From assembly GCA_040878395.1 (NCBI GenBank), contig JBBDMI010000006.1, positions 67,145 to 131,144 of the forward strand: DNA of 64,000 bases. Reading direction: 5' to 3'. Positions 1 to 64,000 of the stretch are shown here, piece after piece (positions within the stretch are counted from its first letter, which is position 1; each line of letters starts with the position of its first letter). Under the pieces are notes generated by a model. It searched no databases, was not told where the DNA came from, and was given only the letters and a program-made list of their open reading frames with translations. Origin of the DNA: Candidatus Babelota bacterium. Its GTDB lineage: Bacteria > Babelota > Babeliae > Babelales > Vermiphilaceae. Made by a program: the position numbers and the translations under genes.

Positions 1-108
1 GATGATACTTATTTTATCCATGTTATAACTCTAATTGAATGTTTACTGTTTTTACTGAGCATAGCATGAATAACAAAACTATAAAAAAATTCAAAAGAAA
101 TTTAATTA

Positions 109-1326
109 TTAATTACTTAAAAGCATATCTTTTAAACAGTCAACAACCTCATCCATAAGCTGAATCCAATTGTTCGGTTCTTTTTGCCTAAACAATCGCA
201 TACTCGGATACCAAGGAGAATCTGATCGATTTTGCAACCAACGCCAATCGGCCGAATAGGGCAGCAATGTCCAAACCGGCAGATACATGGCACCTGCAAC
301 ATGCACAATAGAAGTATCAGCTGAAATAATCAAATCCATCTCTTTCATGACAGAAACAGTATCCATAAATGGACCATGATCTACATCTAAACCTTCAATC
401 ACCTTAAACGGACAATGCGCATCATATTTATTTAATAACTCTTGGCCATCGCCTTTTTGCAAGCTATACACACTCACGCCTGCAATACGAGTTAACGGTT
501 CAAACACTTCGAGCGGAATACAACGTTGCACATACTTATTCTGCTGTAGATTCGACTTGTTTGAATACCAACAAATACCGACTTTAAAATTTGTATCGTT
601 TTTTAATTGTTCATGCCAATGCCGATCTAATGTTGGATCGGAAAAAAGATACGGCATCGGATTTGGAATTGTCTCAACAGATGTTTTGAAAATACGAGGC
701 AAACTGAACATCGGGACACAAACAGCTCCACTATATATAGGATCTTGCATGGTAATGACTTGATCGATATAAGGACATAATGAAAACAGTTTTTGCAATG
801 AACTATGCGTTTGTACCACAATTTTTTTTGCACCGGCTTTTTTAACGTCATGTACATATCGTAAACATTGGATATTATCACCCATGCCCCATTCACTCAG
901 AAGCACCACCTCTTTATCTTCAAAAGAGCGTGGCGTCAACTCAAATAACTTATATTTTTTGTGAATACGCTCAACAGAACCATATCGCCATTCAAAAAAA
1001 TGAAGCCCTTTTTCATAGTGCCCCAATGTAAGTAATGCTTTTGCGCAACCAAACAAAGCATTTTCATGTTTTGGATCACATTCCAATGCTTTTTTATACC
1101 AATGCACTGCCTGATCACACAAACTCAATTGCAATAAAATATAGGCGATATTATAATTTGCATGCACATTTTTTGGATCATGCACAACTGCTTGCGCATA
1201 ATATGGTAATGCGCGCTCAAAATCATCCTGCTTAATGTACGCAAAACCTTGACAGGTCAAATTGGCTATATCAATTGATGCACACACAAAAGAAAAACTG
1301 CATAACAATAAAAATATATATTTCAT
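109..1326 (-). CDS. TPR-repeat / GT9-like (heptosyltransferase-fold) glycosyltransferase fusion with N-terminal signal peptide
   Basis: ORF 109..1368. TPR-like helices (ALPYYAQAVVHDPKNVHANYNIAYILL, AVHWYKKALECDPKHENALF) are followed by GT9-type motifs (WGMGDNIQCLRYV; ISADTSIVHVAGAMYLPVWTLLP). Start moved to Met15 (MKYIFLLLCSFSFVCA), 4 nt after the stop of the upstream gene. Confidence 0.6.
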   Translation of the reverse strand: MKYIFLLLCSFSFVCASIDIANLTCQGFAYIKQDDFERALPYYAQAVVHDPKNVHANYNIAYILLQLSLCDQAVHWYKKALECDPKHENALFGCAKALLTLGHYEKGLHFFEWRYGSVERIHKKYKLFELTPRSFEDKEVVLLSEWGMGDNIQCLRYVHDVKKAGAKKIVVQTHSSLQKLFSLCPYIDQVITMQDPIYSGAVCVPMFSLPRIFKTSVETIPNPMPYLFSDPTLDRHWHEQLKNDTNFKVGICWYSNKSNLQQNKYVQRCIPLEVFEPLTRIAGVSVYSLQKGDGQELLNKYDAHCPFKVIEGLDVDHGPFMDTVSVMKEMDLIISADTSIVHVAGAMYLPVWTLLPYSADWRWLQNRSDSPWYPSMRLFRQKEPNNWIQLMDEVVDCLKDMLLSN

Positions 1327-1330
1327 AAAC

Positions 1331-2521
1331 TCATGCTTCTTTTTGTGCACACAAAAGAACATCATCAAACAACTCTTTCCAGCGGTGCATCATATCTTTT
1401 TTATGCTCTGAGGCAAAAGCTTTTATCTTTTTGCGCATGCTGAAATAATCAGTGTTTTCAATTTTATGCTGCAAGTCTTGCCATGAATCATAATACACAA
1501 TTAACTCTTTATGATCTTTGCAATACCACTCATTGAATTCAAACGTACGGTTTTCCAGCATACTACTCATTACCGGATGAATCGGCGCACCTTCATCTTC
1601 AAGTTGTTTTAAAAAACTGATTGAAGGAACAAAATGTACTAATCCACGATGAAAATCTTCAAACAAACATAAATTTGACCATTGATACGGCCAATACATA
1701 ATACCTTTAAAATCTGCTATATCATTGGTACCATTATAACGACCGGAATATGTTTTAATATTATTTTTTGTGCATTGCTCATTAATGTAATGCATTTGCT
1801 GTTCGTTTAAGCGTGGATATAAAAACACCGTACTTTCTTTATCAACGTGAGCAGGCACCGACCATTTTGGATCTCGATAGCGATTAGTACCCTCTACGAC
1901 ACCAATCGGCTTAATGGTACGCAATCCAATATCCACTCCTTTTTGCAATGCATGGTACCATTCGTATGGTGTATACGAAACTACAAACACATTGTTTTTT
2001 TTTGTTGCTGTACGAAAGAGTTCATAATATGTTTCATCAGGAAAATCTAACGGCTTATGTGAAGGTGAAAAGAAAAAATCAAATCGATTACACACCCAAA
2101 TAATTAATGGCTTTTTCCAATTATCATTTTGTAAAAAAATACGACTTAATGGTGCTGTATCGGAAGTAATAATTGCATCAAACTGATCAAAGTAATCTTT
2201 ATGTTTTTCCCAAACACGCTGTGCACGTTCAGCGGTTATGTTATACACATACAACCCCGCATTTTGTCCTTCAAAATGTTCCAGCGGTTTGTCAAAAATA
2301 AACCATGGTGTTACATCAATATCAAGATCTTTTGCAACACGATCAACCTCTAAAATACATCCTTTATGAAAACCAATATGCAAATATTTAAGTTTGCGTT
2401 CTTTTTTAGTTTCAACCGAACGCTTTGTTAATTGTTGTTGTCCTTGTTGCATATACCACGGAGTAATCGACATCAATCCAAAATGCATGCATAACAAACT
2501 AACTATTAATTGCTTTCTCAT
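1331..2521 (-). CDS. hypothetical exported/anchored protein (faintly GT-B-like C-terminal half)
   Basis: 396-aa ORF, codirectional and tightly spaced with neighbours. Hydrophobic leader MRKQLIVSLLCMHFGLMSI. No motif I can assign with certainty (WPYQWSNLCLFEDFHRGLVHFVPS is only suggestive). Confidence 0.45.
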   Translation of the reverse strand: MRKQLIVSLLCMHFGLMSITPWYMQQGQQQLTKRSVETKKERKLKYLHIGFHKGCILEVDRVAKDLDIDVTPWFIFDKPLEHFEGQNAGLYVYNITAERAQRVWEKHKDYFDQFDAIITSDTAPLSRIFLQNDNWKKPLIIWVCNRFDFFFSPSHKPLDFPDETYYELFRTATKKNNVFVVSYTPYEWYHALQKGVDIGLRTIKPIGVVEGTNRYRDPKWSVPAHVDKESTVFLYPRLNEQQMHYINEQCTKNNIKTYSGRYNGTNDIADFKGIMYWPYQWSNLCLFEDFHRGLVHFVPSISFLKQLEDEGAPIHPVMSSMLENRTFEFNEWYCKDHKELIVYYDSWQDLQHKIENTDYFSMRKKIKAFASEHKKDMMHRWKELFDDVLLCAQKEA

Positions 2522-2546
2522 TCTTTTTCATCCTTTTGTTATTTTA

Positions 2547-3386
2547 TTAATGCTCTAAACAATCCAAATCTAAATCCTGCAATAACCATAAACCCATTGC
2601 TTTACGCTGAACACGTGTTTCTTTTTCTGCAGTTTTTTCCTCAATCAATACAACCGGATGAGACAAATTAAATGGTGATTTTGTCAGATCATAAGGCATA
2701 TGATGACCAGTGTGTTTTTCCTGATTCAATTCAGTATCCAAATGAGTCGACATTAATAGAAATTGTGAACCACTTGCTTTCATATTGCGCAATAAATTAC
2801 ATGCATCAGCATAATTTAAATGTGCCAATACATCACGACATATTATCATATCCGCTTGAGGTAGCGGATCTTTGGTACTGTCTAAGCATAAAAAGTGATG
2901 ATTCTCATCTGTAAAATGTTCACGATTTTTTGCGATCATTTCTGGAACAATATCCACACCTAAATAATGACACTTTTTCAAATCAACTGTTTGCATCCAA
3001 TAATAATCACCGCAACCAATATCCAAAATCGTATCTATTTTTAATGTATCACATAATGTAGCAAGTTCATTACGGACTATTTCAGTTGAAGACAAACTTG
3101 AACCTTGACCGGAACGAGATTTGTCACCTAACCAATAATTGGTATGATAAATTTCAGCAAAAACATCGGTCATATTTTTATGCGCAAAATCTTGAGTCAT
3201 TTGATAACGATCCGGTGGTGTCACCATGTGCGACATATGCACATTGCATAATTCTTGATCAGTTTTACTTTTGATCGGAGCAACATAGGTATTTGTTTGT
3301 TTTTCAAATGCTGTATTGCGGCCTACCGTTACCAATCCAAATGCCTGACTTGAAATGAATAATATTATGAATATTTTTTTTTGCAT
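2547..3386 (-). CDS. class I SAM-dependent methyltransferase with signal peptide
   Basis: Motif I ILDIGCGDYYWM and ADMIICRDVLAHLNY. Paralogous to 9799..10470 and 23485..24165. Start set at Met10 (MQKKIFIILFISSQAFG), preceded by AAGGA about 7 nt upstream. Confidence 0.65.
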   Translation of the reverse strand: MQKKIFIILFISSQAFGLVTVGRNTAFEKQTNTYVAPIKSKTDQELCNVHMSHMVTPPDRYQMTQDFAHKNMTDVFAEIYHTNYWLGDKSRSGQGSSLSSTEIVRNELATLCDTLKIDTILDIGCGDYYWMQTVDLKKCHYLGVDIVPEMIAKNREHFTDENHHFLCLDSTKDPLPQADMIICRDVLAHLNYADACNLLRNMKASGSQFLLMSTHLDTELNQEKHTGHHMPYDLTKSPFNLSHPVVLIEEKTAEKETRVQRKAMGLWLLQDLDLDCLEH

Positions 3387-3482
3387 GATTTCATCCTTTT
3401 TATATGTATACATATCTTTATTCGAACATTTTTCGCATTTTTCTAATAGTTTTTTACGTTAATACACCTAGCTTTTTCTTCC

Positions 3483-3551
3483 TTTTGTCATTCCTGCGAA
3501 GGCAGGAATCTATAATTATTATGGATTCCTGTCTTCACAGGAATGACAAAA
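3483..3551. repeat. short palindromic element (two inverted arms) of the TTTGTCAT-hairpin repeat family
   Basis: ttttgtcattcctgcgaaggcaggaatc ... ggattcctgtcttcacaggaatgacaaaa. Each arm is itself an 8-bp hairpin (attcctgc/gcaggaat and attcctgt/acaggaat), and the arms are inverted relative to each other. Confidence 0.8.
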
Positions 3552-3619
3552 TAAAACCTATTTAATAACCTTTTTCACCTTCGAAGGCAACTCAAAAACC
3601 TGATCATACTCGAGCCATA

Positions 3620-5188
3620 TCATCTAAACTTAAGCTTTTTCATAGCAAGTGCACACATCCCAAGCAAAATCCACAAACAGTAAAATTTACGGATTTGCGT
3701 TGTACCATAGGTACGATCTTTATAATGCACCGGCATATCAACAATTTTTAAATTCAATTTAGCAGCACCAAAAAGCAGATCAAAATCACCAAAAGGATCA
3801 AAGTTGCCAAAAAATGAACGATTACGCGCAATCAATTGATAATCCTCTTTCCACAATACTTTTGTACCACATAATGTGTCTTTTACTCTTTGGCCCAATA
3901 ACCATGAAAAAAGACGACCAAAAAAGTAATTTGCAAAAAAACCTAATAAACGCATTGCACCGGTTTCCATGTTGTATACCAAACGAGAACCATTAATGCA
4001 TTCACCTTTATTTTCAATCAATGCATAATAAAATTTGGGAATTTCTTCCGGTGGAGCGGTTAAATCGGCATCTAAAATCATAACAATATCACCAATAGCA
4101 TAATCAAAACCCAAACGAACAGCATCGCCTTTGCCTTTGCCCTTTTGCACATGAATAGAAATTGATCTATCCGGATATTTTTTTGCAACACGCTTCATTT
4201 CATCCAATGTACCATCAACTGAGTTGCCATCTACAAAAATTAATTCCGTAAACTTTCCCATTTGTGGCGTACGTTTTACCGCAGCTTCGATATTACCTTT
4301 TTCATTCTTACACGGAATCACCACAGAAACGGTATAATCCTGCGCATCACGCTTAATGAACATCGGACGTGCAACAATTGATTGATGCAAACATAAACGA
4401 TTTATGCCAGGAATATGTTTTATGAAAGCGTTAAACAGTGTAGAAATTAACGGGATATATACCGGCAACAACATAAAATGTGATTGGTGTACAACTTGAT
4501 AATTTGAAAGATAAAGAACATGTGCAATATCTTCTTGTGTGAGCCAATTTTTGAATTCTGTTTTTCGACGCAATCCGATCTTTTGTGTTAAACGTAAAAT
4601 AGGTTCCCAAATAGATGAATATGAATCAATAACAATGCGTGTGCCCGCATGACAAAAAGGTTTTAATGATTCAAATAACGCCTGAATATCATACGTATCC
4701 ATAGTAATTGATGAAAGCATAATATAATCAAATGGCTCTTTTTCATCTAAATCTGCAATGGTACCGGTATAAAAATGATGGCGAGAATAAGTTTCCTTAG
4801 CTTCTTGAATCACCATAGGATCCACATCAACACCAACGCCATAACTTGGTTTTACCGCATCGAGTAAATAACCATTTTTGCATTGCAATGCCAAAACACG
4901 CATTCCCTCAGGAATAGTAAACCGATAGAATTTTTTCAATCTATGATGATAATAATGATTTTTTTCAAGCCAATACGAAAACGGTTTATAATCTTCAGGT
5001 ATTTTTTTTAGCGCTCGTTGTTTAGGCACATCTTGATTCAACGAACCTTGGCTCAACGAATCTTGATTCAGCGGATCGTGATTCAGCGGATCGTGATCAA
5101 AATGATGTAACTGATCTTTTATAGGCTCTTTTTTTGTTTTTTGCTTTTCTTGAATTCCCATTACATTCATAACCTTTATGTTTTGCAC
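3620..5188 (-). CDS. bifunctional methyltransferase / GT2 polyprenyl-phosphate glycosyltransferase-like protein (DPM1/GtrB/ArnC-like C-terminal half with TM helices)
   Basis: The N-terminal half resembles a class I MTase (RVLALQCKNGYLLD, FDYIMLSSITMD). The C-terminal half has VSVVIPCKNEKGNIE, FVDGNSVDGT, GKGDAV, ILDADLTAPPEEIP and GSRL, typical of the GT2 DPM1/GtrB type. Hydrophobic segments (LLGFFANYFFGRLFSWLLG, FYCLWILLGMCALAM). No signal peptide. Confidence 0.7.
   Translation of the reverse strand: MQNIKVMNVMGIQEKQKTKKEPIKDQLHHFDHDPLNHDPLNQDSLSQGSLNQDVPKQRALKKIPEDYKPFSYWLEKNHYYHHRLKKFYRFTIPEGMRVLALQCKNGYLLDAVKPSYGVGVDVDPMVIQEAKETYSRHHFYTGTIADLDEKEPFDYIMLSSITMDTYDIQALFESLKPFCHAGTRIVIDSYSSIWEPILRLTQKIGLRRKTEFKNWLTQEDIAHVLYLSNYQVVHQSHFMLLPVYIPLISTLFNAFIKHIPGINRLCLHQSIVARPMFIKRDAQDYTVSVVIPCKNEKGNIEAAVKRTPQMGKFTELIFVDGNSVDGTLDEMKRVAKKYPDRSISIHVQKGKGKGDAVRLGFDYAIGDIVMILDADLTAPPEEIPKFYYALIENKGECINGSRLVYNMETGAMRLLGFFANYFFGRLFSWLLGQRVKDTLCGTKVLWKEDYQLIARNRSFFGNFDPFGDFDLLFGAAKLNLKIVDMPVHYKDRTYGTTQIRKFYCLWILLGMCALAMKKLKFR
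5031..5100 (-). repeat. in-frame 15-bp tandem repeat (~4.5 units) encoding a pentapeptide repeat D/G-P/S-L-N/S-H/Q
   Basis: tcttgattca|acgaaccttggctca|acgaatcttgattca|gcggatcgtgattca|gcggatcgtgatcaa. This translates (minus strand) to HDPLNHDPLNQDSLSQGSLNQD near the N-terminus of the MT-GT2 fusion. Confidence 0.8.
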
Positions 5189-5263
5189 ATACTACACTCT
5201 CGGCACCTATGCTACACTTTTTTTGTAATTTGGCCAATACCAATTACAGACTCACCATTGTAT

Positions 5264-6097
5264 TTACGCGTGCAAAGCGTCCTGCAAGAAACGCTTATAA
5301 TAATCAACAGGATTTAAATTTGATGGTTTTCGCGTGACATTATAATCTTTATCATCAAATGCAATAATCTTCTTTTGATATGGTGACTGCCAATGATCAA
5401 AATGACAATACGCCGGTGACAAAATCTTGGTCGGTTCAAAATCAATAAAATAACGATTGATATGACTTTCATCATTTGCCCAAGCAACATAACCTCGTGC
5501 CAAATCAATATGTATACGCTCACTTGCTGTTTGAGTCAACTGTATAAAGGCATCTTTTGTTCCCCCATAAAACGCACCGGCATAATAATGCACTCCCTCA
5601 TTTGCATGCACATATGCGGTGGAAATAGGATTTGCTTCATATGGTTTTATCATATCAAACAAATGCACTGATAATATAGTCGCAACGCGATCAGACAAAA
5701 TTTCATCCCCTACTGCTTGCCCAAATGCCATATCAGCATCAATTGCATACACATAATCTAAATGAGCAAATTTATCTTTATTTTTATAGTATATTTCAAA
5801 ACGCATCATACTATCATATGGCCATCCCATCTGCTCTTGATACACAGTTGTACATTTTTTGTGTTCATAAGGACTATCGGTAAAAACAAAATAAGTTACA
5901 TCATGATTGGATAAAAAATAAGCATCTGCCGAATGTAATAATCTATCAACATACTGAATATAATTACCGGTAGCCATGACACAAAGGCCCACTTTTTTTT
6001 TATCATTAACGAGTATCTTTTGCTCATGTAAAACAAAAGTATGAAAACCCCAAAGACTCATTAATAAACTGGACACTAACAGTATATTTTTTTTCAT
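5264..6097 (-). CDS. GT6-family glycosyltransferase (histo-blood-group ABO / alpha-1,3-Gal(NAc) transferase-like) with signal anchor
   Basis: AWANDESHINRYFIDFEPTKILSPAYC matches the GT6 signature (human GTA: WHDESHLNKYLL..KPTKVLSPEY). DXD-type motif YAIDADMAF. Leader MKKNILLVSSLLMSLWGF. Confidence 0.75.
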   Translation of the reverse strand: MKKNILLVSSLLMSLWGFHTFVLHEQKILVNDKKKVGLCVMATGNYIQYVDRLLHSADAYFLSNHDVTYFVFTDSPYEHKKCTTVYQEQMGWPYDSMMRFEIYYKNKDKFAHLDYVYAIDADMAFGQAVGDEILSDRVATILSVHLFDMIKPYEANPISTAYVHANEGVHYYAGAFYGGTKDAFIQLTQTASERIHIDLARGYVAWANDESHINRYFIDFEPTKILSPAYCHFDHWQSPYQKKIIAFDDKDYNVTRKPSNLNPVDYYKRFLQDALHA

Positions 6098-6202
6098 TTA
6101 ATCACCTTTTTATTCTATAGGAATGCCAGGGCAAACGCATTTAAAATTAAAGTTTAAAGGCATTTTTTAAGTATGATCCATCACTCTTTACAACAAAAAA
6201 TA

Positions 6203-6384
6203 TTTTTCTATTTTGTCATCCCTGAAGGGGATCCAGGCCAATGAAACTCTTAATAATCAAAGGAATATTATCAGAATAAGTCTAAAATAATTCGTAAAAA
6301 ATTATAAAATTATTCTGGCAGAATCTCTCTTAGGATTATACCGGTTACCGCTGGATCCCCTTCAGGGATGACAAAATAGAAAAA
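6203..6384. mobile_element. MITE-like non-autonomous element with perfect 34-bp terminal inverted repeats
   Basis: Left end tttttctattttgtcatccctgaaggggatccag (6203-6236) is the exact reverse complement of 6351-6384. The internal AT-rich core (aataatcaaaggaatattatca...ataccggttaccgctgg) recurs in inverted orientation at 47102..47295. It has no ORF and lies in a divergent intergenic region. Confidence 0.8.
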
Positions 6385-6470
6385 CATTTCATTAATAACG
6401 CCGCACTATTTTACAAATGCGCGATCTCACATTACCATAAATAAAAAGGCTTTTACACAGGAAATTATCG

Positions 6471-7259
6471 ATGAACATAAAAAAAACCGTATTCATATCG
6501 TTATTATTTATTTTCGCCCAATCACATGCAGTTAAAATAGTCACCACCGGTGCACCAAAATCCGGCATTCAAATACTTGCCAATTGCATAAAAGAGATCA
6601 CCAACATAAAAAAAAGCGCCAATATAAAAGGTGACATGTTGCTCGATGCAAAACAGATGCAACAATATGATTTGATTATAGGAACACCGGTATATAATGA
6701 GCGTAATCTGAATATAATTGCAAAACATAATGCAAAAGTCATATACATCATACGCGATCCACGCGATCAAATTGCCTCTACCGCACAAACCATCTATACT
6801 TATCGCTCTCACATTCCAGCAGCAAAAAATAAAAGTCAAAATCAAATAATAGATGAACTTATCACAAATGGTTCAGCATTTTATGCCTATCAATATCCAT
6901 ACCCTGAGGTTAAACAGGTAAAAGGAATCGTGGATCTTTATAGTTTCTGGCTCCCCTGGATTGAACATCCAAACACAATTGTGGTAACCTTTGAACATCT
7001 CTCGGGCGCATATGGCTCACATGCTCAACAAAAAGAGATCCAACATATCGCCACATTTTTGAATATTCCATGCACGGCACAAAAAGCAACTAAAATTGGC
7101 AACAGCCTGCAAAGTGGCGGCCTGTTTGGACTGTTCAAAAAACAACCGAAAGTTGGCAATTGGAAAAACATGTTTAATGCGCAACACAGAAACAAATGCA
7201 AAAATATTGCAGGTCAATTATTAATTGATCTCGGTTATGAAACAGACGTAAACTGGTAA
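6471..7259 (+). CDS. sulfotransferase (PAPS-dependent fold) with signal peptide
   Basis: 5'-PSB-like TTGAPKSGIQ and 3'-PB-like YIIRDPRDQIAS. C-terminal LLIDLGYE is shared with paralogs at 11129 and 20573. Leader MNIKKTVFISLLFIFAQSHA. Confidence 0.75.
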   Translation: MNIKKTVFISLLFIFAQSHAVKIVTTGAPKSGIQILANCIKEITNIKKSANIKGDMLLDAKQMQQYDLIIGTPVYNERNLNIIAKHNAKVIYIIRDPRDQIASTAQTIYTYRSHIPAAKNKSQNQIIDELITNGSAFYAYQYPYPEVKQVKGIVDLYSFWLPWIEHPNTIVVTFEHLSGAYGSHAQQKEIQHIATFLNIPCTAQKATKIGNSLQSGGLFGLFKKQPKVGNWKNMFNAQHRNKCKNIAGQLLIDLGYETDVNW

Positions 7260-7268
7260 CAGAACATT

Positions 7269-7934
7269 ATGCTGCAATTAAAAACGCATAATCTATTCAA
7301 TCAATTAAAAGAAATAATTCCTGACAATATCACGATCGTTGAAGGCGGTGCCTTTCGCGGCCATGAAACCATTGCAATGGCAAAAGCATGGCCGAACAGC
7401 ACTATCTATACATTCGAGCCGGTTCCGGAATTATACAAAATATTACAAGATAACACCGCACGATTTAGCAACATTCATTGCTTTAATCTCGCATTAAGCA
7501 ATCAAAATGGTACGGCACAATTTTGGCCATCTGAACACCCAAAAAAAGTTGGCGTCCATTCACAAGCCGGCTCACTTCTGGCACCAAAAGAACGTTTAAA
7601 ATGGTCAAACATAAAATTCAAAGACCCTTTTGAAGTGGGCACTATCACCTTGAACAAATGGGCAAAACAACAGAACATTAACAACATAGATTTTCTTTGG
7701 CTTGACCTACAGGGCTATGAACTTCCGGTCATGCAAGCTGCCCCTGAAATTCTACAACAGGTAAAGTATCTCTATACTGAAGTGCATTTCGTTGAAGCTT
7801 ATGCAGACCAAAAACAACACACTGAAGTAATTGATTGGATTGAACAACAAGATTTTACCATGATCGGCAAAGACTACCTCAACACCTCCAGCTGGTTTTT
7901 TGGTAATGTATTATTTGAGCGAAATCAATCATAA
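7269..7934 (+). CDS. FkbM-family methyltransferase
   Basis: VEGGAFRGHETIAMAK, TIYTFEPVPELYKIL, NLALSNQNGTAQFW, IDFLWLDLQGYELPVM. These are FkbM (Methyltransf_21)-like. No leader peptide. Confidence 0.7.
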   Translation: MLQLKTHNLFNQLKEIIPDNITIVEGGAFRGHETIAMAKAWPNSTIYTFEPVPELYKILQDNTARFSNIHCFNLALSNQNGTAQFWPSEHPKKVGVHSQAGSLLAPKERLKWSNIKFKDPFEVGTITLNKWAKQQNINNIDFLWLDLQGYELPVMQAAPEILQQVKYLYTEVHFVEAYADQKQHTEVIDWIEQQDFTMIGKDYLNTSSWFFGNVLFERNQS

Positions 7935-8017
7935 GCTCTTTAATTCGACATTGATTCCAATACGTCTTTCCTAACAAACAAAGCATTGGCAAATCGACCA
8001 CCTAGAGATTGCCATAC

Positions 8018-8512
8018 TTAATGAAAGCCATGCCTTTTCAAAAATGCTTTTAAATAAATATATTTACATGAAGTTTCTCGAATTTTGCAAAAAGAAATTT
8101 CTGTATAAATTGCTTTGACCGTATGCAAAATATCTAAAGATTTTTGCAAAACACAAAGCTCATTACCTTCCATATCAAGCCACATAAAATCAATATGAGA
8201 AATATTATTTTTGGTAGCCCAATCGTTTATAGTGACACACGGAACTTGAATAGGCGTTTTATCAAATGCATGCTCATTCCAATGCAGGACAACCAATAGA
8301 AGAAAAGGTATTTTTCCTGAATAATTTGTAAGTGCATATGGATAACGAATGACATCAGATAAGTTTTCAGTTTCTTTTTCCATTACTTCAAATGAACTGG
8401 GAAGTGGTTCAAAAACATGTACCTCTGCATCAGGAAATATATGTTTTATTCTAATGGTATCTTCACCAAAATACCCTCCCGATTCCAAAACAATAGGAGA
8501 ATACGGCAACAT
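8018..8512 (-). CDS. FkbM-family methyltransferase, short form (possibly truncated)
   Basis: ESGGYFGEDTIRI, VHVFEPLPSSFEVM, YALTNYSGKIPF, IDFMWLDMEGNELCVL. About 55 aa shorter than the paralog at 7269. An in-frame stop lies 9 codons upstream of the ATG. Confidence 0.5.
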   Translation of the reverse strand: MLPYSPIVLESGGYFGEDTIRIKHIFPDAEVHVFEPLPSSFEVMEKETENLSDVIRYPYALTNYSGKIPFLLLVVLHWNEHAFDKTPIQVPCVTINDWATKNNISHIDFMWLDMEGNELCVLQKSLDILHTVKAIYTEISFCKIRETSCKYIYLKAFLKRHGFH

Positions 8513-8727
8513 TTTTTCACATATAAAAACATATTGTCAGGATTCTTAAAAGATGGGTTACATGACACTTAAACAAATAATAAAGCAAATAGCGGTAATG
8601 TTTTAGAATGACCAACATTTAGCTGCATTTTTTCCTTTTTTTAAAATTTTCAATCTTTTAGCCTAAAATAAAACGATGAATTATATACACAAAATATAAC
8701 TAAAACAATAAATTAAACATAATATTC

Positions 8728-9747
8728 TTAATCAACAAACTTTTTAAAATATTCAATCGTTTTCTGTAAACCATTAATCAAATGAACCTGAGGAGACCAA
8801 TTAAGTTCTTTTCTTGCCAATAAAATATCGGGCTTTCTGCGACATGGATCATCTTTTGGCAATCTTAAATATACAATTTGCGAGTCACTCTGTATTGAAT
8901 GTAAAATCATTTCAGCAAGCTGAACTAAATTATATTCATCAGGATTTCCTAAATTAATCGGACCGGTAAAATCTGAAGCTGTATCGAACATCATAGATAT
9001 GAACCCATCAATTAAATCATCAACATAACAAAATGATCGTGTTTGTAATCCACTACCATAAATAGTTAATGGCTCACCTTTTAATGCCTGCATAATAAAA
9101 TTACTCACGACACGCCCATCTCTAGGGTCCATGTTTGGGCCATAGGTATTAAAAATGCGCACAACCTTAATAGGAACATTATATTGTCTATGATAATCAA
9201 AAAATAATGATTCAGCACAACGTTTGCCTTCGTCATAACATGAACGAATGCCGATCGGGTTAACCAAACCACGATATGTTTCAACCTGTGGATGTACTTC
9301 CGGATCACCATAAACTTCACTCGTTGAAGCCTGCATAATTAGAGCATTATATTTTTTTGCTAATTCAAGCATATTTATTGCACCTAACACGCATGTCTTA
9401 GTCGTAAAAATAGGATCTTTTTGATAATGTGGCGGCGATGCCGGACAAGCTAAATTAAAAATGTAATCGACTTGAATATCCAATGGATATGTAATGTCAT
9501 GATGCTTAAATGAAAAACGCTTATCTTCAAATAAGGACTCAATATTATCTAAACGTCCTGTATAAAGATTATCTACTGCAATCACGTTATAATCTAAATC
9601 AAGCAATCTTTTACACAGATGACTTCCTAGAAAGCCGGCACCTCCTGTCACCAACACGTTCTTTTGTTGCTCTTGCGTATAAATACAAGGAAAGCTAATC
9701 ACACTGATCACAAAAAACAACCATTGTTTATAGTTGTTCATTATCAT
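8728..9747 (-). CDS. uxs: UDP-glucuronate decarboxylase (UDP-xylose synthase) with N-terminal membrane anchor/signal peptide
   Basis: VLVTGGAGFLGSHLC, VDNLYTGR, ASTSEVYGDPEVHPQ, NPIGIRSCYDEGKRCAE, RIFNTYGP, DGRVVSNFIMQALKGEPLTIYGSGLQTRSF. This is close to near-identical with human UXS1 motifs. Leader MIMNNYKQWLFFVISVISFPCIY. AGGA lies upstream of the ATG. Confidence 0.85.
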   Translation of the reverse strand: MIMNNYKQWLFFVISVISFPCIYTQEQQKNVLVTGGAGFLGSHLCKRLLDLDYNVIAVDNLYTGRLDNIESLFEDKRFSFKHHDITYPLDIQVDYIFNLACPASPPHYQKDPIFTTKTCVLGAINMLELAKKYNALIMQASTSEVYGDPEVHPQVETYRGLVNPIGIRSCYDEGKRCAESLFFDYHRQYNVPIKVVRIFNTYGPNMDPRDGRVVSNFIMQALKGEPLTIYGSGLQTRSFCYVDDLIDGFISMMFDTASDFTGPINLGNPDEYNLVQLAEMILHSIQSDSQIVYLRLPKDDPCRRKPDILLARKELNWSPQVHLINGLQKTIEYFKKFVD

Positions 9748-9798
9748 TATAAATCCTATATATTTTTAGGAAATAAATAATAACTTTATAAGCTATTT

Positions 9799-10470
9799 TT
9801 ATTTTGTGTTATCAATAAGAAAAATTTGATGCACCGCATTGCCGATTCTAAAATTCATAACTGGTGTTCCATCAATAAAAAACGGTGCTTTTCTTAAATC
9901 GATTTTATGACCACCACCCACTTGAATATCAGGGTTATCACTAGACAAATTATGTGGATACACTTCATTGATAATTAAACAATATTTATATTTCTTTAAT
10001 TGTGGAAGAAAGCGCTTGATATCTTCATTTGGCAAATGTTGAAGCACATGCTTACAAACTAAAAGATCTGCTGACGGCAAATCCATAGTCACTAAATTGC
10101 CAAACTCAAAATGAATATTTGAAGAACCAAATCGCTTTATATTTTTATTAATTACGCTCTCAACAACATCACAGCCAAAGTAATCGATACCATTCCAATC
10201 GATATACCTTGTTGATTCCCAATCACCACAGCCTGCATCCACTACAGATCTGATATTATGTTCACGCATAAATTTTTCTACAAAATGATTATATTCTAAA
10301 CAGTTGGCAAGCAAAGAGCCTCCGCCCGAAAAACCTTCTCCCTGTGCATTTTTGCCCCAGACTGCATTGTGATAAATGTTTGAAAAAACATTTTCATGTC
10401 GATCTGCATTCAAAAGCACGGCTGAACAAATACTGGCAACAAAAATAAGATGAAATTTTACTGTATTCAT
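9799..10470 (-). CDS. class I SAM-dependent methyltransferase with signal peptide
   Basis: VVDAGCGDWESTRYIDW and DLLVCKHVLQHLPNED. Paralog of 2547 and 23485. Start set at the ATG of MNTVKFHLIFVASICSAV, preceded by GGAG 7 nt upstream (the ORF-track start is TTG). Confidence 0.65.
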   Translation of the reverse strand: MNTVKFHLIFVASICSAVLLNADRHENVFSNIYHNAVWGKNAQGEGFSGGGSLLANCLEYNHFVEKFMREHNIRSVVDAGCGDWESTRYIDWNGIDYFGCDVVESVINKNIKRFGSSNIHFEFGNLVTMDLPSADLLVCKHVLQHLPNEDIKRFLPQLKKYKYCLIINEVYPHNLSSDNPDIQVGGGHKIDLRKAPFFIDGTPVMNFRIGNAVHQIFLIDNTK

Positions 10471-10488
10471 TTTTTTCTCCAATATATA

Positions 10489-11076
10489 TTAAGGAACCAC
10501 TGCAACCATTACATTTTGAGGATATTCACCATCATCACCACCAGGAATATAATACACATCGTAATTAGGATTAATCTCTTTAATTTTAGCAATCAAATCT
10601 GCTTGTATTAAACCATCGAAAGCTTCAGTGCCAGCACAATGCATATCATCAATTAAAATAGTATGTGTTTTAATCGGATGCCATGAAATTTGTTCTAGCT
10701 CTTCAATTAATGGACAATTTTTACCACCATCGGCGCGCACTGGCCATACATGCGCATCAAGCCAAAATGTTGCAGGCTTATCCAAATCTTTAATTATATC
10801 CCAAAGGTCTGTCGCTGAACTCCCTTTATATATGGCTACATTTGAATGTGAAGCAAAACGATTTCTTACTTTACGATATGTGCTTTCCTTAAATTCTATA
10901 GACCTAAACTCTTTAAATGCACCAGTTGCTATTGCTTTTTGCAGTCCGTGCCCAGCTGAAGTACCAGTTTCAACAAAATAATAATTTGCATAGGAAGCAA
11001 ACCCTTGTGGACCTATATTTGCTTTACCTGTAGCAAAAACAAGTAACAAAATATATAACATTTTTTGTATATTCAT
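10489..11076 (-). CDS. hypothetical exported protein, possibly methyltransferase-fold
   Basis: 195-aa ORF. Leader MNIQKMLYILLLVFATGKA. YFVETGTSAGHGL, FWLDAHVW and ILIDDMH loosely recall CmcI/FkbM-like MTases. Weak assignment. Confidence 0.3.
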   Translation of the reverse strand: MNIQKMLYILLLVFATGKANIGPQGFASYANYYFVETGTSAGHGLQKAIATGAFKEFRSIEFKESTYRKVRNRFASHSNVAIYKGSSATDLWDIIKDLDKPATFWLDAHVWPVRADGGKNCPLIEELEQISWHPIKTHTILIDDMHCAGTEAFDGLIQADLIAKIKEINPNYDVYYIPGGDDGEYPQNVMVAVVP

Positions 11077-11128
11077 TCTTTCTTCCTTTCAACCAAATCA
11101 AAATTTAAACAACAATAAATTAAGTTAA

Positions 11129-11968
11129 CTAATTTAAATTCCAACTACTATTTTTTTCATATCCCAAATCTATAAGCAAGTCGCCAGCAACATCTTTAAA
11201 CTCCTCAACGTGATGTGGCTTAAAGTATCTCCTCCAAGAGCCTATTCTTTTCCTTCCATTTGGATCAATTTCCCCATGAGTCTGCTCTGATAACTCCAAA
11301 GCTCTTTCGTGGGATAAGTCAATTCCAATATGCCTTGCAATGTTTTTAAGCTCTCTTACTTGCACATCACTTGAGCCTCCACTATAAGCACCCGCTAATT
11401 TTTCATAGGAAGTTACATATACAAAATCATCTCCAAATTTTGTCCATTCAAAATATCTATGATACAAATCATCAATTCCTTTAAAATCTTTCAACTCTGG
11501 ATTGATCCAATGGTTGATGCCCCAATAGAGCTCTGAAGTGTTAAAAATCCACTGCGATAGAGCTTCATCAAAAGATTTTGAAACCAAGCGGGGAAACCAC
11601 TTTTTCCTTTTCACCATATTAATCATAGACACTGCCTGATCGCGAGGGTCCCTAAAAATAAATACTACTTTAAAACCGGCCTTTTTTAACCTTTCGATAT
11701 TTTCTGCTGTGGGCAATGCATGTCCTATTATGGCCTTTTTAGTTTTCACATCTTTATCTGTAATCACAAGATGATCATTTTCTGCATGCTTAAACTTAAT
11801 TTCAGGAGAAATCAAATTTATACAGATTTGCAAAAGCTGTGTTCCACATTTGGGTATAGATGCAATTAAAATGTTACTTGGTACAGCAGATACTTGTAAA
11901 CTTAACAATAACACTCCCAAGTATAATGTTTTATTTTTGATGACCCTACAATAATATTTATTCATCAT
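11129..11968 (-). CDS. sulfotransferase with signal peptide
   Basis: SIPKCGTQLL (5'-PSB-like), FIFRDPRDQAVS (3'-PB-like), C-terminal LLIDLGYE. Start set at MMNKYY..LGVLLLSLQVSA, with GAAGGA upstream. Confidence 0.7.
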   Translation of the reverse strand: MMNKYYCRVIKNKTLYLGVLLLSLQVSAVPSNILIASIPKCGTQLLQICINLISPEIKFKHAENDHLVITDKDVKTKKAIIGHALPTAENIERLKKAGFKVVFIFRDPRDQAVSMINMVKRKKWFPRLVSKSFDEALSQWIFNTSELYWGINHWINPELKDFKGIDDLYHRYFEWTKFGDDFVYVTSYEKLAGAYSGGSSDVQVRELKNIARHIGIDLSHERALELSEQTHGEIDPNGRKRIGSWRRYFKPHHVEEFKDVAGDLLIDLGYEKNSSWNLN

Positions 11969-12000
11969 ACTTTTCCTTCTTGCATAGACCAACATCAATC

Positions 12001-12750
12001 TTATACATTATTTTCAGGTTTACGTGCAAAAGCCCATGCAATGATTGGACAATGCATATGATTAATTCCAGGATTACTTAACATACGATAATCAGGAAAA
12101 CCCTGTGTTTCAAAAGCCTTTTTTAAATATTCAAAATTCCCCCATTGACCAATACTTAACAATTCAAATCCCGCCTCTTGAAGCATCGCTCCAATACCGA
12201 CTGGAGTAAACCCTGTATAAAAATGATAGGGAGTTTCATGCGGAATACTCGTGGTGGGAACGTTAAAATATAAAATCCCACCTGGCTTCATATATTTAAA
12301 TATATTTTTTAAGCAACGAATAGGATCATAGACGTGCTCGAACGTTTGATTCACCATAACAAAATCAAAATCATGCTCATCCAATTCAAACACATGCAAA
12401 TCATATTTTTCTGGATTATGAGAGTAATTTATTACTGAAACATGTTGATGAGATATATAAGCCCATTCAGGATCTTTTCCATTGATAGCCAAACCTTTTA
12501 CCGAAAAACATTGGTTTTCTTGCACAAAACGTTCAAATTCTAAAAGAGCTATTACACGTGGAAAATCTTTGTGCTCCCAACGCCATGCCTTATTATTTTT
12601 TGCTATCGGCAATGGGTCATAACGATATGTGTATTCATGAGTGTAATTCGGCTTTACAAATCTTTCATAAATTATATTGATATCAGCTCGATCCAAATAA
12701 TTTGCGTATGAAAGTAAAGGAGCCAAAACTGATAATATGATTTTTTTCAT
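12001..12750 (-). CDS. SAM-dependent methyltransferase (Methyltransf_11-like) with signal peptide
   Basis: FDFVMVNQTFEHVYDPIRCLKNIFKYMKPGGILYF. Leader MKKIILSVLAPLLSYA. Confidence 0.5.
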   Translation of the reverse strand: MKKIILSVLAPLLSYANYLDRADINIIYERFVKPNYTHEYTYRYDPLPIAKNNKAWRWEHKDFPRVIALLEFERFVQENQCFSVKGLAINGKDPEWAYISHQHVSVINYSHNPEKYDLHVFELDEHDFDFVMVNQTFEHVYDPIRCLKNIFKYMKPGGILYFNVPTTSIPHETPYHFYTGFTPVGIGAMLQEAGFELLSIGQWGNFEYLKKAFETQGFPDYRMLSNPGINHMHCPIIAWAFARKPENNV

Positions 12751-12768
12751 TAGAACAATTTCCTATCT

Positions 12769-13476
12769 TTACGTTTTTTTTGATAACACAGCAACATATA
12801 GGCCATTCCACCAAGTCTCTGGATCTCCAACTTTTTTGGCTGGCAACACGATTTCATATAAAATAGTATACTCTAACTTCTGAAAAGCTGCCCTCGTTCC
12901 TTTTGGTACATTCGGAAAATTCCAATCATCTACAATTGCAATAAATGTATCGGCAAAAACATCATTAAAATAAGTAAAAGCTCTCTCTTGGTCTCTTACC
13001 GTATGCTCACCATCATAAAAATATATATTTACCGGATTCTCAAATAATCCATCTTTATCAAGGACAAAACAATCTTGCTCATAAAATCTATAGTTTACAT
13101 CATTAATAAGACTACAATTTCTTTTAAACTCTTGTTTAGGGCCACCAAATAATGACCAGTTATCACATGCAACAGCTTCAACAACACTTGAGCCATTTCC
13201 ATAAAGTGAAGCTATAAAAGTAGAACCTTTCCATGTGCCAATTTCAAAATAAGTACTATTTTCAAGAGTACAGATATTATTCAATAAATGTTTGACTTTT
13301 CTACTGGTCATACCCTCGATACTAAGCGCTTCAGGAGTCAATTTAGACTGATCATTTTTTGCAAATTCTATACATTTCTTTACATGTTCCACTAAAGAGC
13401 GCTCACCGAACATTAAGTGAGTACCAGTTAAAACAATCAAACAAAACATTTTAGAAGCCAAGAGAAAACGATGCAT
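12769..13476 (-). CDS. putative class I methyltransferase (Methyltransf_24-like) with signal anchor
   Basis: YFEIGTWKGSTF, IYFYDGEHT, IVDDWNF. Leader MHRFLLASKMFCLIVLTG. Confidence 0.4.
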   Translation of the reverse strand: MHRFLLASKMFCLIVLTGTHLMFGERSLVEHVKKCIEFAKNDQSKLTPEALSIEGMTSRKVKHLLNNICTLENSTYFEIGTWKGSTFIASLYGNGSSVVEAVACDNWSLFGGPKQEFKRNCSLINDVNYRFYEQDCFVLDKDGLFENPVNIYFYDGEHTVRDQERAFTYFNDVFADTFIAIVDDWNFPNVPKGTRAAFQKLEYTILYEIVLPAKKVGDPETWWNGLYVAVLSKKT

Positions 13477-13565
13477 ATATATTTCCTTTTTCCATTATAT
13501 AAAAACATTAACGATTCAAATATCAAATTTCTTTTCGTACAACTGTCTTTTATCCATCATCACGC

Positions 13566-14573
13566 TCAACTTACAAATAAATGCAATTTTTTACTATGAA
13601 TGTGAAGATTATTTATCCTACATTCCGTTTTACCAAATCTAGCAAAAGGTACCCGCCGCCCCTTCTGATCAATATTCCAAGTGAAGGATAAAAATGAAGG
13701 ATCAAATAAACAGCTTTCGTTGATAAAACCCGATTTTGATAGTCCATTCCTTGGATCAATACCACCTAAATACTGTCCTAAAGCTGCTGCATCAAAAATT
13801 GAATTAAACTCTGAAAAGAAATGTGCATAATCTTCTGGACTTTGCGCTGTATGACCTTTAGTTGATTTTAATTCACAAACATCAAGATATTCACGCATAA
13901 TTATTGGTAAGTGCGCAATTTCTTTTTTGCCAAAAGTCTGTCTATATTTTGCGATAATCTGCATATCATTCATCGTATTTTTCGCTTGATGCGCAACAAA
14001 ATCAACCAATTTTTCAATGGCCAGTTCATGAGCAAAATAAATAAAACCGGCAATACATCTACCATCATTATCGAATGTAGCAGCAATATTAGAATATGTA
14101 TGAAAAACCGGTAAAAGCTCATTTAAATCAACATAAAGCATATTATCATATTCTAAATGAAAAACGTCTTCAAGCTGATATTGATTCATGAGTTCATGCA
14201 CTAAAAAAAAACGTTCGGTTGTTTTTCGCCAAAAGCCTTGACGAAAACCATTATCTAAACGATTTTGCTGCTCAAAAAGTTCATGCATAAAACTTTTTTC
14301 TAGACTTTCACATGCAACAAAAATAATTTTATCATCATAAAACCTCACATCTGATATTTTTCTGATTGCCTCATTTTCCGCTATCACAAAGATGCGTGCT
14401 TCAGTATTAAATAAGCGAGCTTGATGAGTTGCATCAGCTAAATAATGAGGAAGCGTATTACCCAGATGCGCAAAAACAATTGAATATGCATCTATAACAT
14501 TGCATCCAAATAGCATGAAAAATATACATGCAAACGTGCTATTTTTAACCTTTATATGTGTGACATGAAACAT
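13566..14573 (-). CDS. hypothetical anchored protein (possible glycosyltransferase)
   Basis: 345-aa ORF. ATG start at 14573 (MFHVTHIKVKNSTFACIFFMLFGC) with AGAGGA upstream; the ORF-track start is TTG. Overlaps the upstream gene's 3' end. No secure motif (VFHLEYDNMLYVD might be a DXD-like site). Confidence 0.35.
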   Translation of the reverse strand: MFHVTHIKVKNSTFACIFFMLFGCNVIDAYSIVFAHLGNTLPHYLADATHQARLFNTEARIFVIAENEAIRKISDVRFYDDKIIFVACESLEKSFMHELFEQQNRLDNGFRQGFWRKTTERFFLVHELMNQYQLEDVFHLEYDNMLYVDLNELLPVFHTYSNIAATFDNDGRCIAGFIYFAHELAIEKLVDFVAHQAKNTMNDMQIIAKYRQTFGKKEIAHLPIIMREYLDVCELKSTKGHTAQSPEDYAHFFSEFNSIFDAAALGQYLGGIDPRNGLSKSGFINESCLFDPSFLSFTWNIDQKGRRVPFARFGKTECRINNLHIHSKKLHLFVS

Positions 14574-15402
14574 AATGCAAATTTCCTCTTTTTGCTTGAT
14601 CAAAACACCTGAATGGCACGTTATTCCAATTTAGCTTTCTAATTTTAGGTTGACCCGAACGATTAAGCAAAAAATTAAAATAAAGCTCATATTCTGACAT
14701 ACATGAATGACCAAGCGCTTTTTTATCAACATTTTGGCAAATTGCTCTCCATGGCTCCATGTTATGATTTTTTTCAATAGTTGCAAACAAATCATCCAAG
14801 ACACAACGCTGAAATAGCATATGATGCGTTATGCCAGAAAATTGAGGATAGGCCCTTTTTAATCCTGGAATAAGCTGGCGCATAAATACTAGATATGGTG
14901 GATGCACTTCGTCACTCACATTAAACAGTGGTGCACCGCAACCATTTTGAAAAACAACAGGTTTAAAAAAAATAGTATCTGCATCAACGATCAAAATATT
15001 GTTTGAAATATCAGGTATCACATAAGAAGCATATAACTTTAGAAATTGCTGATAAATCCAACCTGCTCGTGATTTTGGACGATCAATATAATCACGGGCT
15101 TTTTCCTCATCAAAAAAAATTTCATAAATAATATCATACATATCAAATGGATACTCTTTTTCATCAAACCACTCAACAGTTGCATCTTCAAGTAACTGCT
15201 CACTCGAAACAATAATAATTCTTCTATAATCTAAATGCTGCTTTATGCCATTGACAACCAATTCTAATGTTCGACTGTCTTTTTTATGACATGGAATTAC
15301 AATATCTATAGGATCTAATGTAAATGAATACGTAACACGCTCTTGTGCATGTTGTATTTGAAAGATAATAAAAATAGCAACAATGAGCCACCCAGTCTTC
15401 AT
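14545..15402 (-). CDS. putative GT-A-fold glycosyltransferase with signal peptide
   Basis: IDIVIPCHKKDSRTLELVVNGI and ILIVDADTIFFKP (DXD). Leader MKTGWLIVAIFIIFQIQHA. ATGA overlap with the upstream GT47 gene. Confidence 0.4.
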   Translation of the reverse strand: MKTGWLIVAIFIIFQIQHAQERVTYSFTLDPIDIVIPCHKKDSRTLELVVNGIKQHLDYRRIIIVSSEQLLEDATVEWFDEKEYPFDMYDIIYEIFFDEEKARDYIDRPKSRAGWIYQQFLKLYASYVIPDISNNILIVDADTIFFKPVVFQNGCGAPLFNVSDEVHPPYLVFMRQLIPGLKRAYPQFSGITHHMLFQRCVLDDLFATIEKNHNMEPWRAICQNVDKKALGHSCMSEYELYFNFLLNRSGQPKIRKLNWNNVPFRCFDQAKRGNLHYVSCHTYKG

Positions 15403-16334
15403 ACAATTCTCTTTTTTTTAGATTGACTTCTCATCTGTCTTTGCATATCACTTAACAACTGTTGCCAATAATCATATGTCATTTTTTCAGTACTTAACGC
15501 ATGCATATTTTTTTGTATATGCTCATATGACTCATTTAAAAAATCTTCATCCACTACCCGCCAATCATCTACAATCAATACGGGCATATTTTTAAACAAT
15601 TCATCCATTGGAGAAGATAATACGACAGGAACAACACCAACAATAAGTGCTTCCCATGTTCGATGGCAATCAAACCCATTCCCAGGAGGACTTAAAATAA
15701 ACTTTGCCTGCAACATTTTCTTTAAATATTCTAAATGATCAGAAGCAAACAATCGTGAACTAAATAATTTATTATCAAAATAATCAAAAACATCTTTTCT
15801 TGCCTTCAGATTTGTATGTGGATTAAAATTTATTCCTAACAAAACTGTTTTTTGATTATTTCGTGATTTTAACTGAAACAATGTTGTAAAGTCACTCACA
15901 TTTCCAGCATTATGCACATAGCGATTCGCCAAACCAATTGGTATTGCAGAAAATTTTGAATGATCCTGAATCGTTGGATTTTGTCCAAACCAATGCAATA
16001 CTTTTTCGTCACCTAAAAAATCGATAAATCCAGCAGGAACTGCTGCATCAGAATTGTGTGAAATTAATATGTAGGGATTATTTATTTTCACATGTATAGT
16101 TGAAAAAAACACATCAAGCAGATCAGATTTAACAAAAACGATATCGGCATATTCAACAGTTGACGCTTCTAGTAATTTATCAGTTTCATCAAAAACATGA
16201 TCCGACATCGCACGAAACCCATCACCTGAAATATACGGCTTACTAGGCATTCTTTTACCAGAAACTTTCGGTGGCTTTGCTTGATATGAAAATGATATTA
16301 ATACAATAGATAATATTATTATGCGCTTCAACAT
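15399..16334 (-). CDS. GT47 exostosin-like glycosyltransferase with signal anchor
   Basis: The C-terminal motif KFILSPPGNGFDCHRTWEALIVGVVPVV matches the exostosin signature (F-L-x-P-x-G..R..EAL..G.VPV). Leader MLKRIIILSIVLISFSY. Paralog at 22404. Confidence 0.65.
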   Translation of the reverse strand: MLKRIIILSIVLISFSYQAKPPKVSGKRMPSKPYISGDGFRAMSDHVFDETDKLLEASTVEYADIVFVKSDLLDVFFSTIHVKINNPYILISHNSDAAVPAGFIDFLGDEKVLHWFGQNPTIQDHSKFSAIPIGLANRYVHNAGNVSDFTTLFQLKSRNNQKTVLLGINFNPHTNLKARKDVFDYFDNKLFSSRLFASDHLEYLKKMLQAKFILSPPGNGFDCHRTWEALIVGVVPVVLSSPMDELFKNMPVLIVDDWRVVDEDFLNESYEHIQKNMHALSTEKMTYDYWQQLLSDMQRQMRSQSKKKRIV

Positions 16335-16468
16335 GCTATTTTCTACTCTTTATTTTTTTGTTAGAATCTTGAAAAATTAGACCATATTAAATAGCAGTTG
16401 TCAACTTACCTCAATAATACAACAATACCCTTAGGTCATAAACCACATAAATTTCAAAAGCAAACAAT

Positions 16469-17446
16469 CTACAATAGGTCCAAAAAATGTCTATACTTAA
16501 GCCACCAAGTTGTATGCCAATAATGGATAGCAAAACTTTCAGGACGCGTCCAAGACTTTATTTTATCAATATTTTTTTCGTGCCTAAGCCAGTTGGGCCA
16601 AGGATAAAAAGTTGTTGAAGGAAAACCAACAGCAACACCAGTATAGCCTTTACCTAACGCTTTAAAAAAAGATCGAGTAAGATGCCTTGGGCCGGTACGA
16701 TAAATAATTTCAAGAAAAGCCTCTTTACCATCATTAGATTTTAAATCTTCTATGCAATATTTTAAAATATCACTTTTAGGGGCAGAACCTATTAAACCAT
16801 TTAAAAATGAAAAGTTTGCGCTATAACTTATACCGGTATAAAAATCACAATAATGATGAAAAATATCAAAAGGCTTAAGACACTCAAAATCAGTATCAAC
16901 ATACAGCCCACCAAACTCATACAAAACTTCATAACGCAATATATCAGATTTTTCTCCATAGTTTCTTGTAACATCATATGCTTCTTGATTCGTCAAAATT
17001 ATGTCACGAATGTCAAAAACAATAAATTGCTCTTTTTTTTGTTGCAAACATTCATGAAGATCTTCAAAAGTATTTACAACTTTACCTAAAGCAAAATTTA
17101 ACTCGTTGTCAGTCCACAATATAAATAGCCAATAAGGATTGCGGTCTATCCAACTTTTTCGAAGCTGTGCACACGTCTGAGGGAGCTCACTTCCTAACCA
17201 AATATGATGCAAGATAAATGGTATACGAGCATGGTCTGTTTTTTGACCATTAAGAACCTGCTTATCATAAAGCGCTTTTGCATCTGCCCACAACCCCTCT
17301 TGCTGGAGAAACATTTCTTTAAAATTTTTATTTGGGGCTGTTCCTTGAATAAAATCTACAAATAAATCTTCTGCTTGAAGGAAAAATGAACTAAATACAA
17401 AAAAGCATACTCGATTCACATTTTTATTATAAAAAAAATTACTCAT
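16469..17446 (-). CDS. GT32-family (Gly_transf_sug, DXD) glycosyltransferase with signal anchor
   Basis: IPFILHHIWLGSELP, WLFILWTD, GEKSDILRYEVLYEFGGLYVDTDFECLKPF. Start chosen at ATG 17446 (MSNFFYNKNVNRVCFFVFSSFFL), overlapping the upstream stop by 8 nt. Confidence 0.75.
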   Translation of the reverse strand: MSNFFYNKNVNRVCFFVFSSFFLQAEDLFVDFIQGTAPNKNFKEMFLQQEGLWADAKALYDKQVLNGQKTDHARIPFILHHIWLGSELPQTCAQLRKSWIDRNPYWLFILWTDNELNFALGKVVNTFEDLHECLQQKKEQFIVFDIRDIILTNQEAYDVTRNYGEKSDILRYEVLYEFGGLYVDTDFECLKPFDIFHHYCDFYTGISYSANFSFLNGLIGSAPKSDILKYCIEDLKSNDGKEAFLEIIYRTGPRHLTRSFFKALGKGYTGVAVGFPSTTFYPWPNWLRHEKNIDKIKSWTRPESFAIHYWHTTWWLKYRHFLDLL

Positions 17447-18221
17447 ATGAAGCATAAATATCACCCCAAAGTTTTTTTATAACGCTCCAGTCCATCGCGT
17501 CAATATCTTCTAAAGCTTTATAAAAATCTTCTGCAGGAACCCATTGATCAAACCAAAATCTATCGCTTGTGGCTATAGCAATATTAAAAGATTTATATCC
17601 AAGTTCGATAAGACGATCAATACAACGCCTTGATTTATCCATTGTTTCATGATGACATTCAAAAGACACATAAGGTATTGGTGTTTGAAGCCCTAATAAC
17701 ACTTCATGTTCAAAATCCTCAACATCAATTTTACAAAACTGAGGAATGCCATATTTTTTTACTATGTTTTCCAATGTAGTAACTTCAACCTCCACACCTT
17801 CTTCCCAATTTAGATGAGAAAAACGTCCTTCATCAACCCAATCTTTTGAAAATGTTGCCAATACTGAACTATCATGGTGATGTGGATGATACATTTTTAA
17901 GACGCCTTCTTTATCAGCCAATCCAACAGGTTCAATAGCGACATCTTCATTGTTTCCATATTTTTCATACAAAATATTAACACATACCGGTTGCGGCTCC
18001 ACACAAACAACACGAGCTCCACATGCCAAATACTCTCGTGTCTTAAATCCTTTATTTGCACCAACATCAAATACTAAATCTCCAGAACTAAACATGCTTA
18101 AAAGCATATTTTTGGTTTGCTCAGCATCGGTCAATTTATAATACTTTTGATCAATACTAGTTCCATTGGCAAATAAAGCAGTTATCAATAAACTAATAGC
18201 TATTTTGTTTATGTTACTCAT
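17439..18221 (-). CDS. FkbM-family methyltransferase with signal peptide
   Basis: VFDVGANKGFKTREYLACGARVVCVEPQPVCVNIL and FCKIDVEDFEHEVLLG. Leader MSNINKIAISLLITALFA. Confidence 0.7.
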   Translation of the reverse strand: MSNINKIAISLLITALFANGTSIDQKYYKLTDAEQTKNMLLSMFSSGDLVFDVGANKGFKTREYLACGARVVCVEPQPVCVNILYEKYGNNEDVAIEPVGLADKEGVLKMYHPHHHDSSVLATFSKDWVDEGRFSHLNWEEGVEVEVTTLENIVKKYGIPQFCKIDVEDFEHEVLLGLQTPIPYVSFECHHETMDKSRRCIDRLIELGYKSFNIAIATSDRFWFDQWVPAEDFYKALEDIDAMDWSVIKKLWGDIYASYE

Positions 18222-18248
18222 TTTTTTCTCCTCTTAATAATTAATATC

Positions 18249-19202
18249 TTAATTTTTCCAAGACACATGCCAATAGTGTATACCATAACTTTCAGGCTGA
18301 ATCCAAGCTTTAATTTCTTCGTTAGTTTTATGCCAACGATCCCAATTCGGCCAAGGATAAAATGTTGTCACAGGAAAACCAACAGCAATACCACTGTAAC
18401 CCTCACTATAAAATGCCTTTCGAAATGATCGCGTTAATAGCCCAGGTCCGGTCCGGCCAATAATAGAACTCTGAACACCTTGAGGCTTTTTAACTAAATC
18501 TTGAATGCAAATCTTTAGTATTAAATTTTTTGATGAACAACCCATTAAACCATTAAGAAGGGCTTGTGTTTTACTATATCCAAGGCCAGCATAAAAATCA
18601 CATGTATGATGGAAAATATTAAATGATTTTAAACACTCAAAATCAGTGTCGACATATAAACCACCAAATTCAAAAAGGACTTCATAACGAATAATATCTG
18701 AACGTTCACCATAGTTATCTGTAATATCATACGCTTCTTGATTTATTAAATTGAGAGAACGCACATCAAATACAATGAATTGCTCTTGATTTTCATACAA
18801 AACTCGATGCAAAGATTCGTAAGAACAAACTAGACAACCATATTTAAAATTATCAGGATTATCAGTCCACAAAATAAATTTCCATGTAGGATTATGCTCA
18901 AACCACGTTTTTCTCAATGAACTACAAAATTTGGGCAATGGGCTACCTAACCAAATATGATGCAACAATTTAGGTATTTTTTCTTTTTTAGAATATATCC
19001 AATTTTTTCTATAACTTTCATAAACTTTTTTTGCCAACTGCCAATCTCTATTTCTAGAAAAAAAATCCTGATTCATTGCCTGATTAGGACACATGCCAGC
19101 TTGAAAATCAACAAAATTGTCCTGAGCGCTAGACCGAACGTACATAAATAAAACAATAATTAAGTAAGGCCTATAAGAAAATTTTACTATCATAACCTTC
19201 AT
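18249..19202 (-). CDS. GT32-family glycosyltransferase with signal anchor
   Basis: IPKLLHHIWLGSPLP, WKFILWTD, GERSDIIRYEVLFEFGGLYVDTDFECLKSF. Strong SD (AAGGAGG) directly upstream of the ATG at 19202. Confidence 0.8.
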   Translation of the reverse strand: MKVMIVKFSYRPYLIIVLFMYVRSSAQDNFVDFQAGMCPNQAMNQDFFSRNRDWQLAKKVYESYRKNWIYSKKEKIPKLLHHIWLGSPLPKFCSSLRKTWFEHNPTWKFILWTDNPDNFKYGCLVCSYESLHRVLYENQEQFIVFDVRSLNLINQEAYDITDNYGERSDIIRYEVLFEFGGLYVDTDFECLKSFNIFHHTCDFYAGLGYSKTQALLNGLMGCSSKNLILKICIQDLVKKPQGVQSSIIGRTGPGLLTRSFRKAFYSEGYSGIAVGFPVTTFYPWPNWDRWHKTNEEIKAWIQPESYGIHYWHVSWKN

Positions 19203-19491
19203 TTACCTCCTTAATTGATTACCAAGCAAACCTCACATTGCATAATAATTCTTGTATACTATGTATCTTAAATGATTCTCTCGTAATTTTGCAATATCAC
19301 TCCTGTTATTTTTATAAAATATACTTTTTCCGCCCCACTATTTAAAACTTTATCGGCTTTAATTATAAAATTAGCAAGAGAAAACCAAAAATTATTTAGA
19401 AAAAAACATACAGAATTGAATAAAATTTATGTAGACTATAAAAAATTAAACTTAAAACTTTACAATAAAAATATAATACATAAGGAAACAA

Positions 19492-20481
19492 ATGAAGCAA
19501 TTCATATTAATAATCATTGTATTGTTATCCCAATACACATTTTCAAGCGGCATAACATTTGGACTGAACGGTGGAAGACTAGGAGATAACATTCTCAACT
19601 ATTGCAAGCATAAATGGATATCTTTAAAATACAATATAGATCTTTATGTTCCTGATTTTAAATACAAAAATAAACTTCCATTGCATCATTATGAAAAATC
19701 AAAGCAAGACCTTCAAAATGCAAATTTTTCTCAAACCAAAAAGCTTCATCATGACAGCCAGATAAATACAAATATAAAAAACTGTATTTATGTTGGCAAT
19801 TACTACCTCACTATTGATGATATTACAAATCGTGATGCATGGCCAAATTACATTTTCAAACTAAGCATCGAACACCCTGAGTTTGGAGCACAATTAAAAA
19901 AAATGCTCACTCCTGAAATAAATCATATGCCATTACCACAAGACATTATCACAGTTGCATTACACATTCGCAAAGGAGGAGGAGTTGACTTACCACTTTC
20001 TTCGCAACAATACATAGAAGATAAACCCAAAACATCTAATACCTCAAAAGGTGCCGATAAATACCATCCATTAAAATTTCCACCTGAACAGTACTACCTT
20101 GACCAATTACTTACCTTATATACTATTCTTGATGAACAACCTCTTTATGCATATATATTCACCGATGACAAGCATCCTGAAAAAATAACTCAACGAATTC
20201 AAGCACATTGTAAAAATAAAAACATTATCTTTGACTGTCGCAAAGAAGACAATGTACACAATAAAAATGTTCTTTATGATGTATGCCTTATGAGCAAGTT
20301 TGACTATCTTATTCGTTCCGGATCACACTTCCCATGGATATCCCAAATAATTGGCAACCATAAAGGAATTATTTTCCCTCAAGGATCTCATTGGGAAGGC
20401 AATAACCTAATAATGGGCCCAATTTTATTTGTAGAGCCAAACAGAAAAAGCAATATCATTGTCGAAACAAAAATTTCATAA
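19492..20481 (+). CDS. putative fucosyltransferase-like protein (GT11-like motifs) with signal peptide
   Basis: VALHIRKGGG (cf. HxRRGDY), YAYIFTDD (cf. FSDD), DVCLMSKFDYLIRSGSHFPWISQIIG (cf. GT11 motif III). Leader MKQFILIIIVLLSQYTFS. Assignment is tentative. Confidence 0.4.
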   Translation: MKQFILIIIVLLSQYTFSSGITFGLNGGRLGDNILNYCKHKWISLKYNIDLYVPDFKYKNKLPLHHYEKSKQDLQNANFSQTKKLHHDSQINTNIKNCIYVGNYYLTIDDITNRDAWPNYIFKLSIEHPEFGAQLKKMLTPEINHMPLPQDIITVALHIRKGGGVDLPLSSQQYIEDKPKTSNTSKGADKYHPLKFPPEQYYLDQLLTLYTILDEQPLYAYIFTDDKHPEKITQRIQAHCKNKNIIFDCRKEDNVHNKNVLYDVCLMSKFDYLIRSGSHFPWISQIIGNHKGIIFPQGSHWEGNNLIMGPILFVEPNRKSNIIVETKIS

Positions 20482-20572
20482 AACCTTAAAGAAAAAGTGA
20501 GGAAAACATTTGTACCCTTTATTAATTAACAAGATAAGTTTCATTAATAATAATAAAAAAAAGGATTTTAAC

Positions 20573-21373
20573 ATGAAAAAAACATTAATAATATTATTAC
20601 TACTGAGCCTCAACCCTATGACCTATACATATAAACTCATAACCACAGGTGCACCAAAGTCTGGAACTCGCATGCTATTAAAATGCGTTGGTGACATAAT
20701 TGGAAATAGCAAATATAATGCTGTAAATGGACACATTCTTCTCACACATAGACAACTCAATCAACTTAACGATCAATGTCAGATTTTGGCTGGACACCCA
20801 ATATTTAATGATCAAAATGTTGCCCATGTGAATCAACACAAAGCAAAAGTTTTTTATATAATTCGAGATCCACGCGACCAAATTGTCTCAATGGCTTTTT
20901 GGATATATAGAAACATTCATACACGTCCTGAATATAAAAATAAATCATTTGATGAAGTACTCATGGAACTCATCACCCAAAGCTCTAAAATTTATGGCAA
21001 GTCCTATAAGCATGATATCGTTTACAATTTAAAAGGCATAACTGAATTTTACAACTTATGGCTTGGCTGGAAATTAGACCTTAACACATACACTACCCAC
21101 TTTGAAAAACTTGTTGGTCCTAAAGGAGGGGGAACTGAACATGAACAATTAAAAGAAATAGAGAACATGTTCAAACATTTGGAAATAGAATATACAGATC
21201 AAGATATACAATATATTGCCGATAATCTATTTGGATCAACTCAAACTTTCCGAGGGGGACAAATTGGTGACTGGAAAAAACATTTTAAAAAAGAACATAT
21301 TAATGCCTTCAAAAAATTTGGAGGACAGCTTCTTATAGATCTCGGGTATGAAATCAATTTAAATTGGCAATAA
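20573..21373 (+). CDS. sulfotransferase with signal peptide
   Basis: TTGAPKSGTRML, YIIRDPRDQIVS, LLIDLGYE. Start at ATG 20573 (MKKTLIILLLLSL) with AAGGA upstream; the ORF-track start at 20510 is TTG. Confidence 0.75.
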   Translation: MKKTLIILLLLSLNPMTYTYKLITTGAPKSGTRMLLKCVGDIIGNSKYNAVNGHILLTHRQLNQLNDQCQILAGHPIFNDQNVAHVNQHKAKVFYIIRDPRDQIVSMAFWIYRNIHTRPEYKNKSFDEVLMELITQSSKIYGKSYKHDIVYNLKGITEFYNLWLGWKLDLNTYTTHFEKLVGPKGGGTEHEQLKEIENMFKHLEIEYTDQDIQYIADNLFGSTQTFRGGQIGDWKKHFKKEHINAFKKFGGQLLIDLGYEINLNWQ

Positions 21374-21414
21374 CTAATTAAGAGCCTCAACATTTCGAGG
21401 CTCTTAATTAGTTA
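21371..21414. terminator. bidirectional intrinsic terminator hairpin between convergent genes
   Basis: Perfect 18-bp stem taactaattaagagcctc / gaggctcttaattagtta with loop aacatttc, flanked by A/T-rich sequence. Confidence 0.7.
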
Positions 21415-21471
21415 TTTAACATCACATTTTATAATAAATACAATAAAAAACGGTTAAAAATAACAATAAGC

Positions 21472-22407
21472 TTACTTTTGCCAAGAAACTTTCCAATGGT
21501 GAATAGCATAACTTTCAGGGCGAATCCACTCTTTAATTCTTTGTCCAGTCTGCCTTCTGTAATGGTGCGGCCAAGGATATAAAAAAGTAACCGGAAATGG
21601 AATCACTGGCCCTTGAACCTCAGATACGCGCTTGATAAAACAATCGGCAAAATAATATGGCCCTGAATATGCCAAACTATCGGCTCGTTGACGACGATTT
21701 GTTAAGCCATCTATTGCTTCTTTTAATATCGGACATCCTGAAACTGAAGCAATTAAACCATTATAAAGATAAAATGGCTTGTCATGATTTACTCCTGTAT
21801 AAAAGTCACAACAGTGATGCAGTTCATCAAATGATCTTAAACATTCAAAATCGGTATCAACATATAATCCACCAATATTATATAGAATTTCATAGCGAGC
21901 TATGTCTGATTTCTCTCCATAGTTCTTTGCTCTTTTTTCATACGCATACTGATTCTTCAAGGAAACTTTGCGCATATCCATAACAATAAATTGCTCTTTT
22001 TCAGGCTGCTTTAAATAAAGTTTGAGCTGTTGAAAACTATCAAGAACAATGCCGCCATACTGAGTCGATGGATGATCCGTCCATAAAACAAAAGTCCAAT
22101 TAGGATTGTGATCTATCCATGTTTTACGAAACATTTGAGCATATTCCGGCAATGGACTTCCCACCCAAATATGATGGACAACCAATGGAATACGAGCCTG
22201 ATCACTGTATGTTAAGTCATTAAGAACATTTTTTTCATACAATTTCTGAGCTATTTGCCAACGTTTATTATTAAGTGAAAATTGCACATCATGATCAGGA
22301 TGCGTATTCATACTTTTTTGAAAATCTACACAAAAGGTTGGCAATAACTTCTCATATCCCTGTGCTGAAAAAAAACAACATAACAATAACACAAATACTT
22401 TTTTCAC
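21472..22407 (-). CDS. GT32-family glycosyltransferase with signal peptide
   Basis: IPLVVHHIWVGSPLP, WTFVLWTD, GEKSDIARYEILYNIGGLYVDTDFECLRSF. GTG start in a GTGA overlap with the upstream GT47 gene. Leader MKKVFVLLLCCFFSAQG. Confidence 0.75.
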   Translation of the reverse strand: MKKVFVLLLCCFFSAQGYEKLLPTFCVDFQKSMNTHPDHDVQFSLNNKRWQIAQKLYEKNVLNDLTYSDQARIPLVVHHIWVGSPLPEYAQMFRKTWIDHNPNWTFVLWTDHPSTQYGGIVLDSFQQLKLYLKQPEKEQFIVMDMRKVSLKNQYAYEKRAKNYGEKSDIARYEILYNIGGLYVDTDFECLRSFDELHHCCDFYTGVNHDKPFYLYNGLIASVSGCPILKEAIDGLTNRRQRADSLAYSGPYYFADCFIKRVSEVQGPVIPFPVTFLYPWPHHYRRQTGQRIKEWIRPESYAIHHWKVSWQK

Positions 22408-23360
22408 TTTAAGCCCTTTTTATAAGATTCGCGCGCTTCGCTTTGACACATTTTTATTTTTCCAAACCAATATTGAGCAAACATACGATCATAATCATAA
22501 TCAACTTGATGCATCTCGTCCCATTTTCGATTTAAATAATCCTCAGTTAATATTGACCAATCATCAATCACTAATATCGGCAGCTTTTCATATAAGCCTG
22601 TTATGACCGATTGAGGAACAATTGGAATACTACCAACAAGAATCGCCTCCCAAGTGCGATGACAATCAAGCCCAGCCCCTCGAGGACTCAAAACAAATTT
22701 TGATCGTGCTATATCTTGCATATAGCCATCAAATGGTTTTTTATTTGCAACAAAACAATAAGGTTTATCTTTAAACATCTCAATGATACCCAAACGTGAA
22801 TCATGAGTGTTGGATAAAATATTAAGATATAACAGCTTATCTTTTCGTATCTCTTTGTTTATAACAGAATACAGAACTTCAATATTTCCATGTGGCCAAT
22901 AACGATTTGCTAGTCCTAATGGAATACCATGCAACTTAGGATGATTTTTTATCTGAATATTTTTTGCAAACCACGCAATTATTTTTTCACCTTCAAGATA
23001 ATTTTTATATTTTCCGGGTGGTGCAAATAATGTATTATGCGTAATCAAAATATACCCAACAGGAATTTCAGGATGTACATACATTAAAAAATAATGAATA
23101 TAATCACCATTTACAAAAATAATATCCCCATACTTAATATCATTAGAGTCAAAAGCTTTACGCGTTTCATCAAATATATGATCCGCAAAATCTCTAAAAG
23201 TATCTCCAGATAAAAAAGGATAACTGGAACGACGCTTTGTTGCATCAGTTTCTAACCAATATGCTGGCTTAACAGAAGACGGAAGCACTATTTTTTTTGC
23301 AAAACTAAAAATATGAAAAACAATCATTAAAAATACAAAAAATGATGACAAGGTTATCAT
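22404..23360 (-). CDS. GT47 exostosin-like glycosyltransferase with signal anchor
   Basis: KFVLSPRGAGLDCHRTWEAILVGSIPIV. Collinear similarity to 15399..16334 (ISGDGFR/LSGDTFR, HVFDET/HIFDET, VDDW/IDDW). AGGAG upstream. Confidence 0.65.
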   Translation of the reverse strand: MITLSSFFVFLMIVFHIFSFAKKIVLPSSVKPAYWLETDATKRRSSYPFLSGDTFRDFADHIFDETRKAFDSNDIKYGDIIFVNGDYIHYFLMYVHPEIPVGYILITHNTLFAPPGKYKNYLEGEKIIAWFAKNIQIKNHPKLHGIPLGLANRYWPHGNIEVLYSVINKEIRKDKLLYLNILSNTHDSRLGIIEMFKDKPYCFVANKKPFDGYMQDIARSKFVLSPRGAGLDCHRTWEAILVGSIPIVPQSVITGLYEKLPILVIDDWSILTEDYLNRKWDEMHQVDYDYDRMFAQYWFGKIKMCQSEARESYKKGLK

Positions 23361-23484
23361 TAAAAAAATCTCCTGTTTTTTATCATACTTATATTTTTTT
23401 ATTGTTTAACTCATACCATGATTTGCTTATTTTGCCAATCTGTTTTAAAATTGTGATCAATTTATTTTTTTTACAGGAAACACA

Positions 23485-24165
23485 ATGAAAAAATTTTTTT
23501 TAACTCTCACCACTATTAGTGCATTAACAGTTGCAGAAACAGCCGAGCAAATGCAAATAAAATTTTCAGAAATCTATCAAAGTAATGGCTGGAGAGGAAA
23601 AGAGTCAGTATCCGGCACCGGTTCTGACCTAAAACAAACTGAAGCGATCCGCACGAGCTTACCATCACTCTTGAAGCTTTTAAAAATAAATACAATGCTA
23701 GATGCCGCATGTGGAGATTTTCATTGGATGCAACAAATTGATTTAAGTTTTTTAGATTTTTATTTTGGTGTTGATATCGTTCCACAAATGATTAAAAACA
23801 ACCAACAGCGCTATAGCACAAGCAAACGCTCTTTTATGCATAAAAATATTGCCCATGATCTATTGCCTAAAGTAGATCTAATTTTTTGTCGTGATTGCCT
23901 CGTACATTTAGAACTAAAAGATACACTACAAGTATTAAAAAATTTTAAAAGAAGTGGTTCAAAATATATACTCCTAACAACATTTACACGCAAAAGTCCC
24001 AACACAAACCTCCCATCGTGGCAATGGAGAACTTTAAACATGCAATTAGAACCATTTAATTTCCCTGAACCAATAGCGCTAATTAATGAACAATGCACAG
24101 AAAACAATGGTGAATATACAGATAAGTCACTTGGACTATGGAGACTATCTGATATAAATATTTAA
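23485..24165 (+). CDS. class I SAM-dependent methyltransferase with signal peptide
   Basis: MLDAACGDFHWMQQIDL and DLIFCRDCLVHLELKD. Paralog of 2547 and 9799. AGGAA 6 nt upstream of the ATG. Confidence 0.65.
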   Translation: MKKFFLTLTTISALTVAETAEQMQIKFSEIYQSNGWRGKESVSGTGSDLKQTEAIRTSLPSLLKLLKINTMLDAACGDFHWMQQIDLSFLDFYFGVDIVPQMIKNNQQRYSTSKRSFMHKNIAHDLLPKVDLIFCRDCLVHLELKDTLQVLKNFKRSGSKYILLTTFTRKSPNTNLPSWQWRTLNMQLEPFNFPEPIALINEQCTENNGEYTDKSLGLWRLSDINI

Positions 24166-24166
24166 C

Positions 24167-24204
24167 AAAAAAAGAGGCATAATTTCACTAATGCCTCTTT
24201 TTTT
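24167..24204. terminator. bidirectional intrinsic terminator
   Basis: aaaaaaagaggcat-aatttcacta-atgcctcttttttt. An 8-bp GC-containing stem extended by complementary A and T runs, lying between convergent genes. Confidence 0.7.
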
Positions 24205-24262
24205 AATTTATCATTTCTTTATCTTTTTAATTTTTTGTAGTATGCCAAATTGTTCCAGAAAC

Positions 24263-25045
24263 TCAAAATGACATATTGCCACTATTTTTTTCATCGGAAC
24301 TCTTAAGAGAATATCCCATAAATGTTTCCATTTCCCAATTAAGGCTATTATTAACAAGTTCTAAATCACTTGAACTAATTGGAGCATATTTCTTTGGTTC
24401 AAATGATTGATTTCCACTGTCTTTATAAGTATTAATTGCAACAAAAGGCTCTTTTTTTGTTAACTCAAAACACTCTGAAACAAACCCAATAAATTGTTCA
24501 GGATTTTTTACTACGTCTTCATACCGAACGAAAAGAAAATTTTTCACCTCCATTCCGATCGTTAAAAAATTCTTCATTTCCAAGTTTCTCGCATCTAATA
24601 TATTCTGAAAACTAGTTTTTTCAGGAATATGCGGATAATGAAACTTAGTAGAAATAAAATTATAAAAAGAAGTCCTATCTTGATGAGGCAAAAGTTCTTT
24701 GTGAGAAAATAGGCTCTTGAGCCAATTATATGGATCCCGCACTACCAAAACAAAAAGGCAATTATCTTTGCGTAAAAATGGAAAATCATTAACATTATCT
24801 ACAACAGGCCAATGATGTTTATGTGGTACTTGTTTTTGATTAATAGGATGATTAAAAAAATAAGATGGAAAATTTGCCTTCATTAAACCTTGGATAAAAT
24901 TAGTTCCTGAACATCTTTGTCCTATGAGAGCAAGTTCAGTTATTTTATCTCCTGAAGAATGAATCGATGGATGTGAAAAACCACTCATTCCAAGGCCAAA
25001 AAGTTTACTCGTTAATAATAGTAAAATAATGTATTTTTTTTCCAT
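24263..25045 (-). CDS. sulfotransferase-like protein with signal peptide
   Basis: LIGQRCSGTNFIQ (P-loop-like 5'-PSB) and VVRDPYNWLKS (3'-PB-like). Leader MEKKYIILLLLTSKLFG. More divergent than the three PKSG/RDPRD paralogs. Confidence 0.5.
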   Translation of the reverse strand: MEKKYIILLLLTSKLFGLGMSGFSHPSIHSSGDKITELALIGQRCSGTNFIQGLMKANFPSYFFNHPINQKQVPHKHHWPVVDNVNDFPFLRKDNCLFVLVVRDPYNWLKSLFSHKELLPHQDRTSFYNFISTKFHYPHIPEKTSFQNILDARNLEMKNFLTIGMEVKNFLFVRYEDVVKNPEQFIGFVSECFELTKKEPFVAINTYKDSGNQSFEPKKYAPISSSDLELVNNSLNWEMETFMGYSLKSSDEKNSGNMSF

Positions 25046-25203
25046 TACAAAGCCCCTTTTTTTTATAAGATTTTTTTTAAAAAAACATAGCTTTAGTTAA
25101 AAAACAATGACAAATCACTCGAATTATAGAAACTATCTGATATCAGTGTTTAGCAAAAAAAACATGAATAAAATTATGCCTCTTTTTTAAAATCATAGTT
25201 TCT

Positions 25204-25788
25204 TTAGGGAAAAATTACACCCCATTTCTTTTCTTGACAAACATACACAATACAATTTCTTTTTAATTGTTTTGCTGTATCAAACATAATTTGCCATTCA
25301 ATATCAATGTGTACGTCATCAAAAATAAGTGGAACACTTACATCAAACATTTCAATATTCTCTAAAAAGCCTCTTCTTCCAATACAACGCGGAGGGCCAT
25401 CAATAAGAATTGCATCATATGATGGAGGTAGTTTTGACTTTAATATGTCTAGATTATACCAGTTATTGACAATAGGCGCATGAATATAATTACTGCTATG
25501 TCTATTAACAAATTGATGATTATGTTCTACTGAATACATAATAAAATGTTTTGCTAACTGTCCCGTACCAAAACCACTACCAAACTCTAAAATGGTAGAC
25601 CCTTGTGGCAATAATTCTTGCATAAAATGATACAGTTCTTGAGAAATTGCCATGCCACCAAAACCATTGATTTTTACTGCTCCAACAGGAACATCATAAT
25701 TTATAACAGTGACTCTTGGCTTAAAATCAGCTTTCATGCTAAAAATAAGCATCAGTGAAAATGCTAAACTAATAAAAGATTTCTTCAT
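25204..25788 (-). CDS. DUF579/Polysacc_synt_4-like putative polysaccharide O-methyltransferase with signal peptide
   Basis: TILEFGSGFGTG, YSVEHN, YDAILIDGPPRCIGRRG, LIFDDVHIDIE. The layout resembles plant glucuronoxylan methyltransferase (GXM/DUF579). Paralog at 31343. Start at MKKSFISLAFSLML with GAAGGA upstream. Confidence 0.4.
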   Translation of the reverse strand: MKKSFISLAFSLMLIFSMKADFKPRVTVINYDVPVGAVKINGFGGMAISQELYHFMQELLPQGSTILEFGSGFGTGQLAKHFIMYSVEHNHQFVNRHSSNYIHAPIVNNWYNLDILKSKLPPSYDAILIDGPPRCIGRRGFLENIEMFDVSVPLIFDDVHIDIEWQIMFDTAKQLKRNCIVYVCQEKKWGVIFP

Positions 25789-25860
25789 TAAACATCCTTC
25801 TTTTTTTATAAAAAATTTAATTGGCATTAACATACCCAGCCTTCAAAATTCTGTCAATTC

Positions 25861-26739
25861 CTAACGTTGAATAAATGTTGGTTCATATTCCATATGGGCT
25901 GACCTATTTTGAATCTGATACAGCGGCCACAAATCAATCTTCTTTCCATCCAAAAAACACTGCAATAATGTCTTTGGACTAAGATCTTTTCTTTTCATAT
26001 TCGAATTACCAAATTGAGTCTGGACAACATTAAGAGGTAAATTTACAATCTTTGAAGTTGCATAACAAAATCCTTGCCTCCCTCTTATTTTACTCGTAAC
26101 GCCTGCCCACATTGACTCAAGTGAATTTGGATTGTAATATCCTAACCGGTTCATATCATCTTTAATGTCTTTTTTACGATAAACAGTCATATCCACTGTG
26201 TGTGGATACCCCCAGTCTGAAATTTGTGATGCTTGATTAAAGCGCCAAATAAAGCCGTCCCCTACATCTTGTAAAGGCGGAATAGATTGAGCTCGATTCC
26301 ATGAGTAAAGATAATTTATATAAGGGGATAATCGTAAAAAACAACCATATGCATTATACTGCTCCATAGCTGAAATAGCATGATGTAAATCAATATCATC
26401 TTTTACAATAATGTCATCAACCCCAAACAATATATATTCTGCTGTTGATGCATTAAAAGCTTTAAGGGTCAATTGCTTAAAGTCTTTTGCATCCTTTCTT
26501 TGTTTTAAATAATGCACTTGTGGAAAACTTTGTTTTACTATTTCATATCCTGATTGAAAATCATCACCACTAGAACGATAAACCACAAAAACATCTCTGA
26601 GACCTGAAATAAAAACCGAGCTTGATTCTAATAATGCATAAAGTTGCATTGGACGATCAAAAGAAAAAATAATAAAATCTGCCTGATTTTGTGCATGTAT
26701 TGCAAAAAAACCGAATATACAAAATAATAATTGCTTCAT
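25861..26739 (-). CDS. unclassified GT-A-like protein with signal peptide (paralog of 32897..33787)
   Basis: DFIIFSFDRPMQLYALLES, FVVYRSS, EYILFGVDDIIVKD (DXD-like), YPHTVDMTVYRK. Collinear with 32897..33787 and with the C-terminal domains of 33799 and 37140. Confidence 0.4.
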   Translation of the reverse strand: MKQLLFCIFGFFAIHAQNQADFIIFSFDRPMQLYALLESSSVFISGLRDVFVVYRSSGDDFQSGYEIVKQSFPQVHYLKQRKDAKDFKQLTLKAFNASTAEYILFGVDDIIVKDDIDLHHAISAMEQYNAYGCFLRLSPYINYLYSWNRAQSIPPLQDVGDGFIWRFNQASQISDWGYPHTVDMTVYRKKDIKDDMNRLGYYNPNSLESMWAGVTSKIRGRQGFCYATSKIVNLPLNVVQTQFGNSNMKRKDLSPKTLLQCFLDGKKIDLWPLYQIQNRSAHMEYEPTFIQR

Positions 26740-26763
26740 CTTTTCTTACTTCCTTTTTAATAC

Positions 26764-27615
26764 TTATAATGTAATACGCACATCTCCCAACGGTTGATAT
26801 GGCTCCATACTACAAATGTAATGACACATACATTGTTGTATTTTTAAGTTTCTTCGTACATCAGCTAATGGATTTTTTGCATTATACATGTATAAAGCTT
26901 CATCCTCAAAGCAATAATAACGGCCTGCACACATTTCCAACAAAGGGTACATAATGGCACGATCACATGTAGTTGGTAAGAATGCATCCTTGTACATGAA
27001 ATCTTTTTTATCGATCTTTTTGAATAACCAAGCATAGTAAGTACGCAAATGCGATGAAACCCATTCACTGCGTCGATATTTATTATCTTTTATTACTTCA
27101 GGATCATGACGTTTGCAAAAACCGGTATAACCATCAGGCCAAACTTTAAACTGACCAAATGTCATCCAAACATCAGCGTCTGCATATGCATTATTTACAC
27201 GTGCAAAAACTAAATCATCTGCAAGCCAATCGTCTCCATCTATATTAAGCACAATTACATGGTCGGGCAATTGATGAATAATGTTATACCAATTTGCCAT
27301 TGCTCCCATACGCACTTCATTATGTATTAATGTAACTTTTTCATTTAATGAGTGATTACTTAAGTAATTACACAACCTTTCATGAGTATCATCAGTTGAA
27401 CAGTCATTGATAATATACAGATGATAATTTTCATATTTTTGATCTAAAATTGTCTGAACATTTTTAAGACACCATCGACTGTTATTATAGGTAGGAACCA
27501 CAATAGCCAACTCTTTTTGACCATCTATTTCATGTTGCTTAATAGCATGCCATTGTTCTTGCGACATTGACTGACATACATGCACACTCAGAAATAAACA
27601 TAATAAAAAAAACAT
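26764..27615 (-). CDS. GT2-family glycosyltransferase with signal peptide
   Basis: LAIVVPTYNNSRW, YENYHLYIINDCSTDDT, VLNIDGDDWLADD, SHLRTYYAWLFKK. AAGGAAG upstream of the ATG. Confidence 0.8.
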   Translation of the reverse strand: MFFLLCLFLSVHVCQSMSQEQWHAIKQHEIDGQKELAIVVPTYNNSRWCLKNVQTILDQKYENYHLYIINDCSTDDTHERLCNYLSNHSLNEKVTLIHNEVRMGAMANWYNIIHQLPDHVIVLNIDGDDWLADDLVFARVNNAYADADVWMTFGQFKVWPDGYTGFCKRHDPEVIKDNKYRRSEWVSSHLRTYYAWLFKKIDKKDFMYKDAFLPTTCDRAIMYPLLEMCAGRYYCFEDEALYMYNAKNPLADVRRNLKIQQCMCHYICSMEPYQPLGDVRITL

Positions 27616-27626
27616 ATCTTCCTTTT

Positions 27627-28511
27627 TTATTGCACATCAGTTGCAAAGTCTGTAATAATTTCTGCTAGTGGTTCATACGGACGCATCTTAAATATACGAT
27701 CACGAATTTTTCCCTGATCAATTCCATGTACTCGCATGTCAGAAATAGGATTAACCGCATTATAAATGTACAAAATATCATCAAGACATCTGAATCGTCC
27801 ACCACACATCTCAATCATTGGTACCATCATGACTTTATCACAGGTAACCTGTACAAAATTGCCATTATACATTAGATCTTCTTTTTTTAATTTTTTGAAT
27901 AACCACGCATAATAGGTACGCAAATGTGAAATAGGCAAACCACATTGGCGAAAGGCATTTTGTTCAATTGTTGATGCACCATAACCACGACAAAATCCAA
28001 TTTCACCACGAGGAAACTCTTTATATTGCCCATATGTTAACCAAACATTTGGATTTGCGTATACGTCATTAATATATGAAAGAACCTGCTCATGAGGCAA
28101 CCAATCATCACCATCAATGTTTATAACAATCACATGATCTTCAATCTGATAAATTGTGTTATAAAAATTAGCCATCGCTCCCACACGTTTATTATTCTTA
28201 ATAAGCGTAACTTTGTGTCGATTGGAATGATCATTAATATACTGATACAACTTATCAAATGTATCATCTGTTGAAACATCATCAATAATATACAGATGAT
28301 AATTTTCATAATCTTGCGACAAGATAGAATCTATGTTTTTAATGCAAACATTTTTCCTGCTATTGTTATATGTAGGCACCACAACGGCAATCTCTTTTTG
28401 ACCATTGACAATATGCTCTAAGACTGCTTGCTCTATTTGATCAGACATTGCAAAATTTGCTGCAACATTAAAGACTAAAATAAAAAGTAAACGCTTCACC
28501 GATACTCTCAT
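27627..28511 (-). CDS. GT2-family glycosyltransferase with signal peptide
   Basis: IAVVVPTYNNSR, YENYHLYIIDDVSTDDT, VINIDGDDWLPHE, SHLRTYYAWLFKK. Closest paralog of 26764..27615, so an apparent tandem duplicate. Confidence 0.8.
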   Translation of the reverse strand: MRVSVKRLLFILVFNVAANFAMSDQIEQAVLEHIVNGQKEIAVVVPTYNNSRKNVCIKNIDSILSQDYENYHLYIIDDVSTDDTFDKLYQYINDHSNRHKVTLIKNNKRVGAMANFYNTIYQIEDHVIVINIDGDDWLPHEQVLSYINDVYANPNVWLTYGQYKEFPRGEIGFCRGYGASTIEQNAFRQCGLPISHLRTYYAWLFKKLKKEDLMYNGNFVQVTCDKVMMVPMIEMCGGRFRCLDDILYIYNAVNPISDMRVHGIDQGKIRDRIFKMRPYEPLAEIITDFATDVQ

Positions 28512-28588
28512 GATTTAAACTGTTTAATTATTAACAAATTGACAGAGTAAACCGTACGAAATCATACAAAATCTGTCAAACAATTTTC

Positions 28589-29524
28589 TTACATCCAAGA
28601 ACAATGCCAGTGATGCACTGCAAAACTTTCAGAGCAAAACCATTTTGCAATTAATGCCCTCTCTGTTTCATTTCGTGCATAGCTCGGCCACGGATAAAAA
28701 TATATAGTTGGAAATGCAACTACTCTGCCGTTATAACCTTTTTGCAACATATCAAAAAAGCAACGTGAAAAATATTTTGGCCCTGTGCTATTAATAATAC
28801 CGACAACGCTATTACATGTTATTCTTAAATTATCGATACAACGTTTAAGTATAGGATTACCTGCAGTGGCGCCAATTAAACCGTTCAACAATGAAAAGCT
28901 TCCACTATATCCAATACCTGTATAAAAATCTAAATGATAATGCAGGGCATCAAAAGCCTTTAAACATTCAAAATCAGTATCAACATATAAACCCCCGAAC
29001 ATATATAATATCTCATAACGTAAAATATCTGATTTTTGACCTAAGTTTTTAGATAGTTGTAACATATTCTGATTATTCAAAGTCACATACTGAATATCAA
29101 AAACTATCTGCTTTTCTCCAAGCATCAAGAGCTCTTGCAACTCTTTAACACTTCTTGCTTGCACGCCATATCTATAATTTTCAGGCTTATCGGTCCATAG
29201 AATAAATTGCCAATCAGGATGCTTGTCAATCCAACTGTCACGTAACTTTATATTTTCTTTTGGCAAAGGACTTCCAAGCCAAATATGATGACAAATAAGA
29301 GGAATGCGCAAGAATTGTTCAGCTTCATTTCTATTTTGATAACGATCAAACAAATTTTTAACAAAAGTCCACTTCCAATGTTTTTTTTCTGTCAATAAAG
29401 TATCATTAAAATTCTTATTTGGAAGCATGCCGATTTCAAAAGATCTTTTATTATTAAAAGAAAACACTAAAGAATATAAAACTAAACAATAAACAGCAAA
29501 AAATAACCTTATAACCCTATCCAT
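28589..29524 (-). CDS. GT32-family glycosyltransferase with signal anchor
   Basis: IPLICHHIWLGSPLP, WQFILWTD, GQKSDILRYEILYMFGGLYVDTDFECLKAF. Confidence 0.75.
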   Translation of the reverse strand: MDRVIRLFFAVYCLVLYSLVFSFNNKRSFEIGMLPNKNFNDTLLTEKKHWKWTFVKNLFDRYQNRNEAEQFLRIPLICHHIWLGSPLPKENIKLRDSWIDKHPDWQFILWTDKPENYRYGVQARSVKELQELLMLGEKQIVFDIQYVTLNNQNMLQLSKNLGQKSDILRYEILYMFGGLYVDTDFECLKAFDALHYHLDFYTGIGYSGSFSLLNGLIGATAGNPILKRCIDNLRITCNSVVGIINSTGPKYFSRCFFDMLQKGYNGRVVAFPTIYFYPWPSYARNETERALIAKWFCSESFAVHHWHCSWM

Positions 29525-29597
29525 TTTTTTACCCCTAAAATCAATGGCTATTGTAAGGGCAATATTAGCAATTTTGGAATAATAAAGGCTATAATTT

Positions 29598-30404
29598 TCA
29601 GCAAGGAGCTTGTGTTAACTTTTGATAAGAATTCATTTTTTTGATTGCTTTAACATATTTTTTCCTTGTAGCTTGATTGATATTCACTAAATTTAAAGAA
29701 TTATCATTATTATAAATCATTAAAATATCCTCAATGTATTTGTGATGGATTCCAGCCATCTCAAACATTGGATACATAGTAGCTAAATCTACAGCCATAG
29801 GAAAAAAAGCATCTTCAAACATTAAATCTTCTTTTTTTATATGCTTAAATAGACCTGCATAAAAGGTTCTCAAATGCGAAAGACACCAAGTGTACTTCCT
29901 TATTGTATTATTTTTAACCACCTCTTCAGGTACAGCAGAACAAAAACATTTAGGATATCCAGGAATCAATCTTTCATACGATCCATAAGTTAACCAAATA
30001 TTATCATCTTGGTAAGTTTCATTTAAATAATTTAAAACTTCATCATGAGCCAACCAATCATCTCCATCAAGTATCACAATGACTTCATCATCTTCACACG
30101 TATGAATCGATTTATATTGATTTGCAAGATGCCCTTCACGCTTTTCATTACATATCAATTCAACCTTATCTTGCATATCAAATGTTTCTATGCATTTTTT
30201 CACCAAATCAACGGCTCCATCTGTTGAGCAATCATCAGTATAAATCAAACGCCAATCAGTATGTTTTTGCTTAAATATCGAAATAAGGTTTTTTTCGCAC
30301 CATTGTGCATTATTATATGATGCCGTTACAAAAACAAACTTTTTGTCTTCTGCAAGCAAAAACATCGAAGAAACTGATAAAAAAACCATTAAAAAAAATT
30401 TCAT
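29598..30404 (-). CDS. GT2-family glycosyltransferase with signal peptide
   Basis: FVFVTASYNNAQW, WRLIYTDDCSTDG, VILDGDDWLAHDE, SHLRTFYAGLFKH. ATGA overlap with the upstream paralog. Confidence 0.8.
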   Translation of the reverse strand: MKFFLMVFLSVSSMFLLAEDKKFVFVTASYNNAQWCEKNLISIFKQKHTDWRLIYTDDCSTDGAVDLVKKCIETFDMQDKVELICNEKREGHLANQYKSIHTCEDDEVIVILDGDDWLAHDEVLNYLNETYQDDNIWLTYGSYERLIPGYPKCFCSAVPEEVVKNNTIRKYTWCLSHLRTFYAGLFKHIKKEDLMFEDAFFPMAVDLATMYPMFEMAGIHHKYIEDILMIYNNDNSLNLVNINQATRKKYVKAIKKMNSYQKLTQAPC

Positions 30405-31234
30405 GCTTTTTGTTCCATAATAAAAGATTGAAAAAACTGCTTACTCAATGGAGCGTATGGCTTTGTGCCCCGTATTTTTGAAAGGCATCTTTTTCTCAGC
30501 CTATTGATACTTTTCGATTTACTAAAATTCAAATCATTTAAGTTATTATATGTCACAAGAACTTGCGAAATATATTTATATCTTCCGGCGGCCATCTCAA
30601 ACATAGGATACATAATGGCTAAATCTACAACTATAGGAAAAAAAGTACCGTCTAAACACAAATCATTTAAATCTATCTTTTTATACAACCCTGCATAAAA
30701 TGTGCGTAAATGAGAAAGCACCCACGTATGCTTGCGGATTGAATTATCCTCAATTACCTTATCAGGAATCTCTGCACAATACTGAGGATAAGGGGGGCTC
30801 GCAGCTTCATAAGAACCATAAGTCAACCAAACATCATCATCCTGATATACTTCATTTAAGTAGCTTAAAACCCCGTTATGAGCAAGCCAATCATCACCAT
30901 CAAGCACAACAACTATTTCATTATTTTGACATGAATGAACCGCTTGGTACTGATTTGCAAGATGCCCAACACGTTCAACATTACAATCAAGCATCACTTT
31001 TTTTTGCATGTTATGTTGAATAATAAAATCATTCACAAGATAGCCTGTGCCGTCAGTAGAACAATCATCAATATAGATTAAACGCCAATTGTCGTAATCT
31101 TGATTAAAAATTGAAACTAAATGTTTTTGATACCACTGCGCATTATTATATGATGCCGCAACAATAACAAATCTTTTATCCTCTGCAATTAAAATCGAAC
31201 CCATCAATACAAACAGTATAAATAATTGTCTCAT
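30401..31234 (-). CDS. GT2-family glycosyltransferase with signal peptide
   Basis: FVIVAASYNNAQW, WRLIYIDDCSTDGT, VVLDGDDWLAHNG, SHLRTFYAGLYKK. Confidence 0.8.
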   Translation of the reverse strand: MRQLFILFVLMGSILIAEDKRFVIVAASYNNAQWYQKHLVSIFNQDYDNWRLIYIDDCSTDGTGYLVNDFIIQHNMQKKVMLDCNVERVGHLANQYQAVHSCQNNEIVVVLDGDDWLAHNGVLSYLNEVYQDDDVWLTYGSYEAASPPYPQYCAEIPDKVIEDNSIRKHTWVLSHLRTFYAGLYKKIDLNDLCLDGTFFPIVVDLAIMYPMFEMAAGRYKYISQVLVTYNNLNDLNFSKSKSINRLRKRCLSKIRGTKPYAPLSKQFFQSFIMEQKA

Positions 31235-31342
31235 TTTCAGCTCCAGAATAAAAGATTAACAAAGCTAATTGCGCTTGATATCAATCTGAAGTTATCAAAA
31301 AGAGCTCACCATTTAAACCGCCTTACACATTTGCCATCTTAA

Positions 31343-31930
31343 TTAATGTGAAAATATAATTCCATATTGCTTCGTATTAACAGTATATATTTCATAAGAT
31401 CGCCCTAACATATCAACCAAATCCATCATTAATCGGTACTCTTCCGGCCTGTTAACGTCATCAATGATAATTGGAACATCTTTTCTAAACAGATCAAAAT
31501 AAACATAAAATCCATAACGCCCAATATTCCCCACCGGACCATCAACTAAAATAAGATCATAATCCTTTGGAAGATCTTCAGCTAAAATATTCGGATCATA
31601 CCAACTATCTTTTATAGGCGCATAAATATAATTGGTATTATATTGATTTAAAAAAAATGGATCATGCTCGACCGAATACACGGTATAATGTTTTGAGAAC
31701 TCCCCACTTGCCCAACCACTGCCAAATTCAAGAAGAGTGCTTCCTTTGGGCAACAACTCTTTTATATGATCAAACAACTCTTTTGCAATCGACCAACCAC
31801 CAAAGTCGCGCGTTTTTGCCAATCGCTCATAATAATCATAAAATTTTGCATGATAAGTTTTATTGGAATGATAAGAGGCCCCTAAAGGAATCACAAACAA
31901 AGACAAGATAAGAATTTTTTTTATTTTCAC
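31343..31930 (-). CDS. DUF579/Polysacc_synt_4-like putative polysaccharide O-methyltransferase with signal peptide
   Basis: TLLEFGSGWASG, YSVEHD, YDLILVDGPVGNIGRYG, IIIDDVNRPEE. Paralog of 25204..25788. Confidence 0.4.
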   Translation of the reverse strand: MKIKKILILSLFVIPLGASYHSNKTYHAKFYDYYERLAKTRDFGGWSIAKELFDHIKELLPKGSTLLEFGSGWASGEFSKHYTVYSVEHDPFFLNQYNTNYIYAPIKDSWYDPNILAEDLPKDYDLILVDGPVGNIGRYGFYVYFDLFRKDVPIIIDDVNRPEEYRLMMDLVDMLGRSYEIYTVNTKQYGIIFSH

Positions 31931-31967
31931 AAAAACCCCCTTTTACACTCAAACAGTATTATTTTTT

Positions 31968-32795
31968 TTAATGAAACAACTTTTGTAATGGCTCATACTT
32001 TGCATATCCTCGAATCGTATTTAAAATAATCCGCTGCTGCTCGCGCCGATCATGAAAAAAACTTAAGCTATTGATATCATTATACATATATAAAATATCC
32101 GGGATAAACTTTGAGTGCCATCCTGCCATCTCAATCATGGGAATCATAGTTGCAGCATCAACACTCATAGACAAATAATTCCCATTCAACATAAGATGCT
32201 CATGCTTAATTTTTTTATACAAGCCTGCATAAAATGTCCGTAAATGCGATGTCACCCATGGCCCATAGTCACGAATACCATTTTGCTCAATGACATAATT
32301 CGGAATTTGACGACTACACCCACGAGCACCACGTTTATAATATTGAAATTGCCCATAGGTTATCCAAACATCATCTTGATACACTTTATTCAGATACGAA
32401 AACACGCCATCATGCGCCAACCAATCATCACCATCAACTATAACAATAATTGCATCGTCCGGGCATTGTTGAATTGCGTGATACTGATTATAACAATGCC
32501 CCATACGCTTCATATTATGTATAATGTTAACTTTATGATACATGTTATTCTGGCTCACAAACTGCTCAACAAACTCGCCTGTTCCATCAACAGAACAATC
32601 ATCAATATAGATCAAAGACCAATTGTCATATTCTTGATTGAATATAGATAACAGATTTTTTTTATACCAATCAACATTGTTATATGAAGCAGTTACCACA
32701 ATAAAATGTTTGTCGATAGACGCGCACATAAAAGTGGACACAAAAAATAAAAAAAAGGTAAAAAAAAACCTTTCCATGAAATTTAGTATAACCAT
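31968..32795 (-). CDS. GT2-family glycosyltransferase with signal anchor
   Basis: FIVVTASYNNVDW, WSLIYIDDCSVDGT, VIVDGDDWLAHDG, SHLRTFYAGLYKK. Met7 (32777) is an alternative start. Confidence 0.8.
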   Translation of the reverse strand: MVILNFMERFFFTFFLFFVSTFMCASIDKHFIVVTASYNNVDWYKKNLLSIFNQEYDNWSLIYIDDCSVDGTGEFVEQFVSQNNMYHKVNIIHNMKRMGHCYNQYHAIQQCPDDAIIVIVDGDDWLAHDGVFSYLNKVYQDDVWITYGQFQYYKRGARGCSRQIPNYVIEQNGIRDYGPWVTSHLRTFYAGLYKKIKHEHLMLNGNYLSMSVDAATMIPMIEMAGWHSKFIPDILYMYNDINSLSFFHDRREQQRIILNTIRGYAKYEPLQKLFH

Positions 32796-32896
32796 TGCAT
32801 CTTCCCACTCTCATAATTTATTATTACAGTTAGTATTGTACTTTACTTATAAAGTATATTACAAGATTTTTAAAGAATACTTTTTGAGGAAAAAAA

Positions 32897-33787
32897 GTGA
32901 AATTATATAATCAAAAAAGATTAATTTACAGTTTTTTGTGTATCTTTTCTTTATCCGGAGCAGCTCAGAGCTCATCGTCCGATTTAATTATATTCTCTTA
33001 CAACAGACCGTTACAACTGGAAAGTTTATTACGATCAATAGACCAACATATACAACATCTAGAAAACTTATTTATTCTTTACCGCAGTGAAGGCGACGCA
33101 TTTGAATCTGCATATGAAGAACTAAAAGAAATGTACCCTAAAGCAAATTTTTACCAACAAAGTAACCGACCAAGAAATGACTTTAAACCTATACTGCTTG
33201 ATATGTTAAATTATGCCCAAGCCGATTACATAATGTTTGCGGTCGATGATATCATCATCACAGAAAATATCGATGTAAACAAATGCGTAAACGCTTTGGA
33301 ACAAACAAATGCGTACGGATTTTATTTACGATTAGGCAAAAATATCACCTATTCTTATACATATAATATGCCATTAAAATTACCTCACTTAACACCAATA
33401 GCTGAAGATATATACGCATTTACCTTTGCCGGCAATAAAAGTTATTGGGCCTATCCCAACACTGTGGATATGACCATTTATAAAAAATCAGATATTTTGC
33501 CATTTTTGACACATGCAAATTACAGCTCACCCAATAAACTAGAATCAGTTTGGCATCAAAAAGCAAATCTACATCAACAAGGTTTATGCTTCAGTCATTC
33601 AAAAATGATCAATACACCATTGAATATTGTTCAAGAAGACTGGAATAATAAACATGATGATCTGTATACACCGGAAGAACTTTTAAGCTTTTGGCAACAA
33701 GGACTTAGGATTGATATTAACGATGTGTACAACATTGATAACAATACGGCCCACATATCATATCATCCGATATTCATAAAAAAATAA
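32897..33787 (+). CDS. unclassified GT-A-like protein with signal peptide (paralog of 25861..26739)
   Basis: GTG start with GAGGA 6 nt upstream. DLIIFSYNRPLQLESLLRS, FILYRSEG, DYIMFAVDDIIITE, YPNTVDMTIYKK. Confidence 0.4.
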   Translation: MKLYNQKRLIYSFLCIFSLSGAAQSSSSDLIIFSYNRPLQLESLLRSIDQHIQHLENLFILYRSEGDAFESAYEELKEMYPKANFYQQSNRPRNDFKPILLDMLNYAQADYIMFAVDDIIITENIDVNKCVNALEQTNAYGFYLRLGKNITYSYTYNMPLKLPHLTPIAEDIYAFTFAGNKSYWAYPNTVDMTIYKKSDILPFLTHANYSSPNKLESVWHQKANLHQQGLCFSHSKMINTPLNIVQEDWNNKHDDLYTPEELLSFWQQGLRIDINDVYNIDNNTAHISYHPIFIKK

Positions 33788-33798
33788 AGGTGTAAAAA

Positions 33799-35220
33799 AT
33801 GAAAAACTATATAACAATTGTCACACTGTTTTTTTGCAGTGCCTTATATACACAAGCAGAAAAGCATATCACTGTTATTATTCCATCGTATAATAACGCC
33901 AGCTGCTATAATAAAAATTTAGATTCTGTCTTTTCACAAAATTATCATAACTACAATATAATCTACATTGATGATGCTTCGCCTGACGGGACAGGCAATC
34001 TGGTTACATCATATATACAACATCATCCCTTGCGTAAAAAAATAAAACTGATTAAAAACCAATATAACCGCAAAGCATTAGCAAATATATATAAGACGGT
34101 CCACATGTGCAATGACAATGACCTAATAGTAATTCTTGATGGAGATGATTGGTTTGCACATAATAATGCATTAACCTTCATTAATAATCTTTTTTTTAAT
34201 AATGACATTTGGCTTGCTTATGGACAATATATCAATGTTCCTGAACAACTAGCTAAACAACAAAATATCCCGGTATTCGGCTATGCAAAGCCTACACCCG
34301 AACACCTGATAGAATCTGGAGACTATAGAAATCATCCAGGTTGGTATTGGTCAGGTCTGCGCATGTTTTACGCCGGACTATTCAAGCAAATTCAATTCAA
34401 AGATTTTATTTTGCCATACAATCCATTTAAAGGGAAGTTCTTTCCTACAAGCTATGATGGCGCAATTATGTATCCAATGCTTGAAATGTGTAGCACCCAC
34501 TTTGCACATATTCCTGAAATACTATTGCATCGCAATATAGATACTCCACTCAATGATTTCAAAGTTAATCGAAACTTACAACGTTTATGTGGCAAAGCTT
34601 TGCGCACATTCAAACCATACAGTCAATTAAAAGAAATTCCACAGAAAGATAACAATGCAACTGCAGAGCTTATTATTATACCAAATGGAAATAATGACAT
34701 GCGTACTGTACTAGGAAAAATAAAATCAAATGATTTTGCACAAATGCATATTCTACATACACCAACAAGAAAAAATCTACCCGCTTATTTGGCAATGAAA
34801 CGCAGTTATCAACTGAAACCAATAACACCACAAAAAAATATCATGCAACATGTACGTGATATATGCTCAAAAAGTACATGTTCACATATTTTAATTGCAG
34901 ACAATAGTTTAACCAAGTTTTCAGTGCCAACTGCATTAAAACTACTCGAGCAACTTCCTGCTGATATGCTCTTATGTGATAATGAACATATCGACAGATC
35001 AGTACCCATTAAAAATTTGCCACTGGAACACCTGGATGACACTATCTATGGTTTTTGCACAGAATATTACCCCATAGAAGAACTGCATCACATAAGTGGT
35101 TTATACAGAAAAGATTTCTTGCAAACCTGCTTGGATAAAGCACAGAACATTCATGAACTAAAAACATTAATAAACGATTATCTTAATGCACAAAACAATG
35201 TAGTCCTGTGTACATTATAG
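33799..35220 (+). CDS. two-domain glycosyltransferase: N-terminal GT2 plus C-terminal divergent GT-A-like domain; signal peptide
   Basis: ITVIIPSYNNAS, YNIIYIDDASPDGT, VILDGDDWFAHNN, SGLRMFYAGLFKQ. The C-terminal ~190 aa (ELIIIPNGNNDM.., SHILIADNSLTKF) is collinear with the stand-alone 292/296-aa proteins but lacks their VDD motif. Confidence 0.7.
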   Translation: MKNYITIVTLFFCSALYTQAEKHITVIIPSYNNASCYNKNLDSVFSQNYHNYNIIYIDDASPDGTGNLVTSYIQHHPLRKKIKLIKNQYNRKALANIYKTVHMCNDNDLIVILDGDDWFAHNNALTFINNLFFNNDIWLAYGQYINVPEQLAKQQNIPVFGYAKPTPEHLIESGDYRNHPGWYWSGLRMFYAGLFKQIQFKDFILPYNPFKGKFFPTSYDGAIMYPMLEMCSTHFAHIPEILLHRNIDTPLNDFKVNRNLQRLCGKALRTFKPYSQLKEIPQKDNNATAELIIIPNGNNDMRTVLGKIKSNDFAQMHILHTPTRKNLPAYLAMKRSYQLKPITPQKNIMQHVRDICSKSTCSHILIADNSLTKFSVPTALKLLEQLPADMLLCDNEHIDRSVPIKNLPLEHLDDTIYGFCTEYYPIEELHHISGLYRKDFLQTCLDKAQNIHELKTLINDYLNAQNNVVLCTL

Positions 35221-36144
35221 TTATTGCTCAAATGCTTCAGGAATCAACCAACTGCCGGCCCAATGATGGACGGCAAATGATTCCGGTTGTATCCAACTTG
35301 AACGTGTAGTGTTTTTTTGGTGATAGCCACATGGATAAAAAAAGCTTGTAGGAAATGCAATATCAACACTATCATCTATTCCTGCTCGTGCAATAAATGC
35401 ACGACTAAAATGAATAGGGCCGCTACGAATAACGATTGGACCAAATCCACGATCTCGTTCAATAGTTTGCACTGCATATTTTAAAATTTCATGCCCAGGA
35501 TGTGCAGCAAACAATGCAGCGCCCAATTGAGCATAATTGGTGTCTAATGGTTGAATGCCAGTATAAAAATCGTATGCATGATGCAATGGATCAAGCGGTT
35601 TTAAACATTCAAAATCACAATCGATATACACGCCACCAATGCGATACACAATCTCATACTTTATAATATCCGATTTTTCGCCATAATTACGTGATGCGTC
35701 GAAAAACTTACGATTATCAAATTGCAATGGTGCAACATCAACAACAATATAACGCTCATCGGTCAAAAGAAGCAGATTTTGTAACTCTTGCCATGAATGC
35801 ACAACAATGCCACGTGGATCATTATCTATGCGGTCGGTCCACAGTACAAATCTCCAATCGGGATGCATATCTTCCCATGTTTTACGCAATGCTTTATCTT
35901 CTTGAGACAATGGACGCCCGAACCATACATGATGCATAATTTTGGGTATTTTTTCATATTCTTGAAACGTAACTTGATCAAGATTATATGTTGCATATAA
36001 TCTTCGTGACAGAGGCAACAGTTCTTGTATTATTGGCAGCTCTTGAAATTGATAACTATCAATTTGCATTGAAGCATCAAAATCAATTGCTGCATACGCT
36101 TGAATAAAAACAAAAATTGTTATAAAAAATATATTTTTTTTCAT
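35221..36144 (-). CDS. GT32-family glycosyltransferase with signal peptide
   Basis: IPKIMHHVWFGRPLS, WRFVLWTD, GEKSDIIKYEIVYRIGGVYIDCDFECLKPL. Its stop codon abuts the stop of the convergent 33799..35220. Confidence 0.75.
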   Translation of the reverse strand: MKKNIFFITIFVFIQAYAAIDFDASMQIDSYQFQELPIIQELLPLSRRLYATYNLDQVTFQEYEKIPKIMHHVWFGRPLSQEDKALRKTWEDMHPDWRFVLWTDRIDNDPRGIVVHSWQELQNLLLLTDERYIVVDVAPLQFDNRKFFDASRNYGEKSDIIKYEIVYRIGGVYIDCDFECLKPLDPLHHAYDFYTGIQPLDTNYAQLGAALFAAHPGHEILKYAVQTIERDRGFGPIVIRSGPIHFSRAFIARAGIDDSVDIAFPTSFFYPCGYHQKNTTRSSWIQPESFAVHHWAGSWLIPEAFEQ

Positions 36145-36160
36145 GATTCACTCAAAAAAT

Positions 36161-36184
36161 AAAAGCCTCGTTACAGAGGCTTTT
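36161..36184 (-). terminator. intrinsic terminator downstream of 36189..37130
   Basis: aaaagcctc-gttaca-gaggctttt. On the minus strand the hairpin is followed by attttttg. Confidence 0.6.
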
Positions 36185-36188
36185 AAAA

Positions 36189-37130
36189 TTAATCATTCCA
36201 ACATTCAGTCTCTTGATCATTATTTAATTTTTTAAATTGATCCAACCTATAGCGTGATGGCATCCAGCTTTTTGCCCAATGATGAATTGCATAAGCACCT
36301 TCTTTTATCCATTTTTCATAAGCCATTCCTTTTTCTTGGCATCCTAATGGATAAGCATAACTTGCGGGAAGCGCTATATCAATCCGCCCATCTTTACCGG
36401 CCATCTTAAAGAATGATTTGGTAAAATGTACAGGGCCACTTTTTTTTGGTGCTCCTTTATGATGCCAATCATCTTTGATTGTTTCAATACAATGGGCCAA
36501 AATAGGATGTTTTGGCGGTGCGCCGTAAAGTGCTGCACCCAACTGTACAAACTGTGAATCCAGTGGTTGAATTGCAGTAACAAAATCATAGCCAAGTAAT
36601 GAATCCAATGGTTTAAGACATTCAAAATCAACATCTAAATAAAAACCACCGAAATTATAAATTATTTCCCATTTCATTAAATCAGAACGAACTCCCGGAC
36701 TTTCAGTTGAATCGAAATATGCACGGTTATGCATATGCATATTTTTTACATCTTCATCTGTCCATAGTTTATAAAACCATCCACGACCCATATGATAATG
36801 TTTCCATGATTCACACAGTTGCACAAAAGATTCAGGCAACGGACCACCAATCCAAATTTGATGAATAATACGTGGGATTTTTTCCTCTAATGTAATCCCT
36901 TTTGCCTGCAAGGCAGAAAGATTATTTTTTTGATACAGATCTTTGAAAAAATCATATAGTTCTTGACCATCAATTTCTTCAATGATTAATCGAGTTGTTG
37001 GTATTGCGCGTGGATATTTTTCTTTACGCATTGAAACATCAAAGTCTGCATAAACCCACGGTTCAACTTCATCTGCACCCATCGCCACACATTGCAATAA
37101 AACCAACGAACATATAATTATCTTTTTCAT
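36189..37130 (-). CDS. GT32-family glycosyltransferase with signal peptide
   Basis: IPRIIHQIWIGGPLP, YKLWTD, GVRSDLMKWEIIYNFGGFYLDVDFECLKPL. Confidence 0.75.
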   Translation of the reverse strand: MKKIIICSLVLLQCVAMGADEVEPWVYADFDVSMRKEKYPRAIPTTRLIIEEIDGQELYDFFKDLYQKNNLSALQAKGITLEEKIPRIIHQIWIGGPLPESFVQLCESWKHYHMGRGWFYKLWTDEDVKNMHMHNRAYFDSTESPGVRSDLMKWEIIYNFGGFYLDVDFECLKPLDSLLGYDFVTAIQPLDSQFVQLGAALYGAPPKHPILAHCIETIKDDWHHKGAPKKSGPVHFTKSFFKMAGKDGRIDIALPASYAYPLGCQEKGMAYEKWIKEGAYAIHHWAKSWMPSRYRLDQFKKLNNDQETECWND

Positions 37131-37139
37131 CTAGTCTCC

Positions 37140-38666
37140 TTATATTTTTACCAAATAATTTCCCTGCTGATTAACTTTATAACCTAACTTAAGCAATGGT
37201 GCCAGAAAATCCGGAACTTTCTTTCGTTTATGTACATGTGATCGCTTACAACACAAACCCATTTGATTTAGATCAACAAAACTCATATTCAATAAACGAT
37301 AAAGATCATTAAAGTTTTGACAGCAGGCTCCATCTAATATTTTTTTAATATCAGATTTCCTTACCAGATTCATGGTCCATGCAAATGGTTGACGCCAATC
37401 AAGCTCTGCTTGATTAAATTGCCAAGCATAAAAACCATCCGGTGTTTGAGTAAATAGAGGCTTTTTCATTTCACGCTTAAGTAAGTGAGTTCCGGTTACA
37501 TCATCACCAAGACTAAAATTGAATGATAATGCTTTGGTTGCCTCTAGCGCATTAACTGCATCAACTAACGGGATTGCTTCAGTTAAAACAAATGTATCAG
37601 TAGTCAACAAAAGATAACCGGAATTTTGGCACATCCAATCAAGAAACTGACACAACGAACCCTCTTGATTAAATGTTACAAAATCAACGGTAGGAAATGT
37701 TGATTGCAACGCAAGCACTGAAGATGCATGAGGTTCTTCAGTGAGAACTACGACATCCTGTATAGGTAATGCTGAATTTTCAATTTCCGTGAGAATAGCA
37801 TGCAAATCTGTAGGATTAAGTGAAAAAATAACGATATCAATGGGATCCATTGAACGTTTTGATGTTATATAATTGGTTGCAGGCAAATATTTAGGACTAC
37901 TACGAATAACGCGATCACAATGTAATTGATAAATCACATTTTTTTTATAATCATTAATTGGCGTTTCTTCATTATAAACATACAATACATCCGGAATAAA
38001 CCGCATGTGAGATCCGGCCAATTCCAACAATGGCATCATCATAGCCATATCACAAGTAATACTAAAATAATTTCCGTCATGCACAAAATCACGCAACTTT
38101 ATTTGCTTGAATAAACCTGCATAAAAAGTGCGTAAATGCGAAGTCATCCAGTCGTATTCACGAAAGACATTTCGTTGAATAACTGCACGTGGCATTTGAC
38201 GACAGTAGCCTAATTTTCCATCCGGATGACGTTCAAATTGTCCATAAGTCAACCATACCTCTGAATCCTGATACTCTTGATTCACACGTTTTAAAACATC
38301 ATTATGCGCAAGCCAATCATCACCATCAAGATGAATAACGATTTCATCATCATCACACATCCAAACCGCTTTATAATGATTGGCCATTGCACCCTGATTG
38401 GTCTCATTGCAAATCAATGTAACTTTTTCATGCAAATTATGTTTATCAATATAAGATTTCACCAAGCTACCGGTTCCATCAGGTGAACAATCGTCAATAT
38501 ATATAATACGATAATTGGTATAATTCTGAAAACATGCCGAATTTAAATTGCGCTCATACCATTGCGCATTATTATACGACGGAATCACAATGACCATCGG
38601 TTTTTCTTCATACGAAAAGAGACTAAAAGCGTGTATTAATGTGCAAAAAATAAGCGTTTTTTTCAT
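37140..38666 (-). CDS. two-domain glycosyltransferase: N-terminal GT2 plus C-terminal divergent GT-A-like domain; signal peptide
   Basis: MVIVIPSYNNAQW, YRIIYIDDCSPDGT, IHLDGDDWLAHND, SHLRTFYAGLFKQ. The C-terminal domain (IDIVIFSLNPTDLHAIL, GYLLLTTDTFVLTE) is collinear with 25861 and 32897. Start at Met3 (MKKTLIFCTL) with AAGGA spaced ~5 nt. Confidence 0.7.
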   Translation of the reverse strand: MKKTLIFCTLIHAFSLFSYEEKPMVIVIPSYNNAQWYERNLNSACFQNYTNYRIIYIDDCSPDGTGSLVKSYIDKHNLHEKVTLICNETNQGAMANHYKAVWMCDDDEIVIHLDGDDWLAHNDVLKRVNQEYQDSEVWLTYGQFERHPDGKLGYCRQMPRAVIQRNVFREYDWMTSHLRTFYAGLFKQIKLRDFVHDGNYFSITCDMAMMMPLLELAGSHMRFIPDVLYVYNEETPINDYKKNVIYQLHCDRVIRSSPKYLPATNYITSKRSMDPIDIVIFSLNPTDLHAILTEIENSALPIQDVVVLTEEPHASSVLALQSTFPTVDFVTFNQEGSLCQFLDWMCQNSGYLLLTTDTFVLTEAIPLVDAVNALEATKALSFNFSLGDDVTGTHLLKREMKKPLFTQTPDGFYAWQFNQAELDWRQPFAWTMNLVRKSDIKKILDGACCQNFNDLYRLLNMSFVDLNQMGLCCKRSHVHKRKKVPDFLAPLLKLGYKVNQQGNYLVKI

Positions 38667-38676
38667 TATCATCCTT

Positions 38677-39798
38677 TTACCAATTCATAACAACTGCAGC
38701 TTGCTTCATCACATAAACTTCATGTTGAATCATTTCTTTGACCAACTGTTCAAAATTAACTTTTGGTTCCCAACCAAGCTTTTCTTTCGCTTTTGTTGCA
38801 TCACCAATGAGCAGATCGACTTCAGCCGGTCTGAAATACTGCGGATCAACAAAAACATACGGCGTACCGGTACGTTTATCAAGGCCACGTTCGTTCAATC
38901 CTTCACCTTCCCATACAATTTCGATACCAACATGTGCAAATGCAATTTCAACAAACTCACGCACTGAATGCATTTGTCCGGTTGCAATCACAAAATCTTC
39001 CGGTTCATCTAACTGCAAAATACGCCACATCGCATCGACATATTCACGTGCATGACCCCAATCACGCTTTGCATCAAGATTTCCTAAATAAAGAGCATCT
39101 TGAAATCCGAATTTAATACGCGCAACAGCACGAGTAATTTTTCGTGTTACAAATGTTTCACCCCGCACCGGTGATTCATGATTAAACAAGATGCCATTAC
39201 ATGCATATAAACCGTATGCTTCGCGATAGTTTTTTGTTATCCAAAAACCGTACAGTTTTGCAACACCATATGGTGAGCGAGGATAAAATGGTGTTAATTC
39301 TGTTTGTGGAATTTCTTGCACTTTCCCATACAGTTCACTGGTTGACGCTTGATAAAAACGAGTTTTATTGGTCAACCCTAAAATGCGAATCGCCTCCAAA
39401 ATACGTAAGGTGCCTAATGCATCAACTTGTGCTGTATATTCCGGAAGTTCAAACGAAACGGCAACATGACTTTGAGCAGCTAAATTATAAATTTCATCCG
39501 GCTCAATCTCTTTTATTAATCGGATAATATTACTTGTATCGGTGATATCGCCATAATGTAATTCAAATCTGTTGTCCGGAGATTGATGTTTATCTCTATA
39601 GATGTGATCTAATCGTGGAGTATTGAATGATGAAGCTCGACGTTTGACCCCATGAACTTTATACCCTTTTTGTAATAACAGTTCAACTAAGTATGAACCA
39701 TCTTGCCCGGTAACTCCGATGATCAATGCAACTTTGGCATGTATGGATATAACACCTAGTAACAACAATAAAACTAATTTAAACATACTTTTTTTCAT
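38677..39798 (-). CDS. gmd: GDP-mannose 4,6-dehydratase carrying an N-terminal signal peptide-like extension
   Basis: [76 protein letters not shown]. Homology to E. coli Gmd ([18 protein letters not shown]) starts right after the leader [26 protein letters not shown] lies 5 nt upstream of ATG 39798. Confidence 0.9.
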
Positions 39799-39817
39799 TC
39801 TCATCCTTTTTTTTACC

Positions 39818-39844
39818 TTTGTCATCCTCGAAGAGGATCCAGGC
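39818..39844. repeat. solo arm of the TTTGTCAT-hairpin repeat family
   Basis: tttgtcatcctcgaagaggatccaggc, with hairpin atcctc-gaa-gaggat. It lies ~20 nt upstream of the gmd copy 1 start. Confidence 0.7.
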
Positions 39845-39891
39845 TAAAATAACTTTCATTCAAAAAACTATTTTAGCTTATTTAAAATAAA

Positions 39892-40899
39892 CTACTCTGC
39901 TTCAAATATATGAAATCGCTCACACCATTCAAGGGTTTTTTCAATCCCTGCTTTTAAATCGGTTTTTGCTTGCCATCCGAGTTCGGTCATTTTATCAACA
40001 TTGAGCAGCTTACGCGGTGTTCCATCAGGCTTTGATCTGTCCCAAACAATTTCACCTTCAAAACCAACAACCTCTTTTATCATGTTGGTCAACTCGGAAA
40101 TTGAAACATCAACACCGGTACCAATATTGACTATTTCACTGCCATCATATTGATTCATTAAGAAAATACAAGCATCAGCTAAATCTTCAACATACAAAAA
40201 TTCACGAAATGGGGATCCTGTTCCCCAAGCAACAAATTCTTTTTGGCCACGCAACTTTGCAGTATAAACTTTACGCAATAATGCAGGCAAAACATGTGAT
40301 GTTTCTAAATTAAAATTATCATTTGGTCCATATAAATTTGTCGGCATACATGCAATAAAATTTGTTTCATATTGACGATTATAAGCTTGGCACATTTTAA
40401 TACCGGTTATTTTTGCAATTGCATACGGCTCATTTGTCCATTCCAGTTCACTGGTGAGTAAATACTCTTCTTTCATCGGTTGAGGACAATTGCGCGGATA
40501 AATACATGAAGAGCCTAAAAAGAGCATTTTTTTTACTTTAAAATGATACGATGCATGAATAATGTTCGATTGAATCATTACATTGTCATAAATAAATTCT
40601 GCTGGTTTGTCACGATTTGCCAAAATACCACCAACCTTTGCCGCACACATAAATACATAATCCGGACGCTCATGATGAAAAAATTTGTAAACTTCTTGTT
40701 GATTACGCAAATCAAGCTCATGGTGATTACGCGTTATGATATTAGAATAACCTTCATCTTTTAATTGACGTACAATTGCAGAACCAACCAATCCACGATG
40801 ACCTGCAACATAAATTTTTGCTTTTTTATGCATCTCTGCTTGGCACGAAACTGCAGCAGTCAAACCTGCCATTACCATCGACAATCCTCTCTTCATCAT
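39892..40899 (-). CDS. fcl: GDP-L-fucose synthase (GDP-4-keto-6-deoxymannose 3,5-epimerase/4-reductase) with hydrophobic N-terminal extension
   Basis: KIYVAGHRGLVGSAIVRQL, LGSSCIYP, EPYAIAKI, PTNLYGPNDNF, SHVLPALL. GGAGA lies upstream of the MMKRGLSMVMAGLTAAVSCQA start. An internal Met23 (40833, MHKKAKIYVAG) would give a canonical cytosolic form. Confidence 0.85.
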   Translation of the reverse strand: MMKRGLSMVMAGLTAAVSCQAEMHKKAKIYVAGHRGLVGSAIVRQLKDEGYSNIITRNHHELDLRNQQEVYKFFHHERPDYVFMCAAKVGGILANRDKPAEFIYDNVMIQSNIIHASYHFKVKKMLFLGSSCIYPRNCPQPMKEEYLLTSELEWTNEPYAIAKITGIKMCQAYNRQYETNFIACMPTNLYGPNDNFNLETSHVLPALLRKVYTAKLRGQKEFVAWGTGSPFREFLYVEDLADACIFLMNQYDGSEIVNIGTGVDVSISELTNMIKEVVGFEGEIVWDRSKPDGTPRKLLNVDKMTELGWQAKTDLKAGIEKTLEWCERFHIFEAE

Positions 40900-40959
40900 A
40901 TCTCCAATCTATAAGCTTTTAATAATGGGACATCTTAGCAATTGTTCCAAAAAGAGTAA

Positions 40960-40989
40960 AGAGCAGAAGGTACAAGTACCTTCTGCTCT
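40960..40989. terminator. strong hairpin, probable bidirectional terminator
   Basis: A 14-bp perfect stem agagcagaaggtac / gtaccttctgctct, with T-rich tracts on both strands (tcgtttttatttttt on the plus strand, ttactcttttt on the minus strand). Confidence 0.6.
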
Positions 40990-41008
40990 TCGTTTTTATT
41001 TTTTGTGT

Positions 41009-41290
41009 CTATTTTGTATTAGTTATAATTTCTCCGACTATATCTAATACTATAATTCCAGCATAAACGGCAAAGATCGCTAATCCGGCTTTATAATAGA
41101 CATCACGCCATTCATTATCTACCAATTCTTGAGTGCTCGGACTTATAAGATAAACTGCCTCGCCATTTTTAACCATTTCTTCTGTTTTTTCATCTACATA
41201 AAAAATATCTGTATCGATTGTATTTGCATGCAGTAATGAGATATTACCAAAAAAAAGTAAAAAACTTAAAAAAATAATTCGCAACATCAA
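41009..41290 (-). CDS. small membrane/secreted protein
   Basis: 93 aa. Leader MMLRIIFLSFLLFFGNISLLHA and a C-terminal TM helix (AGLAIFAVYAGIIVLDIVGEII). Confidence 0.5.
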   Translation of the reverse strand: MMLRIIFLSFLLFFGNISLLHANTIDTDIFYVDEKTEEMVKNGEAVYLISPSTQELVDNEWRDVYYKAGLAIFAVYAGIIVLDIVGEIITNTK

Positions 41291-41298
41291 TGTCCCTT

Positions 41299-41613
41299 TT
41301 ATACTAATGTCTTTAAAACTTTATTCATTGATTTTAGCTCTGAATTCATTTTAATGAACATCAAAACTGATAGCATCGTACCCCATGCGCATATTAAACC
41401 GGTCAACATTTGTACCGCTGAAACACGTGACAAAATACGCGTATATGCCAATTGAAGTTCAGATCTTTTATCTTTCTCAAAAATATTTTGAATTAAAGTT
41501 ATCACTTTATCTTGCTCTGCTTGATCAATATTTTTTGCTTCTGCTGCATCCAATGGCGTTACCATACACATTATTAAACTTAAAAAAACAATGTTTTTTA
41601 TATTTTTAATCAT
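41299..41613 (-). CDS. small membrane/secreted protein
   Basis: 104 aa. Leader IVFLSLIMCMVTPLDA and a C-terminal TM helix (MLTGLICAWGTMLSVLMFI). Confidence 0.5.
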   Translation of the reverse strand: MIKNIKNIVFLSLIMCMVTPLDAAEAKNIDQAEQDKVITLIQNIFEKDKRSELQLAYTRILSRVSAVQMLTGLICAWGTMLSVLMFIKMNSELKSMNKVLKTLV

Positions 41614-41638
41614 TATTAATCCAATACAGTTTTAAAAT

Positions 41639-42592
41639 TTATTTATTCAAATTTATAGATTTCACCATAGCTAATACTCTGCTAATAATGCCTGGATTCA
41701 GTCTTGAAAAATCTTTTTTCATTTCCTGTACTCGACACAAAATCTGATCATAGCTTATTGTTGGATGAACTTTATCATTATTAAAGTCCCATGAAATTGC
41801 ACTTTGAAGAGCATCTTCTAAAACTCTAGGCTCAAAATATTCTGTTTGCTTTGCAATATTACGAATCTGTTCATCAGACATACTGTGTTTTATACTAAGA
41901 TATCGTTTTATAATTTCAACTCTATGATCTTCTGAAGTCTTTTTTAAATCATAAATAGACTGGCCAAAATGGTGTTGATTATGCTCATCAAGATCATCCC
42001 AAATATCTAAGTCTATTCCTCCAATCAAAATAAAACGTCCTCGATATTTTCTTAATAACATCCAAAGATCTGCAGGCATAACAACCTTGTCACAGCATTT
42101 TGCACCAAAAAGCAACAATTCATCCATAACTAATGCTATTTTTACATCACTATTTTCTAATTTATCACCAATTTCATATATTTTACTTTGTAGGTATCCA
42201 TTAAAATTATACTTAAAACGGCTATAGTCTGACTCAACATCAACAAATTCGACTTCTCCCTCAATCATAGAGGCCATCGCATAGATCATATCTCTCTTAC
42301 TAAAGCCATAACCGCGACATCTTAAAATAATCTTATTAGGTACCAATTTAGTTTGATCCCTATTGAATCGATCAATTTTTTTTGCTAAATCCGGATAAAA
42401 TTTTTTAATATCTTCAACCAATTTTGGATCAAATTTTCGTCTACCCCATAGGCTGGTATTACTTTCACTGTTTTTTATTTCAATGTTGTCTTTGCTTGAA
42501 ACACCATCAGGCAAATTACTATCGGCCAATAATATTCCTGCACTCATTACCAATGAAAAAACTATCCCTTTTTGCACTGTTTGCTTTGTCAT
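41639..42592 (-). CDS. degenerate AAA+ ATPase-like protein with signal peptide (Walker A eroded, Walker B kept)
   Basis: Collinear with the classic AAA module. KIILRCRGYGFSKRDMIYAMA stands in place of the G-PPGTGKT-LA region; IALVMDELLLFG corresponds to Walker B hhhhDE; RFILIGGIDLDIWDDLDEHNQHHFGQSIYDLKKTSEDHRVEIIKRYL corresponds to ATNRPD..LRPGRFD..I...P....R..IL. Leader GIVFSLVMSAGILLA. Confidence 0.45.
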   Translation of the reverse strand: MTKQTVQKGIVFSLVMSAGILLADSNLPDGVSSKDNIEIKNSESNTSLWGRRKFDPKLVEDIKKFYPDLAKKIDRFNRDQTKLVPNKIILRCRGYGFSKRDMIYAMASMIEGEVEFVDVESDYSRFKYNFNGYLQSKIYEIGDKLENSDVKIALVMDELLLFGAKCCDKVVMPADLWMLLRKYRGRFILIGGIDLDIWDDLDEHNQHHFGQSIYDLKKTSEDHRVEIIKRYLSIKHSMSDEQIRNIAKQTEYFEPRVLEDALQSAISWDFNNDKVHPTISYDQILCRVQEMKKDFSRLNPGIISRVLAMVKSINLNK

Positions 42593-42707
42593 GCCTTAAT
42601 CCTTGTATGAGACTTGTTAATCTTATCATTGAGTGTAACAAGAAAAATAAAATATAAAAATGGCAAGTTAAGTTTTTACGATGAAATAAAAATCATACAA
42701 AGAAAAA

Positions 42708-42732
42708 GCCTTGTGTATTTGTTACACAAGGC
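42708..42732 (-). terminator. intrinsic terminator downstream of the large ankyrin gene
   Basis: gccttgtgta-tttgt-tacacaaggc. On the minus strand it is followed by tttttctttg. Confidence 0.65.
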
Positions 42733-42755
42733 CTTGTAAATAATATCGATTTTAA

Positions 42756-44804
42756 TTAAAAGCTGTTCATTTGAGTATGCAATTTCCTACTCGCTTTACT
42801 TTCATGGAAGCAACGATGATAACACACATCATCTTTGTCAAAGATGTATACAAATGCACCATTAAAACCGGTACGAGTTGAAACATATTGATCATCAATA
42901 GCATATGTATAATCATAATACTTATGTTCAATTTTACCTGGAATAACAATTGCATATAAATTTGCCGGAACATATAAACCTATATCATCACACAACTGTT
43001 TATACTTACCGTCAACTGTATCATCTATGCGCACACCATAAGACAAATAATCATCGAGTTGATTACTAAAGAGATGAAACTTATCAGTTGCATCTTTATG
43101 TTTCTCTTTATAATTGTCATGCAAACGAACTGCCTTTGGTGAATTTTCCTTTGACAATGCACGGCGATTATACAAAACAAGTGTCATAGGATAACGACCC
43201 AACTGTCTAAATGCCGCATGTGAATCATCAACTTGCAAGACGCACGTTTCACAATCAAATATATGTGATGGATCCACTTGCAACCATTTTACACTTTTTT
43301 GCTTTACTTCTTTTTTATCATCAGGTAACGATACTATTTCTTTCTTTACACTTGCCGGTGGCGAACTGCTAAAAGCATTTTTTCTAGCTAATTTTTTTGC
43401 TCTTCTTTTAGCTTGTTGCTTTTGTTTTTGCGAAACTTGTTTTTGTTGTTGAACCATCTGACGCTGTAATAGTCGAGCAATTGCTTTATGGTCATTTTGC
43501 TTTGCAATATCAATCGGCTTTTTACCATACTTATCAGCTTGATGCAGATCTGCTTTATAATTAATAAGAACTTCTACCGCATCCAAGCAACCATATTGAG
43601 CTGCAAGAAATAATGGCGACACTCCGTGACTATCACTTATATTGGCCAACTTCTTATCATATGAACATAGTTTATTAATTAAATAAGGACGATCATATTG
43701 CGCAGCTTTATGCAACGCTGTAAAACCTTCATCAACTTCTACTAACTGCGTACGAGCATTTACTTGATATTTTAATAAAAGATCTACTATATGAGGATGC
43801 CCCTCTAAAACAGCAAAATATAATGGCGTACTTCCTTGATGCGCAATAGCATCCTTATTTGCACCATTTCTTAACAAATATGTTGCAATATCAAGATGCC
43901 CCTGTGAACATGCAATATGCAATGGAACAATGCCACTTGAAGTTTTTGCATGTATATCAGCATCTAATGTTATTAATCTTTTTACTGCAGAAAGTTTGCC
44001 GACATGCACCGCTGTATGCAATGACGTAACTCCTGAATCTGAAGCGATATCAACAGGAACGCCTCTTTCTTTTACCAATAATTCGATAATACCTATAAGA
44101 TCGCGTTGAGCCGCAAAATGTAACGCTGTATGCCCTTTAGCATTTTGCGCTTTCAGATCAATGCCAGTAGATACTAAATATTTCGATAATTGTTCAAAAC
44201 TCAATACAATAGCTAAATGCAATAAAGTATTGCCACCAGCTGTTTTGAAATGTAGATTTGCGCCTTTACTCAATAAAAAAGTCACCATTTCAAGTTGATC
44301 ATTAATAACAGCCATGGAAAGTGGTGTGTGCCTATCTATTGATAAAGCTTCCAAATCTATGCCCTGATCTATCAATAATTCTGCAATTTTAATACGACCA
44401 TGAAGCGCCGCCAAATGAAGTGCAGTACAATGCTTTTTGCTCACTAATGTCTTATCAGCACCAGCATCAAGCAAAAGTTTAGTTATATCAAAATAACCTT
44501 CTTGCGCAGCTATCAACAACGGAGTGCAACCATTATGCCGAACATTAATATCAACTCCCGGAAACTTCACAAAAGCTTTTACTGTTTCAACGTCTCCATT
44601 ATATGCTGCTGCAACTAAAACAATTTGTTTATATGGTAATAAATGCTTAAGTGCCTCATTTTTATACTGAGCATTGTTTGTTGCACAAGCTAATTGATAC
44701 ACGCTGCTCCACTTGGCAGCTTCGTTGAAATCTTGATCACTAGCTTTTAAATAGCCAAAAATGGATATCAAACAGATAAACATAGAAAATAATTTACGTT
44801 TCAT
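42756..44804 (-). CDS. ankyrin-repeat protein (~11 repeats) with signal peptide, Lys/Gln-rich linker and unknown ~200-aa C-terminal domain
   Basis: Repeated G-x-TPL-H-x-A...G...hh..Ll..GA motifs (CTPLLIAAQEGYFDITKLLLDAGAD, CTALHLAALHGRIKIAELLIDQGID, and so on). Linker QQQKQVSQKQKQQAKRRAKKLARK. Leader MKRKLFSMFICLISIFGYLKA. Confidence 0.85.
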   Translation of the reverse strand: MKRKLFSMFICLISIFGYLKASDQDFNEAAKWSSVYQLACATNNAQYKNEALKHLLPYKQIVLVAAAYNGDVETVKAFVKFPGVDINVRHNGCTPLLIAAQEGYFDITKLLLDAGADKTLVSKKHCTALHLAALHGRIKIAELLIDQGIDLEALSIDRHTPLSMAVINDQLEMVTFLLSKGANLHFKTAGGNTLLHLAIVLSFEQLSKYLVSTGIDLKAQNAKGHTALHFAAQRDLIGIIELLVKERGVPVDIASDSGVTSLHTAVHVGKLSAVKRLITLDADIHAKTSSGIVPLHIACSQGHLDIATYLLRNGANKDAIAHQGSTPLYFAVLEGHPHIVDLLLKYQVNARTQLVEVDEGFTALHKAAQYDRPYLINKLCSYDKKLANISDSHGVSPLFLAAQYGCLDAVEVLINYKADLHQADKYGKKPIDIAKQNDHKAIARLLQRQMVQQQKQVSQKQKQQAKRRAKKLARKNAFSSSPPASVKKEIVSLPDDKKEVKQKSVKWLQVDPSHIFDCETCVLQVDDSHAAFRQLGRYPMTLVLYNRRALSKENSPKAVRLHDNYKEKHKDATDKFHLFSNQLDDYLSYGVRIDDTVDGKYKQLCDDIGLYVPANLYAIVIPGKIEHKYYDYTYAIDDQYVSTRTGFNGAFVYIFDKDDVCYHRCFHESKASRKLHTQMNSF

Positions 44805-44974
44805 ATTGAACCCCCATTCAATGATATATACCTAAAAAATAGATTTTTTTAGGTGTTTTCCCGATAAAAAACGGCTTTAACCGTACTATAATTATACAAC
44901 TTTATTTCATTTTGTAAATAAAATATTGGATCTTAGCTATAAAATATTAGTCAAAGGAAGAAAATAGCTTGCAT

Positions 44975-45805
44975 TCACCGATTTTCGGCATAGCGTAATT
45001 TTAAATATTTTTGCCAAATATGTGGAAAGACATGAGCAATATATAGATCAAGCTTACGACGTTCATCAGACGAAACTAGCAAAGCATGATGCTTTGTTTT
45101 TTCGCCTTTAGTTAAAGAGGTGTCTTCCTGCTTTTCATACATCGATAAACTTGCTAATTTGTGTTCATCATACTGTGCCATAAAATCGTCTAGATATTCT
45201 GGACTAACATTTAAAAAATTCAGTAATTTTTTAAACACCTGCTCAGGCTGTGTAATCAAATCTTCATAATAAATGAGATGCCTTTTGTCAGGACACCATT
45301 CATCATACAACTTTAAAATATCAAAATAGTTCATGGTTAAGGTATTGTTAAATAGCTCTTTTGCTGTTGGATTATCAAGCGACCTGTTTTTATTTCGCCG
45401 TGAAAGCAGATTAAAAATTCTTGGCAACGCCTCTTTTGGATTACGCACAATCACAATTAAAGTTTCTTGTTGCGAATCGAATGTACCCATCATTTTCATT
45501 TGATCAATATAATGTACTTTCCAAATAGGCAACTTATTATAATCAGTTTGCATATCAAACCAATAACCGAAAGGACAGTTGATTTTTGTTATTTTTTCGG
45601 TACGCATCTCCAACGTCGGACGCTTGGTTAAATATTCAAGACAATAACGCAACCATGTGTTTCCTGAACCGGGAAATGAAAGTAAATAGGTTTTTGGTGC
45701 ATCAGTATAGAACCGAGAAAGATTCATCTGATCAACATCAACCCATTCGCCAACTTTTGCATAAAAAGAACAAAAAATAAGTAGGGTGAATAACATTTTC
45801 TTCAT
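44975..45805 (-). CDS. sulfotransferase-like protein with signal peptide
   Basis: LLSFPGSGNTWLRYCLEYL (P-loop-like PAPS 5'-phosphosulfate site) and VIVRNPKEALPR (3'-PB-like). Leader MKKMLFTLLIFCSFYA. Confidence 0.5.
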   Translation of the reverse strand: MKKMLFTLLIFCSFYAKVGEWVDVDQMNLSRFYTDAPKTYLLSFPGSGNTWLRYCLEYLTKRPTLEMRTEKITKINCPFGYWFDMQTDYNKLPIWKVHYIDQMKMMGTFDSQQETLIVIVRNPKEALPRIFNLLSRRNKNRSLDNPTAKELFNNTLTMNYFDILKLYDEWCPDKRHLIYYEDLITQPEQVFKKLLNFLNVSPEYLDDFMAQYDEHKLASLSMYEKQEDTSLTKGEKTKHHALLVSSDERRKLDLYIAHVFPHIWQKYLKLRYAENR

Positions 45806-45898
45806 AGCATTTTACTTTCATTTTGTTGTTTTACTTCCTGTGCTCATCTAGCATTAAATGCAACCTTAACACAAAGATATCGTAATATACCTATAGAT

Positions 45899-46996
45899 CT
45901 ATATTTCCAACTGTGCTATTTTTTGGCCTACAGTCATAACGCCGGACATTTGTTCATTATTTAGCAACTCTTGCTCATCAGCTTTAATCATGATACTAAC
46001 CAATTCATAAAAGGTGACCTTTGGTTTCCACTGCAAAATCTTTTCTGCTTTTGAAGCATCACCACGCAATTGCTCAACCTCTGTTGGTCTAAAATATTGT
46101 GGATCTACTGCGACAATTTTATTTCCTGTATCAGCATCAATTGCATAAGCATCTTTACCGTGGCCAAGCCATTGCAACTTAATATCCACACATGCAAACG
46201 CCAAATCAACAAATTCACGGACACTGTGCATCTGCCCGGTCGCAATAACTAAATCATGCGGTCTCTCTTGTTGTAACATAAGCCACATAGCCTCTACATA
46301 ATCTTTTGCATATCCCCAATCACGCTTTGCATCTAAATTACCCAAATATAATGTTTGTTGCACGCCATGTTTTATGCGCACAGCTGCACGGGTAATTTTA
46401 CGCGTTACAAAAGTCTCACCACGCATTGGAGATTCATGATTAAATAAAATACCATTACATGCAAACATGCCATAGGCTTCGCGATAATTTTTTGTTATCC
46501 AATATGCATACAGTTTTGCTGCAGCATACGGCGAACGTGGTGCAAATGGGGTATGTTCATTCTGTGGACACTCAGTCGCATTACCATATAATTCACTCGT
46601 GGAAGCTTGATAAAAACGTACTTTTTCAGTTAAACCTAAAATACGAATAGCTTCTAACATACGCAGTGTGCCAAGTCCATCAGCTTGTGCTGTATACTCC
46701 GGTGTTTCAAATGAAACTGCAACATGACTTTGCGCTGCTAAATGATAAATCTCATCAGGTTGAATTTCCTGAATAACACGGATTAAATTGGTAGAATCGG
46801 TGACATCGCCATAATGCAACTGAAAGCGTCGCTCAGGCGATTCATGTTGATCTTGAAATAGGTGGTCAACACGTGAAGTATTAAATGAAGAAGAGCGCCG
46901 CTTGATGCCATGCACTTCATATCCTTTTTGCAATAACAGCTCTGCTAAATATGAACCATCTTGTCCGGTGACACCGGTAATAAGCGCTCTTTTCAT
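45899..46996 (-). CDS. gmd: GDP-mannose 4,6-dehydratase (canonical, no leader)
   Basis: [75 protein letters not shown] 7 nt upstream of the ATG. Confidence 0.9.
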
Positions 46997-47101
46997 TGTG
47001 CTATCCTTACTTTATTACAAATACAGAGTAAATGCATTTAATTTTGAATCTAAAAACTGTTTTTTAAGTTCATTCATCACTCTTTACAATAAAAATCATT
47101 T

Positions 47102-47295
47102 CCATTTTGTCATTCCTGAAGGGAATCCAGTGGTAACCGGTATGATTTTTAAGAAAACCTTGCCAAAATGATTTATAATTTTTTTACAAATTATTTTTGA
47201 TAATATTCCTTTGATTATTGAACAATCTTCTTTGCCCAGTCTTTGTCCAAACTATGCCGGTTACCGCTGGATCCCCTTCAGGGATGACAAAATGG
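47102..47295. mobile_element. MITE-like element, second full-length copy (inverted relative to 6203..6384)
   Basis: Ends are ccattttgtcattcctgaagggaatccagtggtaaccgg and ccggttaccgctggatccccttcagggatgacaaaatgg. The reverse complement of the core shares aataatcaaaggaatattatca...ataccggttacc with the 6.2-kb copy. A 13-nt terminal fragment gatgacaaaatag recurs at 47353-47365. Confidence 0.8.
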
Positions 47296-47408
47296 GCAAA
47301 TTACTTTGTTTTTTGCACCTGAATTGTCACATTAAATTGTTTAAACATACTTGATGACAAAATAGGAGGTTATTTCATTTTAAGTAAATTTAAAAACATT
47401 TGCCCTAA

Positions 47409-48530
47409 TTACAGATGTTTTTTATAACTACCTTGTTTTAATAATTTTACAATGCCACGCACATTTTCCGCAGCATCACGCTTGGTAATCAACAGTGCAT
47501 CATCAACTTCGACAACACACAAATCATCAACACCAACAAGCGCAACCAATTTACCCGGGACATCAACTAAATTATTACGTGCATCAACACCAATAAAATT
47601 CGCATCCAAAGTGTTATACTGTTGTTTCAATGACAAAAACACCTCAATGTTTCCTACATCACACCAAGAAAAATCAACCGGCATAACCGAAACATGCTTG
47701 CTTCGTTCCATAACGGCATAATCAATTGAATCGGCAACAACTTTTTCATAGCTACCAACATTGTCTAAGTAGTTTTTAACACCTGCGAACATTTCCGATG
47801 CTTCTTGTTGAAACTCACGCATAAACGTTGAAGCCTGTGCACAAAAAATACTTATATTCCAAAGTTTATTGCCTTGTTCGATATATTGTTGTGCAACTTC
47901 GAATGACGGCTTTTCACGGAAACGACTCACTTTATATGGCGCTTGTTGCTCTAATGCATCCTGTGGATCAAATTCAATATATCCATAACCGGTTGCAGGA
48001 TAAGTCGGCTCTACACCAAGTAGTACGATATCATCATGCTTTGTTGCATGATCAACTGCATGATCTAAAAAGTCTCTACACTTTTCCCAATCACGTTTTG
48101 GAATAAACGGATCTGCCGGCAGGAAAACAATAACAGCATTTGGATCAATTGCATGGATTTCCATACAACATAATAAAATTGCAGGTCCGGTGTTGCGCGA
48201 ACCAGGCTCAACTAAAATACGCCCAACACGATGCTCAACAGATAACCGAATGTTTTCTTCATGCTTAGCTGTTGTACTTATCCAAATATGATCTTTTGTT
48301 GTCATCGGCGCAATACGATCAATTGCTTGCTCAAGTAACGTAACATCAGAACCTAATGTTAATAGCTGTTTTGGCTTGCATTGTCGACTCAACGGCCATA
48401 AGCGAGAACCATCACCACCGGCTAAAATAACACAATACAGATTTTTTTTATTCATATTAGTTCCGTGTGCTGTAAATGCTGAACATGCGACCAATAAACA
48501 CGCAAATAGTTTTTTACCATGAAATACCAT
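47409..48530 (-). CDS. manC: mannose-1-phosphate guanylyltransferase with signal peptide-like leader
   Basis: YCVILAGGDGSRLWPLSRQCKPKQLL plus an NTP-transferase fold. The start at Met13 (MVFHGKKLFACLLVACSAFTAHG) has AGGAG 7 nt upstream. An internal Met38 (48455, MNKKNLYCVILAGG) would give a canonical leaderless form but has no clear SD. Confidence 0.8.
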   Translation of the reverse strand: MVFHGKKLFACLLVACSAFTAHGTNMNKKNLYCVILAGGDGSRLWPLSRQCKPKQLLTLGSDVTLLEQAIDRIAPMTTKDHIWISTTAKHEENIRLSVEHRVGRILVEPGSRNTGPAILLCCMEIHAIDPNAVIVFLPADPFIPKRDWEKCRDFLDHAVDHATKHDDIVLLGVEPTYPATGYGYIEFDPQDALEQQAPYKVSRFREKPSFEVAQQYIEQGNKLWNISIFCAQASTFMREFQQEASEMFAGVKNYLDNVGSYEKVVADSIDYAVMERSKHVSVMPVDFSWCDVGNIEVFLSLKQQYNTLDANFIGVDARNNLVDVPGKLVALVGVDDLCVVEVDDALLITKRDAAENVRGIVKLLKQGSYKKHL

Positions 48531-49854
48531 ACCAATGCTCCTTTTTTTTGGTAATATAACAAACAACTATTTTCCATATACCAACCGATGTCAATAACAT
48601 TAAAATCGGTTCAAAAACAATACGATATCGACAGCATCCGTCAATACCTGTTGGAAAGCTCAAACTGATCATCATTACTACAAAAAACCAGCCAATTAAA
48701 CTATTCATTTTAAAAACAACATATAATCCAACAATTGTCAGCAATAAACGAATGATTGACCATATCAATTCAAACCATGTAATATTCTCAACCCATTTGT
48801 GTGAAGTGCCGCCCATAATATAGTGATGTATACGTTGAGTCAAAGAACCTGATTGCACAAAAAAAGAATGCGCCATTTTATGTCGCTCCGGCTCAAGTAA
48901 TCTTTTGAGTTGCGTACTATACAAACCAAGCCATGTTTTGCACACATTAACAAACCAAATGCGCACAAATGTAAAAGGATGTTTTTTTAGGTAGGTATAA
49001 AAAATTTTTTTTGCCGGTTGCCACCCCTGATCATCCAAACTATGTTTTCCCGCAAAACGCAACTCTGTTTCTATAATCTCTTGTGGATCTTTTTGTTCAA
49101 CAGAGCCGATTACTTTTGCTAACAAAACTTGATACAGATTCACTTGGGCTGTAGGCGCAAAAGCAAAACAACCGTACTGCACATAATTACGCGTCATATA
49201 CATGGTTAATGGCAAAAAAAATGAAAACAACAATAATAATATATTTTTTATTTTAGAATGATGCATTGCAAAAAAGGTAATAATAGAAAGGCAAACAACA
49301 AACAACATTGCAACTGGTTTTATCAACATTGAAATACCTAAAAATAATCCCGAAAAACACAATGCACTGCTATCATGCGTTTTTAAAAAAGTAAGATAAC
49401 GCTCAACAAACAATAATAAAACAACCAATAAAAGCGTTTCGGCTAAAATCAATTGTGGATACACATAAAATCCAATAGTACCTAAAAAACAAAAAGCAGT
49501 AATGGCAGCTATCATTTTATTAAAAAAAGTAGATGCAATATGCATTAACAATAAAAGTGCACAACTCATAAGTAATATTTGCACGATAATAATTGGTGTA
49601 ATAGTATGCCCAAATAGTGTAAATAGTACCCCCATCACAAATGGGTATCCCACCGGCTGAATAGGAGCACTATTTACACTATTTGGGTCAGTCAAGGTTC
49701 CTGTTTGCGCAAAATGCCAAGCGATTGGATCATAGCCATAGGAATCAACATCATAATGACCCTGCGGTTTTGGCACAAAAAAATATAACGTAGTTGCAAA
49801 AAAAAGATACACTAGAATAAAAACAAATGATTCTTTTTGCACGTTAAGCAACAT
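48514..49854 (-). CDS. polytopic GT-C-fold membrane glycosyltransferase (ArnT/PMT-like)
   Basis: About 10 or more hydrophobic helices. An N-terminal loop with YGYDPIAWHF and PIQPVGYPFVMGVLFTLFG is typical of the GT39/GT83-type. It is the only polytopic protein in the island. Confidence 0.45.
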   Translation of the reverse strand: MLLNVQKESFVFILVYLFFATTLYFFVPKPQGHYDVDSYGYDPIAWHFAQTGTLTDPNSVNSAPIQPVGYPFVMGVLFTLFGHTITPIIIVQILLMSCALLLLMHIASTFFNKMIAAITAFCFLGTIGFYVYPQLILAETLLLVVLLLFVERYLTFLKTHDSSALCFSGLFLGISMLIKPVAMLFVVCLSIITFFAMHHSKIKNILLLLFSFFLPLTMYMTRNYVQYGCFAFAPTAQVNLYQVLLAKVIGSVEQKDPQEIIETELRFAGKHSLDDQGWQPAKKIFYTYLKKHPFTFVRIWFVNVCKTWLGLYSTQLKRLLEPERHKMAHSFFVQSGSLTQRIHHYIMGGTSHKWVENITWFELIWSIIRLLLTIVGLYVVFKMNSLIGWFFVVMMISLSFPTGIDGCCRYRIVFEPILMLLTSVGIWKIVVCYITKKKEHWYGISW

Positions 49855-52006
49855 CTTGCGATCCACCACTATTACATGCCAACGCATCAATTATCAAAGT
49901 TAGCTCTGCAACACGATCTAAACGCTCATATGAAATTGGCGGGTTAAATGTTGGCTGGCTACATGCATCAAAAAACTGTTTTAACAAAGTAGCATGCCCC
50001 TTATCTTGGCAACTGCTTTGTTCATCAAAACCGGTATACAGTCCGTACCCTTTGAGCGTTTTATAATCATCCATAACAATAGATTTACCATCAAAGAAAA
50101 GCTCCATGCGCTCTTTTGGTAAATGCTTACTGCCCACAGAAGTATATAACAATGAACAGACAGACCCATCTTCAAAACTCATTTGCACTGAAAAATTATC
50201 GGTCGGAAAAATATTTTCATTTGCACTGTGCATCGATTCAACAGAAACTGCAATCGGTTTTGTATTGGTTAAATAGCAAAAAAGATCAACAATATGACAT
50301 GCTTCACCAATTATTCTTCCTGCCCCAATATCAGTTTGCACCCAATGATCTTTGGAAATAAATCCTGCATTCATACGGTAATGCATAATCATTGGGCCGG
50401 AACGTTTATCCGTTTCTTTTTTTATTTTTTGTATAAACGGCGCAAATGAACGATTATAATCAACACAAAATGGAGCGTTCGGATACATTTTTAAGAAGCT
50501 ACGCATATCTTGTAACTGTTGCCAATCAGTAACCATAGGTTTTTCTAGAAAAACTGCCTTTCCATGCGATAACGCGTCCATAGACTGAGCTGCATGAAAT
50601 TTGTGCGGAGAAGCAATCACAACCGCATCAACAACATCTTCGGTGAACAAATCAGTATAATCTGAACATGCTTTTGCGGCACCATATACTTTAGAACTAT
50701 TCATTGAAGAAGTAACATCAACATCTGCAACAGCATTAATTTTTGTATTTTTTAATTTTGAAATAGCGGGCATTAATTTAACTTTTGCAAAACCACCGGC
50801 ACCAATCATCCCCACCCGAATCACATCTCTACGCGCAGGAATAAATCTAACATCACATGATTTTTCATCTTTTTTTTCATCACTATGCTCTGTATGTTCA
50901 TCTACATCATAAGCAACTAATACACCCAAGCCATTTTGCTCTCTGATATGTTCATAGGCTTGCGCAATCGTATCAAGAGTTGCTTCCTGCGTTGCTAACA
51001 TTGAAATATCTATTTCATCTTTTTGCAATAGTTGTACAAATGCCTGCATATTACGATTTTCAGTCCAACGTACATAAGGCAATGGATAATCAACTCCTTG
51101 TTGCTCATAGACCGGATCATAACGTCCCGGACCATATGAACATGAAATCTTAAAGTCAATCTCTTTTGAATAAAATGGACTGCGATCAAATTGTAAATTT
51201 ACATCACCAACCAAAACTACTTTGCCTTTTTTGCGCGTTAACTCCATCGCTTGTTGCACAAGGGTATCACCTTGTGCAGCGGCAGTAATAATAGTTGCAT
51301 CAACACCATAATGATGAGTAATATAATCAATTTCCTGCTTGATGTTATCACTTGTAGGATGCAATACCCAATCAGCTCCGGCTTGCTTTGCTAAATCTAA
51401 ACGATCTTCCAGTAAATCAATACCAACAACATTACATCCGGATTTTTTTGCCAACTGCACAGTCAATTGCCCAATCAACCCCAGGCCGATAACACATACA
51501 TTTTCACCCAACTTTAAATCTGCTTGTCGAATACCTTGCAAAGCGATTGCACCAATTGTGGTGATACTAGCTTCTTTTAAATGCGTTTGACTCACCTTCA
51601 CCGTCAAATGTTCCGGCACACAAACCAAGTCTGCATGATGAGCATAACCTGCTCCGGCACACGCAACATAATCACCAATGCGCAACTGTCTCACTTTACT
51701 TCCGACCGCAAGAACACGACCTGAACATGAATAACCTAATGCTTGTGATTCACCTTTTAATTTACTTTTTATTAAAGCAGCAGTGCCTTCAATGCCATGA
51801 GACGCAACCGATTCTAATACTTTTTTTATTTTTGTCGTAGCATTCGAAAACAATGAGTTTTGTTCTGCTTGCGCAATAGTCGCAGATTCAGTGCCTGAAC
51901 TAATAAACGAATAATGCACTGCAACCAAAACATCGTATGCGTCCATCGCAGGTTGACATACCTCTTTTACAACAACTGCACCTTTTTGCAAAAATACTTG
52001 CCTCAT
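49844..52006 (-). CDS. two-domain oxidoreductase: N-terminal MDR/zinc-alcohol-dehydrogenase-like plus C-terminal Gfo/Idh/MocA
   Basis: GYSCSGRVLAVGSKV and VCVIGLGLIGQLTVQLAKKSGCNVVGIDL (MDR Rossmann). Then IRVGMIGAGGFAKVKLMPAI and VVIASPHKFHAAQSMDALSHGKAVFLEKPM (Gfo/Idh/MocA). ATGA overlap with wecBC, with AGGAG upstream. Confidence 0.7.
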   Translation of the reverse strand: MRQVFLQKGAVVVKEVCQPAMDAYDVLVAVHYSFISSGTESATIAQAEQNSLFSNATTKIKKVLESVASHGIEGTAALIKSKLKGESQALGYSCSGRVLAVGSKVRQLRIGDYVACAGAGYAHHADLVCVPEHLTVKVSQTHLKEASITTIGAIALQGIRQADLKLGENVCVIGLGLIGQLTVQLAKKSGCNVVGIDLLEDRLDLAKQAGADWVLHPTSDNIKQEIDYITHHYGVDATIITAAAQGDTLVQQAMELTRKKGKVVLVGDVNLQFDRSPFYSKEIDFKISCSYGPGRYDPVYEQQGVDYPLPYVRWTENRNMQAFVQLLQKDEIDISMLATQEATLDTIAQAYEHIREQNGLGVLVAYDVDEHTEHSDEKKDEKSCDVRFIPARRDVIRVGMIGAGGFAKVKLMPAISKLKNTKINAVADVDVTSSMNSSKVYGAAKACSDYTDLFTEDVVDAVVIASPHKFHAAQSMDALSHGKAVFLEKPMVTDWQQLQDMRSFLKMYPNAPFCVDYNRSFAPFIQKIKKETDKRSGPMIMHYRMNAGFISKDHWVQTDIGAGRIIGEACHIVDLFCYLTNTKPIAVSVESMHSANENIFPTDNFSVQMSFEDGSVCSLLYTSVGSKHLPKERMELFFDGKSIVMDDYKTLKGYGLYTGFDEQSSCQDKGHATLLKQFFDACSQPTFNPPISYERLDRVAELTLIIDALACNSGGSQDVA

Positions 52007-54582
52007 CCTAACTCCTGGCTACGTTCGACATGTGTATAATAGTGTACTTCATCTTCCGGCATGAAAAATTCTAATGAACTTGCAGGCCAATACAGATGTT
52101 TTTTATCAGTTTGCTTTTCTGTATGCAAAATGCCACAAAAATCTAAAACTTTTTTGTTTTGTAAAATTTTCTTATCAATTGCTCTAAATCGTGTATGTCC
52201 AACAAGAAAAACAACGACATCAGCTTTTTGTAAGCCTTCAGTAATTGAAATTGCCTCGTCCGGATAAAGTGCTGTTAATTTTTGCTGATTTAAATGTGGT
52301 TCACACACCATCATATTAATACTGCCATTTTCTTTAACCAAATCTGCAATACGAACCGCAGGTGACTCTCGCATATCATCAACATCAGGCTTATAGGTCA
52401 ATCCCATTAATAAAACATTACATTTTTTTGTAGCTTGATTACACCATTGGCGTGCAGCTTTAAAAATATATTCAACAACCTGTAAAGGACGCCCATCATT
52501 TATGTTACGCGCAGACTGTAATAGCTTTGTTTTTGTATTGAATGTTTCAATTAAAAACCATGGATCAACTGCAATGCAATGCCCGCCAACACCACATGAT
52601 GGTTTTAAAATATTCACACGCGGATGCTTGTTGGCAAGTTCAATAACTTCATAAGGATTCAAACCAACCGCATATGCCATTGATGCAACTTGGTGAGCAA
52701 ATGCAATTTGCGTATCACGAGAACTATTTTCAATAAGCTTTACCATTTCAGCGGTTTTTGCATCGGTTAAATAAATATTACCGGTTACAAATGGTTTATA
52801 TAATTCCTGTGCTGCATATACTGAAGCTTGATTAATACCACCCAGTACGCGATCATTTTCTACTAATTCCTTAAAAATCTTACCCGGCAATACACGCTCA
52901 GGGCAATGTGCAACAAAAAAATCTGTGCCCACAAGTAAACCTGACTCTTGTTGTAGAAATTGTGCCAATTTTTCTGTAGCACCAACCGGAACTGTTGACT
53001 CCAAAATCACAACATCATTTTTTTTAAGCACTGATGCAATTGTCTTGCCGGCACTAAATACATAACTTAAGTCCGCTTGTTTGTTTTCTTTAAATGGTGT
53101 GGGAACTGCAATAATAAAAAAATCTGATTGAGTAATCTTAGTGGTTGCACAAAATCTATCTGTTTGCAAAGCAATTTGTAATTTTTCAAAAAGATCCGGT
53201 TCTTTAATGACCGGCTCACCTTGGTTAATTGCGTCAACACGTTGTTGATCAATATCAAAACCAACGACATCAAAACCTGATTCAGCACACACAATTGAGG
53301 TTGGCAAACCGATGTAACCTAAGCCCAATACGGTAACTTTTTTCATTATTCCCCTTGTTTTACATTTTTCAAAAGGCATATTTTTCATTGAAGACAGATT
53401 GTCAATCTGTCCATTTTCTGCCTGTTTTTTACTCACCGGTAGTTTAGCTTCTTTTTTTAAATGTGTCTTTAAAATTTCCGCTATTTTTTCCGATGCAAAT
53501 CCATCGCCATATATAACAGATGGCAAAGTAGTATCATTTTGCATATAAATGTTCTGCAATGCACTGTTTAATTTTTGTTGATCAGTGCCAACCAACTGTG
53601 CAAGCCCCTCAATCACCCCTTCTTTACGTTCCGTTTTTTCACGCAAAACAATCGTCGGTTTTCCCAAACTTATTGCCTCTTCTTGAATGCCTCCTGAATC
53701 GGTTAATACAAAATCAGCATGACTCAAAAGATATACTAAATCTTGATAAGGCAATGGCTCAGAAACATAACAATTATTCAGTTCCGAAAGACCAATTTCT
53801 TGCAACACATCAACAACATGAGGATTAGGATGAAATGGATATACACAAAAAACATCTTCATAGTTTTGCAAAAAAGTTTGCACCGTTTGCAATACACGTT
53901 TTATACCACCATTGAATGACTCACGACGATGCATGGTCAACAACACCAATTTTTTATTATCCGCTTTGCATTGCTGCACCATTTTTTTTATATGGGATGA
54001 AATTACAATTTCATTTGATACAATTTTATTTTGCATAATGCGTAATGCATCAACCACCGTATTACCGGTACAAAATAGTTTTTGTTCATCAATCTGTTCT
54101 GCACGTAAATTATCTAACGCTAATGATGTCGGCGCAAAATGAAACTGTGCAAAAGTTGAAACAACACGCCGATTCATTTCTTCAGGAAATGGCGCATATA
54201 TATCGTCAGTGCGCAAACCGGCCTCAATATGACCAACCGGAATTTTGAGATAAAATGCTGCCATCGCAGCAGCCATAGTGGAAGTGGTATCACCTTGCAC
54301 TAACACCAATGAAGGTTGTACTTTTTGAAAAACCTCTTTTGTTTTTTGTAATAATGATTGTGTCACATAAAAAAGATCTTGCTTAATCCTCATTACACCC
54401 AAATCAATATCAGGCATGACACCAAATAGATCAAAAACATCTTGCAACAGTTGATCATGTTGCATCGTTGAACATAAAACAACCGGCACATCTGCTTCCT
54501 TTAAAGCAAAATATACTGGTAACATTTTTATACCTTCAGGACGTGTACCAATAATTAAAACAATAGGTGAACTGCTCGCCAT
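52003..54582 (-). CDS. fused UDP-GlcNAc 2-epimerase (WecB) / UDP-ManNAc dehydrogenase (WecC)
   Basis: N-terminal part: VLIIGTRPEGIKMLPV, VQGDTTST, GHIEAGLRT, HRRES, DSGGIQEEA. C-terminal part: VTVLGLGYIGLPTSIVCAESGFDVVGFDID, CPERVLPG, GVGGHCI. A single uninterrupted 859-aa ORF. Confidence 0.85.
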   Translation of the reverse strand: MASSSPIVLIIGTRPEGIKMLPVYFALKEADVPVVLCSTMQHDQLLQDVFDLFGVMPDIDLGVMRIKQDLFYVTQSLLQKTKEVFQKVQPSLVLVQGDTTSTMAAAMAAFYLKIPVGHIEAGLRTDDIYAPFPEEMNRRVVSTFAQFHFAPTSLALDNLRAEQIDEQKLFCTGNTVVDALRIMQNKIVSNEIVISSHIKKMVQQCKADNKKLVLLTMHRRESFNGGIKRVLQTVQTFLQNYEDVFCVYPFHPNPHVVDVLQEIGLSELNNCYVSEPLPYQDLVYLLSHADFVLTDSGGIQEEAISLGKPTIVLREKTERKEGVIEGLAQLVGTDQQKLNSALQNIYMQNDTTLPSVIYGDGFASEKIAEILKTHLKKEAKLPVSKKQAENGQIDNLSSMKNMPFEKCKTRGIMKKVTVLGLGYIGLPTSIVCAESGFDVVGFDIDQQRVDAINQGEPVIKEPDLFEKLQIALQTDRFCATTKITQSDFFIIAVPTPFKENKQADLSYVFSAGKTIASVLKKNDVVILESTVPVGATEKLAQFLQQESGLLVGTDFFVAHCPERVLPGKIFKELVENDRVLGGINQASVYAAQELYKPFVTGNIYLTDAKTAEMVKLIENSSRDTQIAFAHQVASMAYAVGLNPYEVIELANKHPRVNILKPSCGVGGHCIAVDPWFLIETFNTKTKLLQSARNINDGRPLQVVEYIFKAARQWCNQATKKCNVLLMGLTYKPDVDDMRESPAVRIADLVKENGSINMMVCEPHLNQQKLTALYPDEAISITEGLQKADVVVFLVGHTRFRAIDKKILQNKKVLDFCGILHTEKQTDKKHLYWPASSLEFFMPEDEVHYYTHVERSQELG

Positions 54583-54661
54583 TTTTTACCTTGCACTAAT
54601 TTGTGAATCAAATTGATGCAGTTCACCTTACCATATCGTTTTTTATTCGTAAATTTTGTTT

Positions 54662-55387
54662 TTACTTTTTATCTGGACGTACAGCTTTGGTCATTGCTCC
54701 AGTATCTTTTAACAAATAATCAGGTTCAATTTTAGAATCAGCACCTGCATCAATCAACGCCTTTTTGACATGAATGTCAATTGCATTTAAATATGCTGTC
54801 TCTCCCTCATTATTCTGCATATTTACTTCAGCACCAGCTTCAAGTAATAAATTAACTTTAGCTAATGCATCTTGACCATACATCTTTGCTGCATACATCA
54901 ATGCTGTATTACCATCTACGTCCTGCACATTAACATCAGCACCGGCTGCAATTAAAGCTTTGACATTTTCCAGTGTTTTTCCATCTTGCACAGCATGCAT
55001 CAATGCTGTCCTTCCATACTCATCAACAAGATTAACATCAGCTTTTTTTTCAATTAACAAATTCACTAATTTAACCTTATAAGGATCAATAACTGCATAC
55101 ATCAATGGAGTCCAGCCATACGCATTTTGTGCATCAACATTTGGCATATCTTCTTTGCGTTTCTTCCCTTTAAGCAATCCTTTAGATGAACTTAATAATT
55201 TCTTTACCCGATCATAATCTCCAAACTTTCCTTCGTTTCCAATGCTTGCAAAAAGTTCTCTATCCGGTTGCCGTTCTACACCGGCCAATAAACGCTCGCT
55301 AAGGAGCAAATCAGGTTTGTTAAAATCCGCACTAAACAGTTGCCCACTTGAAGCAATTAATAATGAAAGTAATATCATTTTCTTCAT
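54662..55387 (-). CDS. ankyrin-repeat protein with signal peptide
   Basis: GWTPLMYAVID, GRTALMHAVQDGKTLENVKALIAAGADVN, GNTALMYAA, GETAYLNA. Start at MKKMILLSLLIASSGQLFSA with AGGAG 8 nt upstream (the ORF-track start is TTG). Confidence 0.85.
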   Translation of the reverse strand: MKKMILLSLLIASSGQLFSADFNKPDLLLSERLLAGVERQPDRELFASIGNEGKFGDYDRVKKLLSSSKGLLKGKKRKEDMPNVDAQNAYGWTPLMYAVIDPYKVKLVNLLIEKKADVNLVDEYGRTALMHAVQDGKTLENVKALIAAGADVNVQDVDGNTALMYAAKMYGQDALAKVNLLLEAGAEVNMQNNEGETAYLNAIDIHVKKALIDAGADSKIEPDYLLKDTGAMTKAVRPDKK

Positions 55388-55754
55388 ACATTTTACTCCT
55401 TGAATCTGCAAAAGATTCCTTTTTTAAAGGGTGTTTCTACCCTATATCACACTTAACTATACCAATATTCAGCTCATCTGACCTATCTGCTTTAATTTTA
55501 TAATAGCAATTAAATAAATGGCATAGCAAGGCTTTTACAGACAAATGATACAAACTTCATTAAATGTCATAAAATAGCTATAAGAGAGGGAGTCAATGAT
55601 ATTACAGGAGGAAATACGTGTGAGGATGCCCCAAGAGTCTTCCGTATTAATTTTATTTTGTTTTTATCTTAACCTGCAGCTTTGCTTATTCCAGCACTTT
55701 GAACTGAGTCAATACCATCTTTAAATAAACGATTAACATAAGTACACCAATTTA

Positions 55755-56132
55755 TTATCGGGCTGATTTAGTTAAACCGGTATCCTCAACCTGTGGCAAA
55801 CCATTTTCTATAAGCTGCGCAATTTCATGACGTCCTTTTTCGCGTGCAATATCCACAGCAGTTTTACGTTTCCAATTTTTAATTGTTGAACGAGCGCCGG
55901 CTTCTAATAATCTTTGCACCATTTCTTTCCTGCCGGTTCGAGCTGCATAATGCAATGCTGTCCATCCAAAGCAATTTCTCTTGTTCACCTTGGCTTTATG
56001 CTTTAGTAACAAATCCATTACCGACAATGCTTTGGGAGAACGTCGATTGCAAGCAGATATTATCAATGGCGTAGCTCCAAAAGAATCTGTTGAATTTGCA
56101 TTATCGTTGATAACAAAACAATCTCTATTTTT
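55755..56132 (-). pseudogene. 5'-truncated ankyrin-repeat gene fragment
   Basis: The open frame reads ..INDNANSTDSFGATPLIISACNRR.. then GWTALHYAARTGRKEMVQRLLEAGA. The ankyrin repeat continues upstream of the only candidate start (TTG at 56066). No ATG, no leader peptide, and a stop at 56133-56135. Confidence 0.4.
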
Positions 56133-56147
56133 TTATATCATATAACA

Positions 56148-56705
56148 CTACAAACGCATGTTGCGACCAAAATCCTTTGTTAACCATGCAGCAGCACCAA
56201 GAGTTATCCCGCCAATTAACCATCTTTCTCGTTGATCTTCAGGAATCATCTGCAACAATTTATATGACGCAATCACCGTGGCCAACGAACCGGTTATAAA
56301 ACCGATTTCATATACACGATTCGGCAAAGCAGCTGCAAGCTCTGCATCTTCGCGCGTTGCGAAATCAATCCAATCCTGTTGATCCGGTTGCGCCTGCAAA
56401 TCATTATACAAACTCCATAACTTTGTTAACTTAACAGCATGAGGTGTCGAAAGAAATGACCCTGCAGCCACCCCCATATGCAAACCAAAATGCCCAGCAT
56501 AATGTAATGCAGGCACAGTTACTAATGCGGTACCAACGACTGCTTCATAAGCACCACGCGTAGCACCGGCAGCAAATACGCGCGTATTTTGCTCAATTCT
56601 CTGGATTCGTGAATAACGGGAATTTGATGGAGACGGAACTATTGAATTATCTGCAGCATATGCTAGAAAACTAAAACATAATACTATTAAAAAATGATGT
56701 TTCAT
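56148..56705 (-). CDS. hypothetical membrane/secreted protein
   Basis: 185 aa. Leader MKHHFLIVLCFSFLAYA. Gly/Ala-rich hydrophobic segments. Confidence 0.45.
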   Translation of the reverse strand: MKHHFLIVLCFSFLAYAADNSIVPSPSNSRYSRIQRIEQNTRVFAAGATRGAYEAVVGTALVTVPALHYAGHFGLHMGVAAGSFLSTPHAVKLTKLWSLYNDLQAQPDQQDWIDFATREDAELAAALPNRVYEIGFITGSLATVIASYKLLQMIPEDQRERWLIGGITLGAAAWLTKDFGRNMRL

Positions 56706-56843
56706 GAAAAGACCTTCCGCGTATAAATGAACAAGTAAGTTAAAGTCATAACACAGGTTATATCAAATCATTCTTTTTTGCATCTAATTATGTTATCTAT
56801 TGGGATATAAACAAAAAAGCTATATAAAATAATTTGGAAAAAA

Positions 56844-57779
56844 ATGAAGCACAAACCAATGTTAGCTAAAATCGGCAAAGAGGAGCTTCTTGAAGATAAC
56901 GAACTTATTTTTGAACCAAAACTTGATGGCTATCGTGCATTATGTGAAGTTACACCAAAAAGTATGAAGTTCTACAGCCGTCGCGGCATTGATATCACTC
57001 AACAATTTCCTGAGTTCGATTTTCGAAATCTAATTGACGCAAAGTCATGTATTTTGGATGGTGAAATTATTGTATACAACAAAAAAGGACTTCCTGATTT
57101 CAATCTCATGCAAGGACGCAGTCAACTAACACAACAAGCATTAATTGATGAACGATCCGAAGCTCATCCTGCAACATATGCTGTTTTTGATATATTAACA
57201 AAGGATGGCAAATCACTACTAAAAAAACCGTTCATTGAACGGCATGACATATTATATAAAACTATAAAACAAGGCAATCATCTTGAGCTGCTACCTTGGA
57301 CCCATAACGGCAAAAAACTGTTTCAAGAAATGAAACAACATAAACTTGAAGGAGTAATTGCAAAAGATCCTCAAGGCATATATGAACCGGGCAAACGAAC
57401 CCGTGCATGGCAAAAAGTAAAATTCAACAAAACAGTTGAATGCGTAGTCCTTGGATTTACACAAGAAAAAAAATTGATCTCTTCTCTCGCCTTAGGACTA
57501 TATGATGAAAAAGGTAAACTGCACTATGTCGGCAGAGTTGGCACCGGATTCTCTCAAGACAAAATCGATGAACTCTATCCGAAACTGCTCAAATATGAAA
57601 CGGCAAAACCTGCTGCAAAAAATATTGCCAAAATCAGCAATTTAATTTTAATCAAACCGAACATTGTTGTTGAAATTAAATATCTTGAAATGAGCAAAAC
57701 CGGCACGTTACGCCATACGTCTTATGTGCATTATCGTGATGATAAAAAACCAAAAGCTTGCACATTAGATCAGTTATGA
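56844..57779 (+). CDS. ATP-dependent DNA ligase (minimal adenylation + OB-fold, LigC/LigD-ligase-domain-like)
   Basis: Motif I FEPKLDGYRAL, III ILDGEIIVY, IIIa YAVFDIL, IV EGVIAKD, V AWQKVKF, VI LRHTSYVHYRDDK. Begins ..KPMLAK.., as in LigD-type ligase domains. Confidence 0.8.
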   Translation: MKHKPMLAKIGKEELLEDNELIFEPKLDGYRALCEVTPKSMKFYSRRGIDITQQFPEFDFRNLIDAKSCILDGEIIVYNKKGLPDFNLMQGRSQLTQQALIDERSEAHPATYAVFDILTKDGKSLLKKPFIERHDILYKTIKQGNHLELLPWTHNGKKLFQEMKQHKLEGVIAKDPQGIYEPGKRTRAWQKVKFNKTVECVVLGFTQEKKLISSLALGLYDEKGKLHYVGRVGTGFSQDKIDELYPKLLKYETAKPAAKNIAKISNLILIKPNIVVEIKYLEMSKTGTLRHTSYVHYRDDKKPKACTLDQL

Positions 57780-57944
57780 CTTTGTTCGCTTTGCTTTATA
57801 ATCAGCAATTTTTTTTTTCAGATCTTCGATTTCATCAAATATCGATTCATAGGTTTCAAGATCTAAATATACAGATTCTGTCTTACCTTGTGCATTTTTA
57901 AGGAATTGCGGCTTTATTTCGGGATACTTTTTCTTTCTTTTCAT
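57774..57944 (-). CDS. small antitoxin-like ORF (56 aa), not in the supplied ORF track
   Basis: My translation is MKRKKKYPEIKPQFLKNAQGKTESVYLDLETYESIFDEIEDLKKKIADYKAKRTKS. It resembles the antitoxin at 58218..58427 (KIKPGFFYDEEGNKIGVLLKLEEFGEIMDELEDLHD). GAAGGT lies 6 nt upstream. The ATG is 2 nt after the toxin stop, and the 3' end overlaps the ligase stop by 6 nt. Confidence 0.45.
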   Translation of the reverse strand: MKRKKKYPEIKPQFLKNAQGKTESVYLDLETYESIFDEIEDLKKKIADYKAKRTKS

Positions 57945-57946
57945 GC

Positions 57947-58231
57947 TTAATACCTTCTATAAACTTGCTTTCTATGAGCAATACCTATAACCAAAATAGT
58001 AATAACATTATGCTTTACCTGAAAAACGACACGATAGTCACCAACTCTCATCCGATAGATTGACTCTGTTGTGCCTTCTAGCTTCTTTATATCTTGATTA
58101 AAATCTGATGAGACAAGCCCTTCCAATTTTTGATTAATTTTTTTAAGCTGTGGTTTATCAATCTTTTTGAGATCTTTTTTTGCCTGCACAGCAAACTCAA
58201 TTTTATAGCCAACAAAACTACTTTTTAGCAT
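57947..58231 (-). CDS. relE: RelE/ParE-family type II toxin
   Basis: YRMRVGDYRVVFQVKHNVITILVIGIAHRKQVY, the classic RelE/ParE C-terminal signature. Overlaps the upstream antitoxin by 14 nt. Confidence 0.75.
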   Translation of the reverse strand: MLKSSFVGYKIEFAVQAKKDLKKIDKPQLKKINQKLEGLVSSDFNQDIKKLEGTTESIYRMRVGDYRVVFQVKHNVITILVIGIAHRKQVYRRY

Positions 58232-58427
58232 CTAGAACTTCTTTCATCACTTCATCGTATGGAATCGTTTTAGTTTCTTGAGCAGTACGCTCATAGACCA
58301 TACAAACATCATGCAGATCTTCCAGCTCATCCATAATCTCGCCAAACTCTTCAAGCTTTAACAAAACCCCTATTTTGTTACCTTCTTCGTCATAAAAAAA
58401 ACCTGGCTTTATCTTTAATTTCATCAC
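58218..58427 (-). CDS. type II antitoxin (partner of RelE/ParE toxin)
   Basis: A 69-aa acidic protein immediately upstream of, and overlapping, the toxin gene. Contains the ELEDLHD motif. Confidence 0.55.
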   Translation of the reverse strand: MMKLKIKPGFFYDEEGNKIGVLLKLEEFGEIMDELEDLHDVCMVYERTAQETKTIPYDEVMKEVLDAKK

Positions 58428-58811
58428 ACACCTATAACTTGTAAAAGCTCAACAACATAATACCATTATAAAGGCCTAAATATACCAAATACAATTATAT
58501 TAAATATATCATCCAATCTCAAAAAATTATGTCCATAAAACTACCCGTTTTACCTTGATTTTTAACCAAAAACATGCAAATCCTTCTTTGATTTTCAACC
58601 AAAGTAATCTGAATGTCATCTCAGAAAAGTCGAACACCAAACTTAAGACATAATATTTCTAAATCAACCTTTTTGATGCGCCAAAAAATACTTTTTATAT
58701 GCATAAGCATTAAGTGAATAACAGCCTACAAGCGCAAAAACATAAATAATACCGAAAACATAATTTTTCCTCGTAATATTTAAAAGTGAAATTTAAAGCC
58801 ACAAGAAAAAT

Positions 58812-59741
58812 CTAAAAATTAATACCGCCCCCGGCCCACATACTAACAGTATATTTTTGCACCTATTGTTTTTGGCTTTGAATCATGGCTATAAGACAAT
58901 CCTAAAAGAAGAGCGCTTGGCAACTCATTAATAAAGAATCGATATAAATATGATGCAAAAATACTATTACGTATCAATGTAGCCGAAGAAGATAGATTAG
59001 GCAAAGGAGGTTTAATTTCTGCATTAAAACCAATGGTAGCATTATACCCAATGGTTAAATGATGTTTGTTCCAGCTGCTTTGATGTGCTAGAAACAGATC
59101 ACAAAGATTCCCTCAATCAATATTGAATTTCCCTTTCAAATTTGGCAATTTCGCCTGCACGTTTCTTGGAAAAAAATGAATGAACCGCAAGGCACCAAAT
59201 AATCTTCGCTTCGATTCAGGTGCATAAATATATGATGCATCACCTTACACGCCAATAGCATAATGACCTGTACCAAATTGAATACCTTCTAAAGAATCAT
59301 CTTTATGCGTCGGTACGCCTAAAATACCTGAAATAGTTCCTCGTGATTTCTCATTCAACTTGAACCCTCTACCGGCATAAAACAAAATATCATCAGTTTG
59401 TGTTCGCTCAAACTGATTTTGATTTAAAGTATCAGCCACATGGCCGACAGCTCCAATACCCTAACATACGATCTACCAAAAGTACGTACATAGTTCCCAA
59501 TTCCAGCGGTAGTTCTTTGAAACAGATCATTATATAGTCGCCGATATTGATTAACCATTGCAGAACCGGCAAGATTTCCCCGTGTTAAACCTTGTTCAAT
59601 TTTTTGCAATCTTGTGGTTTCGGCAATGCGCAAGTTATACACAATGGTAACCGCTTGCACTTTAAAAAGGCCAATGGCAGTCAATATCAATAATTTTTGA
59701 AATAGCTTCATAATACCTTTATTTCCTTTTTTATGAGACAT
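58812..59741 (-). pseudogene. decayed outer-membrane-protein-like gene (multiple frameshifts/stops)
   Basis: ORFs 59424..59741 (leader MKLFQKLLILTAIGLFKVQA) and 59245..59439 are adjacent in different frames. Further downstream, fragments such as ..LLLGLSYSHDSKPKTIGAKIY and TVSMWAGGGINF-stop (a C-terminal aromatic, OMP-like) can be read only by switching frames. Confidence 0.45.
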
Positions 59742-59868
59742 GAATCAAATATATCACGATATACCCTGTAATCAACCTTGATCGATTAAAAATCATCACC
59801 TTGACAATTACTGATAAATATGTATATTTGAAAATATATCAAAAAGATAAAAAATGAGGTTATGATCT

Positions 59869-61179
59869 ATGTATATAAATATCAAAAAACACCTAAAAAG
59901 CATGCTTTTTATCAGTATAGTTACACTAAGCTTTACTGCAGTAAAACCTGCAGCAACATCATCACATGAAGCAACTTCTTTCAATAGTCCAAGACCACTG
60001 GTTGATATAGTAATTAAGCAATTAGTTAAAGATTTCACTGTTGCCACAAGAGATGTTAACGGTCAAAGCTATTCTTCAATTTCAACACACATACATAAGA
60101 CCTTGAGTCAACTACCCTTAGACCTCATCGAAGCATTAAATAATGAAATTCGCCGATCTCTTAGTTGGCAAGAACAGCCATACTTAAAAGAAGTAATATC
60201 ACCAACTAAAAAATATATTAAATATCTTCTTTTTAATAAAACCGGATCAACATTGCTCGCAAGTAGTTTAGACAAAAAGCTATATATAATAAAAATAGAT
60301 GATGGCTCATTCAAAACTATACATCTGCCCATGGCCGCACGCAGCTTAGCCCTCTCAGATGATGGGCGCTATTTAGCAGCATTATTATATAAAAGAAAAC
60401 TTATGGTATTAGACTCATACAATCAACAAACAAATATCATCGAAACTCCTGAACTTTTCACACATACGGAACGCAGCCCTACCTCTATTGAAAAAATTGA
60501 ATTTTGCAAAGATGATCAACTTATTAAAGGAACCTTATACAGCGTCCCTCAATATAACATTGCATGGAAATTAAAAGATATATTCCAACAAGAAATACCT
60601 GAACATTTTTTTATTCCAAAAGAACCTACATCATCTTTTGATGATAAAAAACCATTTGCATACATTAATGCATATAATAATCAAATAACTGTTTGCGCAG
60701 ATACTTCCTATGATCTATCTCATATAGATCGTCCTTCTGCGCATACCTTTTGCCCAAACTATAACTATCTTGCCGTTGGCATGACCAATGGCAAGATCGC
60801 CCTATGGCATTGCCCTAACTGGCAGCATTATCTCCTGCAACGAACAATCAGAAAAACAAAAGTAGCAAGAAAGCCGCTTGTATATATCGAACTTATTAAA
60901 GCTCTTGAACAAAATAAAAATGATATTTTTCATCAATTGCCAAAAGAAGAACAAACGAAACTTTTAAATGATTTAAAAATAAATATTGAAGCACTTAGGC
61001 AATCAGTTTGCGCTACAAATCGCTTTGAAATACTCATCGAACAAAACAATATCGAATTAGCACGTATGCACATACAAAATTTTGCACTCAATCTTGTTCC
61101 ACAACAAACGAATAAAAGAAAAATAGAACATGCAACTGATACAGAAAATCTCGAAACTCAAAGATTAAAAATCGATTAA
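59869..61179 (+). CDS. hypothetical secreted protein (possible beta-propeller/WD-like repeats)
   Basis: 436 aa. Leader KSMLFISIVTLSFTAVKPA. Segments LLFNKTGSTLLASSLDKKLYIIK, LALSDDGRYLAALLYKRKLMVLD and YLAVGMTNGKIALWH look like WD/beta-propeller blades. Weak call. Confidence 0.4.
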   Translation: MYINIKKHLKSMLFISIVTLSFTAVKPAATSSHEATSFNSPRPLVDIVIKQLVKDFTVATRDVNGQSYSSISTHIHKTLSQLPLDLIEALNNEIRRSLSWQEQPYLKEVISPTKKYIKYLLFNKTGSTLLASSLDKKLYIIKIDDGSFKTIHLPMAARSLALSDDGRYLAALLYKRKLMVLDSYNQQTNIIETPELFTHTERSPTSIEKIEFCKDDQLIKGTLYSVPQYNIAWKLKDIFQQEIPEHFFIPKEPTSSFDDKKPFAYINAYNNQITVCADTSYDLSHIDRPSAHTFCPNYNYLAVGMTNGKIALWHCPNWQHYLLQRTIRKTKVARKPLVYIELIKALEQNKNDIFHQLPKEEQTKLLNDLKINIEALRQSVCATNRFEILIEQNNIELARMHIQNFALNLVPQQTNKRKIEHATDTENLETQRLKID

Positions 61180-61206
61180 ATAATCAAAAAATGAAGGTTA
61201 TAAGAA

Positions 61207-61557
61207 ATGGAAAAAAAATACAATGCAGCCCATGCAATACAAGACAAACAAAGCAAGGCAGTTTCTGCATTTGCATTAATGAACGAACAATACATAAACA
61301 ACCCAACATGCAATAGTATAAAGCCATATTTAACCTCTGTTGCACATCAACAAATCTATACAACTGCAAGTATTCGCGCACAATTAACGCTTGGCATCAT
61401 GTATGCCCAAAAAACTGCGGCTTCTCAATCAAAAGTCACACAACAATTTTATGCATTAAAAGCTAAAGAATATCTCGGTGCTGTTGCATTACAAGAGCAA
61501 TACAGATCCGGTCAGGAATGTGCTCTTGCAATACTACAATTGCTTACAATGCAATAA
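61207..61557 (+). CDS. hypothetical small protein
   Basis: 116-aa ORF with GAAGGT upstream. No secure motif (TLGIMYAQ is faintly Sel1-like). Confidence 0.35.
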   Translation: MEKKYNAAHAIQDKQSKAVSAFALMNEQYINNPTCNSIKPYLTSVAHQQIYTTASIRAQLTLGIMYAQKTAASQSKVTQQFYALKAKEYLGAVALQEQYRSGQECALAILQLLTMQ

Positions 61558-61564
61558 AAACACC

Positions 61565-62590
61565 TTAAAATCCAAAGCCGACACGTACGGTTAAACCTTG
61601 CAATGCCAAATCGCCATTCACACTCATATTGGCACCGGCATTTACATCATCAAAAAAACGCATCAATTGATTCTGGCCAAAGAAATAAAGTTGTTCCCAA
61701 CCTGCTTGAATATCAAAATGGTAAGAATCATCACACAGCGTTGTTTGCCAACCTAAACCAAGCATTAAATCAAGACGTGGACGACACATTGCAAAACGAT
61801 TACACGCAATATCTAAAAAAGTAGTTGGTGCAACTTCGTCAGAAAATGCAATCTCTTCATGCTGTTTAATCTTATATCTGCCATAAAGCAATGCTACATC
61901 AAAATTTCCTGATATAAAAAAATCACACCCTAATGCCCAACGTGAACGAATCCCAACTTTGGGACCAACACCCCAAAAATCATTACACATATCAATATCA
62001 TCATCCAATACAATGGCAACCGGCCCCTGGCTTTGTCCACCATTTGAATTAATATTAAATGTTTGATTAATCCGTGCATAAGCAACACCTAATAATGGCA
62101 TAATATCAACTGAACAAGTTGGTGAAAACCATGCATGCAAATGTGCATCAAGCATATTAAGATCAAGACGGACACATGCGTTGGCATTTTGTGCTGTTGT
62201 TATTGTTGAGCCGGGATTTGTCCACACAGGAAAAAGAACCACCGGAAATGTTTCTGAAAGACAATCGTTACCTTTCGTGCCAAAGCGAGTCCAATATGCA
62301 GTTAAACCCATATCACGATGTTCATTATAATAACTTTCACCTATACGAAATCCTCCATTACGATCAAATTTTGCACGCTCAACTTGACCACAGGTATTGA
62401 TATGTACTGCACCATTATTATTTGTAATCGCATAATCAAGTCCATCTTCATATGCGCGCCAGTACAGTCCATCTACAAATCCATAAAAAGAATGGCATGA
62501 CTCTTGTTGAGTATCACATCCCTTTTGCATATCACATGCAGTTGCACTTAAATAAGTAAGCATTAACAAAGCTATTTTTGCGTGTTTCAT
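61565..62590 (-). CDS. cysteine-rich beta-barrel outer-membrane protein (Legionella-MOMP-like)
   Basis: Signal peptide MKHAKIALLMLTYLSATA. The C-terminal ..LQGLTVRVGFGF ends in Phe. Alternating hydrophobic beta-strand pattern. About 12 Cys by my count. GAGGGA upstream. Confidence 0.5.
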   Translation of the reverse strand: MKHAKIALLMLTYLSATACDMQKGCDTQQESCHSFYGFVDGLYWRAYEDGLDYAITNNNGAVHINTCGQVERAKFDRNGGFRIGESYYNEHRDMGLTAYWTRFGTKGNDCLSETFPVVLFPVWTNPGSTITTAQNANACVRLDLNMLDAHLHAWFSPTCSVDIMPLLGVAYARINQTFNINSNGGQSQGPVAIVLDDDIDMCNDFWGVGPKVGIRSRWALGCDFFISGNFDVALLYGRYKIKQHEEIAFSDEVAPTTFLDIACNRFAMCRPRLDLMLGLGWQTTLCDDSYHFDIQAGWEQLYFFGQNQLMRFFDDVNAGANMSVNGDLALQGLTVRVGFGF

Positions 62591-62616
62591 ATTCTTTATC
62601 CCTCATATTTTTAAAA

Positions 62617-64000
62617 TTACATCACTACTTTACTTGCCCAACGCTTCGCTTTTACATCAAACATTGTAATCATTGCTTTAGTTGCAATATCTGCAAACTG
62701 CACTGTAACATCTTCTAAATTTGGATTAAAGGCGAAGAAGGTTGTAGTTCCTCCTTTTGTAAATGCGGCAGTATACACTAATGCATCTGTGTTTGGTGTT
62801 GCATGACCATACACCGTCCAATCTGGTGTGCCAAAATGATCAATAATATGCATAAAATGCAACACTTCGTTAATCGATTGTGCCGGATCAGCAAACGCAC
62901 CACCTTGCGAACCCCACGGAGGTGTCGGGCCGAACATAGTGAAAACATCAAGCATAAATTGATATGGTGTTGGTGCAGTAGCACTTAAATCAGTTTGTCC
63001 AAATGCGATACTGTTGTCACCCAACATTCTGAGCATATTCATATTGGAATCGAAATTGATCTGCCAACAAGCATTAGTCGTGGTGATGCCGGCAGGAATA
63101 GTATCGACAAAAGCAGTTGTATCCATTGATGCATTCCACGCATGCAGATATTCTTTGTTTCTTCCATAAACTAACGTCCACGCTGAACATGGAAATGCAT
63201 TAATCACTTTTACATTTTCAGGCGTTTGTCCAAAATCAGAACTATAATTAATCACCGCTTGTGCAATTTTTGGCGTTCCACTACTTGTCGGTTCACCTGC
63301 TGCTGTACTGTGAATAGTGGTATCAATAAATGCAGTTCCTGCTGCATAGGTTGCATCACCGGTTTTAGTTGTCACAGGCACAAACGAAACGGTTGGCGCT
63401 TGCCCTTTTTTAAGATTTAAATTTTTGTCAAAGAAATAACTATCCATCGCATAAGAGTTTGTTGCATATAGATAAATTCCCAAATCAACAATATCACGGC
63501 GCCCGGTTGTCATACCCCATAAAATGATTGAAGCATACGCTTGCAAAGCTTCTCCAATTGAATTTTCATTATGCCCTGAATTGCCACCGGCAATGGTTGC
63601 TTGAATACCATCAGCCCAACCATGACCGGCCCATTGATCAAAGAAATTCAGTTTTGCAAAACTCATGCTTGGATTTTTGAAAAAATTCAAATCGGTACCA
63701 TTATTTTTTTCATTATAACAAATATCCTGCACCAATTGATCAATCGCTTGACCAAATTTTGCAGCTTTCGCCCAACCGTTGCCATCATCCGGATTTGTTT
63801 TCCAAGCTCCGTCATATAAACCTGCAAGAGCCGCTGCTGCAATCCAATAACCAAACTGATAGTGATGATCATTAAATGCATTTGCTACACCAAACGATTC
63901 CCACACAATACCAATTGATTGACCAAGCATTTTTTCTTGACCGCCAACTTCACCAAAAATATTATGAATCGGCAATGTTTGTTTACGACTCGGCCAAGGA
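62617..64000 (-). CDS. GH81 endo-beta-1,3-glucanase, C-terminal part (N-terminus beyond window)
   Basis: NDHHYQFGYWIAAAALAGLYD (cf. GH81 NDHHFHYGY), FDQWAGHGWADG (cf. GHSWA.G), NENSIGEALQAYASIILWG (cf. ESxSEAVNAYY..LWG, two catalytic Glu). The frame stays open upstream of the TTG listed in the ORF track, through position 64000. Confidence 0.75.
   Translation of the reverse strand, partial: PWPSRKQTLPIHNIFGEVGGQEKMLGQSIGIVWESFGVANAFNDHHYQFGYWIAAAALAGLYDGAWKTNPDDGNGWAKAAKFGQAIDQLVQDICYNEKNNGTDLNFFKNPSMSFAKLNFFDQWAGHGWADGIQATIAGGNSGHNENSIGEALQAYASIILWGMTTGRRDIVDLGIYLYATNSYAMDSYFFDKNLNLKKGQAPTVSFVPVTTKTGDATYAAGTAFIDTTIHSTAAGEPTSSGTPKIAQAVINYSSDFGQTPENVKVINAFPCSAWTLVYGRNKEYLHAWNASMDTTAFVDTIPAGITTTNACWQINFDSNMNMLRMLGDNSIAFGQTDLSATAPTPYQFMLDVFTMFGPTPPWGSQGGAFADPAQSINEVLHFMHIIDHFGTPDWTVYGHATPNTDALVYTAAFTKGGTTTFFAFNPNLEDVTVQFADIATKAMITMFDVKAKRWASKVVM

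What the first reader, a model, noticed from the sequence alone, without database searches (positions are those of the whole stretch)
8728..48530. Sec-type leader or signal anchor on nearly every enzyme, including nucleotide-sugar synthases that need cytosolic substrates
Seen: by eye about 49 CDS in the window start with a short K/R-rich segment plus a 12-20-residue hydrophobic core, often ending in small residues. Examples are MKKNILLVSSLLMSLWGF, MKQFILIIIVLLSQYTFS and MKKIIICSLVLLQCVAMGA. This applies to essentially all GT2, GT32, GT47, GT6, sulfotransferase and methyltransferase proteins. It also applies to UXS (8728), Gmd copy 1 (38677), Fcl (39892) and ManC (47409). The leader-containing starts are supported by Shine-Dalgarno motifs: AGGAG 7 nt before ManC Met13, AAGGA before Gmd1, GGAGA before Fcl, AAGGAGG before the GT32 at 19202. 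In Gmd1, homology to canonical Gmd begins exactly after ..SIHA. Controls without leaders in the same island are Gmd copy 2, WecB-WecC, the oxidoreductase and one FkbM. Established: Leloir glycosyltransferases, SAM methyltransferases and PAPS sulfotransferases use cytosolic donors that are absent from a bacterial periplasm. The N-terminal anchor plus lumenal catalytic domain is the Golgi type II layout. Inference, three options: (a) the enzymes are exported into a host cell or compartment that supplies donors; (b) an extracytoplasmic compartment is supplied with activated donors; (c) the genes were recently acquired from eukaryotes or viruses and retain their anchors. ManC (Met13/Met38) and Fcl (Met1/Met23) also have internal Met codons, so they could yield both leader-bearing and cytosolic isoforms.
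Basis: partly seen in the sequence, partly recalled or inferred. Interest (0 to 1): 0.9.

Follow-up and report, generated by a model that had tools for sequence, protein, structure and literature searches.

The report
Exported glycan-building enzymes in Dependentiae
In a parasitic bacterium that lives inside amoebae, about 40 sugar-chain-building enzymes, including some that make the activated sugars, carry export signals, so they probably work outside the bacterial cytoplasm on building blocks taken from the host.

Summary
The window comes from a Candidatus Dependentiae (TM6) genome. In it, 46 proteins plus an outer-membrane-protein control start with a positively charged tip, a hydrophobic core (median 12 residues, none 19 or longer) and a small-residue -3/-1 site. 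These are cleavable Sec-type signal peptides, not Golgi-style type II anchors.

- **Not chance:** the same test scores 2.4% of internal Met-anchored segments. Homologues of Fcl, Gmd and UXS in 78 other bacterial loci score 1-4%.
- **Real starts:** purine-rich ribosome-binding motifs precede them, and few genes have a usable downstream start.
- **Conserved:** the pattern recurs in five other Dependentiae genomes, including the cultured strain Noda2021. ManC, Gmd1, Fcl and the GT2, GT32, GT47-like, sulfo- and methyltransferases always carry leaders. WecB-WecC, the oxidoreductase and Gmd2 never do.
- **Drifting sequence, kept hydrophobicity:** leaders share 19% identity against 50% for the domain.

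The phylum is already known for signal peptides on about 44% of proteins and on ankyrin effectors, with a type II secretion system. Leaders on Leloir glycosyltransferases and nucleotide-sugar synthases were not reported in any paper I could search.

Best reading: glycan assembly outside the cytoplasm, fed by host-cytosol donors. Whether it happens in the periplasm, at the cell surface or in the host cytosol is unresolved. Recent eukaryotic origin of the leaders is not supported.

The parts
109..1326 (-). TPR repeats plus GT9-like glycosyltransferase, leader MKYIFLLLCSFSFVCA
   Evidence: Pfam; NCBIfam; leader
1331..2521 (-). unknown 396-aa protein with leader MRKQLIVSLLCMHFGLMS
   Evidence: no Pfam or NCBIfam hit; leader
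2547..3386 (-). class I SAM methyltransferase with leader MQKKIFIILFISSQAFG
   Evidence: Pfam; start and SD; leader
3620..5188 (-). LEADERLESS methyltransferase-GT2 fusion with hydrophobic C-terminal tail; resembles polyprenyl-phosphate glycosyltransferases (AglJ, ArnC, dolichyl-P hexose transferase)
   Evidence: Pfam; NCBIfam (below curated cut-offs); no leader
5264..6097 (-). GT6 glycosyltransferase (ABO / alpha-3-GalT family, DXD kept) with leader MKKNILLVSSLLMSLWG
   Evidence: Pfam; PDB; leader
6471..7259 (+). PAPS-type sulfotransferase with leader MNIKKTVFISLLFIFAQSHA
   Evidence: Pfam; leader
7269..7934 (+). LEADERLESS FkbM methyltransferase
   Evidence: Pfam
8018..8512 (-). LEADERLESS, apparently truncated FkbM methyltransferase fragment
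   Evidence: Pfam
8728..9747 (-). UDP-glucuronate decarboxylase (UXS) with leader; homology to human UXS1 starts at residue 25
   Evidence: Pfam; PDB; homologues
9799..10470 (-). SAM methyltransferase with leader MNTVKFHLIFVASICSAVLLNA
   Evidence: Pfam
10489..11076 (-). unknown 195-aa protein with leader
11129..11968 (-). sulfotransferase with leader
   Evidence: Pfam
12001..12750 (-). SAM methyltransferase with leader MKKIILSVLAPLLSYA
   Evidence: Pfam
12769..13476 (-). Methyltransf_24-like protein with leader
   Evidence: Pfam (weak)
13566..14573 (-). unknown protein with leader
14545..15402 (-). DUF6492 protein with leader; the only one without a -3/-1 site
   Evidence: Pfam
15399..16334 (-). 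GT47 / RXYLT1-like glycosyltransferase with leader
   Evidence: Pfam (below cut-off)
16469..17455 (-). GT32 (Gly_transf_sug, DXD) with leader
   Evidence: Pfam
17439..18221 (-). FkbM methyltransferase with leader
   Evidence: Pfam
18249..19202 (-). GT32 with Gb3_synth region and leader; AAGGAGG upstream
   Evidence: Pfam
19492..20481 (+). unknown 329-aa protein with leader MKQFILIIIVLLSQYTFS
   Evidence: AF2 model unusable
20573..21373 (+). sulfotransferase with leader MKKTLIILLLLSLNPMTYT
   Evidence: Pfam
21472..22407 (-). GT32 with leader
   Evidence: Pfam
22404..23360 (-). GT47 / RXYLT1-like protein with an atypical N-terminal hydrophobic segment: no N-terminal charge, KK after it, so topology is ambiguous
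   Evidence: Pfam
23485..24165 (+). SAM methyltransferase with weaker leader MKKFFLTLTTISALTVA
   Evidence: Pfam (missed by the rule)
24263..25045 (-). sulfotransferase-like protein with leader
   Evidence: Pfam
25204..25788 (-). unknown protein with leader MKKSFISLAFSLMLIFSMKA
25861..26739 (-). GT-A-like protein with leader (weak match to the TIGR04440 glycosyltransferase domain model)
26764..27615 (-). GT2 with leader
   Evidence: Pfam
27627..28511 (-). GT2 with leader
   Evidence: Pfam
28589..29524 (-). GT32 with leader
   Evidence: Pfam
29598..30404 (-). GT2 with leader
   Evidence: Pfam
30401..31234 (-). GT2 with leader; representative of a family of at least 1448 members, all named ones from Dependentiae or Babeliales
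   Evidence: AF2 pLDDT 93.7; fold matches
31343..31930 (-). unknown 195-aa protein with leader
31968..32795 (-). GT2 with leader
   Evidence: Pfam
32897..33787 (+). GT2-like protein with leader
   Evidence: Pfam (weak)
33799..35220 (+). GT2 (473 aa) with leader
   Evidence: Pfam
35221..36144 (-). GT32 with leader
   Evidence: Pfam
36189..37130 (-). GT32 with leader MKKIIICSLVLLQCVAMGA; weak similarity to Legionella SetA
   Evidence: Pfam; PDB
37140..38672 (-). GT2 (510 aa) with leader
   Evidence: Pfam
38677..39804 (-). GDP-mannose 4,6-dehydratase copy 1 with leader ..[12 protein letters not shown]; catalytic motifs intact by eye
39892..40899 (-). GDP-fucose synthase (Fcl) with leader MMKRGLSMVMAGLTAAVSCQA; an internal Met is conserved in 6 orthologues
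   Evidence: Pfam
41009..41290 (-). small ORF (93 aa) with leader and a C-terminal hydrophobic segment
41299..41613 (-). small ORF (104 aa) with leader
41639..42592 (-). unknown 317-aa protein with leader
42756..44804 (-). ankyrin-repeat protein (682 aa) with the same type of leader
   Evidence: Pfam
44975..45805 (-). sulfotransferase with leader
   Evidence: Pfam
45899..46996 (-). LEADERLESS GDP-mannose 4,6-dehydratase copy 2 (69% identical to copy 1)
47409..48530 (-). mannose-1-phosphate guanylyltransferase (ManC) with leader, starting at Met13
   Evidence: Pfam
48514..49854 (-). polytopic GT-C (PMT_2 / ArnT-like) membrane glycosyltransferase. An acidic motif H-x-D-x-D-S-x-x-Y-D follows the first membrane helix and is conserved in orthologues
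   Evidence: Pfam; NCBIfam; orthologues; no PDB sequence match
49844..52006 (-). LEADERLESS 720-aa ADH_zinc_N plus GFO_IDH_MocA oxidoreductase
   Evidence: Pfam; NCBIfam; conserved
52003..54582 (-). LEADERLESS WecB-WecC fusion (UDP-GlcNAc 2-epimerase plus UDP-ManNAc dehydrogenase)
   Evidence: Pfam; conserved
54662..55387 (-). ankyrin-repeat protein with leader MKKMILLSLLIASSGQLFSA
   Evidence: Pfam
56148..56705 (-). unknown 185-aa protein with leader
59869..61179 (+). WD40-like protein with leader
   Evidence: Pfam (weak)
61565..62590 (-). Legionella_OMP-family outer-membrane protein. It serves as the internal positive control for an exported protein, and its leader has the same form as those of the enzymes
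   Evidence: Pfam

Best explanation
The window is a conserved glycan-biosynthesis island of an intracellular, host-dependent Candidatus Dependentiae bacterium.

Shown. Nearly all of its soluble enzymes carry genuine N-terminal leaders with the anatomy of cleavable Sec signal peptides. These include about 18 Leloir glycosyltransferases, 5 PAPS-type sulfotransferases, 6 SAM methyltransferases, and the nucleotide-sugar enzymes ManC, Gmd1, Fcl and UXS. The feature is conserved across the lineage.

Inferred. The enzymes are translocated unfolded across the inner membrane. They then fold and load their cofactors, and they work outside the bacterial cytoplasm. Their donors (GTP and Man-1-P, GDP-Man, NADPH, UDP-GlcA, other NDP-sugars, PAPS, SAM) come from the host cytosol in which these bacteria replicate.

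Most likely site (weakest step). The periplasm or cell surface, reached by host metabolites through outer-membrane porins. There the soluble enzymes would extend a glycan started by the leaderless, classically arranged part of the locus. In that part, WecB-WecC, the oxidoreductase and Gmd2 act in the cytoplasm, and a polyprenyl-phosphate GT2 feeds a GT-C (PMT_2) transferase whose active loop faces the periplasm.

The arrangement would be a functional analogue of ER priming followed by Golgi elongation, but it uses cleaved signal peptides rather than type II anchors. Onward release of some enzymes into the host cytosol by the phylum's type II secretion system cannot be excluded.
For: Source.
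- GT2 and UXS of the window are 100% identical to NCBI proteins of a Candidatus Dependentiae MAG.

Leader anatomy.
- 47 leaders have a median hydrophobic core of 12 residues (range 8-18) and a mean n-region charge of +1.8.
- 46 of 47 have a -3/-1 site, the same as the porin control.
- At hand-placed sites, position -1 is A, S or G in 45 of 46, and median leader length is 19.
- No twin-arginine motif occurs among 120 Gmd N-termini.

Starts.
- SD-like motifs sit before the leader starts, and few genes have an SD-supported downstream start.

Not chance.
- 2.4% of internal controls score as leaders. Homologues elsewhere score 1-4%.

Selection.
- 76 of the top 120 Gmd1 homologues carry leaders of unrelated sequence, and they cluster together in a tree.
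- About 110 of 120 GT2 homologues carry leaders.
- GT2 leaders are 19% identical against 50% for the domain, yet 51 of 51 keep the hydrophobic core.
- The closest ~25 UXS homologues mostly carry leaders.

Discrimination by function, conserved in L006, L082, L085, L086 and L089.
- ManC, Fcl, Gmd1, GT2, GT32, GT47-like, sulfo- and methyltransferases and NodZ have leaders.
- WecBC, the oxidoreductase, Gmd2 and the ribonucleotide reductase subunits do not.
- In strain Noda2021, UDP-glucose dehydrogenase and a NUDIX hydrolase also carry leaders. This implies NAD+ and nucleotide-diphosphate substrates exist outside the cytoplasm.

Biology from papers.
- 44% of Chromulinavorax CDS and 78% of its ankyrin proteins have signal peptides. 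It replicates in the host cytoplasm, shows no complete metabolic pathways and has no LPS genes (PMC6561590).
- Babela has a type II secretion system as its only secretion system, and its signal-peptide ankyrins are inferred to be secreted into the amoeba cytoplasm (PMC4378268).
- Noda2021 cells lie among host mitochondria (PMC8812299).

Envelope link.
- The GT-C, the polyprenyl-P GT2-like enzyme and WecBC are syntenic with the leader-bearing genes in four or five genomes.
Against: - There are no localisation or cleavage data. SignalP, DeepTMHMM and Phobius were not available. The leader calls rest on my own heuristics, and the cleavage sites were placed by hand.
- 14 of 47 leaders do not have more positive charge on the N side than on the C side. 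3 of 46 have net +2 in the first six mature residues. Gmd1 has K at +1. All of these can hinder Sec export.
- One GT47-like protein (22404-23360) looks like a reverse anchor.
- About a third of the leaders have uncharged runs of 18 or more residues and could be uncleaved anchors.
- Sec export of enzymes that hold NAD(P)+ or FAD tightly is unusual. Such proteins normally use Tat.
- Permeability of the outer membrane to molecules of 500-750 Da is assumed, not shown.
- The leaderless WecBC and Gmd2 show that the bacterial cytoplasm does hold some nucleotide sugars. So 'no donors inside' is not the whole rationale.
- Ankyrin and WD40 proteins carry the same leaders. These make sense only in the host, so a leader cannot separate a periplasmic from a host-cytosolic destination.
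- Cysteine depletion in leader-bearing Gmd is modest (1.97 against 2.76, p = 0.003) and is not corrected for phylogeny.
Confidence: 0.45

Rival explanations
1. Secreted effectors. The enzymes pass the Sec system and then the type II secretion system into the host cytosol. There they use host donors to modify host proteins or glycoconjugates, or to rewire the host nucleotide-sugar pools. They do not build a bacterial envelope glycan.
For: - Ankyrin and WD40-like proteins in the same island carry the same leaders.
- The literature infers Sec plus type II secretion of signal-peptide proteins into the amoeba cytoplasm (PMC4378268; PMC6561590).
- The GT32 proteins match the TcdA/TcdB glycosyltransferase region, and one weakly matches Legionella SetA.
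- GT6 makes host-like blood-group-type linkages.
Against: - About 40 tandemly expanded GT, sulfotransferase and methyltransferase genes plus donor-synthesis enzymes look like an assembly line for a complex glycan. They do not look like single-target toxins.
- The repertoire varies between genomes, as surface-glycan loci do.
- Synteny with a periplasm-facing GT-C, a lipid-phosphate GT2-like enzyme and WecBC is conserved.
- Soluble enzymes diluted in the host cytosol would make a poor multistep pathway (inference).
Confidence: 0.25
2. The hydrophobic N-termini are membrane tethers, not export signals. They hold the enzymes at the cytoplasmic face of the inner membrane, or serve as reverse anchors. 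Catalysis would then stay cytoplasmic, as in ordinary bacteria.
For: - 14 of 47 leaders lack the expected charge bias.
- 22404-23360 has no N-terminal charge and has KK after the segment.
- Several early mature regions are basic.
- This reading would remove the donor-supply paradox.
Against: - Cores with a median of 12 residues are too short to span a membrane.
- 46 of 47 have -3/-1 sites, and position -1 is mostly Ala.
- The bona fide porin has the same kind of leader.
- In this phylum the same leaders sit on ankyrin proteins that must leave the cell.
- The phylum keeps separate leaderless and leader-bearing Gmd and UXS copies.
Confidence: 0.08
3. The enzymes are secreted into a host-derived, ER/Golgi-like vacuole. 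Host nucleotide-sugar and PAPS transporters in the vacuole membrane would supply its lumen.
For: - Babela is seen in a vacuole early in infection.
- Eukaryotic UXS1 itself works in the Golgi lumen (my own knowledge).
- The families are eukaryote-like: GT6, GT32 with Gb3_synth, GT47/RXYLT1-like, and Sulfotransfer_1.
Against: - The leader-bearing ManC needs GTP and Man-1-P. Fcl needs NADPH. The UDP-glucose dehydrogenase of Noda2021 needs free NAD+. None of these is supplied to ER or Golgi lumina (established biochemistry).
- Chromulinavorax and Noda2021 lie in the cytoplasm among mitochondria.
Confidence: 0.07
4. The leaders are relics of type II anchors on genes recently taken from eukaryotes or giant viruses.
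For: The GT2 family's nearest structural and sequence relatives outside the phylum are giant-virus proteins from Terrestrivirus and Yasminevirus, with TM-score 0.82-0.87 and 28-30% identity. The best PDB matches reach TM-score 0.62 and 18% identity. Several families are eukaryote-like.
Against: - The leaders are signal-peptide type, not anchors.
- Gmd1, Fcl, ManC and UXS are bacterial-type enzymes with an added leader.
- The leader-bearing clades are old and diverse.
- The viral-contig GT2 homologue has no leader.
Confidence: 0.03
5. Artefact: the starts are wrongly placed, or hydrophobic N-termini arise by chance in an AT-rich genome.
For: Gene callers truncated some orthologues, for example ManC in L085. 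AT-rich genomes are rich in Ile, Leu and Phe codons.
Against: - 2.4% of internal controls score as leaders, against 84% of N-termini.
- SD motifs sit at the leader starts.
- The pattern is conserved in genomes of 38-42% GC.
- Leaderless controls exist in the same operons.
Confidence: 0.02

Closest known systems
Sec/type II secretome of Dependentiae (Babela massiliensis, Chromulinavorax destructans)
   Same: Same phylum and the same kind of N-terminal signal peptide. Signal peptides are reported on 44% of CDS and on most ankyrin proteins. A type II system is the only secretion system found, and the proteins are inferred to act in the host cytoplasm (PMC6561590, PMC4378268).
   Different: Those papers describe proteases, nucleases, ankyrins and ORFans. 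The Chromulinavorax text never uses a word beginning 'glycosyl', and the only one in the Babela text is a DNA glycosylase. Here a whole Leloir-type glycan pathway carries the signal, including ManC, Gmd, Fcl and UXS in this window and UDP-glucose dehydrogenase in strain Noda2021.
Eukaryotic ER/Golgi glycosylation (PMT priming, type II Golgi glycosyltransferases and sulfotransferases, lumenal UXS1)
   Same: The catalytic domains lie on the non-cytosolic side of a membrane. A GT-C transferase with a lipid-phosphate donor accompanies soluble-domain Leloir enzymes. The families overlap: GT6, GT32 with Gb3_synth, GT47/RXYLT1-like, Sulfotransfer_1, and UXS about 60% identical to human UXS1.
   Different: The proteins have cleavable signal peptides and no stem region, not uncleaved type II anchors. 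No nucleotide-sugar transporters are evident. ManC, Gmd and Fcl are never lumenal in eukaryotes (my own knowledge).
Secreted bacterial glycosyltransferase toxins and effectors (TcdA/TcdB, Legionella SetA and Lgt, NleB/SseK)
   Same: These are bacterial Leloir enzymes that use host-cytosol UDP-sugars. The GT32 proteins match the TcdA_TcdB catalytic region, and one weakly matches SetA.
   Different: Those are single enzymes delivered by T3SS, T4SS or self-translocation onto defined host proteins (my own knowledge). Here about 40 enzymes have Sec leaders, together with donor-synthesis enzymes, sulfation and methylation.
Autonomous glycosylation machinery of amoeba-infecting giant viruses (Mimiviridae, Klosneuvirinae)
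   Same: A parasite of the same hosts builds its own complex surface glycans inside the host cytoplasm from host precursors, with its own GTs and nucleotide-sugar enzymes (my own knowledge). The Dependentiae GT2 family's closest relatives outside the phylum are giant-virus proteins.
   Different: The viral enzymes are not known to need an export signal, because they act in the host cytoplasm (my own knowledge). The one viral-contig homologue I could read has no leader. The bacterium has to move its enzymes across its own inner membrane.
Classical bacterial periplasmic glycosylation (ArnT, PglB, actinobacterial Pmt, Gtr systems)
   Same: The locus keeps this module: cytoplasmic nucleotide-sugar enzymes, a polyprenyl-phosphate GT2-like enzyme and a GT-C with a periplasmic acidic loop.
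   Different: In known systems every Leloir step is cytoplasmic, and only lipid-linked donors are used in the periplasm (my own knowledge). Here the Leloir enzymes themselves carry export signals.

Membership tests
Sec-type cleavable signal peptide (signal peptidase I substrate) | short, positively charged n-region | tested here: met
   Mean net charge is +1.8. 45 of 47 have at least one net positive charge, counting side chains only.
Sec-type cleavable signal peptide (signal peptidase I substrate) | hydrophobic h-region of about 7-15 residues, shorter than a membrane span | tested here: met
   The strict core has a median of 12 and a range of 8-18; none reaches 19. About a third have uncharged runs of 18 or more, so some could be anchors.
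Sec-type cleavable signal peptide (signal peptidase I substrate) | c-region with small residues at -3 and -1 | tested here: met
   46 of 47 have a compatible site. At hand-placed sites position -1 is A 27, S 11, G 7. This is a heuristic, not a trained predictor.
Sec-type cleavable signal peptide (signal peptidase I substrate) | neutral or acidic early mature region | tested here: inconclusive
   Net charge over +1 to +6 is 0 or negative in 34 of 46, +1 in 9 and +2 in 3. Gmd1 has K at +1.
Sec-type cleavable signal peptide (signal peptidase I substrate) | actual translocation and cleavage | not testable with these tools
   Needs N-terminomics or PhoA fusions. SignalP and DeepTMHMM were not available.
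Type II signal anchor (Golgi layout) | uncleaved hydrophobic span of about 17-25 residues | tested here: not met
   The core median is 12 and none reaches 19. Cleavage-type sites are present in 46 of 47.
Type II signal anchor (Golgi layout) | stem region between the anchor and the catalytic domain | tested here: not met
   Domains start 0-10 residues after the leader. In Gmd1 the domain starts right after SIHA. In UXS homology starts at residue 25. In the GT2 model the first strand starts at residue 22.
Tat signal peptide | twin-arginine motif S/T-R-R-x-F-L | tested here: not met
   0 of 120 Gmd-family N-termini have it. None is visible in the window leaders.
Bacterial lipoprotein signal | lipobox L-[AS]-[GA]-C | tested here: not met
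   Absent from nearly all leaders by eye. ManC (LVAC) and the porin (ATAC) are borderline, and the ManC motif is not conserved in orthologues.
Dependentiae Sec/type II secretome | encoded by a Dependentiae genome | tested here: met
   Proteins of the window are 100% identical to NCBI Candidatus Dependentiae MAG proteins. The locus is syntenic with those of Dependentiae DEP1 and Noda2021.
Dependentiae Sec/type II secretome | type II secretion system present, and the protein released beyond the outer membrane | not testable with these tools
   No secretion genes lie in the 64-kb window. The literature reports a type II system in Babela and JCVI TM6SC1.
Glycosyltransferase toxins of the TcdA/TcdB (GT44) kind | GT-A catalytic region with DXD | tested here: met
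   The GT32 proteins match PF12919 partially and PF04488 fully, and DTDFECLK is present.
Glycosyltransferase toxins of the TcdA/TcdB (GT44) kind | large multidomain toxin with translocation and receptor-binding parts, or a T3SS/T4SS signal | tested here: not met
   The proteins are about 310 aa with a single domain and a Sec leader. They are better filed as GT32.
Functional GDP-fucose and UDP-xylose synthesis enzymes | intact cofactor-binding and catalytic motifs in the leader-bearing copies | tested here: met
   By eye, Gmd1 has [16 protein letters not shown] and YxxxK, and UXS has GGAGFLGSH and YDEGK. Pfam matches are full-length. UXS is about 60% identical to human UXS1 over residues 25-337.

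The most novel reading that the evidence does not exclude
Dependentiae run a Golgi-like glycan assembly line in their periplasm or on their surface. Soluble Leloir glycosyltransferases, PAPS sulfotransferases, SAM methyltransferases and even nucleotide-sugar synthases would be Sec-exported. They would work on activated donors and cofactors that diffuse in from the host cytosol, and would extend a glycan primed by a GT-C transferase. To my knowledge this would be the first extracytoplasmic Leloir glycosylation in bacteria. It would mean the periplasm of a cytosol-dwelling parasite is metabolically an extension of the host cytosol.
Probability: 0.35. Interest if true: 0.9.

Novelty: new variant of a known kind. 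Interest (0 to 1): 0.75.

Why it matters
Textbook bacterial glycobiology places every nucleotide-sugar-, PAPS- and SAM-dependent step in the cytoplasm. Only lipid-linked donors are used beyond the inner membrane. Here a whole lineage of obligate intracellular bacteria has put export signals on those very enzymes and on the enzymes that make GDP-fucose and UDP-xylose. It also keeps leaderless copies for the classical steps.

If the enzymes are active where the signals send them, three things follow.
- A parasite has moved part of its metabolism into host-supplied space.
- This would explain how organisms with almost no biosynthetic capacity, and no LPS genes in the one isolate examined, can still make a complex fucosylated, sulfated and methylated coat.
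- It would give a bacterial counterpart to the autonomous glycosylation of giant viruses that share the same amoebal hosts.

The question can be tested directly, because strain Noda2021 has leader-bearing Gmd, Fcl, UDP-glucose dehydrogenase and GT2 and grows in Vermamoeba.

Tried and rejected
- **Exact look-up of Gmd1** found nothing, probably because gene callers chose another start. Gmd2 and the GT2 located the source instead.
- **Scanning GTDB genomes with Gmd1** returned mostly Bacteroidota at 65-70% identity, because Gmd is too conserved. The result was still useful as a negative-control set.
- **My first leader rule was too permissive.** It scored 32-36% of control ORFs. I therefore relied on homologue-matched and internal controls.
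- **Five literature searches** for glycosyltransferases or signal peptides in Dependentiae/TM6 found no paper on this. A sixth, broad search on periplasmic glycosyltransferases was only skimmed at the level of titles and abstract openings. A seventh, on Dependentiae/Noda2021, turned up the strain announcement used here.
- **Structure prediction of the unknown protein 19492-20481** from a single sequence gave pLDDT 33.7 and was unusable. BLASTP against the NodZ-like protein of L086 found nothing. My by-eye resemblance of HIRKGG to the fucosyltransferase motif remains only a lead.
- **PDB sequence searches** found nothing for the sulfotransferase, the GT-C or 19492-20481.
- **No tRNA or Rfam feature** lies in the window.
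- **A GT32 scan of viral contigs** found nothing.
- **Considered and rejected as explanations for the leaders:** Tat export, lipoprotein signals, type II anchors, eukaryotic origin of the UXS leader, and general dual-start isoforms.
- **Cysteine depletion** in leader-bearing Gmd is only weak support.

Full report
**What the window is.** The 64-kb window has 33% GC and is densely packed with genes. Nearly all lie on the minus strand, with short or overlapping gene junctions.
- one GT6
- eight GT2 or GT2-like proteins and one further GT-A-like protein
- six GT32 (Gly_transf_sug, with partial TcdA_TcdB matches, one with a Gb3_synth region)
- two GT47/RXYLT1-like proteins
- a TPR plus GT9-like protein
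- five Sulfotransfer_1 proteins
- six methyltransferases with leaders and two FkbM without
- UXS, two Gmd, Fcl and ManC
- a polytopic PMT_2 (GT-C) protein
- a WecB-WecC fusion and a 720-aa oxidoreductase
- two ankyrin proteins, a WD40-like protein and a Legionella_OMP-family porin

The GT2 at 30401-31234 and the UXS are 100% identical to NCBI proteins annotated 'MAG: Candidatus Dependentiae bacterium' on a 133,822-bp contig. Part of the locus is also on a Logan contig from run SRR27977663. So the source is a member of the candidate phylum Dependentiae (TM6), whose known members are obligate intracellular parasites of protists.

- With one fixed rule, 47 of 56 ORFs of at least 150 aa have a leader-like N-terminus.
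- A curated list has 46 proteins plus the porin. Three small ORFs add to it.
- The same rule scores 2.4% of 288 internal Met-anchored segments of the same proteins.
- In 78 gmd neighbourhoods of other bacteria it scores a crude 32% of soluble ORFs, against 85% here.
- Among true homologues in those loci it scores only 1/72 Fcl, 3/74 Gmd and 2/48 UXS-like proteins.
- UXS, Gmd1 and Fcl are 22-28 residues longer at the N-terminus than their canonical homologues. Gmd2 is not.
Purine-rich motifs precede nearly all leader-bearing starts. By my reading of that table, only four or five genes have an SD-supported in-frame start between the leader and the domain.

**What kind of leader?** The hydrophobic core has a median of 12 residues (range 8-18), and none reaches 19. 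The n-region carries +1.8 net charge on average. 46 of 47 have a -3/-1-compatible site. The porin, a protein that must be exported, has the same kind of leader. At sites I placed by hand, position -1 is A, S or G in 45 of 46 and the median leader length is 19. This is a plausibility check, not a test. No twin-arginine motif occurs, and lipoboxes are essentially absent. Catalytic domains begin within 0-10 residues of the leader. This is the anatomy of cleavable Sec signal peptides, not of Golgi type II anchors with stems.

Several caveats apply. 14 of 47 lack the expected charge bias. Three have a net charge of +2 in the early mature region. Gmd1 has K at +1. One GT47-like protein (22404-23360) looks like a reverse anchor. 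About a third have uncharged runs long enough to act as uncleaved anchors. No trained predictor was available.

**Is it selected?** Yes, across the lineage.
- Of the 120 best Gmd1 homologues, 76 carry leaders whose sequences are unrelated but whose pattern is the same. They group together in a distance tree, apart from the leaderless forms.
- Gmd1 is 69% identical to Gmd2 of the same genome.
- The GT2 family has at least 1448 members, and every named one is from Dependentiae or Babeliales. About 110 of the top 120 carry leaders.
- In an alignment of 51 GT2 proteins the leader region is 19% identical and the domain 50%. All 51 keep a strongly hydrophobic 10-mer.
- The closest ~25 UXS homologues mostly carry leaders. 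More distant ones do not, and these include some from Dependentiae, Babeliales and Parachlamydiales.

Five other genomes share the locus: L006 (Dependentiae DEP1), L082, L085, L086 and L089 (the cultured strain Noda2021). They also share the same division of labour. ManC, Fcl, Gmd1, GT2, GT32, GT47-like, sulfo- and methyltransferases and a NodZ-like enzyme have leaders. WecB-WecC, the oxidoreductase and Gmd2 do not. In Noda2021 a UDP-glucose dehydrogenase, a NUDIX hydrolase and a thioredoxin also have leaders, while the ribonucleotide reductase subunits do not. In L085 two FAD-type GMC oxidoreductases have them.

**What is already known.**
- In Chromulinavorax destructans 44% of CDS and 78% of ankyrin proteins have predicted signal peptides. 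The cell has two membranes, no LPS genes and no complete metabolic pathway. It replicates in the host cytoplasm, wrapped by the mitochondrion (PMC6561590).
- In Babela massiliensis 79 of 126 ankyrin proteins have signal peptides. A type II system is the only secretion system found, and secretion into the amoeba cytoplasm is inferred (PMC4378268).
- Noda2021 grows in Vermamoeba, and its cells are surrounded by altered mitochondria (PMC8812299).

So a large Sec-dependent secretome is a known trait of the phylum. None of my targeted searches found any mention of signal peptides on glycosyltransferases, sulfotransferases or nucleotide-sugar synthases in this phylum. The island is also enriched above the published genome-wide figure: 44 of 50 against 0.44, binomial p = 1e-10. 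That comparison uses a different species and a different predictor.

**How it most likely works.**
- *Shown:* the enzymes carry conserved Sec-type leaders, and the cell distinguishes them from leaderless enzymes in the same operons.
- *Established biochemistry:* the leader-bearing set needs GTP and Man-1-P (ManC), GDP-Man with bound NADP+ (Gmd), NADPH (Fcl), UDP-GlcA with bound NAD+ (UXS), PAPS, SAM and assorted NDP-sugars. That is a cytosolic metabolite pool.
- *Inferred:* Sec exports unfolded, cofactor-free chains and there is no Tat motif. So the destination must supply the cofactors and donors. For bacteria that sit in host cytoplasm, that pool is the host's.
- *Why not an ER/Golgi-like vacuole:* such a lumen would not provide GTP, Man-1-P, NADPH or NAD+, so that variant is unlikely.

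The leaderless part of the locus is classically arranged. It comprises WecB-WecC, the oxidoreductase, Gmd2, a methyltransferase-GT2 fusion that resembles polyprenyl-phosphate glycosyltransferases (AglJ, ArnC, below curated cut-offs), and a GT-C. In the GT-C an acidic H-x-D-x-D-S-x-x-Y-D motif follows the first membrane helix and is conserved in orthologues. Its synteny with the leader-bearing genes in four or five genomes leads me to favour an envelope-directed assembly line. In this model the GT-C primes an acceptor on the periplasmic side, and soluble exported enzymes then extend, fucosylate, xylosylate, methylate and sulfate it.

The number, tandem expansion and between-genome variability of the enzymes fit a surface glycan better than single-target toxins. 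This last step is the weakest. The same leaders sit on ankyrin and WD40-like proteins that make sense only in the host. A destination in the host cytosol through the type II system, with host targets, is therefore a serious rival. I give the composite best explanation 0.45, the effector reading 0.25, a non-exported tether 0.08, an ER/Golgi-like vacuole 0.07, an HGT relic 0.03 and an artefact 0.02.

**Origin.** The nucleotide-sugar enzymes are bacterial-type proteins with a leader added.
- The best non-Dependentiae Gmd relatives are Bacteroidota at 65-70% identity, and they have canonical starts.
- No eukaryote appears among the named UXS hits.
- A high-confidence model of the GT2 (pLDDT 93.7) is much closer to giant-virus proteins from Terrestrivirus and Yasminevirus (TM-score 0.82-0.87, 28-30% identity) than to any solved structure. 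The best PDB matches, K4CP, WrtF, TarP and SpsA, reach TM-score about 0.6 and 15-20% identity.
- This points to gene exchange among parasites of amoebae. Even so, the one viral-contig homologue I could read lacks a leader. The leaders therefore look like a Dependentiae addition, not a retained anchor.

**Isoforms.** Fcl keeps a Met 8-9 residues before the I[YF]VAGH motif in all six orthologues. This is probably the ancestral start. An SD-like motif upstream of it is strong only in L086 and moderate in L006. The internal Met of ManC is missing in L006 and L086. Dual localisation is possible for some genes but is not a general solution. How the leaderless Gmd2 gets GDP-mannose remains unexplained.

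**Verdict.** It is wrong on the type II anchor layout and on recent eukaryotic origin. The finding is a new variant of a known phylum trait. It carries a plausible and testable reading, periplasmic or surface Leloir glycosylation, that would be new to bacterial cell biology.

Noticed in passing
window 57774-58427 (-): A ParE-family toxin (57947-58231) is flanked by two small RelB-like antitoxin ORFs (57774-57944, 58218-58427). They sit in an otherwise gene-poor 2-kb stretch between the ATP-dependent DNA ligase and the WD40-like gene.
   Followed up: partly
window 39892-40899 and orthologues L006, L082, L085, L086, L089: All six Fcl orthologues keep a Met 8-9 residues before the I[YF]VAGH motif, just after the leader. 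It is likely the ancestral start codon. SD support for re-initiation is strong only in L086.
   Followed up: yes
window 45899-46996: The leaderless Gmd2 has no obvious leaderless ManC or Fcl partner in the locus. In L006 and L086 ManC cannot make a leaderless isoform. The source of cytoplasmic GDP-mannose and the fate of the Gmd2 product are unexplained. The adjacent 720-aa oxidoreductase may act on that product.
   Followed up: no
window 5264-6097: The GT6 protein keeps a D-x-D motif (YAIDADMAF), as in vertebrate ABO and alpha-3-GalT enzymes. From memory, known bacterial GT6 enzymes such as BoGT6a have N-x-N and are metal-independent. It matches human ABO transferase and BoGT6a about equally well (1e-31 and 2e-30).
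   Followed up: partly
L089 (Noda2021, AP025250) 8441-9853, 13763-14329, 1962-2588: In the cultured strain, UDP-glucose dehydrogenase, a NUDIX hydrolase and a thioredoxin also carry signal-peptide-like leaders. The ribonucleotide reductase subunits next to them do not.
   Followed up: partly
L085 5084-8853: Two tandem GMC-family (FAD-dependent) oxidoreductases with Sec-type leaders lie inside the homologous glycan locus. They are further cofactor-dependent enzymes that appear to be exported without a Tat motif.
   Followed up: no
window 30401-31234; BFVD matches: The GT2 family expanded in Dependentiae is closest in structure and sequence to proteins of the giant viruses Terrestrivirus and Yasminevirus (TM-score 0.82-0.87, 28-30% identity). 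This suggests gene exchange between amoeba parasites.
   Followed up: partly
window 8018-8512 and 8513-8727: The FkbM methyltransferase here is short (164 aa) and looks degraded. A 215-nt gap separates it from UXS. It is probably a decaying paralogue that has lost its N-terminal part.
   Followed up: no
window 41009-41290, 41299-41613, 59424-59741 (-): Three small ORFs (93-105 aa) have signal-peptide-like leaders and no family match. Two of them also have a C-terminal hydrophobic segment.
   Followed up: no
window 62617-63975 (-): A GH81 (endo-beta-1,3-glucanase) C-terminal domain protein has no leader. Its match begins at profile position 104, so its N-terminal part may lie beyond the window end or be disrupted.
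   Followed up: no
window 19492-20481 (+): This unknown leader-bearing protein contains HIRKGG, which resembles the HxRRGD motif of alpha-1,2/1,6-fucosyltransferases. No sequence or structure search supported this, so it is a lead only.
   Followed up: partly

Follow-up and report, generated by a model that had tools for sequence, protein, structure and literature searches.

Degenerate, probably non-catalytic copies of an unannotated GT-A-like family fused behind GT2 domains in a Babelota bacterium

Two long GT2 proteins encoded in a 64,000 nt stretch (hereafter the window) of the genome of a Candidatus Babelota bacterium, a parasite of protists, carry a C-terminal domain related to a family of stand-alone proteins (termed SA) that is encoded at the same locus. 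Judged by sequence, both domains belong to one degenerate clade (termed DEG). We infer, with a probability of roughly 0.65, that they no longer transfer sugar and instead serve as non-catalytic modules of active GT2 enzymes, with SA activity supplied in trans by two stand-alone proteins, S1 and S2. Residue losses, phylogeny and selection thus support a case in which an enzyme copy appears to have turned into a non-catalytic helper module. Such cases are of a known kind, and this one concerns an unannotated family.

Stand-alone and fused forms coexist in the window, as a first-pass annotation of this DNA had proposed. S1 (296 aa; 32897..33787, forward strand) begins with a GTG codon located 7 nt downstream of a GAGGA box, has a predicted Sec-type leader and carries an intact xDD motif (D117-D118). 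Its paralog S2 (292 aa; 25861..26739, reverse strand) is 40% identical to S1 across 289 aa (E 8e-69), also has an intact xDD motif and scores E 6e-118 on an SA-family HMM; an S2 ortholog is present in a same-genus genome (G053). The 473-aa protein (33799..35220, forward strand) consists of a leader and an intact GT2-subfamily domain (33799..34620; Pfam PF00535, E 2.5e-18) with the motifs PSYNN, IDDASPDGT and DGDDW, followed by a very divergent DEG domain (34639..35211). Likewise, the 510-aa protein (37140..38672, reverse strand) has a leader and an intact GT2-subfamily domain (37869..38672; PF00535, E 3.9e-19) followed by a DEG domain (37233..37862). PF00535 matches both long proteins in their N-terminal halves only. 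The motifs and coordinates that had been quoted for these four proteins are all present in their translations, and the stand-alone gene does lie directly upstream of a fused version: the S1 stop codon and the ATG of the 473-aa gene are separated by 11 nt (33788..33798, forward strand) that include an AGGTG Shine-Dalgarno-like box.

Sequence and model evidence indicates that SA is an uncharacterised, sizeable family whose members bear export signals, are predicted to adopt a GT-A fold and share an invariant xDD motif. The family was seen in 233 stretches of species-representative genomes. It is present in half of the 151 Dependentiae genomes surveyed and is also commonly carried by environmental Chlamydiota, both of which are protist-associated bacteria. 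An SA HMM was built from 43 stand-alone members (294 model positions); D117 and D118 are invariant across 43 SA sequences and present in 109 of the 156 domains surveyed. The earlier statement that the family could not be placed also stands. No Pfam, NCBIfam or PHROG model matches SA above threshold, and a Pfam domain was found in none of the 539 S1 homologs. With PF00535, S1 reaches 19.3 bits (E 1.2e-3) against a gathering threshold of 23.3 bits and S2 gives no match; with NCBIfam TIGR04440, S1 and S2 reach 20.5 and 21.3 bits against a cut-off of 70 bits. PDB sequence searches with S1 and the SA alignment returned nothing except a single match at E 1.4, which is noise, and comparison of the SA alignment with the GT2 subfamily of the window by hhalign gave a probability of 12%. 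Four matches, all distant, were found in IMG/VR, and nothing relevant was found in the literature on Dependentiae glycosyltransferases.

The AF2 model of S1 (pLDDT 92.8) has the single Rossmann-like alpha/beta/alpha domain and the strand order characteristic of the GT-A superfamily, as does the model of the 473-aa C-domain. Foldseek comparisons of the S1 model gave generic GT-A matches only, including SpsA, TarP, POMGNT1, GnT-I and RmlT (probability 1.0, E 1e-7 to 1e-5, TM 0.45-0.49). A search of a viral fold library likewise yielded only generic GT-A folds (TM at most 0.55) and no specific giant-virus relative. The best fold matches, SpsA (PDB 1qg8) and TarP (PDB 6h4f), both at E 1e-7 and TM 0.45-0.49, resemble SA in that an xDD-type motif follows their fourth strand. 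However, sequence identity to them is 13-14%, and SA has an invariant Arg (in YRS) where a base-binding Asp usually sits after strand 2. The acidic motif after strand 4 is intact in S1, S2 and the SA family and is gone from both fused domains.

The first-pass annotation had proposed that the C-terminal domains of the long proteins are related to the stand-alone proteins, and profile comparisons and GT-A-like models bear this out; the evidence is direct for the 510-aa protein and runs through profiles and a bridging ortholog for the 473-aa protein. Residues 279-478 of the 510-aa protein are 26% identical to S1 (BLAST E 9e-18) and match S2 at E 1e-12. The SA HMM aligns with this C-domain (E 3e-24) from position 17 to position 235 of its 294; TDT stands opposite VDD in the alignment, 12 of the 19 SA-invariant residues are lost and the C-terminal ~60 residues of the family are absent. 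A search for related loci with the 510-aa protein as single query recovered only four loci, all via the GT2 half.

The C-domain of the 473-aa protein, in which ADN stands opposite VDD, shows no significant direct match to S1 or to the stand-alone SA HMM. Neither comparison with just the 510-aa C-domain (E 0.036) nor hhalign against the SA alignment gave a significant result, and only one close homolog was found among 5.8 billion proteins. These results would fit an unrelated or de novo extension whose collinearity is one of appearance, a reading that we regard as very improbable in view of four observations. An HMM of the degenerate clade (40 domains) gives this C-domain 22.8 bits (E about 1e-8), compared with 10.8 bits for the best of 2000 shuffled sequences, and the 473-aa protein is the only further open reading frame of the window that matches it. 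With hhalign, the C-domain matches the DEG profile at 95% probability (E 3.8e-8, 190 columns). An ortholog in genome G035 aligns with the 473-aa protein over its full length (41%), and the C-domain of this ortholog reaches 98 bits with the DEG HMM and matches the 473-aa C-domain at E 2e-4. Finally, the C-domain has a GT-A-like model, in which the order of secondary structure elements is collinear with that of the S1 model. The AF2 model of the 473-aa C-domain (pLDDT 75) matches the GT-A folds of TarP (E 8e-6, TMq 0.57), GalNAc-Ts and BcsA at TMq 0.52-0.60; its input alignment is rich in SA-family sequences, which biases it to the SA fold, and confidence in it is moderate. Word-indexed searches with both C-domains recovered only near-identical proteins and one at 40% identity, and the DEG clade was found only by exhaustive search of representatives. 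The DEG profile and the bridging ortholog, rather than a direct match, therefore indicate that the 473-aa C-domain is related to the family.

DEG and SA profiles are clearly homologous (hhalign E 1e-74), and the fold core is kept in the DEG clade. What has been lost goes further than the replacement of VDD by TDT or ADN that had been noticed at the outset, and includes Arg145, Asp191, Asn213, Asn243 and the last ~60 residues of SA with their invariant PLNxVQ motif. Among 47 DEG domains, D118 is kept in 4%, R145, D191 and N213 in 6% each, R37 in 15%, R63 in 17% and N243 in 0%; D117 is retained in 85%. At the lost positions the replacements vary (G, T, N and E among others), the 47 domains share no newly conserved polar residue, and the residues that DEG domains do conserve belong almost entirely to the hydrophobic core, plus D117. 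In the 473-aa C-domain, the core segment T.AY.F.L.LG is deleted as well. With few exceptions, DEG domains are located behind, and fused to, members of one GT2 subfamily. In a phylogenetic tree obtained by quick search, 45-46 of the 47 domains that lost the DD pair fall on one side of a single branch (SH-aLRT 79). On this tree, the degenerate domains form a single old, mostly monophyletic clade rather than representing two local accidents.

Both C-domains are retained under purifying selection. Comparison with contigs of a sister lineage (Nei-Gojobori method, one pairwise comparison each) gave dN/dS values of 0.149 (CI 0.09-0.24) for the 473-aa C-domain and 0.17 for its GT2 half, and of 0.175 (CI 0.10-0.27) for the 510-aa C-domain and 0.23 for its GT2 half; the value for S1 is 0.084. 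In amino acid sequence, the C-domains are 84-86% identical to those of the sister lineage, and the GT2 halves 69-77%. Because purifying selection on the C-domains (dN/dS 0.15-0.18) is as strong as that on the GT2 halves, they are likely to be functional modules, and the possibility that they are decaying relics is rejected. The two domains have three attributes of pseudoenzymes: homology to a family of active type (SA activity being itself deduced from intact motifs), loss of catalytic residues with no conserved substitutes, and retention by selection. The original suggestion of a non-catalytic module, as opposed to junk, agrees with these dN/dS values, which do not exceed those of the GT2 halves, and with the lack of replacement polar residues.

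A survey of architectures covered 150 cluster representatives, of which 49 are SA alone, 41 are GT2-DEG, 36 are GT2-SA and three are SA-GT2-DEG; of 91 fused proteins, 70 have a Pfam GT2 domain. Dependentiae and Chlamydiota commonly encode intact GT2-SA fusions, and the 36 GT2-SA relatives have both acidic motifs complete by sequence. Other fusion partners of SA include GT6, GT10, GT92, FkbM and O-methyltransferase domains. Such modular fusions of glycosyltransferase and methyltransferase domains are reminiscent of chlorovirus glycan-building enzymes, of which A064R has three modules per chain, although no specific sequence or fold relationship of these to SA was found. An SA gene adjoins a co-oriented GT2-DEG gene in at least nine genomes (G139, G006, G104, G015, G107, G035, G023, G051 and that of the window), with tiny gaps or overlaps between the two. 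Adjacency of SA and DEG genes in islands packed with glycosyltransferases could in part reflect chance or tandem duplication.

The spacer between S1 and the 473-aa gene is consistent with operon-type coupling of the two genes, and the same spacing of 10-11 nt occurs in two contigs of the sister lineage (L116 and L117). The orthologous pair, SA followed by GT2-DEG, is also present in G035. Elsewhere, the three domains occur in single SA-GT2-DEG chains (P0129, P0157, P0211 and a protein of G132). The GT2 domain of the 473-aa protein is 56% identical to the middle domain of P0211, and S1 is 43% identical to the matching part, which indicates that the pair in the window, a probable two-gene operon, is the split counterpart of such chains. 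A recent frameshift or stop that separated S1 from the 473-aa gene was considered and rejected: the reading frames of the two genes differ, the 473-aa protein starts with a leader of its own, and both the sister lineage and G035 show the same split. Taken together, the architectures indicate that SA is habitually found beside one GT2 subfamily, often joined to it as GT2-SA, and that fusion and fission of these domains occurred repeatedly.

In the DEG clade, the SA copy behind GT2 has lost its second Asp, presumably a metal ligand, along with Asp191 (the candidate catalytic base), several invariant Arg, Asn and Gln positions and the C-terminal ~60 residues. The reading we favour is that this copy no longer transfers sugar and stays as a non-catalytic module of an active GT2 enzyme, with acceptor binding, regulation and scaffolding as candidate roles. 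Most likely it would hold the acceptor or product glycan or mediate oligomerisation; possibly it docks the active stand-alone SA enzyme from the adjacent gene. SA activity would be supplied in trans by S1 and S2. Two points count against this reading: some nucleotide or sugar binding could persist, with D117 kept in 85% of the clade, and the loss of catalysis is deduced from residues alone.

A few GT-A families function without a DXD motif, and the C-domains might still be active through a changed, metal-independent or single-Asp mechanism, which would make the 473-aa and 510-aa proteins bifunctional like GT2-SA. The matching selection on the two halves, the high retention of D117, the GT-A fold kept in the models and the frequency of intact bifunctional GT2-SA relatives are all in keeping with this idea. 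We nevertheless judge it unlikely, given that none of seven SA-invariant polar residues is kept in more than 17% of the DEG clade, that their substitutes differ from member to member with no new polar residue conserved clade-wide, that the C-terminal ~60 residues with PLNxVQ are absent, and that the 473-aa protein additionally lacks the core segment T.AY.F.L.LG. A different proposal is that the pseudo-domain specifically binds the stand-alone SA protein and activates or positions it, such that GT2 and SA act successively in one heterodimeric complex. This proposal is a sub-case of the favoured reading and compatible with it, and we hold it to be doubtful, though somewhat less so than retained activity. 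The co-oriented neighbours in at least nine genomes, the three-domain chains and the 11 nt coupled spacer argue for it. However, an intact SA gene is missing from about 10 of the roughly 37 DEG-bearing genomes surveyed (SA occurs without DEG in about 39), and therefore DEG cannot be an obligate SA docking site; moreover, no SA gene adjoins the 510-aa gene within the window.

Several known systems resemble the favoured reading, that of a non-catalytic module retained beside an active GT2 domain. The EXT1-EXT2 heparan sulfate co-polymerase contains inactive GT domains, Cosmc is an inactive GT31 paralog that acts as a chaperone of T-synthase, and GtfB is a non-catalytic protein that partners GtfA in glycosylating streptococcal serine-rich repeats. 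In each, as with DEG, a selected copy of a GT fold without catalytic residues is placed beside, or fused to, an active glycosyltransferase. Unlike these systems, DEG derives from SA, an unannotated GT-A family; it is bacterial, all partners bear export signals, its role as a partner is deduced, and it is also present in genomes that lack an active SA copy. A second comparison is with the E. coli K4 chondroitin polymerase K4CP (PDB 2z86/2z87) and the Pasteurella heparosan synthase (PDB 8vh7), which also carry tandem GT-A domains in one chain and whose chains give weak sequence matches to the GT2 half in the window (E 1.7e-4 to 2.9e-4). The 36 GT2-SA relatives resemble these enzymes in having, by sequence, two complete GT-A domains with complete acidic motifs. 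In contrast, the second domains of the 473-aa and 510-aa proteins lack the acidic motif and the candidate base and lie outside Pfam GT2. By analogy, GT2 and SA might form a two-activity machine that makes an alternating-sugar chain outside the cytoplasm, rebuilt in the Dependentiae lineage as an enzyme/pseudoenzyme complex in which, much as in EXT1-EXT2 or Cosmc, the dead, GT2-fused SA copy docks and activates the free SA enzyme. This is a speculative scenario to which we assign little weight; if true, it would represent a new bacterial pseudo-glycosyltransferase partnership within an undescribed GT-A family.

SA is a sizeable family with a glycosyltransferase fold and has no annotation in current domain libraries. 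When genomes are annotated, the C-terminal halves of GT2-DEG proteins should not be taken to contribute a second transferase activity. A natural series is visible, from a free enzyme to a bifunctional fusion, to a fusion with an apparently dead but selected copy, and to three-domain chains. This series helps in reading the roles of modules in the export-tagged glycan islands of protist parasites, and it may offer a tractable bacterial model for the origin and retention of pseudo-glycosyltransferase domains.

Two stand-alone proteins encoded in the window, S1 (296 aa; 32897-33787, plus strand) and its paralog S2 (292 aa; 25861-26739, minus strand), align over 289 residues with 40% identity (E 8e-69) and belong to a family here termed SA. 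The first-pass annotation had proposed that the C-terminal domains of two longer proteins with GT2 N-terminal halves are collinear with this family, and the motifs it cited are present in the translations. For the 510-aa protein (37140-38672, minus strand) the proposal holds. Specifically, residues 279-478 match S1 (26% identity, E 9e-18) and S2 (E 1e-12), and an HMM built from 43 stand-alone SA members matches the domain with E 3e-24, the match being confined to positions 17-235 of the 294-position model.

For the 473-aa protein (33799-35220, plus strand) the relationship is indirect. Its C-terminal 200 residues gave no significant match to S1 or the SA HMM, and its C-domain compared with that of the 510-aa protein alone yields a non-significant E of 0.036; the full-length alignment of the two proteins is driven by their GT2 halves. 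However, an HMM was made from 40 degenerate SA-type C-domains of other organisms (type DEG), with neither the 473-aa protein nor its close homolog among them; it covers residues 281-471 from end to end and scores 22.8 bits, compared with 10.8 bits for the best of 2000 shuffles. Among the 111 ORFs of the window, the 473-aa protein is the sole additional match to this model. The same C-domain is recovered by hhalign (95% probability, E 3.8e-8, 190 columns), and its ortholog in genome G035 (41% identity over the full length) has a C-domain that scores 98 bits on the DEG HMM and matches that of the 473-aa protein with E 2e-4. An AF2 model of the domain (pLDDT 75, pTM 0.72) follows S1 in its order of strands and helices and resembles GT-A structures (TMq 0.52-0.60), although the underlying alignment is dominated by SA-family rows and so biased towards the SA fold.

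As initially reported, the SA family could not be placed. Pfam gives S1 a sub-threshold GT2 match (19.3 bits against a threshold of 23.3) and S2 none, both reach ~21 bits on the NCBIfam model TIGR04440 (cut-off 70), and searches of PHROGs and PDB sequences returned no match. None of the 539 S1 homologs in a clustered protein collection (E <=1e-3) carries a Pfam domain, and all named ones are called 'hypothetical'. The AF2 model of S1 (pLDDT 92.8) finds SpsA, TarP, POMGNT1, GnT-I and RmlT as its best PDB matches (probability 1.0, TM 0.45-0.49); SA is thus predicted to have a GT-A fold without a close counterpart among solved structures. Across 43 SA members, 19 residues never vary, among them D117-D118, which follow the fourth strand, and R37, Q40, R63, R145, D191, P212-N213, E216 and N243. 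Judged by motif position rather than superposition, D117-D118 would be the xDD motif of GT2-type enzymes, with D191 a candidate catalytic base. We infer that S1 and S2 are active transferases, probably metal-dependent. The invariant Arg at S1 R63 (YRS after strand 2) stands where GT2-type enzymes usually have the uracil-reading Asp, and by motif position only may point to a different nucleotide-sugar donor. With an hhalign probability of 12%, SA and the neighboring GT2 subfamily are not closely related.

With the 510-aa C-domain as query, an exhaustive HMMER search yielded 323 cluster representatives, and the best 150 of these were sorted by architecture with three HMMs; fused forms predominate and are of two kinds, with intact SA or with DEG. 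SA stands alone in 49, the GT2 subfamily precedes DEG in 41, and in 36 it precedes a full-length SA with every invariant residue intact; SA-GT2 (4) and SA-GT2-DEG (3) orders are rarer. SA-SA and SA-SA-SA tandems also exist (P0136, P0127), plus a few proteins with other partners. Pfam detects GT2 in 70 of 91 fused proteins, and partners seen in single cases, in other organisms, are GT6, GT10 (fucosyltransferase), GT92, an FkbM-type methyltransferase and an O-methyltransferase. Because it is fused to GT2 and to varied other domains, SA is a mobile glycan-building module. In a maximum-likelihood tree of 156 domains (quick search), intact SA domains that stand free and those that are fused are intermixed, requiring 28 changes of state. 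In the same tree, 45-46 of the 47 domains lacking the DD pair fall on one side of a single branch (SH-aLRT 79), and therefore the degenerate type is essentially one old clade, almost always behind the GT2 subfamily, and not the product of two local decay events.

The same genes are present on metagenome contigs of a sister lineage, which permitted one pairwise Nei-Gojobori comparison per gene. The dN/dS values are 0.149 (CI 0.09-0.24) for the 473-aa C-domain and 0.171 for its GT2 half, 0.175 and 0.229 for the corresponding parts of the 510-aa protein, and 0.084 for S1. Protein identity to the sister lineage is 84-86% for the C-domains and 69-77% for the GT2 halves. The C-domains are under purifying selection rather than decaying, and therefore do something. 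Within the 510-aa protein, the GT2 half (37869-38672) has 69% amino-acid identity to sister contig L118 with dS 1.0, and the putatively dead C-domain 86% with dS 0.48. The gap in dS may reflect gene conversion between the GT2 paralogs, or else a mosaic history.

Degeneration of the acidic motif, noted in the first-pass annotation, extends across the 47 DEG domains: D118 is kept in 4%, R145, D191 and N213 in 6% each, R37 in 15%, R63 in 17% and N243 in 0%. DEG also lacks model positions 236-294, the site of the invariant PLNxVQ motif, and the replacements vary among members (G, T, N, E or others at D118). Of the 19 SA-invariant residues, 12 are gone from the 510-aa protein, and in the 473-aa protein a core segment is missing as well. 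This pattern resembles that of a pseudoenzyme. It is established that the domains are homologous, that a GT-A fold is predicted for them, that the catalytic signature has been lost, that selection on them is purifying, and that fusion or adjacency with GT2 and SA recurs; our preferred reading is a non-catalytic role for both C-domains (probability roughly 0.65). They would have ceased to transfer sugar and would instead assist the GT2 half in binding, oligomerisation or docking. In the same survey D117 and W184 are kept in 85% and 94% of DEG domains, positions conserved at >=70% are almost all hydrophobic core residues common to SA, and no new polar position reaches that level. We consider residual catalysis through a changed mechanism improbable.

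A special case of the non-catalytic role is that the C-domain docks the free SA enzyme. GT2-DEG precedes SA on the same strand in G139, G006, G104, G015 and G107, mostly with a ~15-nt gap or small overlap, and the order is reversed in G035, G023, G051 and the window. Here the 11-nt gap between the S1 stop and the 473-aa ATG was confirmed, with AGGTG inside the spacer, and this spacing suggests co-transcription. Furthermore, SA, GT2 and DEG occur in single chains (P0129, P0157, P0211 and a 777-aa ORF in G132). P0211 shares 56% identity with the 473-aa GT2 half in its middle domain, characteristic insertions included, and 43% with S1 in its N-terminal domain. These matches argue that the S1-473 pair is a split form of the three-domain protein, or the latter a fused form of the pair. 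A recent lesion as the cause of a split is ruled out by the different frames, the 473-aa protein's own leader, and conservation in the sister lineage and G035. Counted by eye, ~10 of ~37 surveyed DEG genomes lack an intact SA and ~39 genomes have SA without DEG, and the link is not obligatory. Docking of the free enzyme is a rather doubtful specific form of the non-catalytic role.

The window (G+C 31-39%) belongs to a 1.34 Mb genome, 97% complete. Those homologs of its proteins that are named belong to Candidatus Dependentiae (TM6), which live as parasites inside protist cells. Between 24 and 41 kb, glycan-building genes are tightly packed, almost all on the minus strand: seven paralogs of the GT2 subfamily, three Gly_transf_sug (PF04488) proteins, two small unannotated paralogs, a sulfotransferase-like protein, and GDP-mannose dehydratase with GDP-fucose synthase. 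Almost all proteins of this block have N-terminal hydrophobic leaders, S1, S2 and the 473-aa and 510-aa proteins included, and so probably act outside the bacterial cytoplasm. S1 and the 473-aa gene form the sole plus-strand unit within the glycosyltransferase block; G053, a genome of the same genus, has syntenic flanking genes but wholly lacks the pair. The pair resembles an accessory two-gene unit, possibly inverted or inserted. At 35218-35223 the 473-aa stop directly abuts that of the convergent gene 35221-36144, without a spacer; on sister contigs L115 and L116 the two stops are separated by a sulfotransferase-like gene plus ~300 nt.

SA is present in 76 of 151 surveyed Dependentiae genomes (51 of 96 genera), and a scan of species-representative genomes found it in 233 stretches. 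Beyond Dependentiae these include many Chlamydiota (Simkania, Parachlamydiales, Candidatus Algichlamydia, Candidatus Acheromyda) and MAGs labeled Verrucomicrobiota or Pseudomonadota, several of which may be mislabeled. The Chlamydiota representatives (loci L029, L048, L051, L057, L069, L073, L098 and others) are mostly intact GT2-SA fusions with ~40% identity to S1, which suggests exchange among protist-associated bacteria. In Dependentiae from the family to which the window belongs, the sampled loci have a free SA together with GT2-DEG. Distant relatives (23-27% identity) occur on four viral-classed IMG/VR contigs of 27-106 kb (L106-L109), one of which bears an SA-SA tandem.

A dead glycosyltransferase copy beside an active one is known from the inactive domains of EXT1-EXT2, from Cosmc with T-synthase and from GtfB with GtfA, and DEG would fit this concept. 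In architecture, the intact GT2-SA relatives come nearest to the tandem GT-A synthases K4CP and heparosan synthase, which are also weak sequence matches of the GT2 half. What is new is the SA family itself, unannotated, with no close structure and widespread in protist-associated bacteria; a well-populated clade of putative pseudo-domains; and a series leading from free enzyme to fused, to fused and apparently dead, to three-domain forms.

Follow-up and report, generated by a model that had tools for sequence, protein, structure and literature searches.

The window, which here means the whole 64-kb stretch of DNA that was analysed, carries two genes for GDP-mannose 4,6-dehydratase (Gmd), of which gmd1 encodes an N-terminal leader and gmd2 does not. 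It belongs to a member of Candidatus Dependentiae (TM6/Babelota), a phylum of obligate intracellular protist parasites. The genes and signals at the locus are as follows.

35221..37130, minus strand: two Gly_transf_sug (DXD, GT32/TcdA-TcdB-like) glycosyltransferases with leaders, syntenic in L002, L005, L088 and L089
37140..38672, minus strand: GT2 glycosyltransferase with leader, directly downstream of gmd1, position kept in relatives
38677..39798, minus strand: gmd1, Gmd with a signal-peptide-like leader, 373 aa (Pfam, PDB, gene caller, dN/dS)
39736..39798, minus strand: coding region of the gmd1 leader, 21 residues, predicted cleavage after IHA (charged n-region, hydrophobic run, -3/-1 site)
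39804..39808, minus strand: Shine-Dalgarno AAGGA, 5 nt before the gmd1 leader ATG (read from the sequence; equivalents in orthologues)
39892..40899, minus strand: fcl, GDP-L-fucose synthase with leader (MMKRGLSMVMAGLTAAVSCQAE-MHKKAKIYVAGHRG) (Pfam Epimerase, E 2.5e-63; homologue names)
44975..45805, minus strand: sulfotransferase (Sulfotransfer_1) with leader, downstream of gmd2 (Pfam, relatives' loci)
45899..46996, minus strand: gmd2, leaderless Gmd, 365 aa, starting MKRALITG (Pfam, database identity)
47409..48530, minus strand: manC, mannose-1-phosphate guanylyltransferase with leader (MVFHGKKLFACLLVACSAFTAHG...) (Pfam NTP_transferase and ManC_GMP_beta-helix)

Both gmd products match the Pfam family PF16363 (GDP_Man_Dehyd) over the full profile (positions 1-332 of 332), Gmd1 with residues 25-356 (E 1.4e-158) and Gmd2 with E 6.3e-157. 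The protein identical to Gmd2 is named [quoted passage not shown], and other database matches are named Dependentiae or Babeliales. Gmd1 also matched the E. coli Gmd structure 1db3 (E 2e-157), and residues 3-341 of the solved Gmd 7kf3 align to its residues 22-361 (E 9e-164). Since the core starts at residue 22 in the latter alignment, residues 1-21 represent an added leader. The gene caller, run on the identical Logan contig, likewise gave a product of 373 aa, while the mechanical ORF of gmd1 extends beyond 39798 to 39825, an extension which we regard as spurious because its ATG sits inside a repeat.

The initial annotation had described two collinear and highly similar copies, and this was borne out: both ORFs are intact on the minus strand, and BLASTP aligned the proteins over 337 residues with 71% identity, 84% positives and 0 gaps. 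The GxxGxxG NADP-binding motif is intact in both, and the Tyr-x3-Lys motif is present as SPYGVAKLY in one copy and SPYAAAKLY in the other (SPY..AKLY); the catalytic Thr/Glu and Tyr-x3-Lys residues are those that we take to be equivalent to E. coli Gmd. The dN/dS was 0.03-0.05 among Gmd1 orthologues and 0.08-0.09 among Gmd2 orthologues. Both copies are therefore judged to be intact and under strong purifying selection and, from the catalytic and cofactor motifs together with dN/dS, predicted to be functional.

The Gmd1 leader consists of a positive n-region (MKKSMFK), about 13 uncharged hydrophobic residues and I-H-A at the -3/-1 site, which is followed by K. It contains neither RR (not Tat) nor a lipobox Cys (not a lipoprotein); among homologues, a Cys near the c-region is only sporadic. 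Signal peptides were called by hand-coded rules, not by SignalP, with a positive n-region, an h-region of 7-15 residues and small residues at -3/-1 as the criteria. Leaders were found on 85 of the 240 best Gmd database matches, and it turned out that the n-region is net positive in 94% of these 85, the uncharged run has a median of 13 residues and reaches 22 in some, and the -3/-1 site is present in nearly all (82 of 85). The leaders vary in sequence but keep this constant design. Among the Gmd loci examined from other phyla, 0 of 13 had a leader. By its features the Gmd1 leader conforms to a cleavable Sec (SPase I) signal peptide, whose translocation and cleavage are predicted; the cut after A-x-A would leave K-V-A-L-I-I-G as the mature N-terminus.

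The leader is also translated, judging from the Shine-Dalgarno placement, the in-frame length changes and the lack of any ATG or GTG between the leader and the GxxGxxG motif. In all orthologues examined, AAGGA, GGAG or AAGGAG stands 5-9 nt ahead of the leader ATG of gmd1, fcl and manC (GGAG for fcl and AAGGAG at 7 nt for manC in the window), and the differences in leader length between orthologues are all in frame. It is very improbable that the leader is an annotation artefact and that Gmd1 is a second cytoplasmic isozyme with its real start downstream, for instance at the TTG codon which is present at Leu25. The homologue P0079 is indeed annotated without a leader by the NCBI pipeline (starting MSMRAQKVAFII), but the JGI annotation of the same gene includes it (P0058). 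Besides, the canonical Shine-Dalgarno sequence lies ahead of the leader ATG and none lies ahead of the TTG, a start at Leu25 would cost three conserved N-terminal residues, and the n-h-c design is kept in 85 divergent sequences although the leader drifts fast (48% identity vs 90% for the Gmd core).

Leaders are the rule in this region. Between 109 and 48566, a 48-kb island, they are found on 45 of 49 ORFs, including those for glycosyl-, sulfo- and methyltransferases and a UXS-like SDR, so that Gmd2, and not Gmd1, is the exception. As the initial annotation had noted, copy 1 with its 21 extra residues lies beside leader-bearing Fcl and GT2, to which ManC can be added. Fcl homologues go by the name GDP-L-fucose synthase, and a leader is present on 70 of the 120 best matches; the ManC leader is kept in L002, L006, L007, L088 and L089. 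The order manC (leader)-gmd2 (none)-fcl (leader)-gmd1 (leader)-GT2 (leader)-GT32 (leader) is shared by five related genomes (L002, L005/L006, L007, L088 and L089), across which Gmd1 identity goes down to about 70%. In the cultured isolate Noda2021, leaders are present on Ugd, NUDIX, Fcl, Gmd and GT2 and absent from ribonucleotide reductase and transaldolase, and the NUDIX gene adjoins fcl. The leaderless start of copy 2 was likewise confirmed, with MK[RK]ALIT as the N-terminus of all close relatives of Gmd2, which is predicted to be an ordinary cytoplasmic enzyme.

To place the two copies, a neighbour-joining (NJ) tree was built from 242 Gmd cores with 100 bootstraps, in which Gmd1 and Gmd2 fall into separate clades, one of 94 leaves (82 with leaders) and the other of 148 leaves (4 with leaders: P0163, P0170, P0197 and P0214, of independent origin). 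The split between leader and leaderless sequences received 78% and the Gmd2 subclade 100%, while Gmd1 and Gmd2 were sisters in 0 of 100 replicates. As the deep branches are short (0.002-0.02) and the tree is NJ only, the support for a monophyletic leader clade is only moderate. This clade is large, and is known here only from Dependentiae. Its cores show almost no adaptation, with 2 of 346 alignment columns diagnostic for the clade and 1.9 vs 2.3 cysteines per core. The pair is judged to be old paralogues, whose split is ancient and clade-wide rather than a recent local duplication. The local event proposed in the initial annotation does not agree with the separate clades, the saturated dS of 1.87 between Gmd1 and Gmd2, and the same pair with the same leader pattern in five relatives. 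Among the explanations of origin, a smaller though appreciable share goes to separate origins, in which one gmd was acquired horizontally and not duplicated within Dependentiae; this would be compatible with the export model given below. The failure of the two to group as sisters speaks for it, and so does the 70-75% identity of Gmd2 to Gmd from Brevibacillus, Paenibacillus and Methanosarcina, which is comparable to its 71% with Gmd1. However, Gmd is so conserved, and its deep branches are so short, that the tree can't separate an ancient duplication from a transfer; moreover, both gmd regions have a host-like GC (0.37) and both copies stand within one conserved operon.

A hairpin repeat lies 5' of both gmd genes, as the initial annotation had reported, and further copies occur elsewhere in the window (none of the four has an assigned strand).

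3483..3551: short palindromic variant with the TTTTGTCATTCC...GGAATGACAAAA ends common to the MITE
6212..6375: second full MITE copy, between a GT6 gene and a sulfotransferase gene, far from any gmd
39818..39862: decayed MITE remnant between fcl and gmd1 (solo arm 39818-39842 plus about 20 nt of interior; holds the ATG at 39825)
47102..47295: full MITE of 194 bp with 72-nt imperfect terminal inverted repeats, between manC and gmd2 (arms, fold, absence in relatives)

The arms of the full copy by gmd2 (47102-47173 and 47224-47295, 72 nt each) are 76% complementary, its RNA fold reaches -83.5 kcal/mol (z = -10.2), and the solo arm near gmd1 pairs with 47267-47291 at 88% complementarity. For the 25-nt end motif the window gives 5 occurrences and 100 shuffles give 0. 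The 194-bp element does not contain any complete ORF of 60 aa or more, and the exact 25-mer was absent from the JGI metagenome contigs. TA is found on both sides of the 6212-6375 copy and not of the 47102-47295 copy. The element resembles Correia, REP and other bacterial MITEs in being small, non-coding, intergenic and multicopy, in the length of its terminal inverted repeats and in the high stability of its RNA hairpin. It differs from them in that it matches no Rfam family, and we saw neither a clear target-site duplication nor a cognate transposase (no transposase domain in Pfam scans of the window).

In the five relatives the repeat is missing from both gmd-side sites (for the remnant site in L005, L002, L007, L088 and L089); the manC-gmd2 gap is 10-17 nt vs 412 nt in the window, and the fcl-gmd1 gap is at most 32 nt, with an overlap in one, vs 93 nt. 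This absence from both sites in all five indicates a recent insertion and not the cause of the duplication, and the repeat is judged to be a dispersed MITE which is a recent arrival in this lineage and played no part in the origin of the gmd paralogy. The initial annotation had suggested a recent repeat-mediated local duplication followed by gain of the leader, with the repeats as recombination junctions or promoters, to which we now give almost no credence. It is true that the same repeat end faces the gene at both copies and that each repeat gives an ATGACA box scoring as a weak -35. But dS is saturated, the five relatives share the paralogue pair, the order and the short gaps without the repeat, and other repeat copies lie away from gmd. 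A regulatory role fares no better, as promoter and terminator scans stayed at chance level (3 promoter-like matches vs 2.8 and 1.0 expected) and the predicted -10 of gmd1 overlaps the start codon.

The reading towards which we lean, as somewhat probable, is that the old gmd paralogues have different destinations, and that the ManC-Gmd1-Fcl route with its transferases is exported by Sec and makes GDP-fucose extracytoplasmically. The Sec machinery would export the whole route, and the enzymes would fold, bind NADP and act beyond the bacterial cytoplasm, with the periplasm as one possible site and, if they are released further, the host cytosol or vacuole as another. With GTP, mannose-1-phosphate and NADPH taken from the host they would form GDP-fucose, which would be used to build or remodel glycans carried by the parasite surface or by host targets. 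Export, cleavage, site of action and acceptors are all inferred. The compartment split claimed in the initial annotation is retained in so far as a conserved leader is found on Gmd1 only and the neighbours are leader-bearing, but not as the outcome of a local duplication, the split being ancient and clade-wide. Its “cytosolic GDP-fucose synthesis” by Gmd2 is not upheld, as the 64-kb window has no leaderless ManC or Fcl partner and both flanking enzymes bear leaders.

Several observations stand against export. Sec passes unfolded chains, so that Gmd must bind NADP+ and oligomerise after export; Fcl requires stoichiometric NADPH; GTP, mannose-1-phosphate and NADPH are not normally present in the periplasm; the leader clade has hardly any core adaptation; and leaderless Gmd2 sits between leader-bearing ManC and Fcl. 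Instead of a soluble secreted protein, the leader might yield an uncleaved membrane anchor, by which Gmd1, Fcl, ManC and the transferases would form an assembly line on the inner membrane; we consider this unlikely. Nearly all island enzymes share a short N-terminal hydrophobic segment right before the catalytic domain, an arrangement similar to Golgi type II glycosyltransferases and Golgi UXS1, and uncharged runs of up to 22 residues in some family members would suit an anchor. However, the median run of 13 is too short for a membrane span, and 82 of 85 family members have a small or aliphatic -3 and a small -1 residue at its end. Such an anchor would more probably face the periplasm (type II anchor) than the cytoplasm, as the N-terminal positive charge places the catalytic domain outside.

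Extending the export reading to the whole island, we tentatively propose, at rather less than even confidence, that Dependentiae possess a complete system for nucleotide-sugar synthesis and glycosylation which operates beyond their own cytoplasm, and that the one leaderless Gmd of the operon is retained for some other, cytoplasmic purpose. Its members would be ManC, Gmd, Fcl, Ugd/UXS-like, GT2, GT6, GT32, GT47-like, sulfotransferases and methyltransferases, each bearing a Sec signal peptide; they would work in the periplasm or a host compartment, and the host would supply GTP, sugar phosphates, NADPH, PAPS and SAM. If true, this would give bacteria an equivalent of the Golgi lumen, or of the glycogen pathway that Chlamydia runs in the inclusion lumen.

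Predicted Sec-dependent secretomes have been described in the same phylum, with signal peptides on 44% of CDS in Chromulinavorax (PMC6561590) and on ankyrin and ubiquitin-system proteins in Babela (PMC4378268). As here, an N-terminal signal of this kind sits on normally cytoplasmic proteins, and delivery towards the host is inferred. These published secretomes stress ankyrins, proteases, nucleases and ubiquitin enzymes, unlike the glycan enzymes here, and a term search of the two papers for fucose, mannose and glycosyltransferases gave no match. Neither a nucleotide-sugar pathway with leaders nor a pair of paralogues with and without a leader came up in our literature search. In Chlamydia trachomatis, glycogen-metabolism enzymes are secreted into the inclusion lumen (PMC4829429), and the Chlamydia phosphoglucomutase CT295 acquired a type 3 secretion signal (PMC9251005). 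That system is also one of an intracellular bacterium with secretion signals on housekeeping sugar enzymes and a pathway running outside on host nucleotide-sugar supply, but it has type 3 signals, UDP-glucose and glycogen, whereas the locus here has Sec-type signals, GDP-mannose to GDP-fucose conversion, dozens of transferases and an export that is predicted only. The E. coli gmd-fcl-gmm-manC cluster (colanic acid/O-antigen) has the same enzymes and chemistry, with Gmd, Fcl and ManC clustered as here, but its GDP-fucose enzymes are all leaderless and cytoplasmic, while ManC, Fcl and one Gmd have Sec-type leaders here and a second, leaderless Gmd is interleaved. Among giant viruses, the chlorovirus GDP-fucose/rhamnose enzymes GMD and GMER are likewise brought along by a parasite of protists and use host metabolites for its own glycans, as is proposed here; unlike here, they are synthesised in the host cytoplasm itself and so require no signal for export.

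The two GDP-mannose 4,6-dehydratase genes differ in how they start: gmd1 encodes an N-terminal, signal-peptide-like extension (leader) and gmd2 does not.

38677-39798, minus strand: gmd1, 373 aa, leader-bearing
45899-46996, minus strand: gmd2, 365 aa, leaderless

Aligned over 337 residues without a gap, the two proteins show 71% identity and 84% similarity, and both cover the Pfam GDP_Man_Dehyd profile entirely (E 1e-158 for Gmd1 and 6e-157 for Gmd2), which bears out the two highly similar full-length copies of the initial annotation. Its leader on copy 1 only is also confirmed, as an extension of 21 residues that Gmd2 lacks here and in every relative. Since residues 22-361 of Gmd1 align to residues 3-341 of a solved Gmd (7kf3; E 9e-164), residues 1-21 extend an enzyme that is already complete; the E. 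coli structure 1db3 matches Gmd1 with E 2e-157. Cofactor and catalytic motifs are intact in both proteins. A database protein identical to Gmd2 comes from a Candidatus Dependentiae MAG, other close matches carry Dependentiae or Babeliales names, and a Logan contig contains the same sequence. An ATG at 39823-39825, inside the end of a repeat (ATGACAAA), stretches the mechanical gmd1 ORF to 39825 (382 aa, MTKVKKRMR...). This longer ORF is an artefact of the repeat insertion, and the orthologues begin at the position of ATG 39798.

To describe the leader, signal peptides were called by hand-coded rules. The 240 best-matching database relatives of both copies include 85 with an extension N-terminal to the GxTGQDG motif. 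In these 85 proteins the n-region is net positive in 94%, the uncharged run has a median of 13 residues, fewer than a membrane helix needs, and the run ends with a small or aliphatic residue at -3 and a small one at -1 in 82. The leader sequence is free to vary and the design is constant; in many of them the predicted cut restores a normal Gmd N-terminus (in Gmd1, between IHA and KVALIIG). Compared with the related locus L002, the Gmd1 leader is 48% identical and the core 90%, so the leader drifts much faster yet keeps its character, and leader lengths of the orthologues differ in frame. A Shine-Dalgarno sequence (AAGGA, spacing 5 nt) precedes the gmd1 leader ATG, and equivalent sites lie upstream of the leader ATGs of fcl (GDP-L-fucose synthase) and manC (mannose-1-phosphate guanylyltransferase) in every orthologue examined. 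Translation of copy 1 from a downstream start, an alternative raised in the initial annotation, finds no ATG or GTG between the Gmd1 leader and the cofactor motif, and the sole TTG there (Leu25) has no ribosome-binding site. We conclude that the Gmd1 leader is translated and under selection and, by these hand-coded rules, is built like a cleavable Sec signal peptide.

No such extension was found in the Gmd loci of 13 other phyla. When Gmd1 query-specific peptides were scanned against genome contigs, one Dependentiae locus (L007) was obtained, the rest being unrelated phyla that served as leaderless controls. The housekeeping ribonucleotide reductase and transaldolase next to the corresponding cluster of Noda2021 (L087) have no leader either. 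The same Gmd gene on a 1,237,367-bp contig is annotated by JGI as 383 aa with a leader (P0058) and by NCBI as 369 aa without it, starting at an internal Met (P0079). Such trimming by one pipeline is an annotation problem, and public annotation may undercount leader-bearing enzymes. Four homologues of the leaderless Gmd2-like clade (P0163, P0170, P0197 and P0214) carry a leader directly before a retained MK[RK]ALIT start, suggesting that leaders were gained repeatedly and independently by 5' extension.

To place the two copies, a neighbour-joining tree of 242 Gmd cores was built, with 100 bootstraps on 61 taxa. It turned out that one clade (94 leaves) has leaders on 82, most of the remaining leaves apparently having a truncated start call or a leader below threshold, and the other (148 leaves) has leaders on only 4. 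Gmd1 lies in a subclade of 24 members, all leader-bearing, and Gmd2 in one of 27, all leaderless. The leader/leaderless split is recovered in 78 of 100 bootstraps and the Gmd2 subclade in 100 of 100; Gmd1 and Gmd2, which belong to different clades, are never sisters (0 of 100). Between the paralogues dN is 0.24 and dS 1.87 (saturated), and the orthologue dN/dS ratios (0.03-0.05 for Gmd1 and 0.08-0.09 for Gmd2) indicate that purifying selection maintains both copies. The order manC (leader), gmd2 (no leader), variable inserts, fcl (leader), gmd1 (leader), GT2 (leader), GT32 (leader) is kept in five related genomes:

L005/L006: Gmd1 identity 96%
L002: Gmd1 identity 88%
L007 (MAG OFTM133): Gmd1 identity 85%
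L089: Gmd1 identity 71%, the four core genes contiguous
L088: Gmd1 identity 69%

Database contigs suggest that the pair lies on one contig in at least 13 lineages, directly verified for these five genomes. Based on the tree, the saturated dS, the purifying selection and the shared gene order, the split is ancient and is being actively maintained. An ancient duplication and the acquisition of one copy by transfer both fit, the deep branches of the Gmd tree being too short to separate them. The duplication followed by sub-functionalisation put forward in the initial annotation thus stands in an older, clade-wide form and falls as a recent, repeat-mediated event.

The repeat 5' of both gmd genes is real and is a dispersed MITE, an inverted-repeat element with four copies in the window:

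47102-47295: full MITE, 194 bp, with 72-nt imperfect inverted arms
6212-6375: second full copy, between a GT6 gene and a sulfotransferase gene
3483-3551: short variant with the same ends
about 39818-39862: right-hand remnant of a decayed copy, arm-like ("solo arm") at 39818-39842

Its 25-nt end motif occurs 5 times in the window versus 0 in 100 shuffles. The motif was absent from the 85 other loci searched, its exact 25-nt form had no match in a metagenome scan, and the repeat matched no Rfam family; the window contains no tRNA. The manC-gmd2 gap is 10-17 nt in the five relatives versus 412 nt in the window, and the fcl-gmd1 gap does not exceed 32 nt (an overlap in L088) versus 93 nt. Because these junctions are short and repeat-free in all five relatives, the insertions are recent and lineage-specific; the paralogy long predates them, so the MITE cannot have produced it. 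A recent MITE-mediated duplication is therefore ruled out by the saturated dS, the tree and the repeat-free syntenic loci, and the idea that the repeat mediated the rearrangement is rejected, the gene order being kept in five relatives without it. Elements before both gmd genes (2 of 4 elements, about 58 intergenic gaps) have a naive, post hoc probability of ~0.004, and such a coincidence is not unlikely because the island is built from few large gene families. A regulatory role as promoter or terminator, also considered earlier, is not supported: promoter-like and terminator-like scans of the repeat stayed at chance level with no terminator found, and the predicted -10 box of gmd1 overlaps the gmd1 start codon. 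Transcribed into RNA, the full element is predicted to form a hairpin of very high stability (-83.5 kcal/mol, z = -10.2), which could affect how a manC-gmd2 transcript is processed.

Copy 1 does sit beside leader-bearing Fcl and GT2 genes, and leaders extend to most of an island of about 48 kb (109-48566), where they start 45 of 49 ORFs (ORFs of at least ~90 aa). The only leaderless ones are Gmd2, a methyltransferase-GT2 fusion (3620-5188) and two FkbM fragments. Since leaders are this common and Gmd2 is leaderless in all relatives, the unusual member of the island is Gmd2, not Gmd1. By Pfam, the island encodes about 11 GT2, 7 Gly_transf_sug (GT32/TcdA-TcdB-like) proteins, 7 sulfotransferases, one GT6 (ABO blood-group family), two GT47/RXYLT1-like proteins, SAM-dependent and FkbM methyltransferases, a UXS-like SDR, ManC, Gmd1 and Fcl, and looks like an exported, Golgi-like toolkit for building glycans. 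An upstream block consists of leaderless and membrane proteins (PMT_2 multi-span transferase, ADH/GFO fusion, WecB-WecC fusion). Individual genes of the island and its flank are as follows:

5264-6097, minus strand: GT6 family protein with leader (ABO/alpha-1,3-Gal transferase family; Pfam E 1.6e-42)
8728-9747, minus strand: UXS-like SDR with leader MIMNNYKQWLFFVISVISFPCIYTQEQQ-KNVLVTGGAGFLG (Epimerase/GDP_Man_Dehyd profiles)
56844-57779, plus strand: ATP-dependent DNA ligase, leaderless, flanking the island
61565-62590, minus strand: Legionella-type major outer membrane protein, flanking the island
62617-63975, minus strand: GH81-like glycoside hydrolase, flanking the island

GT6 enzymes typically use fucosylated acceptors, and the GT6 protein would fit the adjacent GDP-fucose pathway. 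With the UXS-like SDR, a second nucleotide-sugar enzyme would carry a predicted export tag. In the cluster of the relative L089, a leader-bearing NodZ-like protein (20452-21137; alpha-1,6-fucosyltransferase family, weak Pfam match) is a candidate user of exported GDP-fucose. Three adjacent small ORFs of 56, 94 and 69 aa (57774-58427, minus strand) resemble a toxin-antitoxin cassette; the 94-aa ORF, by eye of RelE/ParE-type toxin look, lies between two short acidic ORFs of similar sequence. The window's GC content of 30-39%, the location of nearly all genes on one strand and the ankyrin-repeat proteins fit a phylum of obligate intracellular protist parasites.

No leaderless ManC or Fcl partner for Gmd2 exists within the window. 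Among the Fcl homologues P0241-P0360, 53 of 70 leader-bearing proteins have Met at the leaderless-Fcl start position (Met23 at 40830-40832 in the window) and most others have Ile there; the corresponding Met remains in only 4 of 85 leader-bearing Gmd and 1 of 15 ManC representatives. A dual location of Fcl and ManC through a second, internal start is not supported, as the internal ATGs have no Shine-Dalgarno sequence and the ancestral Met is absent from L089 Fcl and L088 ManC.

Judging from sequence, a full GDP-fucose pathway under constraint carries Sec-type leaders, and so do the transferases expected to use the product of this pathway. We infer that these enzymes would be exported and would work beyond the bacterial cytoplasm. 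Gmd binds NADP+ tightly and recycles it, Fcl consumes NADPH, ManC requires GTP and mannose-1-phosphate, and sulfotransferases require PAPS. Given the needs of the latter three, small molecules must be able to pass between the site of action and the host cytosol; the enzymes would work either in that cytosol or in the periplasm of a parasite surrounded by it. Both export and site are predictions. Of the cytosolic/exported division proposed initially, the old, clade-wide leader/leaderless pair holds, and the exported side is a prediction. The leader-clade and leaderless cores differ almost not at all in cysteine content or clade-diagnostic residues, so adaptation of the exported core is rejected. 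The pair is a natural experiment in which a housekeeping enzyme would have been retargeted with its core nearly unchanged.

Bacterial nucleotide-sugar synthesis is regarded as strictly cytoplasmic, and Sec-tagged Gmd, Fcl and ManC would surprise a glycobiologist. That signal peptides are generally abundant in Dependentiae is already known; in the literature on Dependentiae/TM6 we found no report of leader-bearing nucleotide-sugar enzymes or of leader/leaderless paralogue pairs. The export model agrees with inferences for the same phylum, as signal peptides occur on 44% of CDS in Chromulinavorax (PMC6561590) and secretion into the amoeba has been proposed for Babela proteins with signal peptides (PMC4378268). 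The closest parallel comes from Chlamydia: in the inclusion lumen, outside the bacterium, its glycogen enzymes act on host UDP-glucose together with a phosphoglucomutase that has an acquired secretion signal (PMC4829429, PMC9251005); here export is predicted. If true, the conserved, phylum-wide Sec-tagged ManC, Gmd and Fcl and dozens of Sec-tagged transferases would let an intracellular parasite make fucosylated, sulfated and methylated glycans outside its own cytoplasm from host-supplied precursors, a new route to surface camouflage or host-glycan modification. The idea is testable, since the cultured strain Noda2021 (PMC8812299) shares the trait, with leaders on UDP-glucose dehydrogenase (Ugd; L087 4077-5489), a NUDIX protein, Fcl, Gmd and two GT2.
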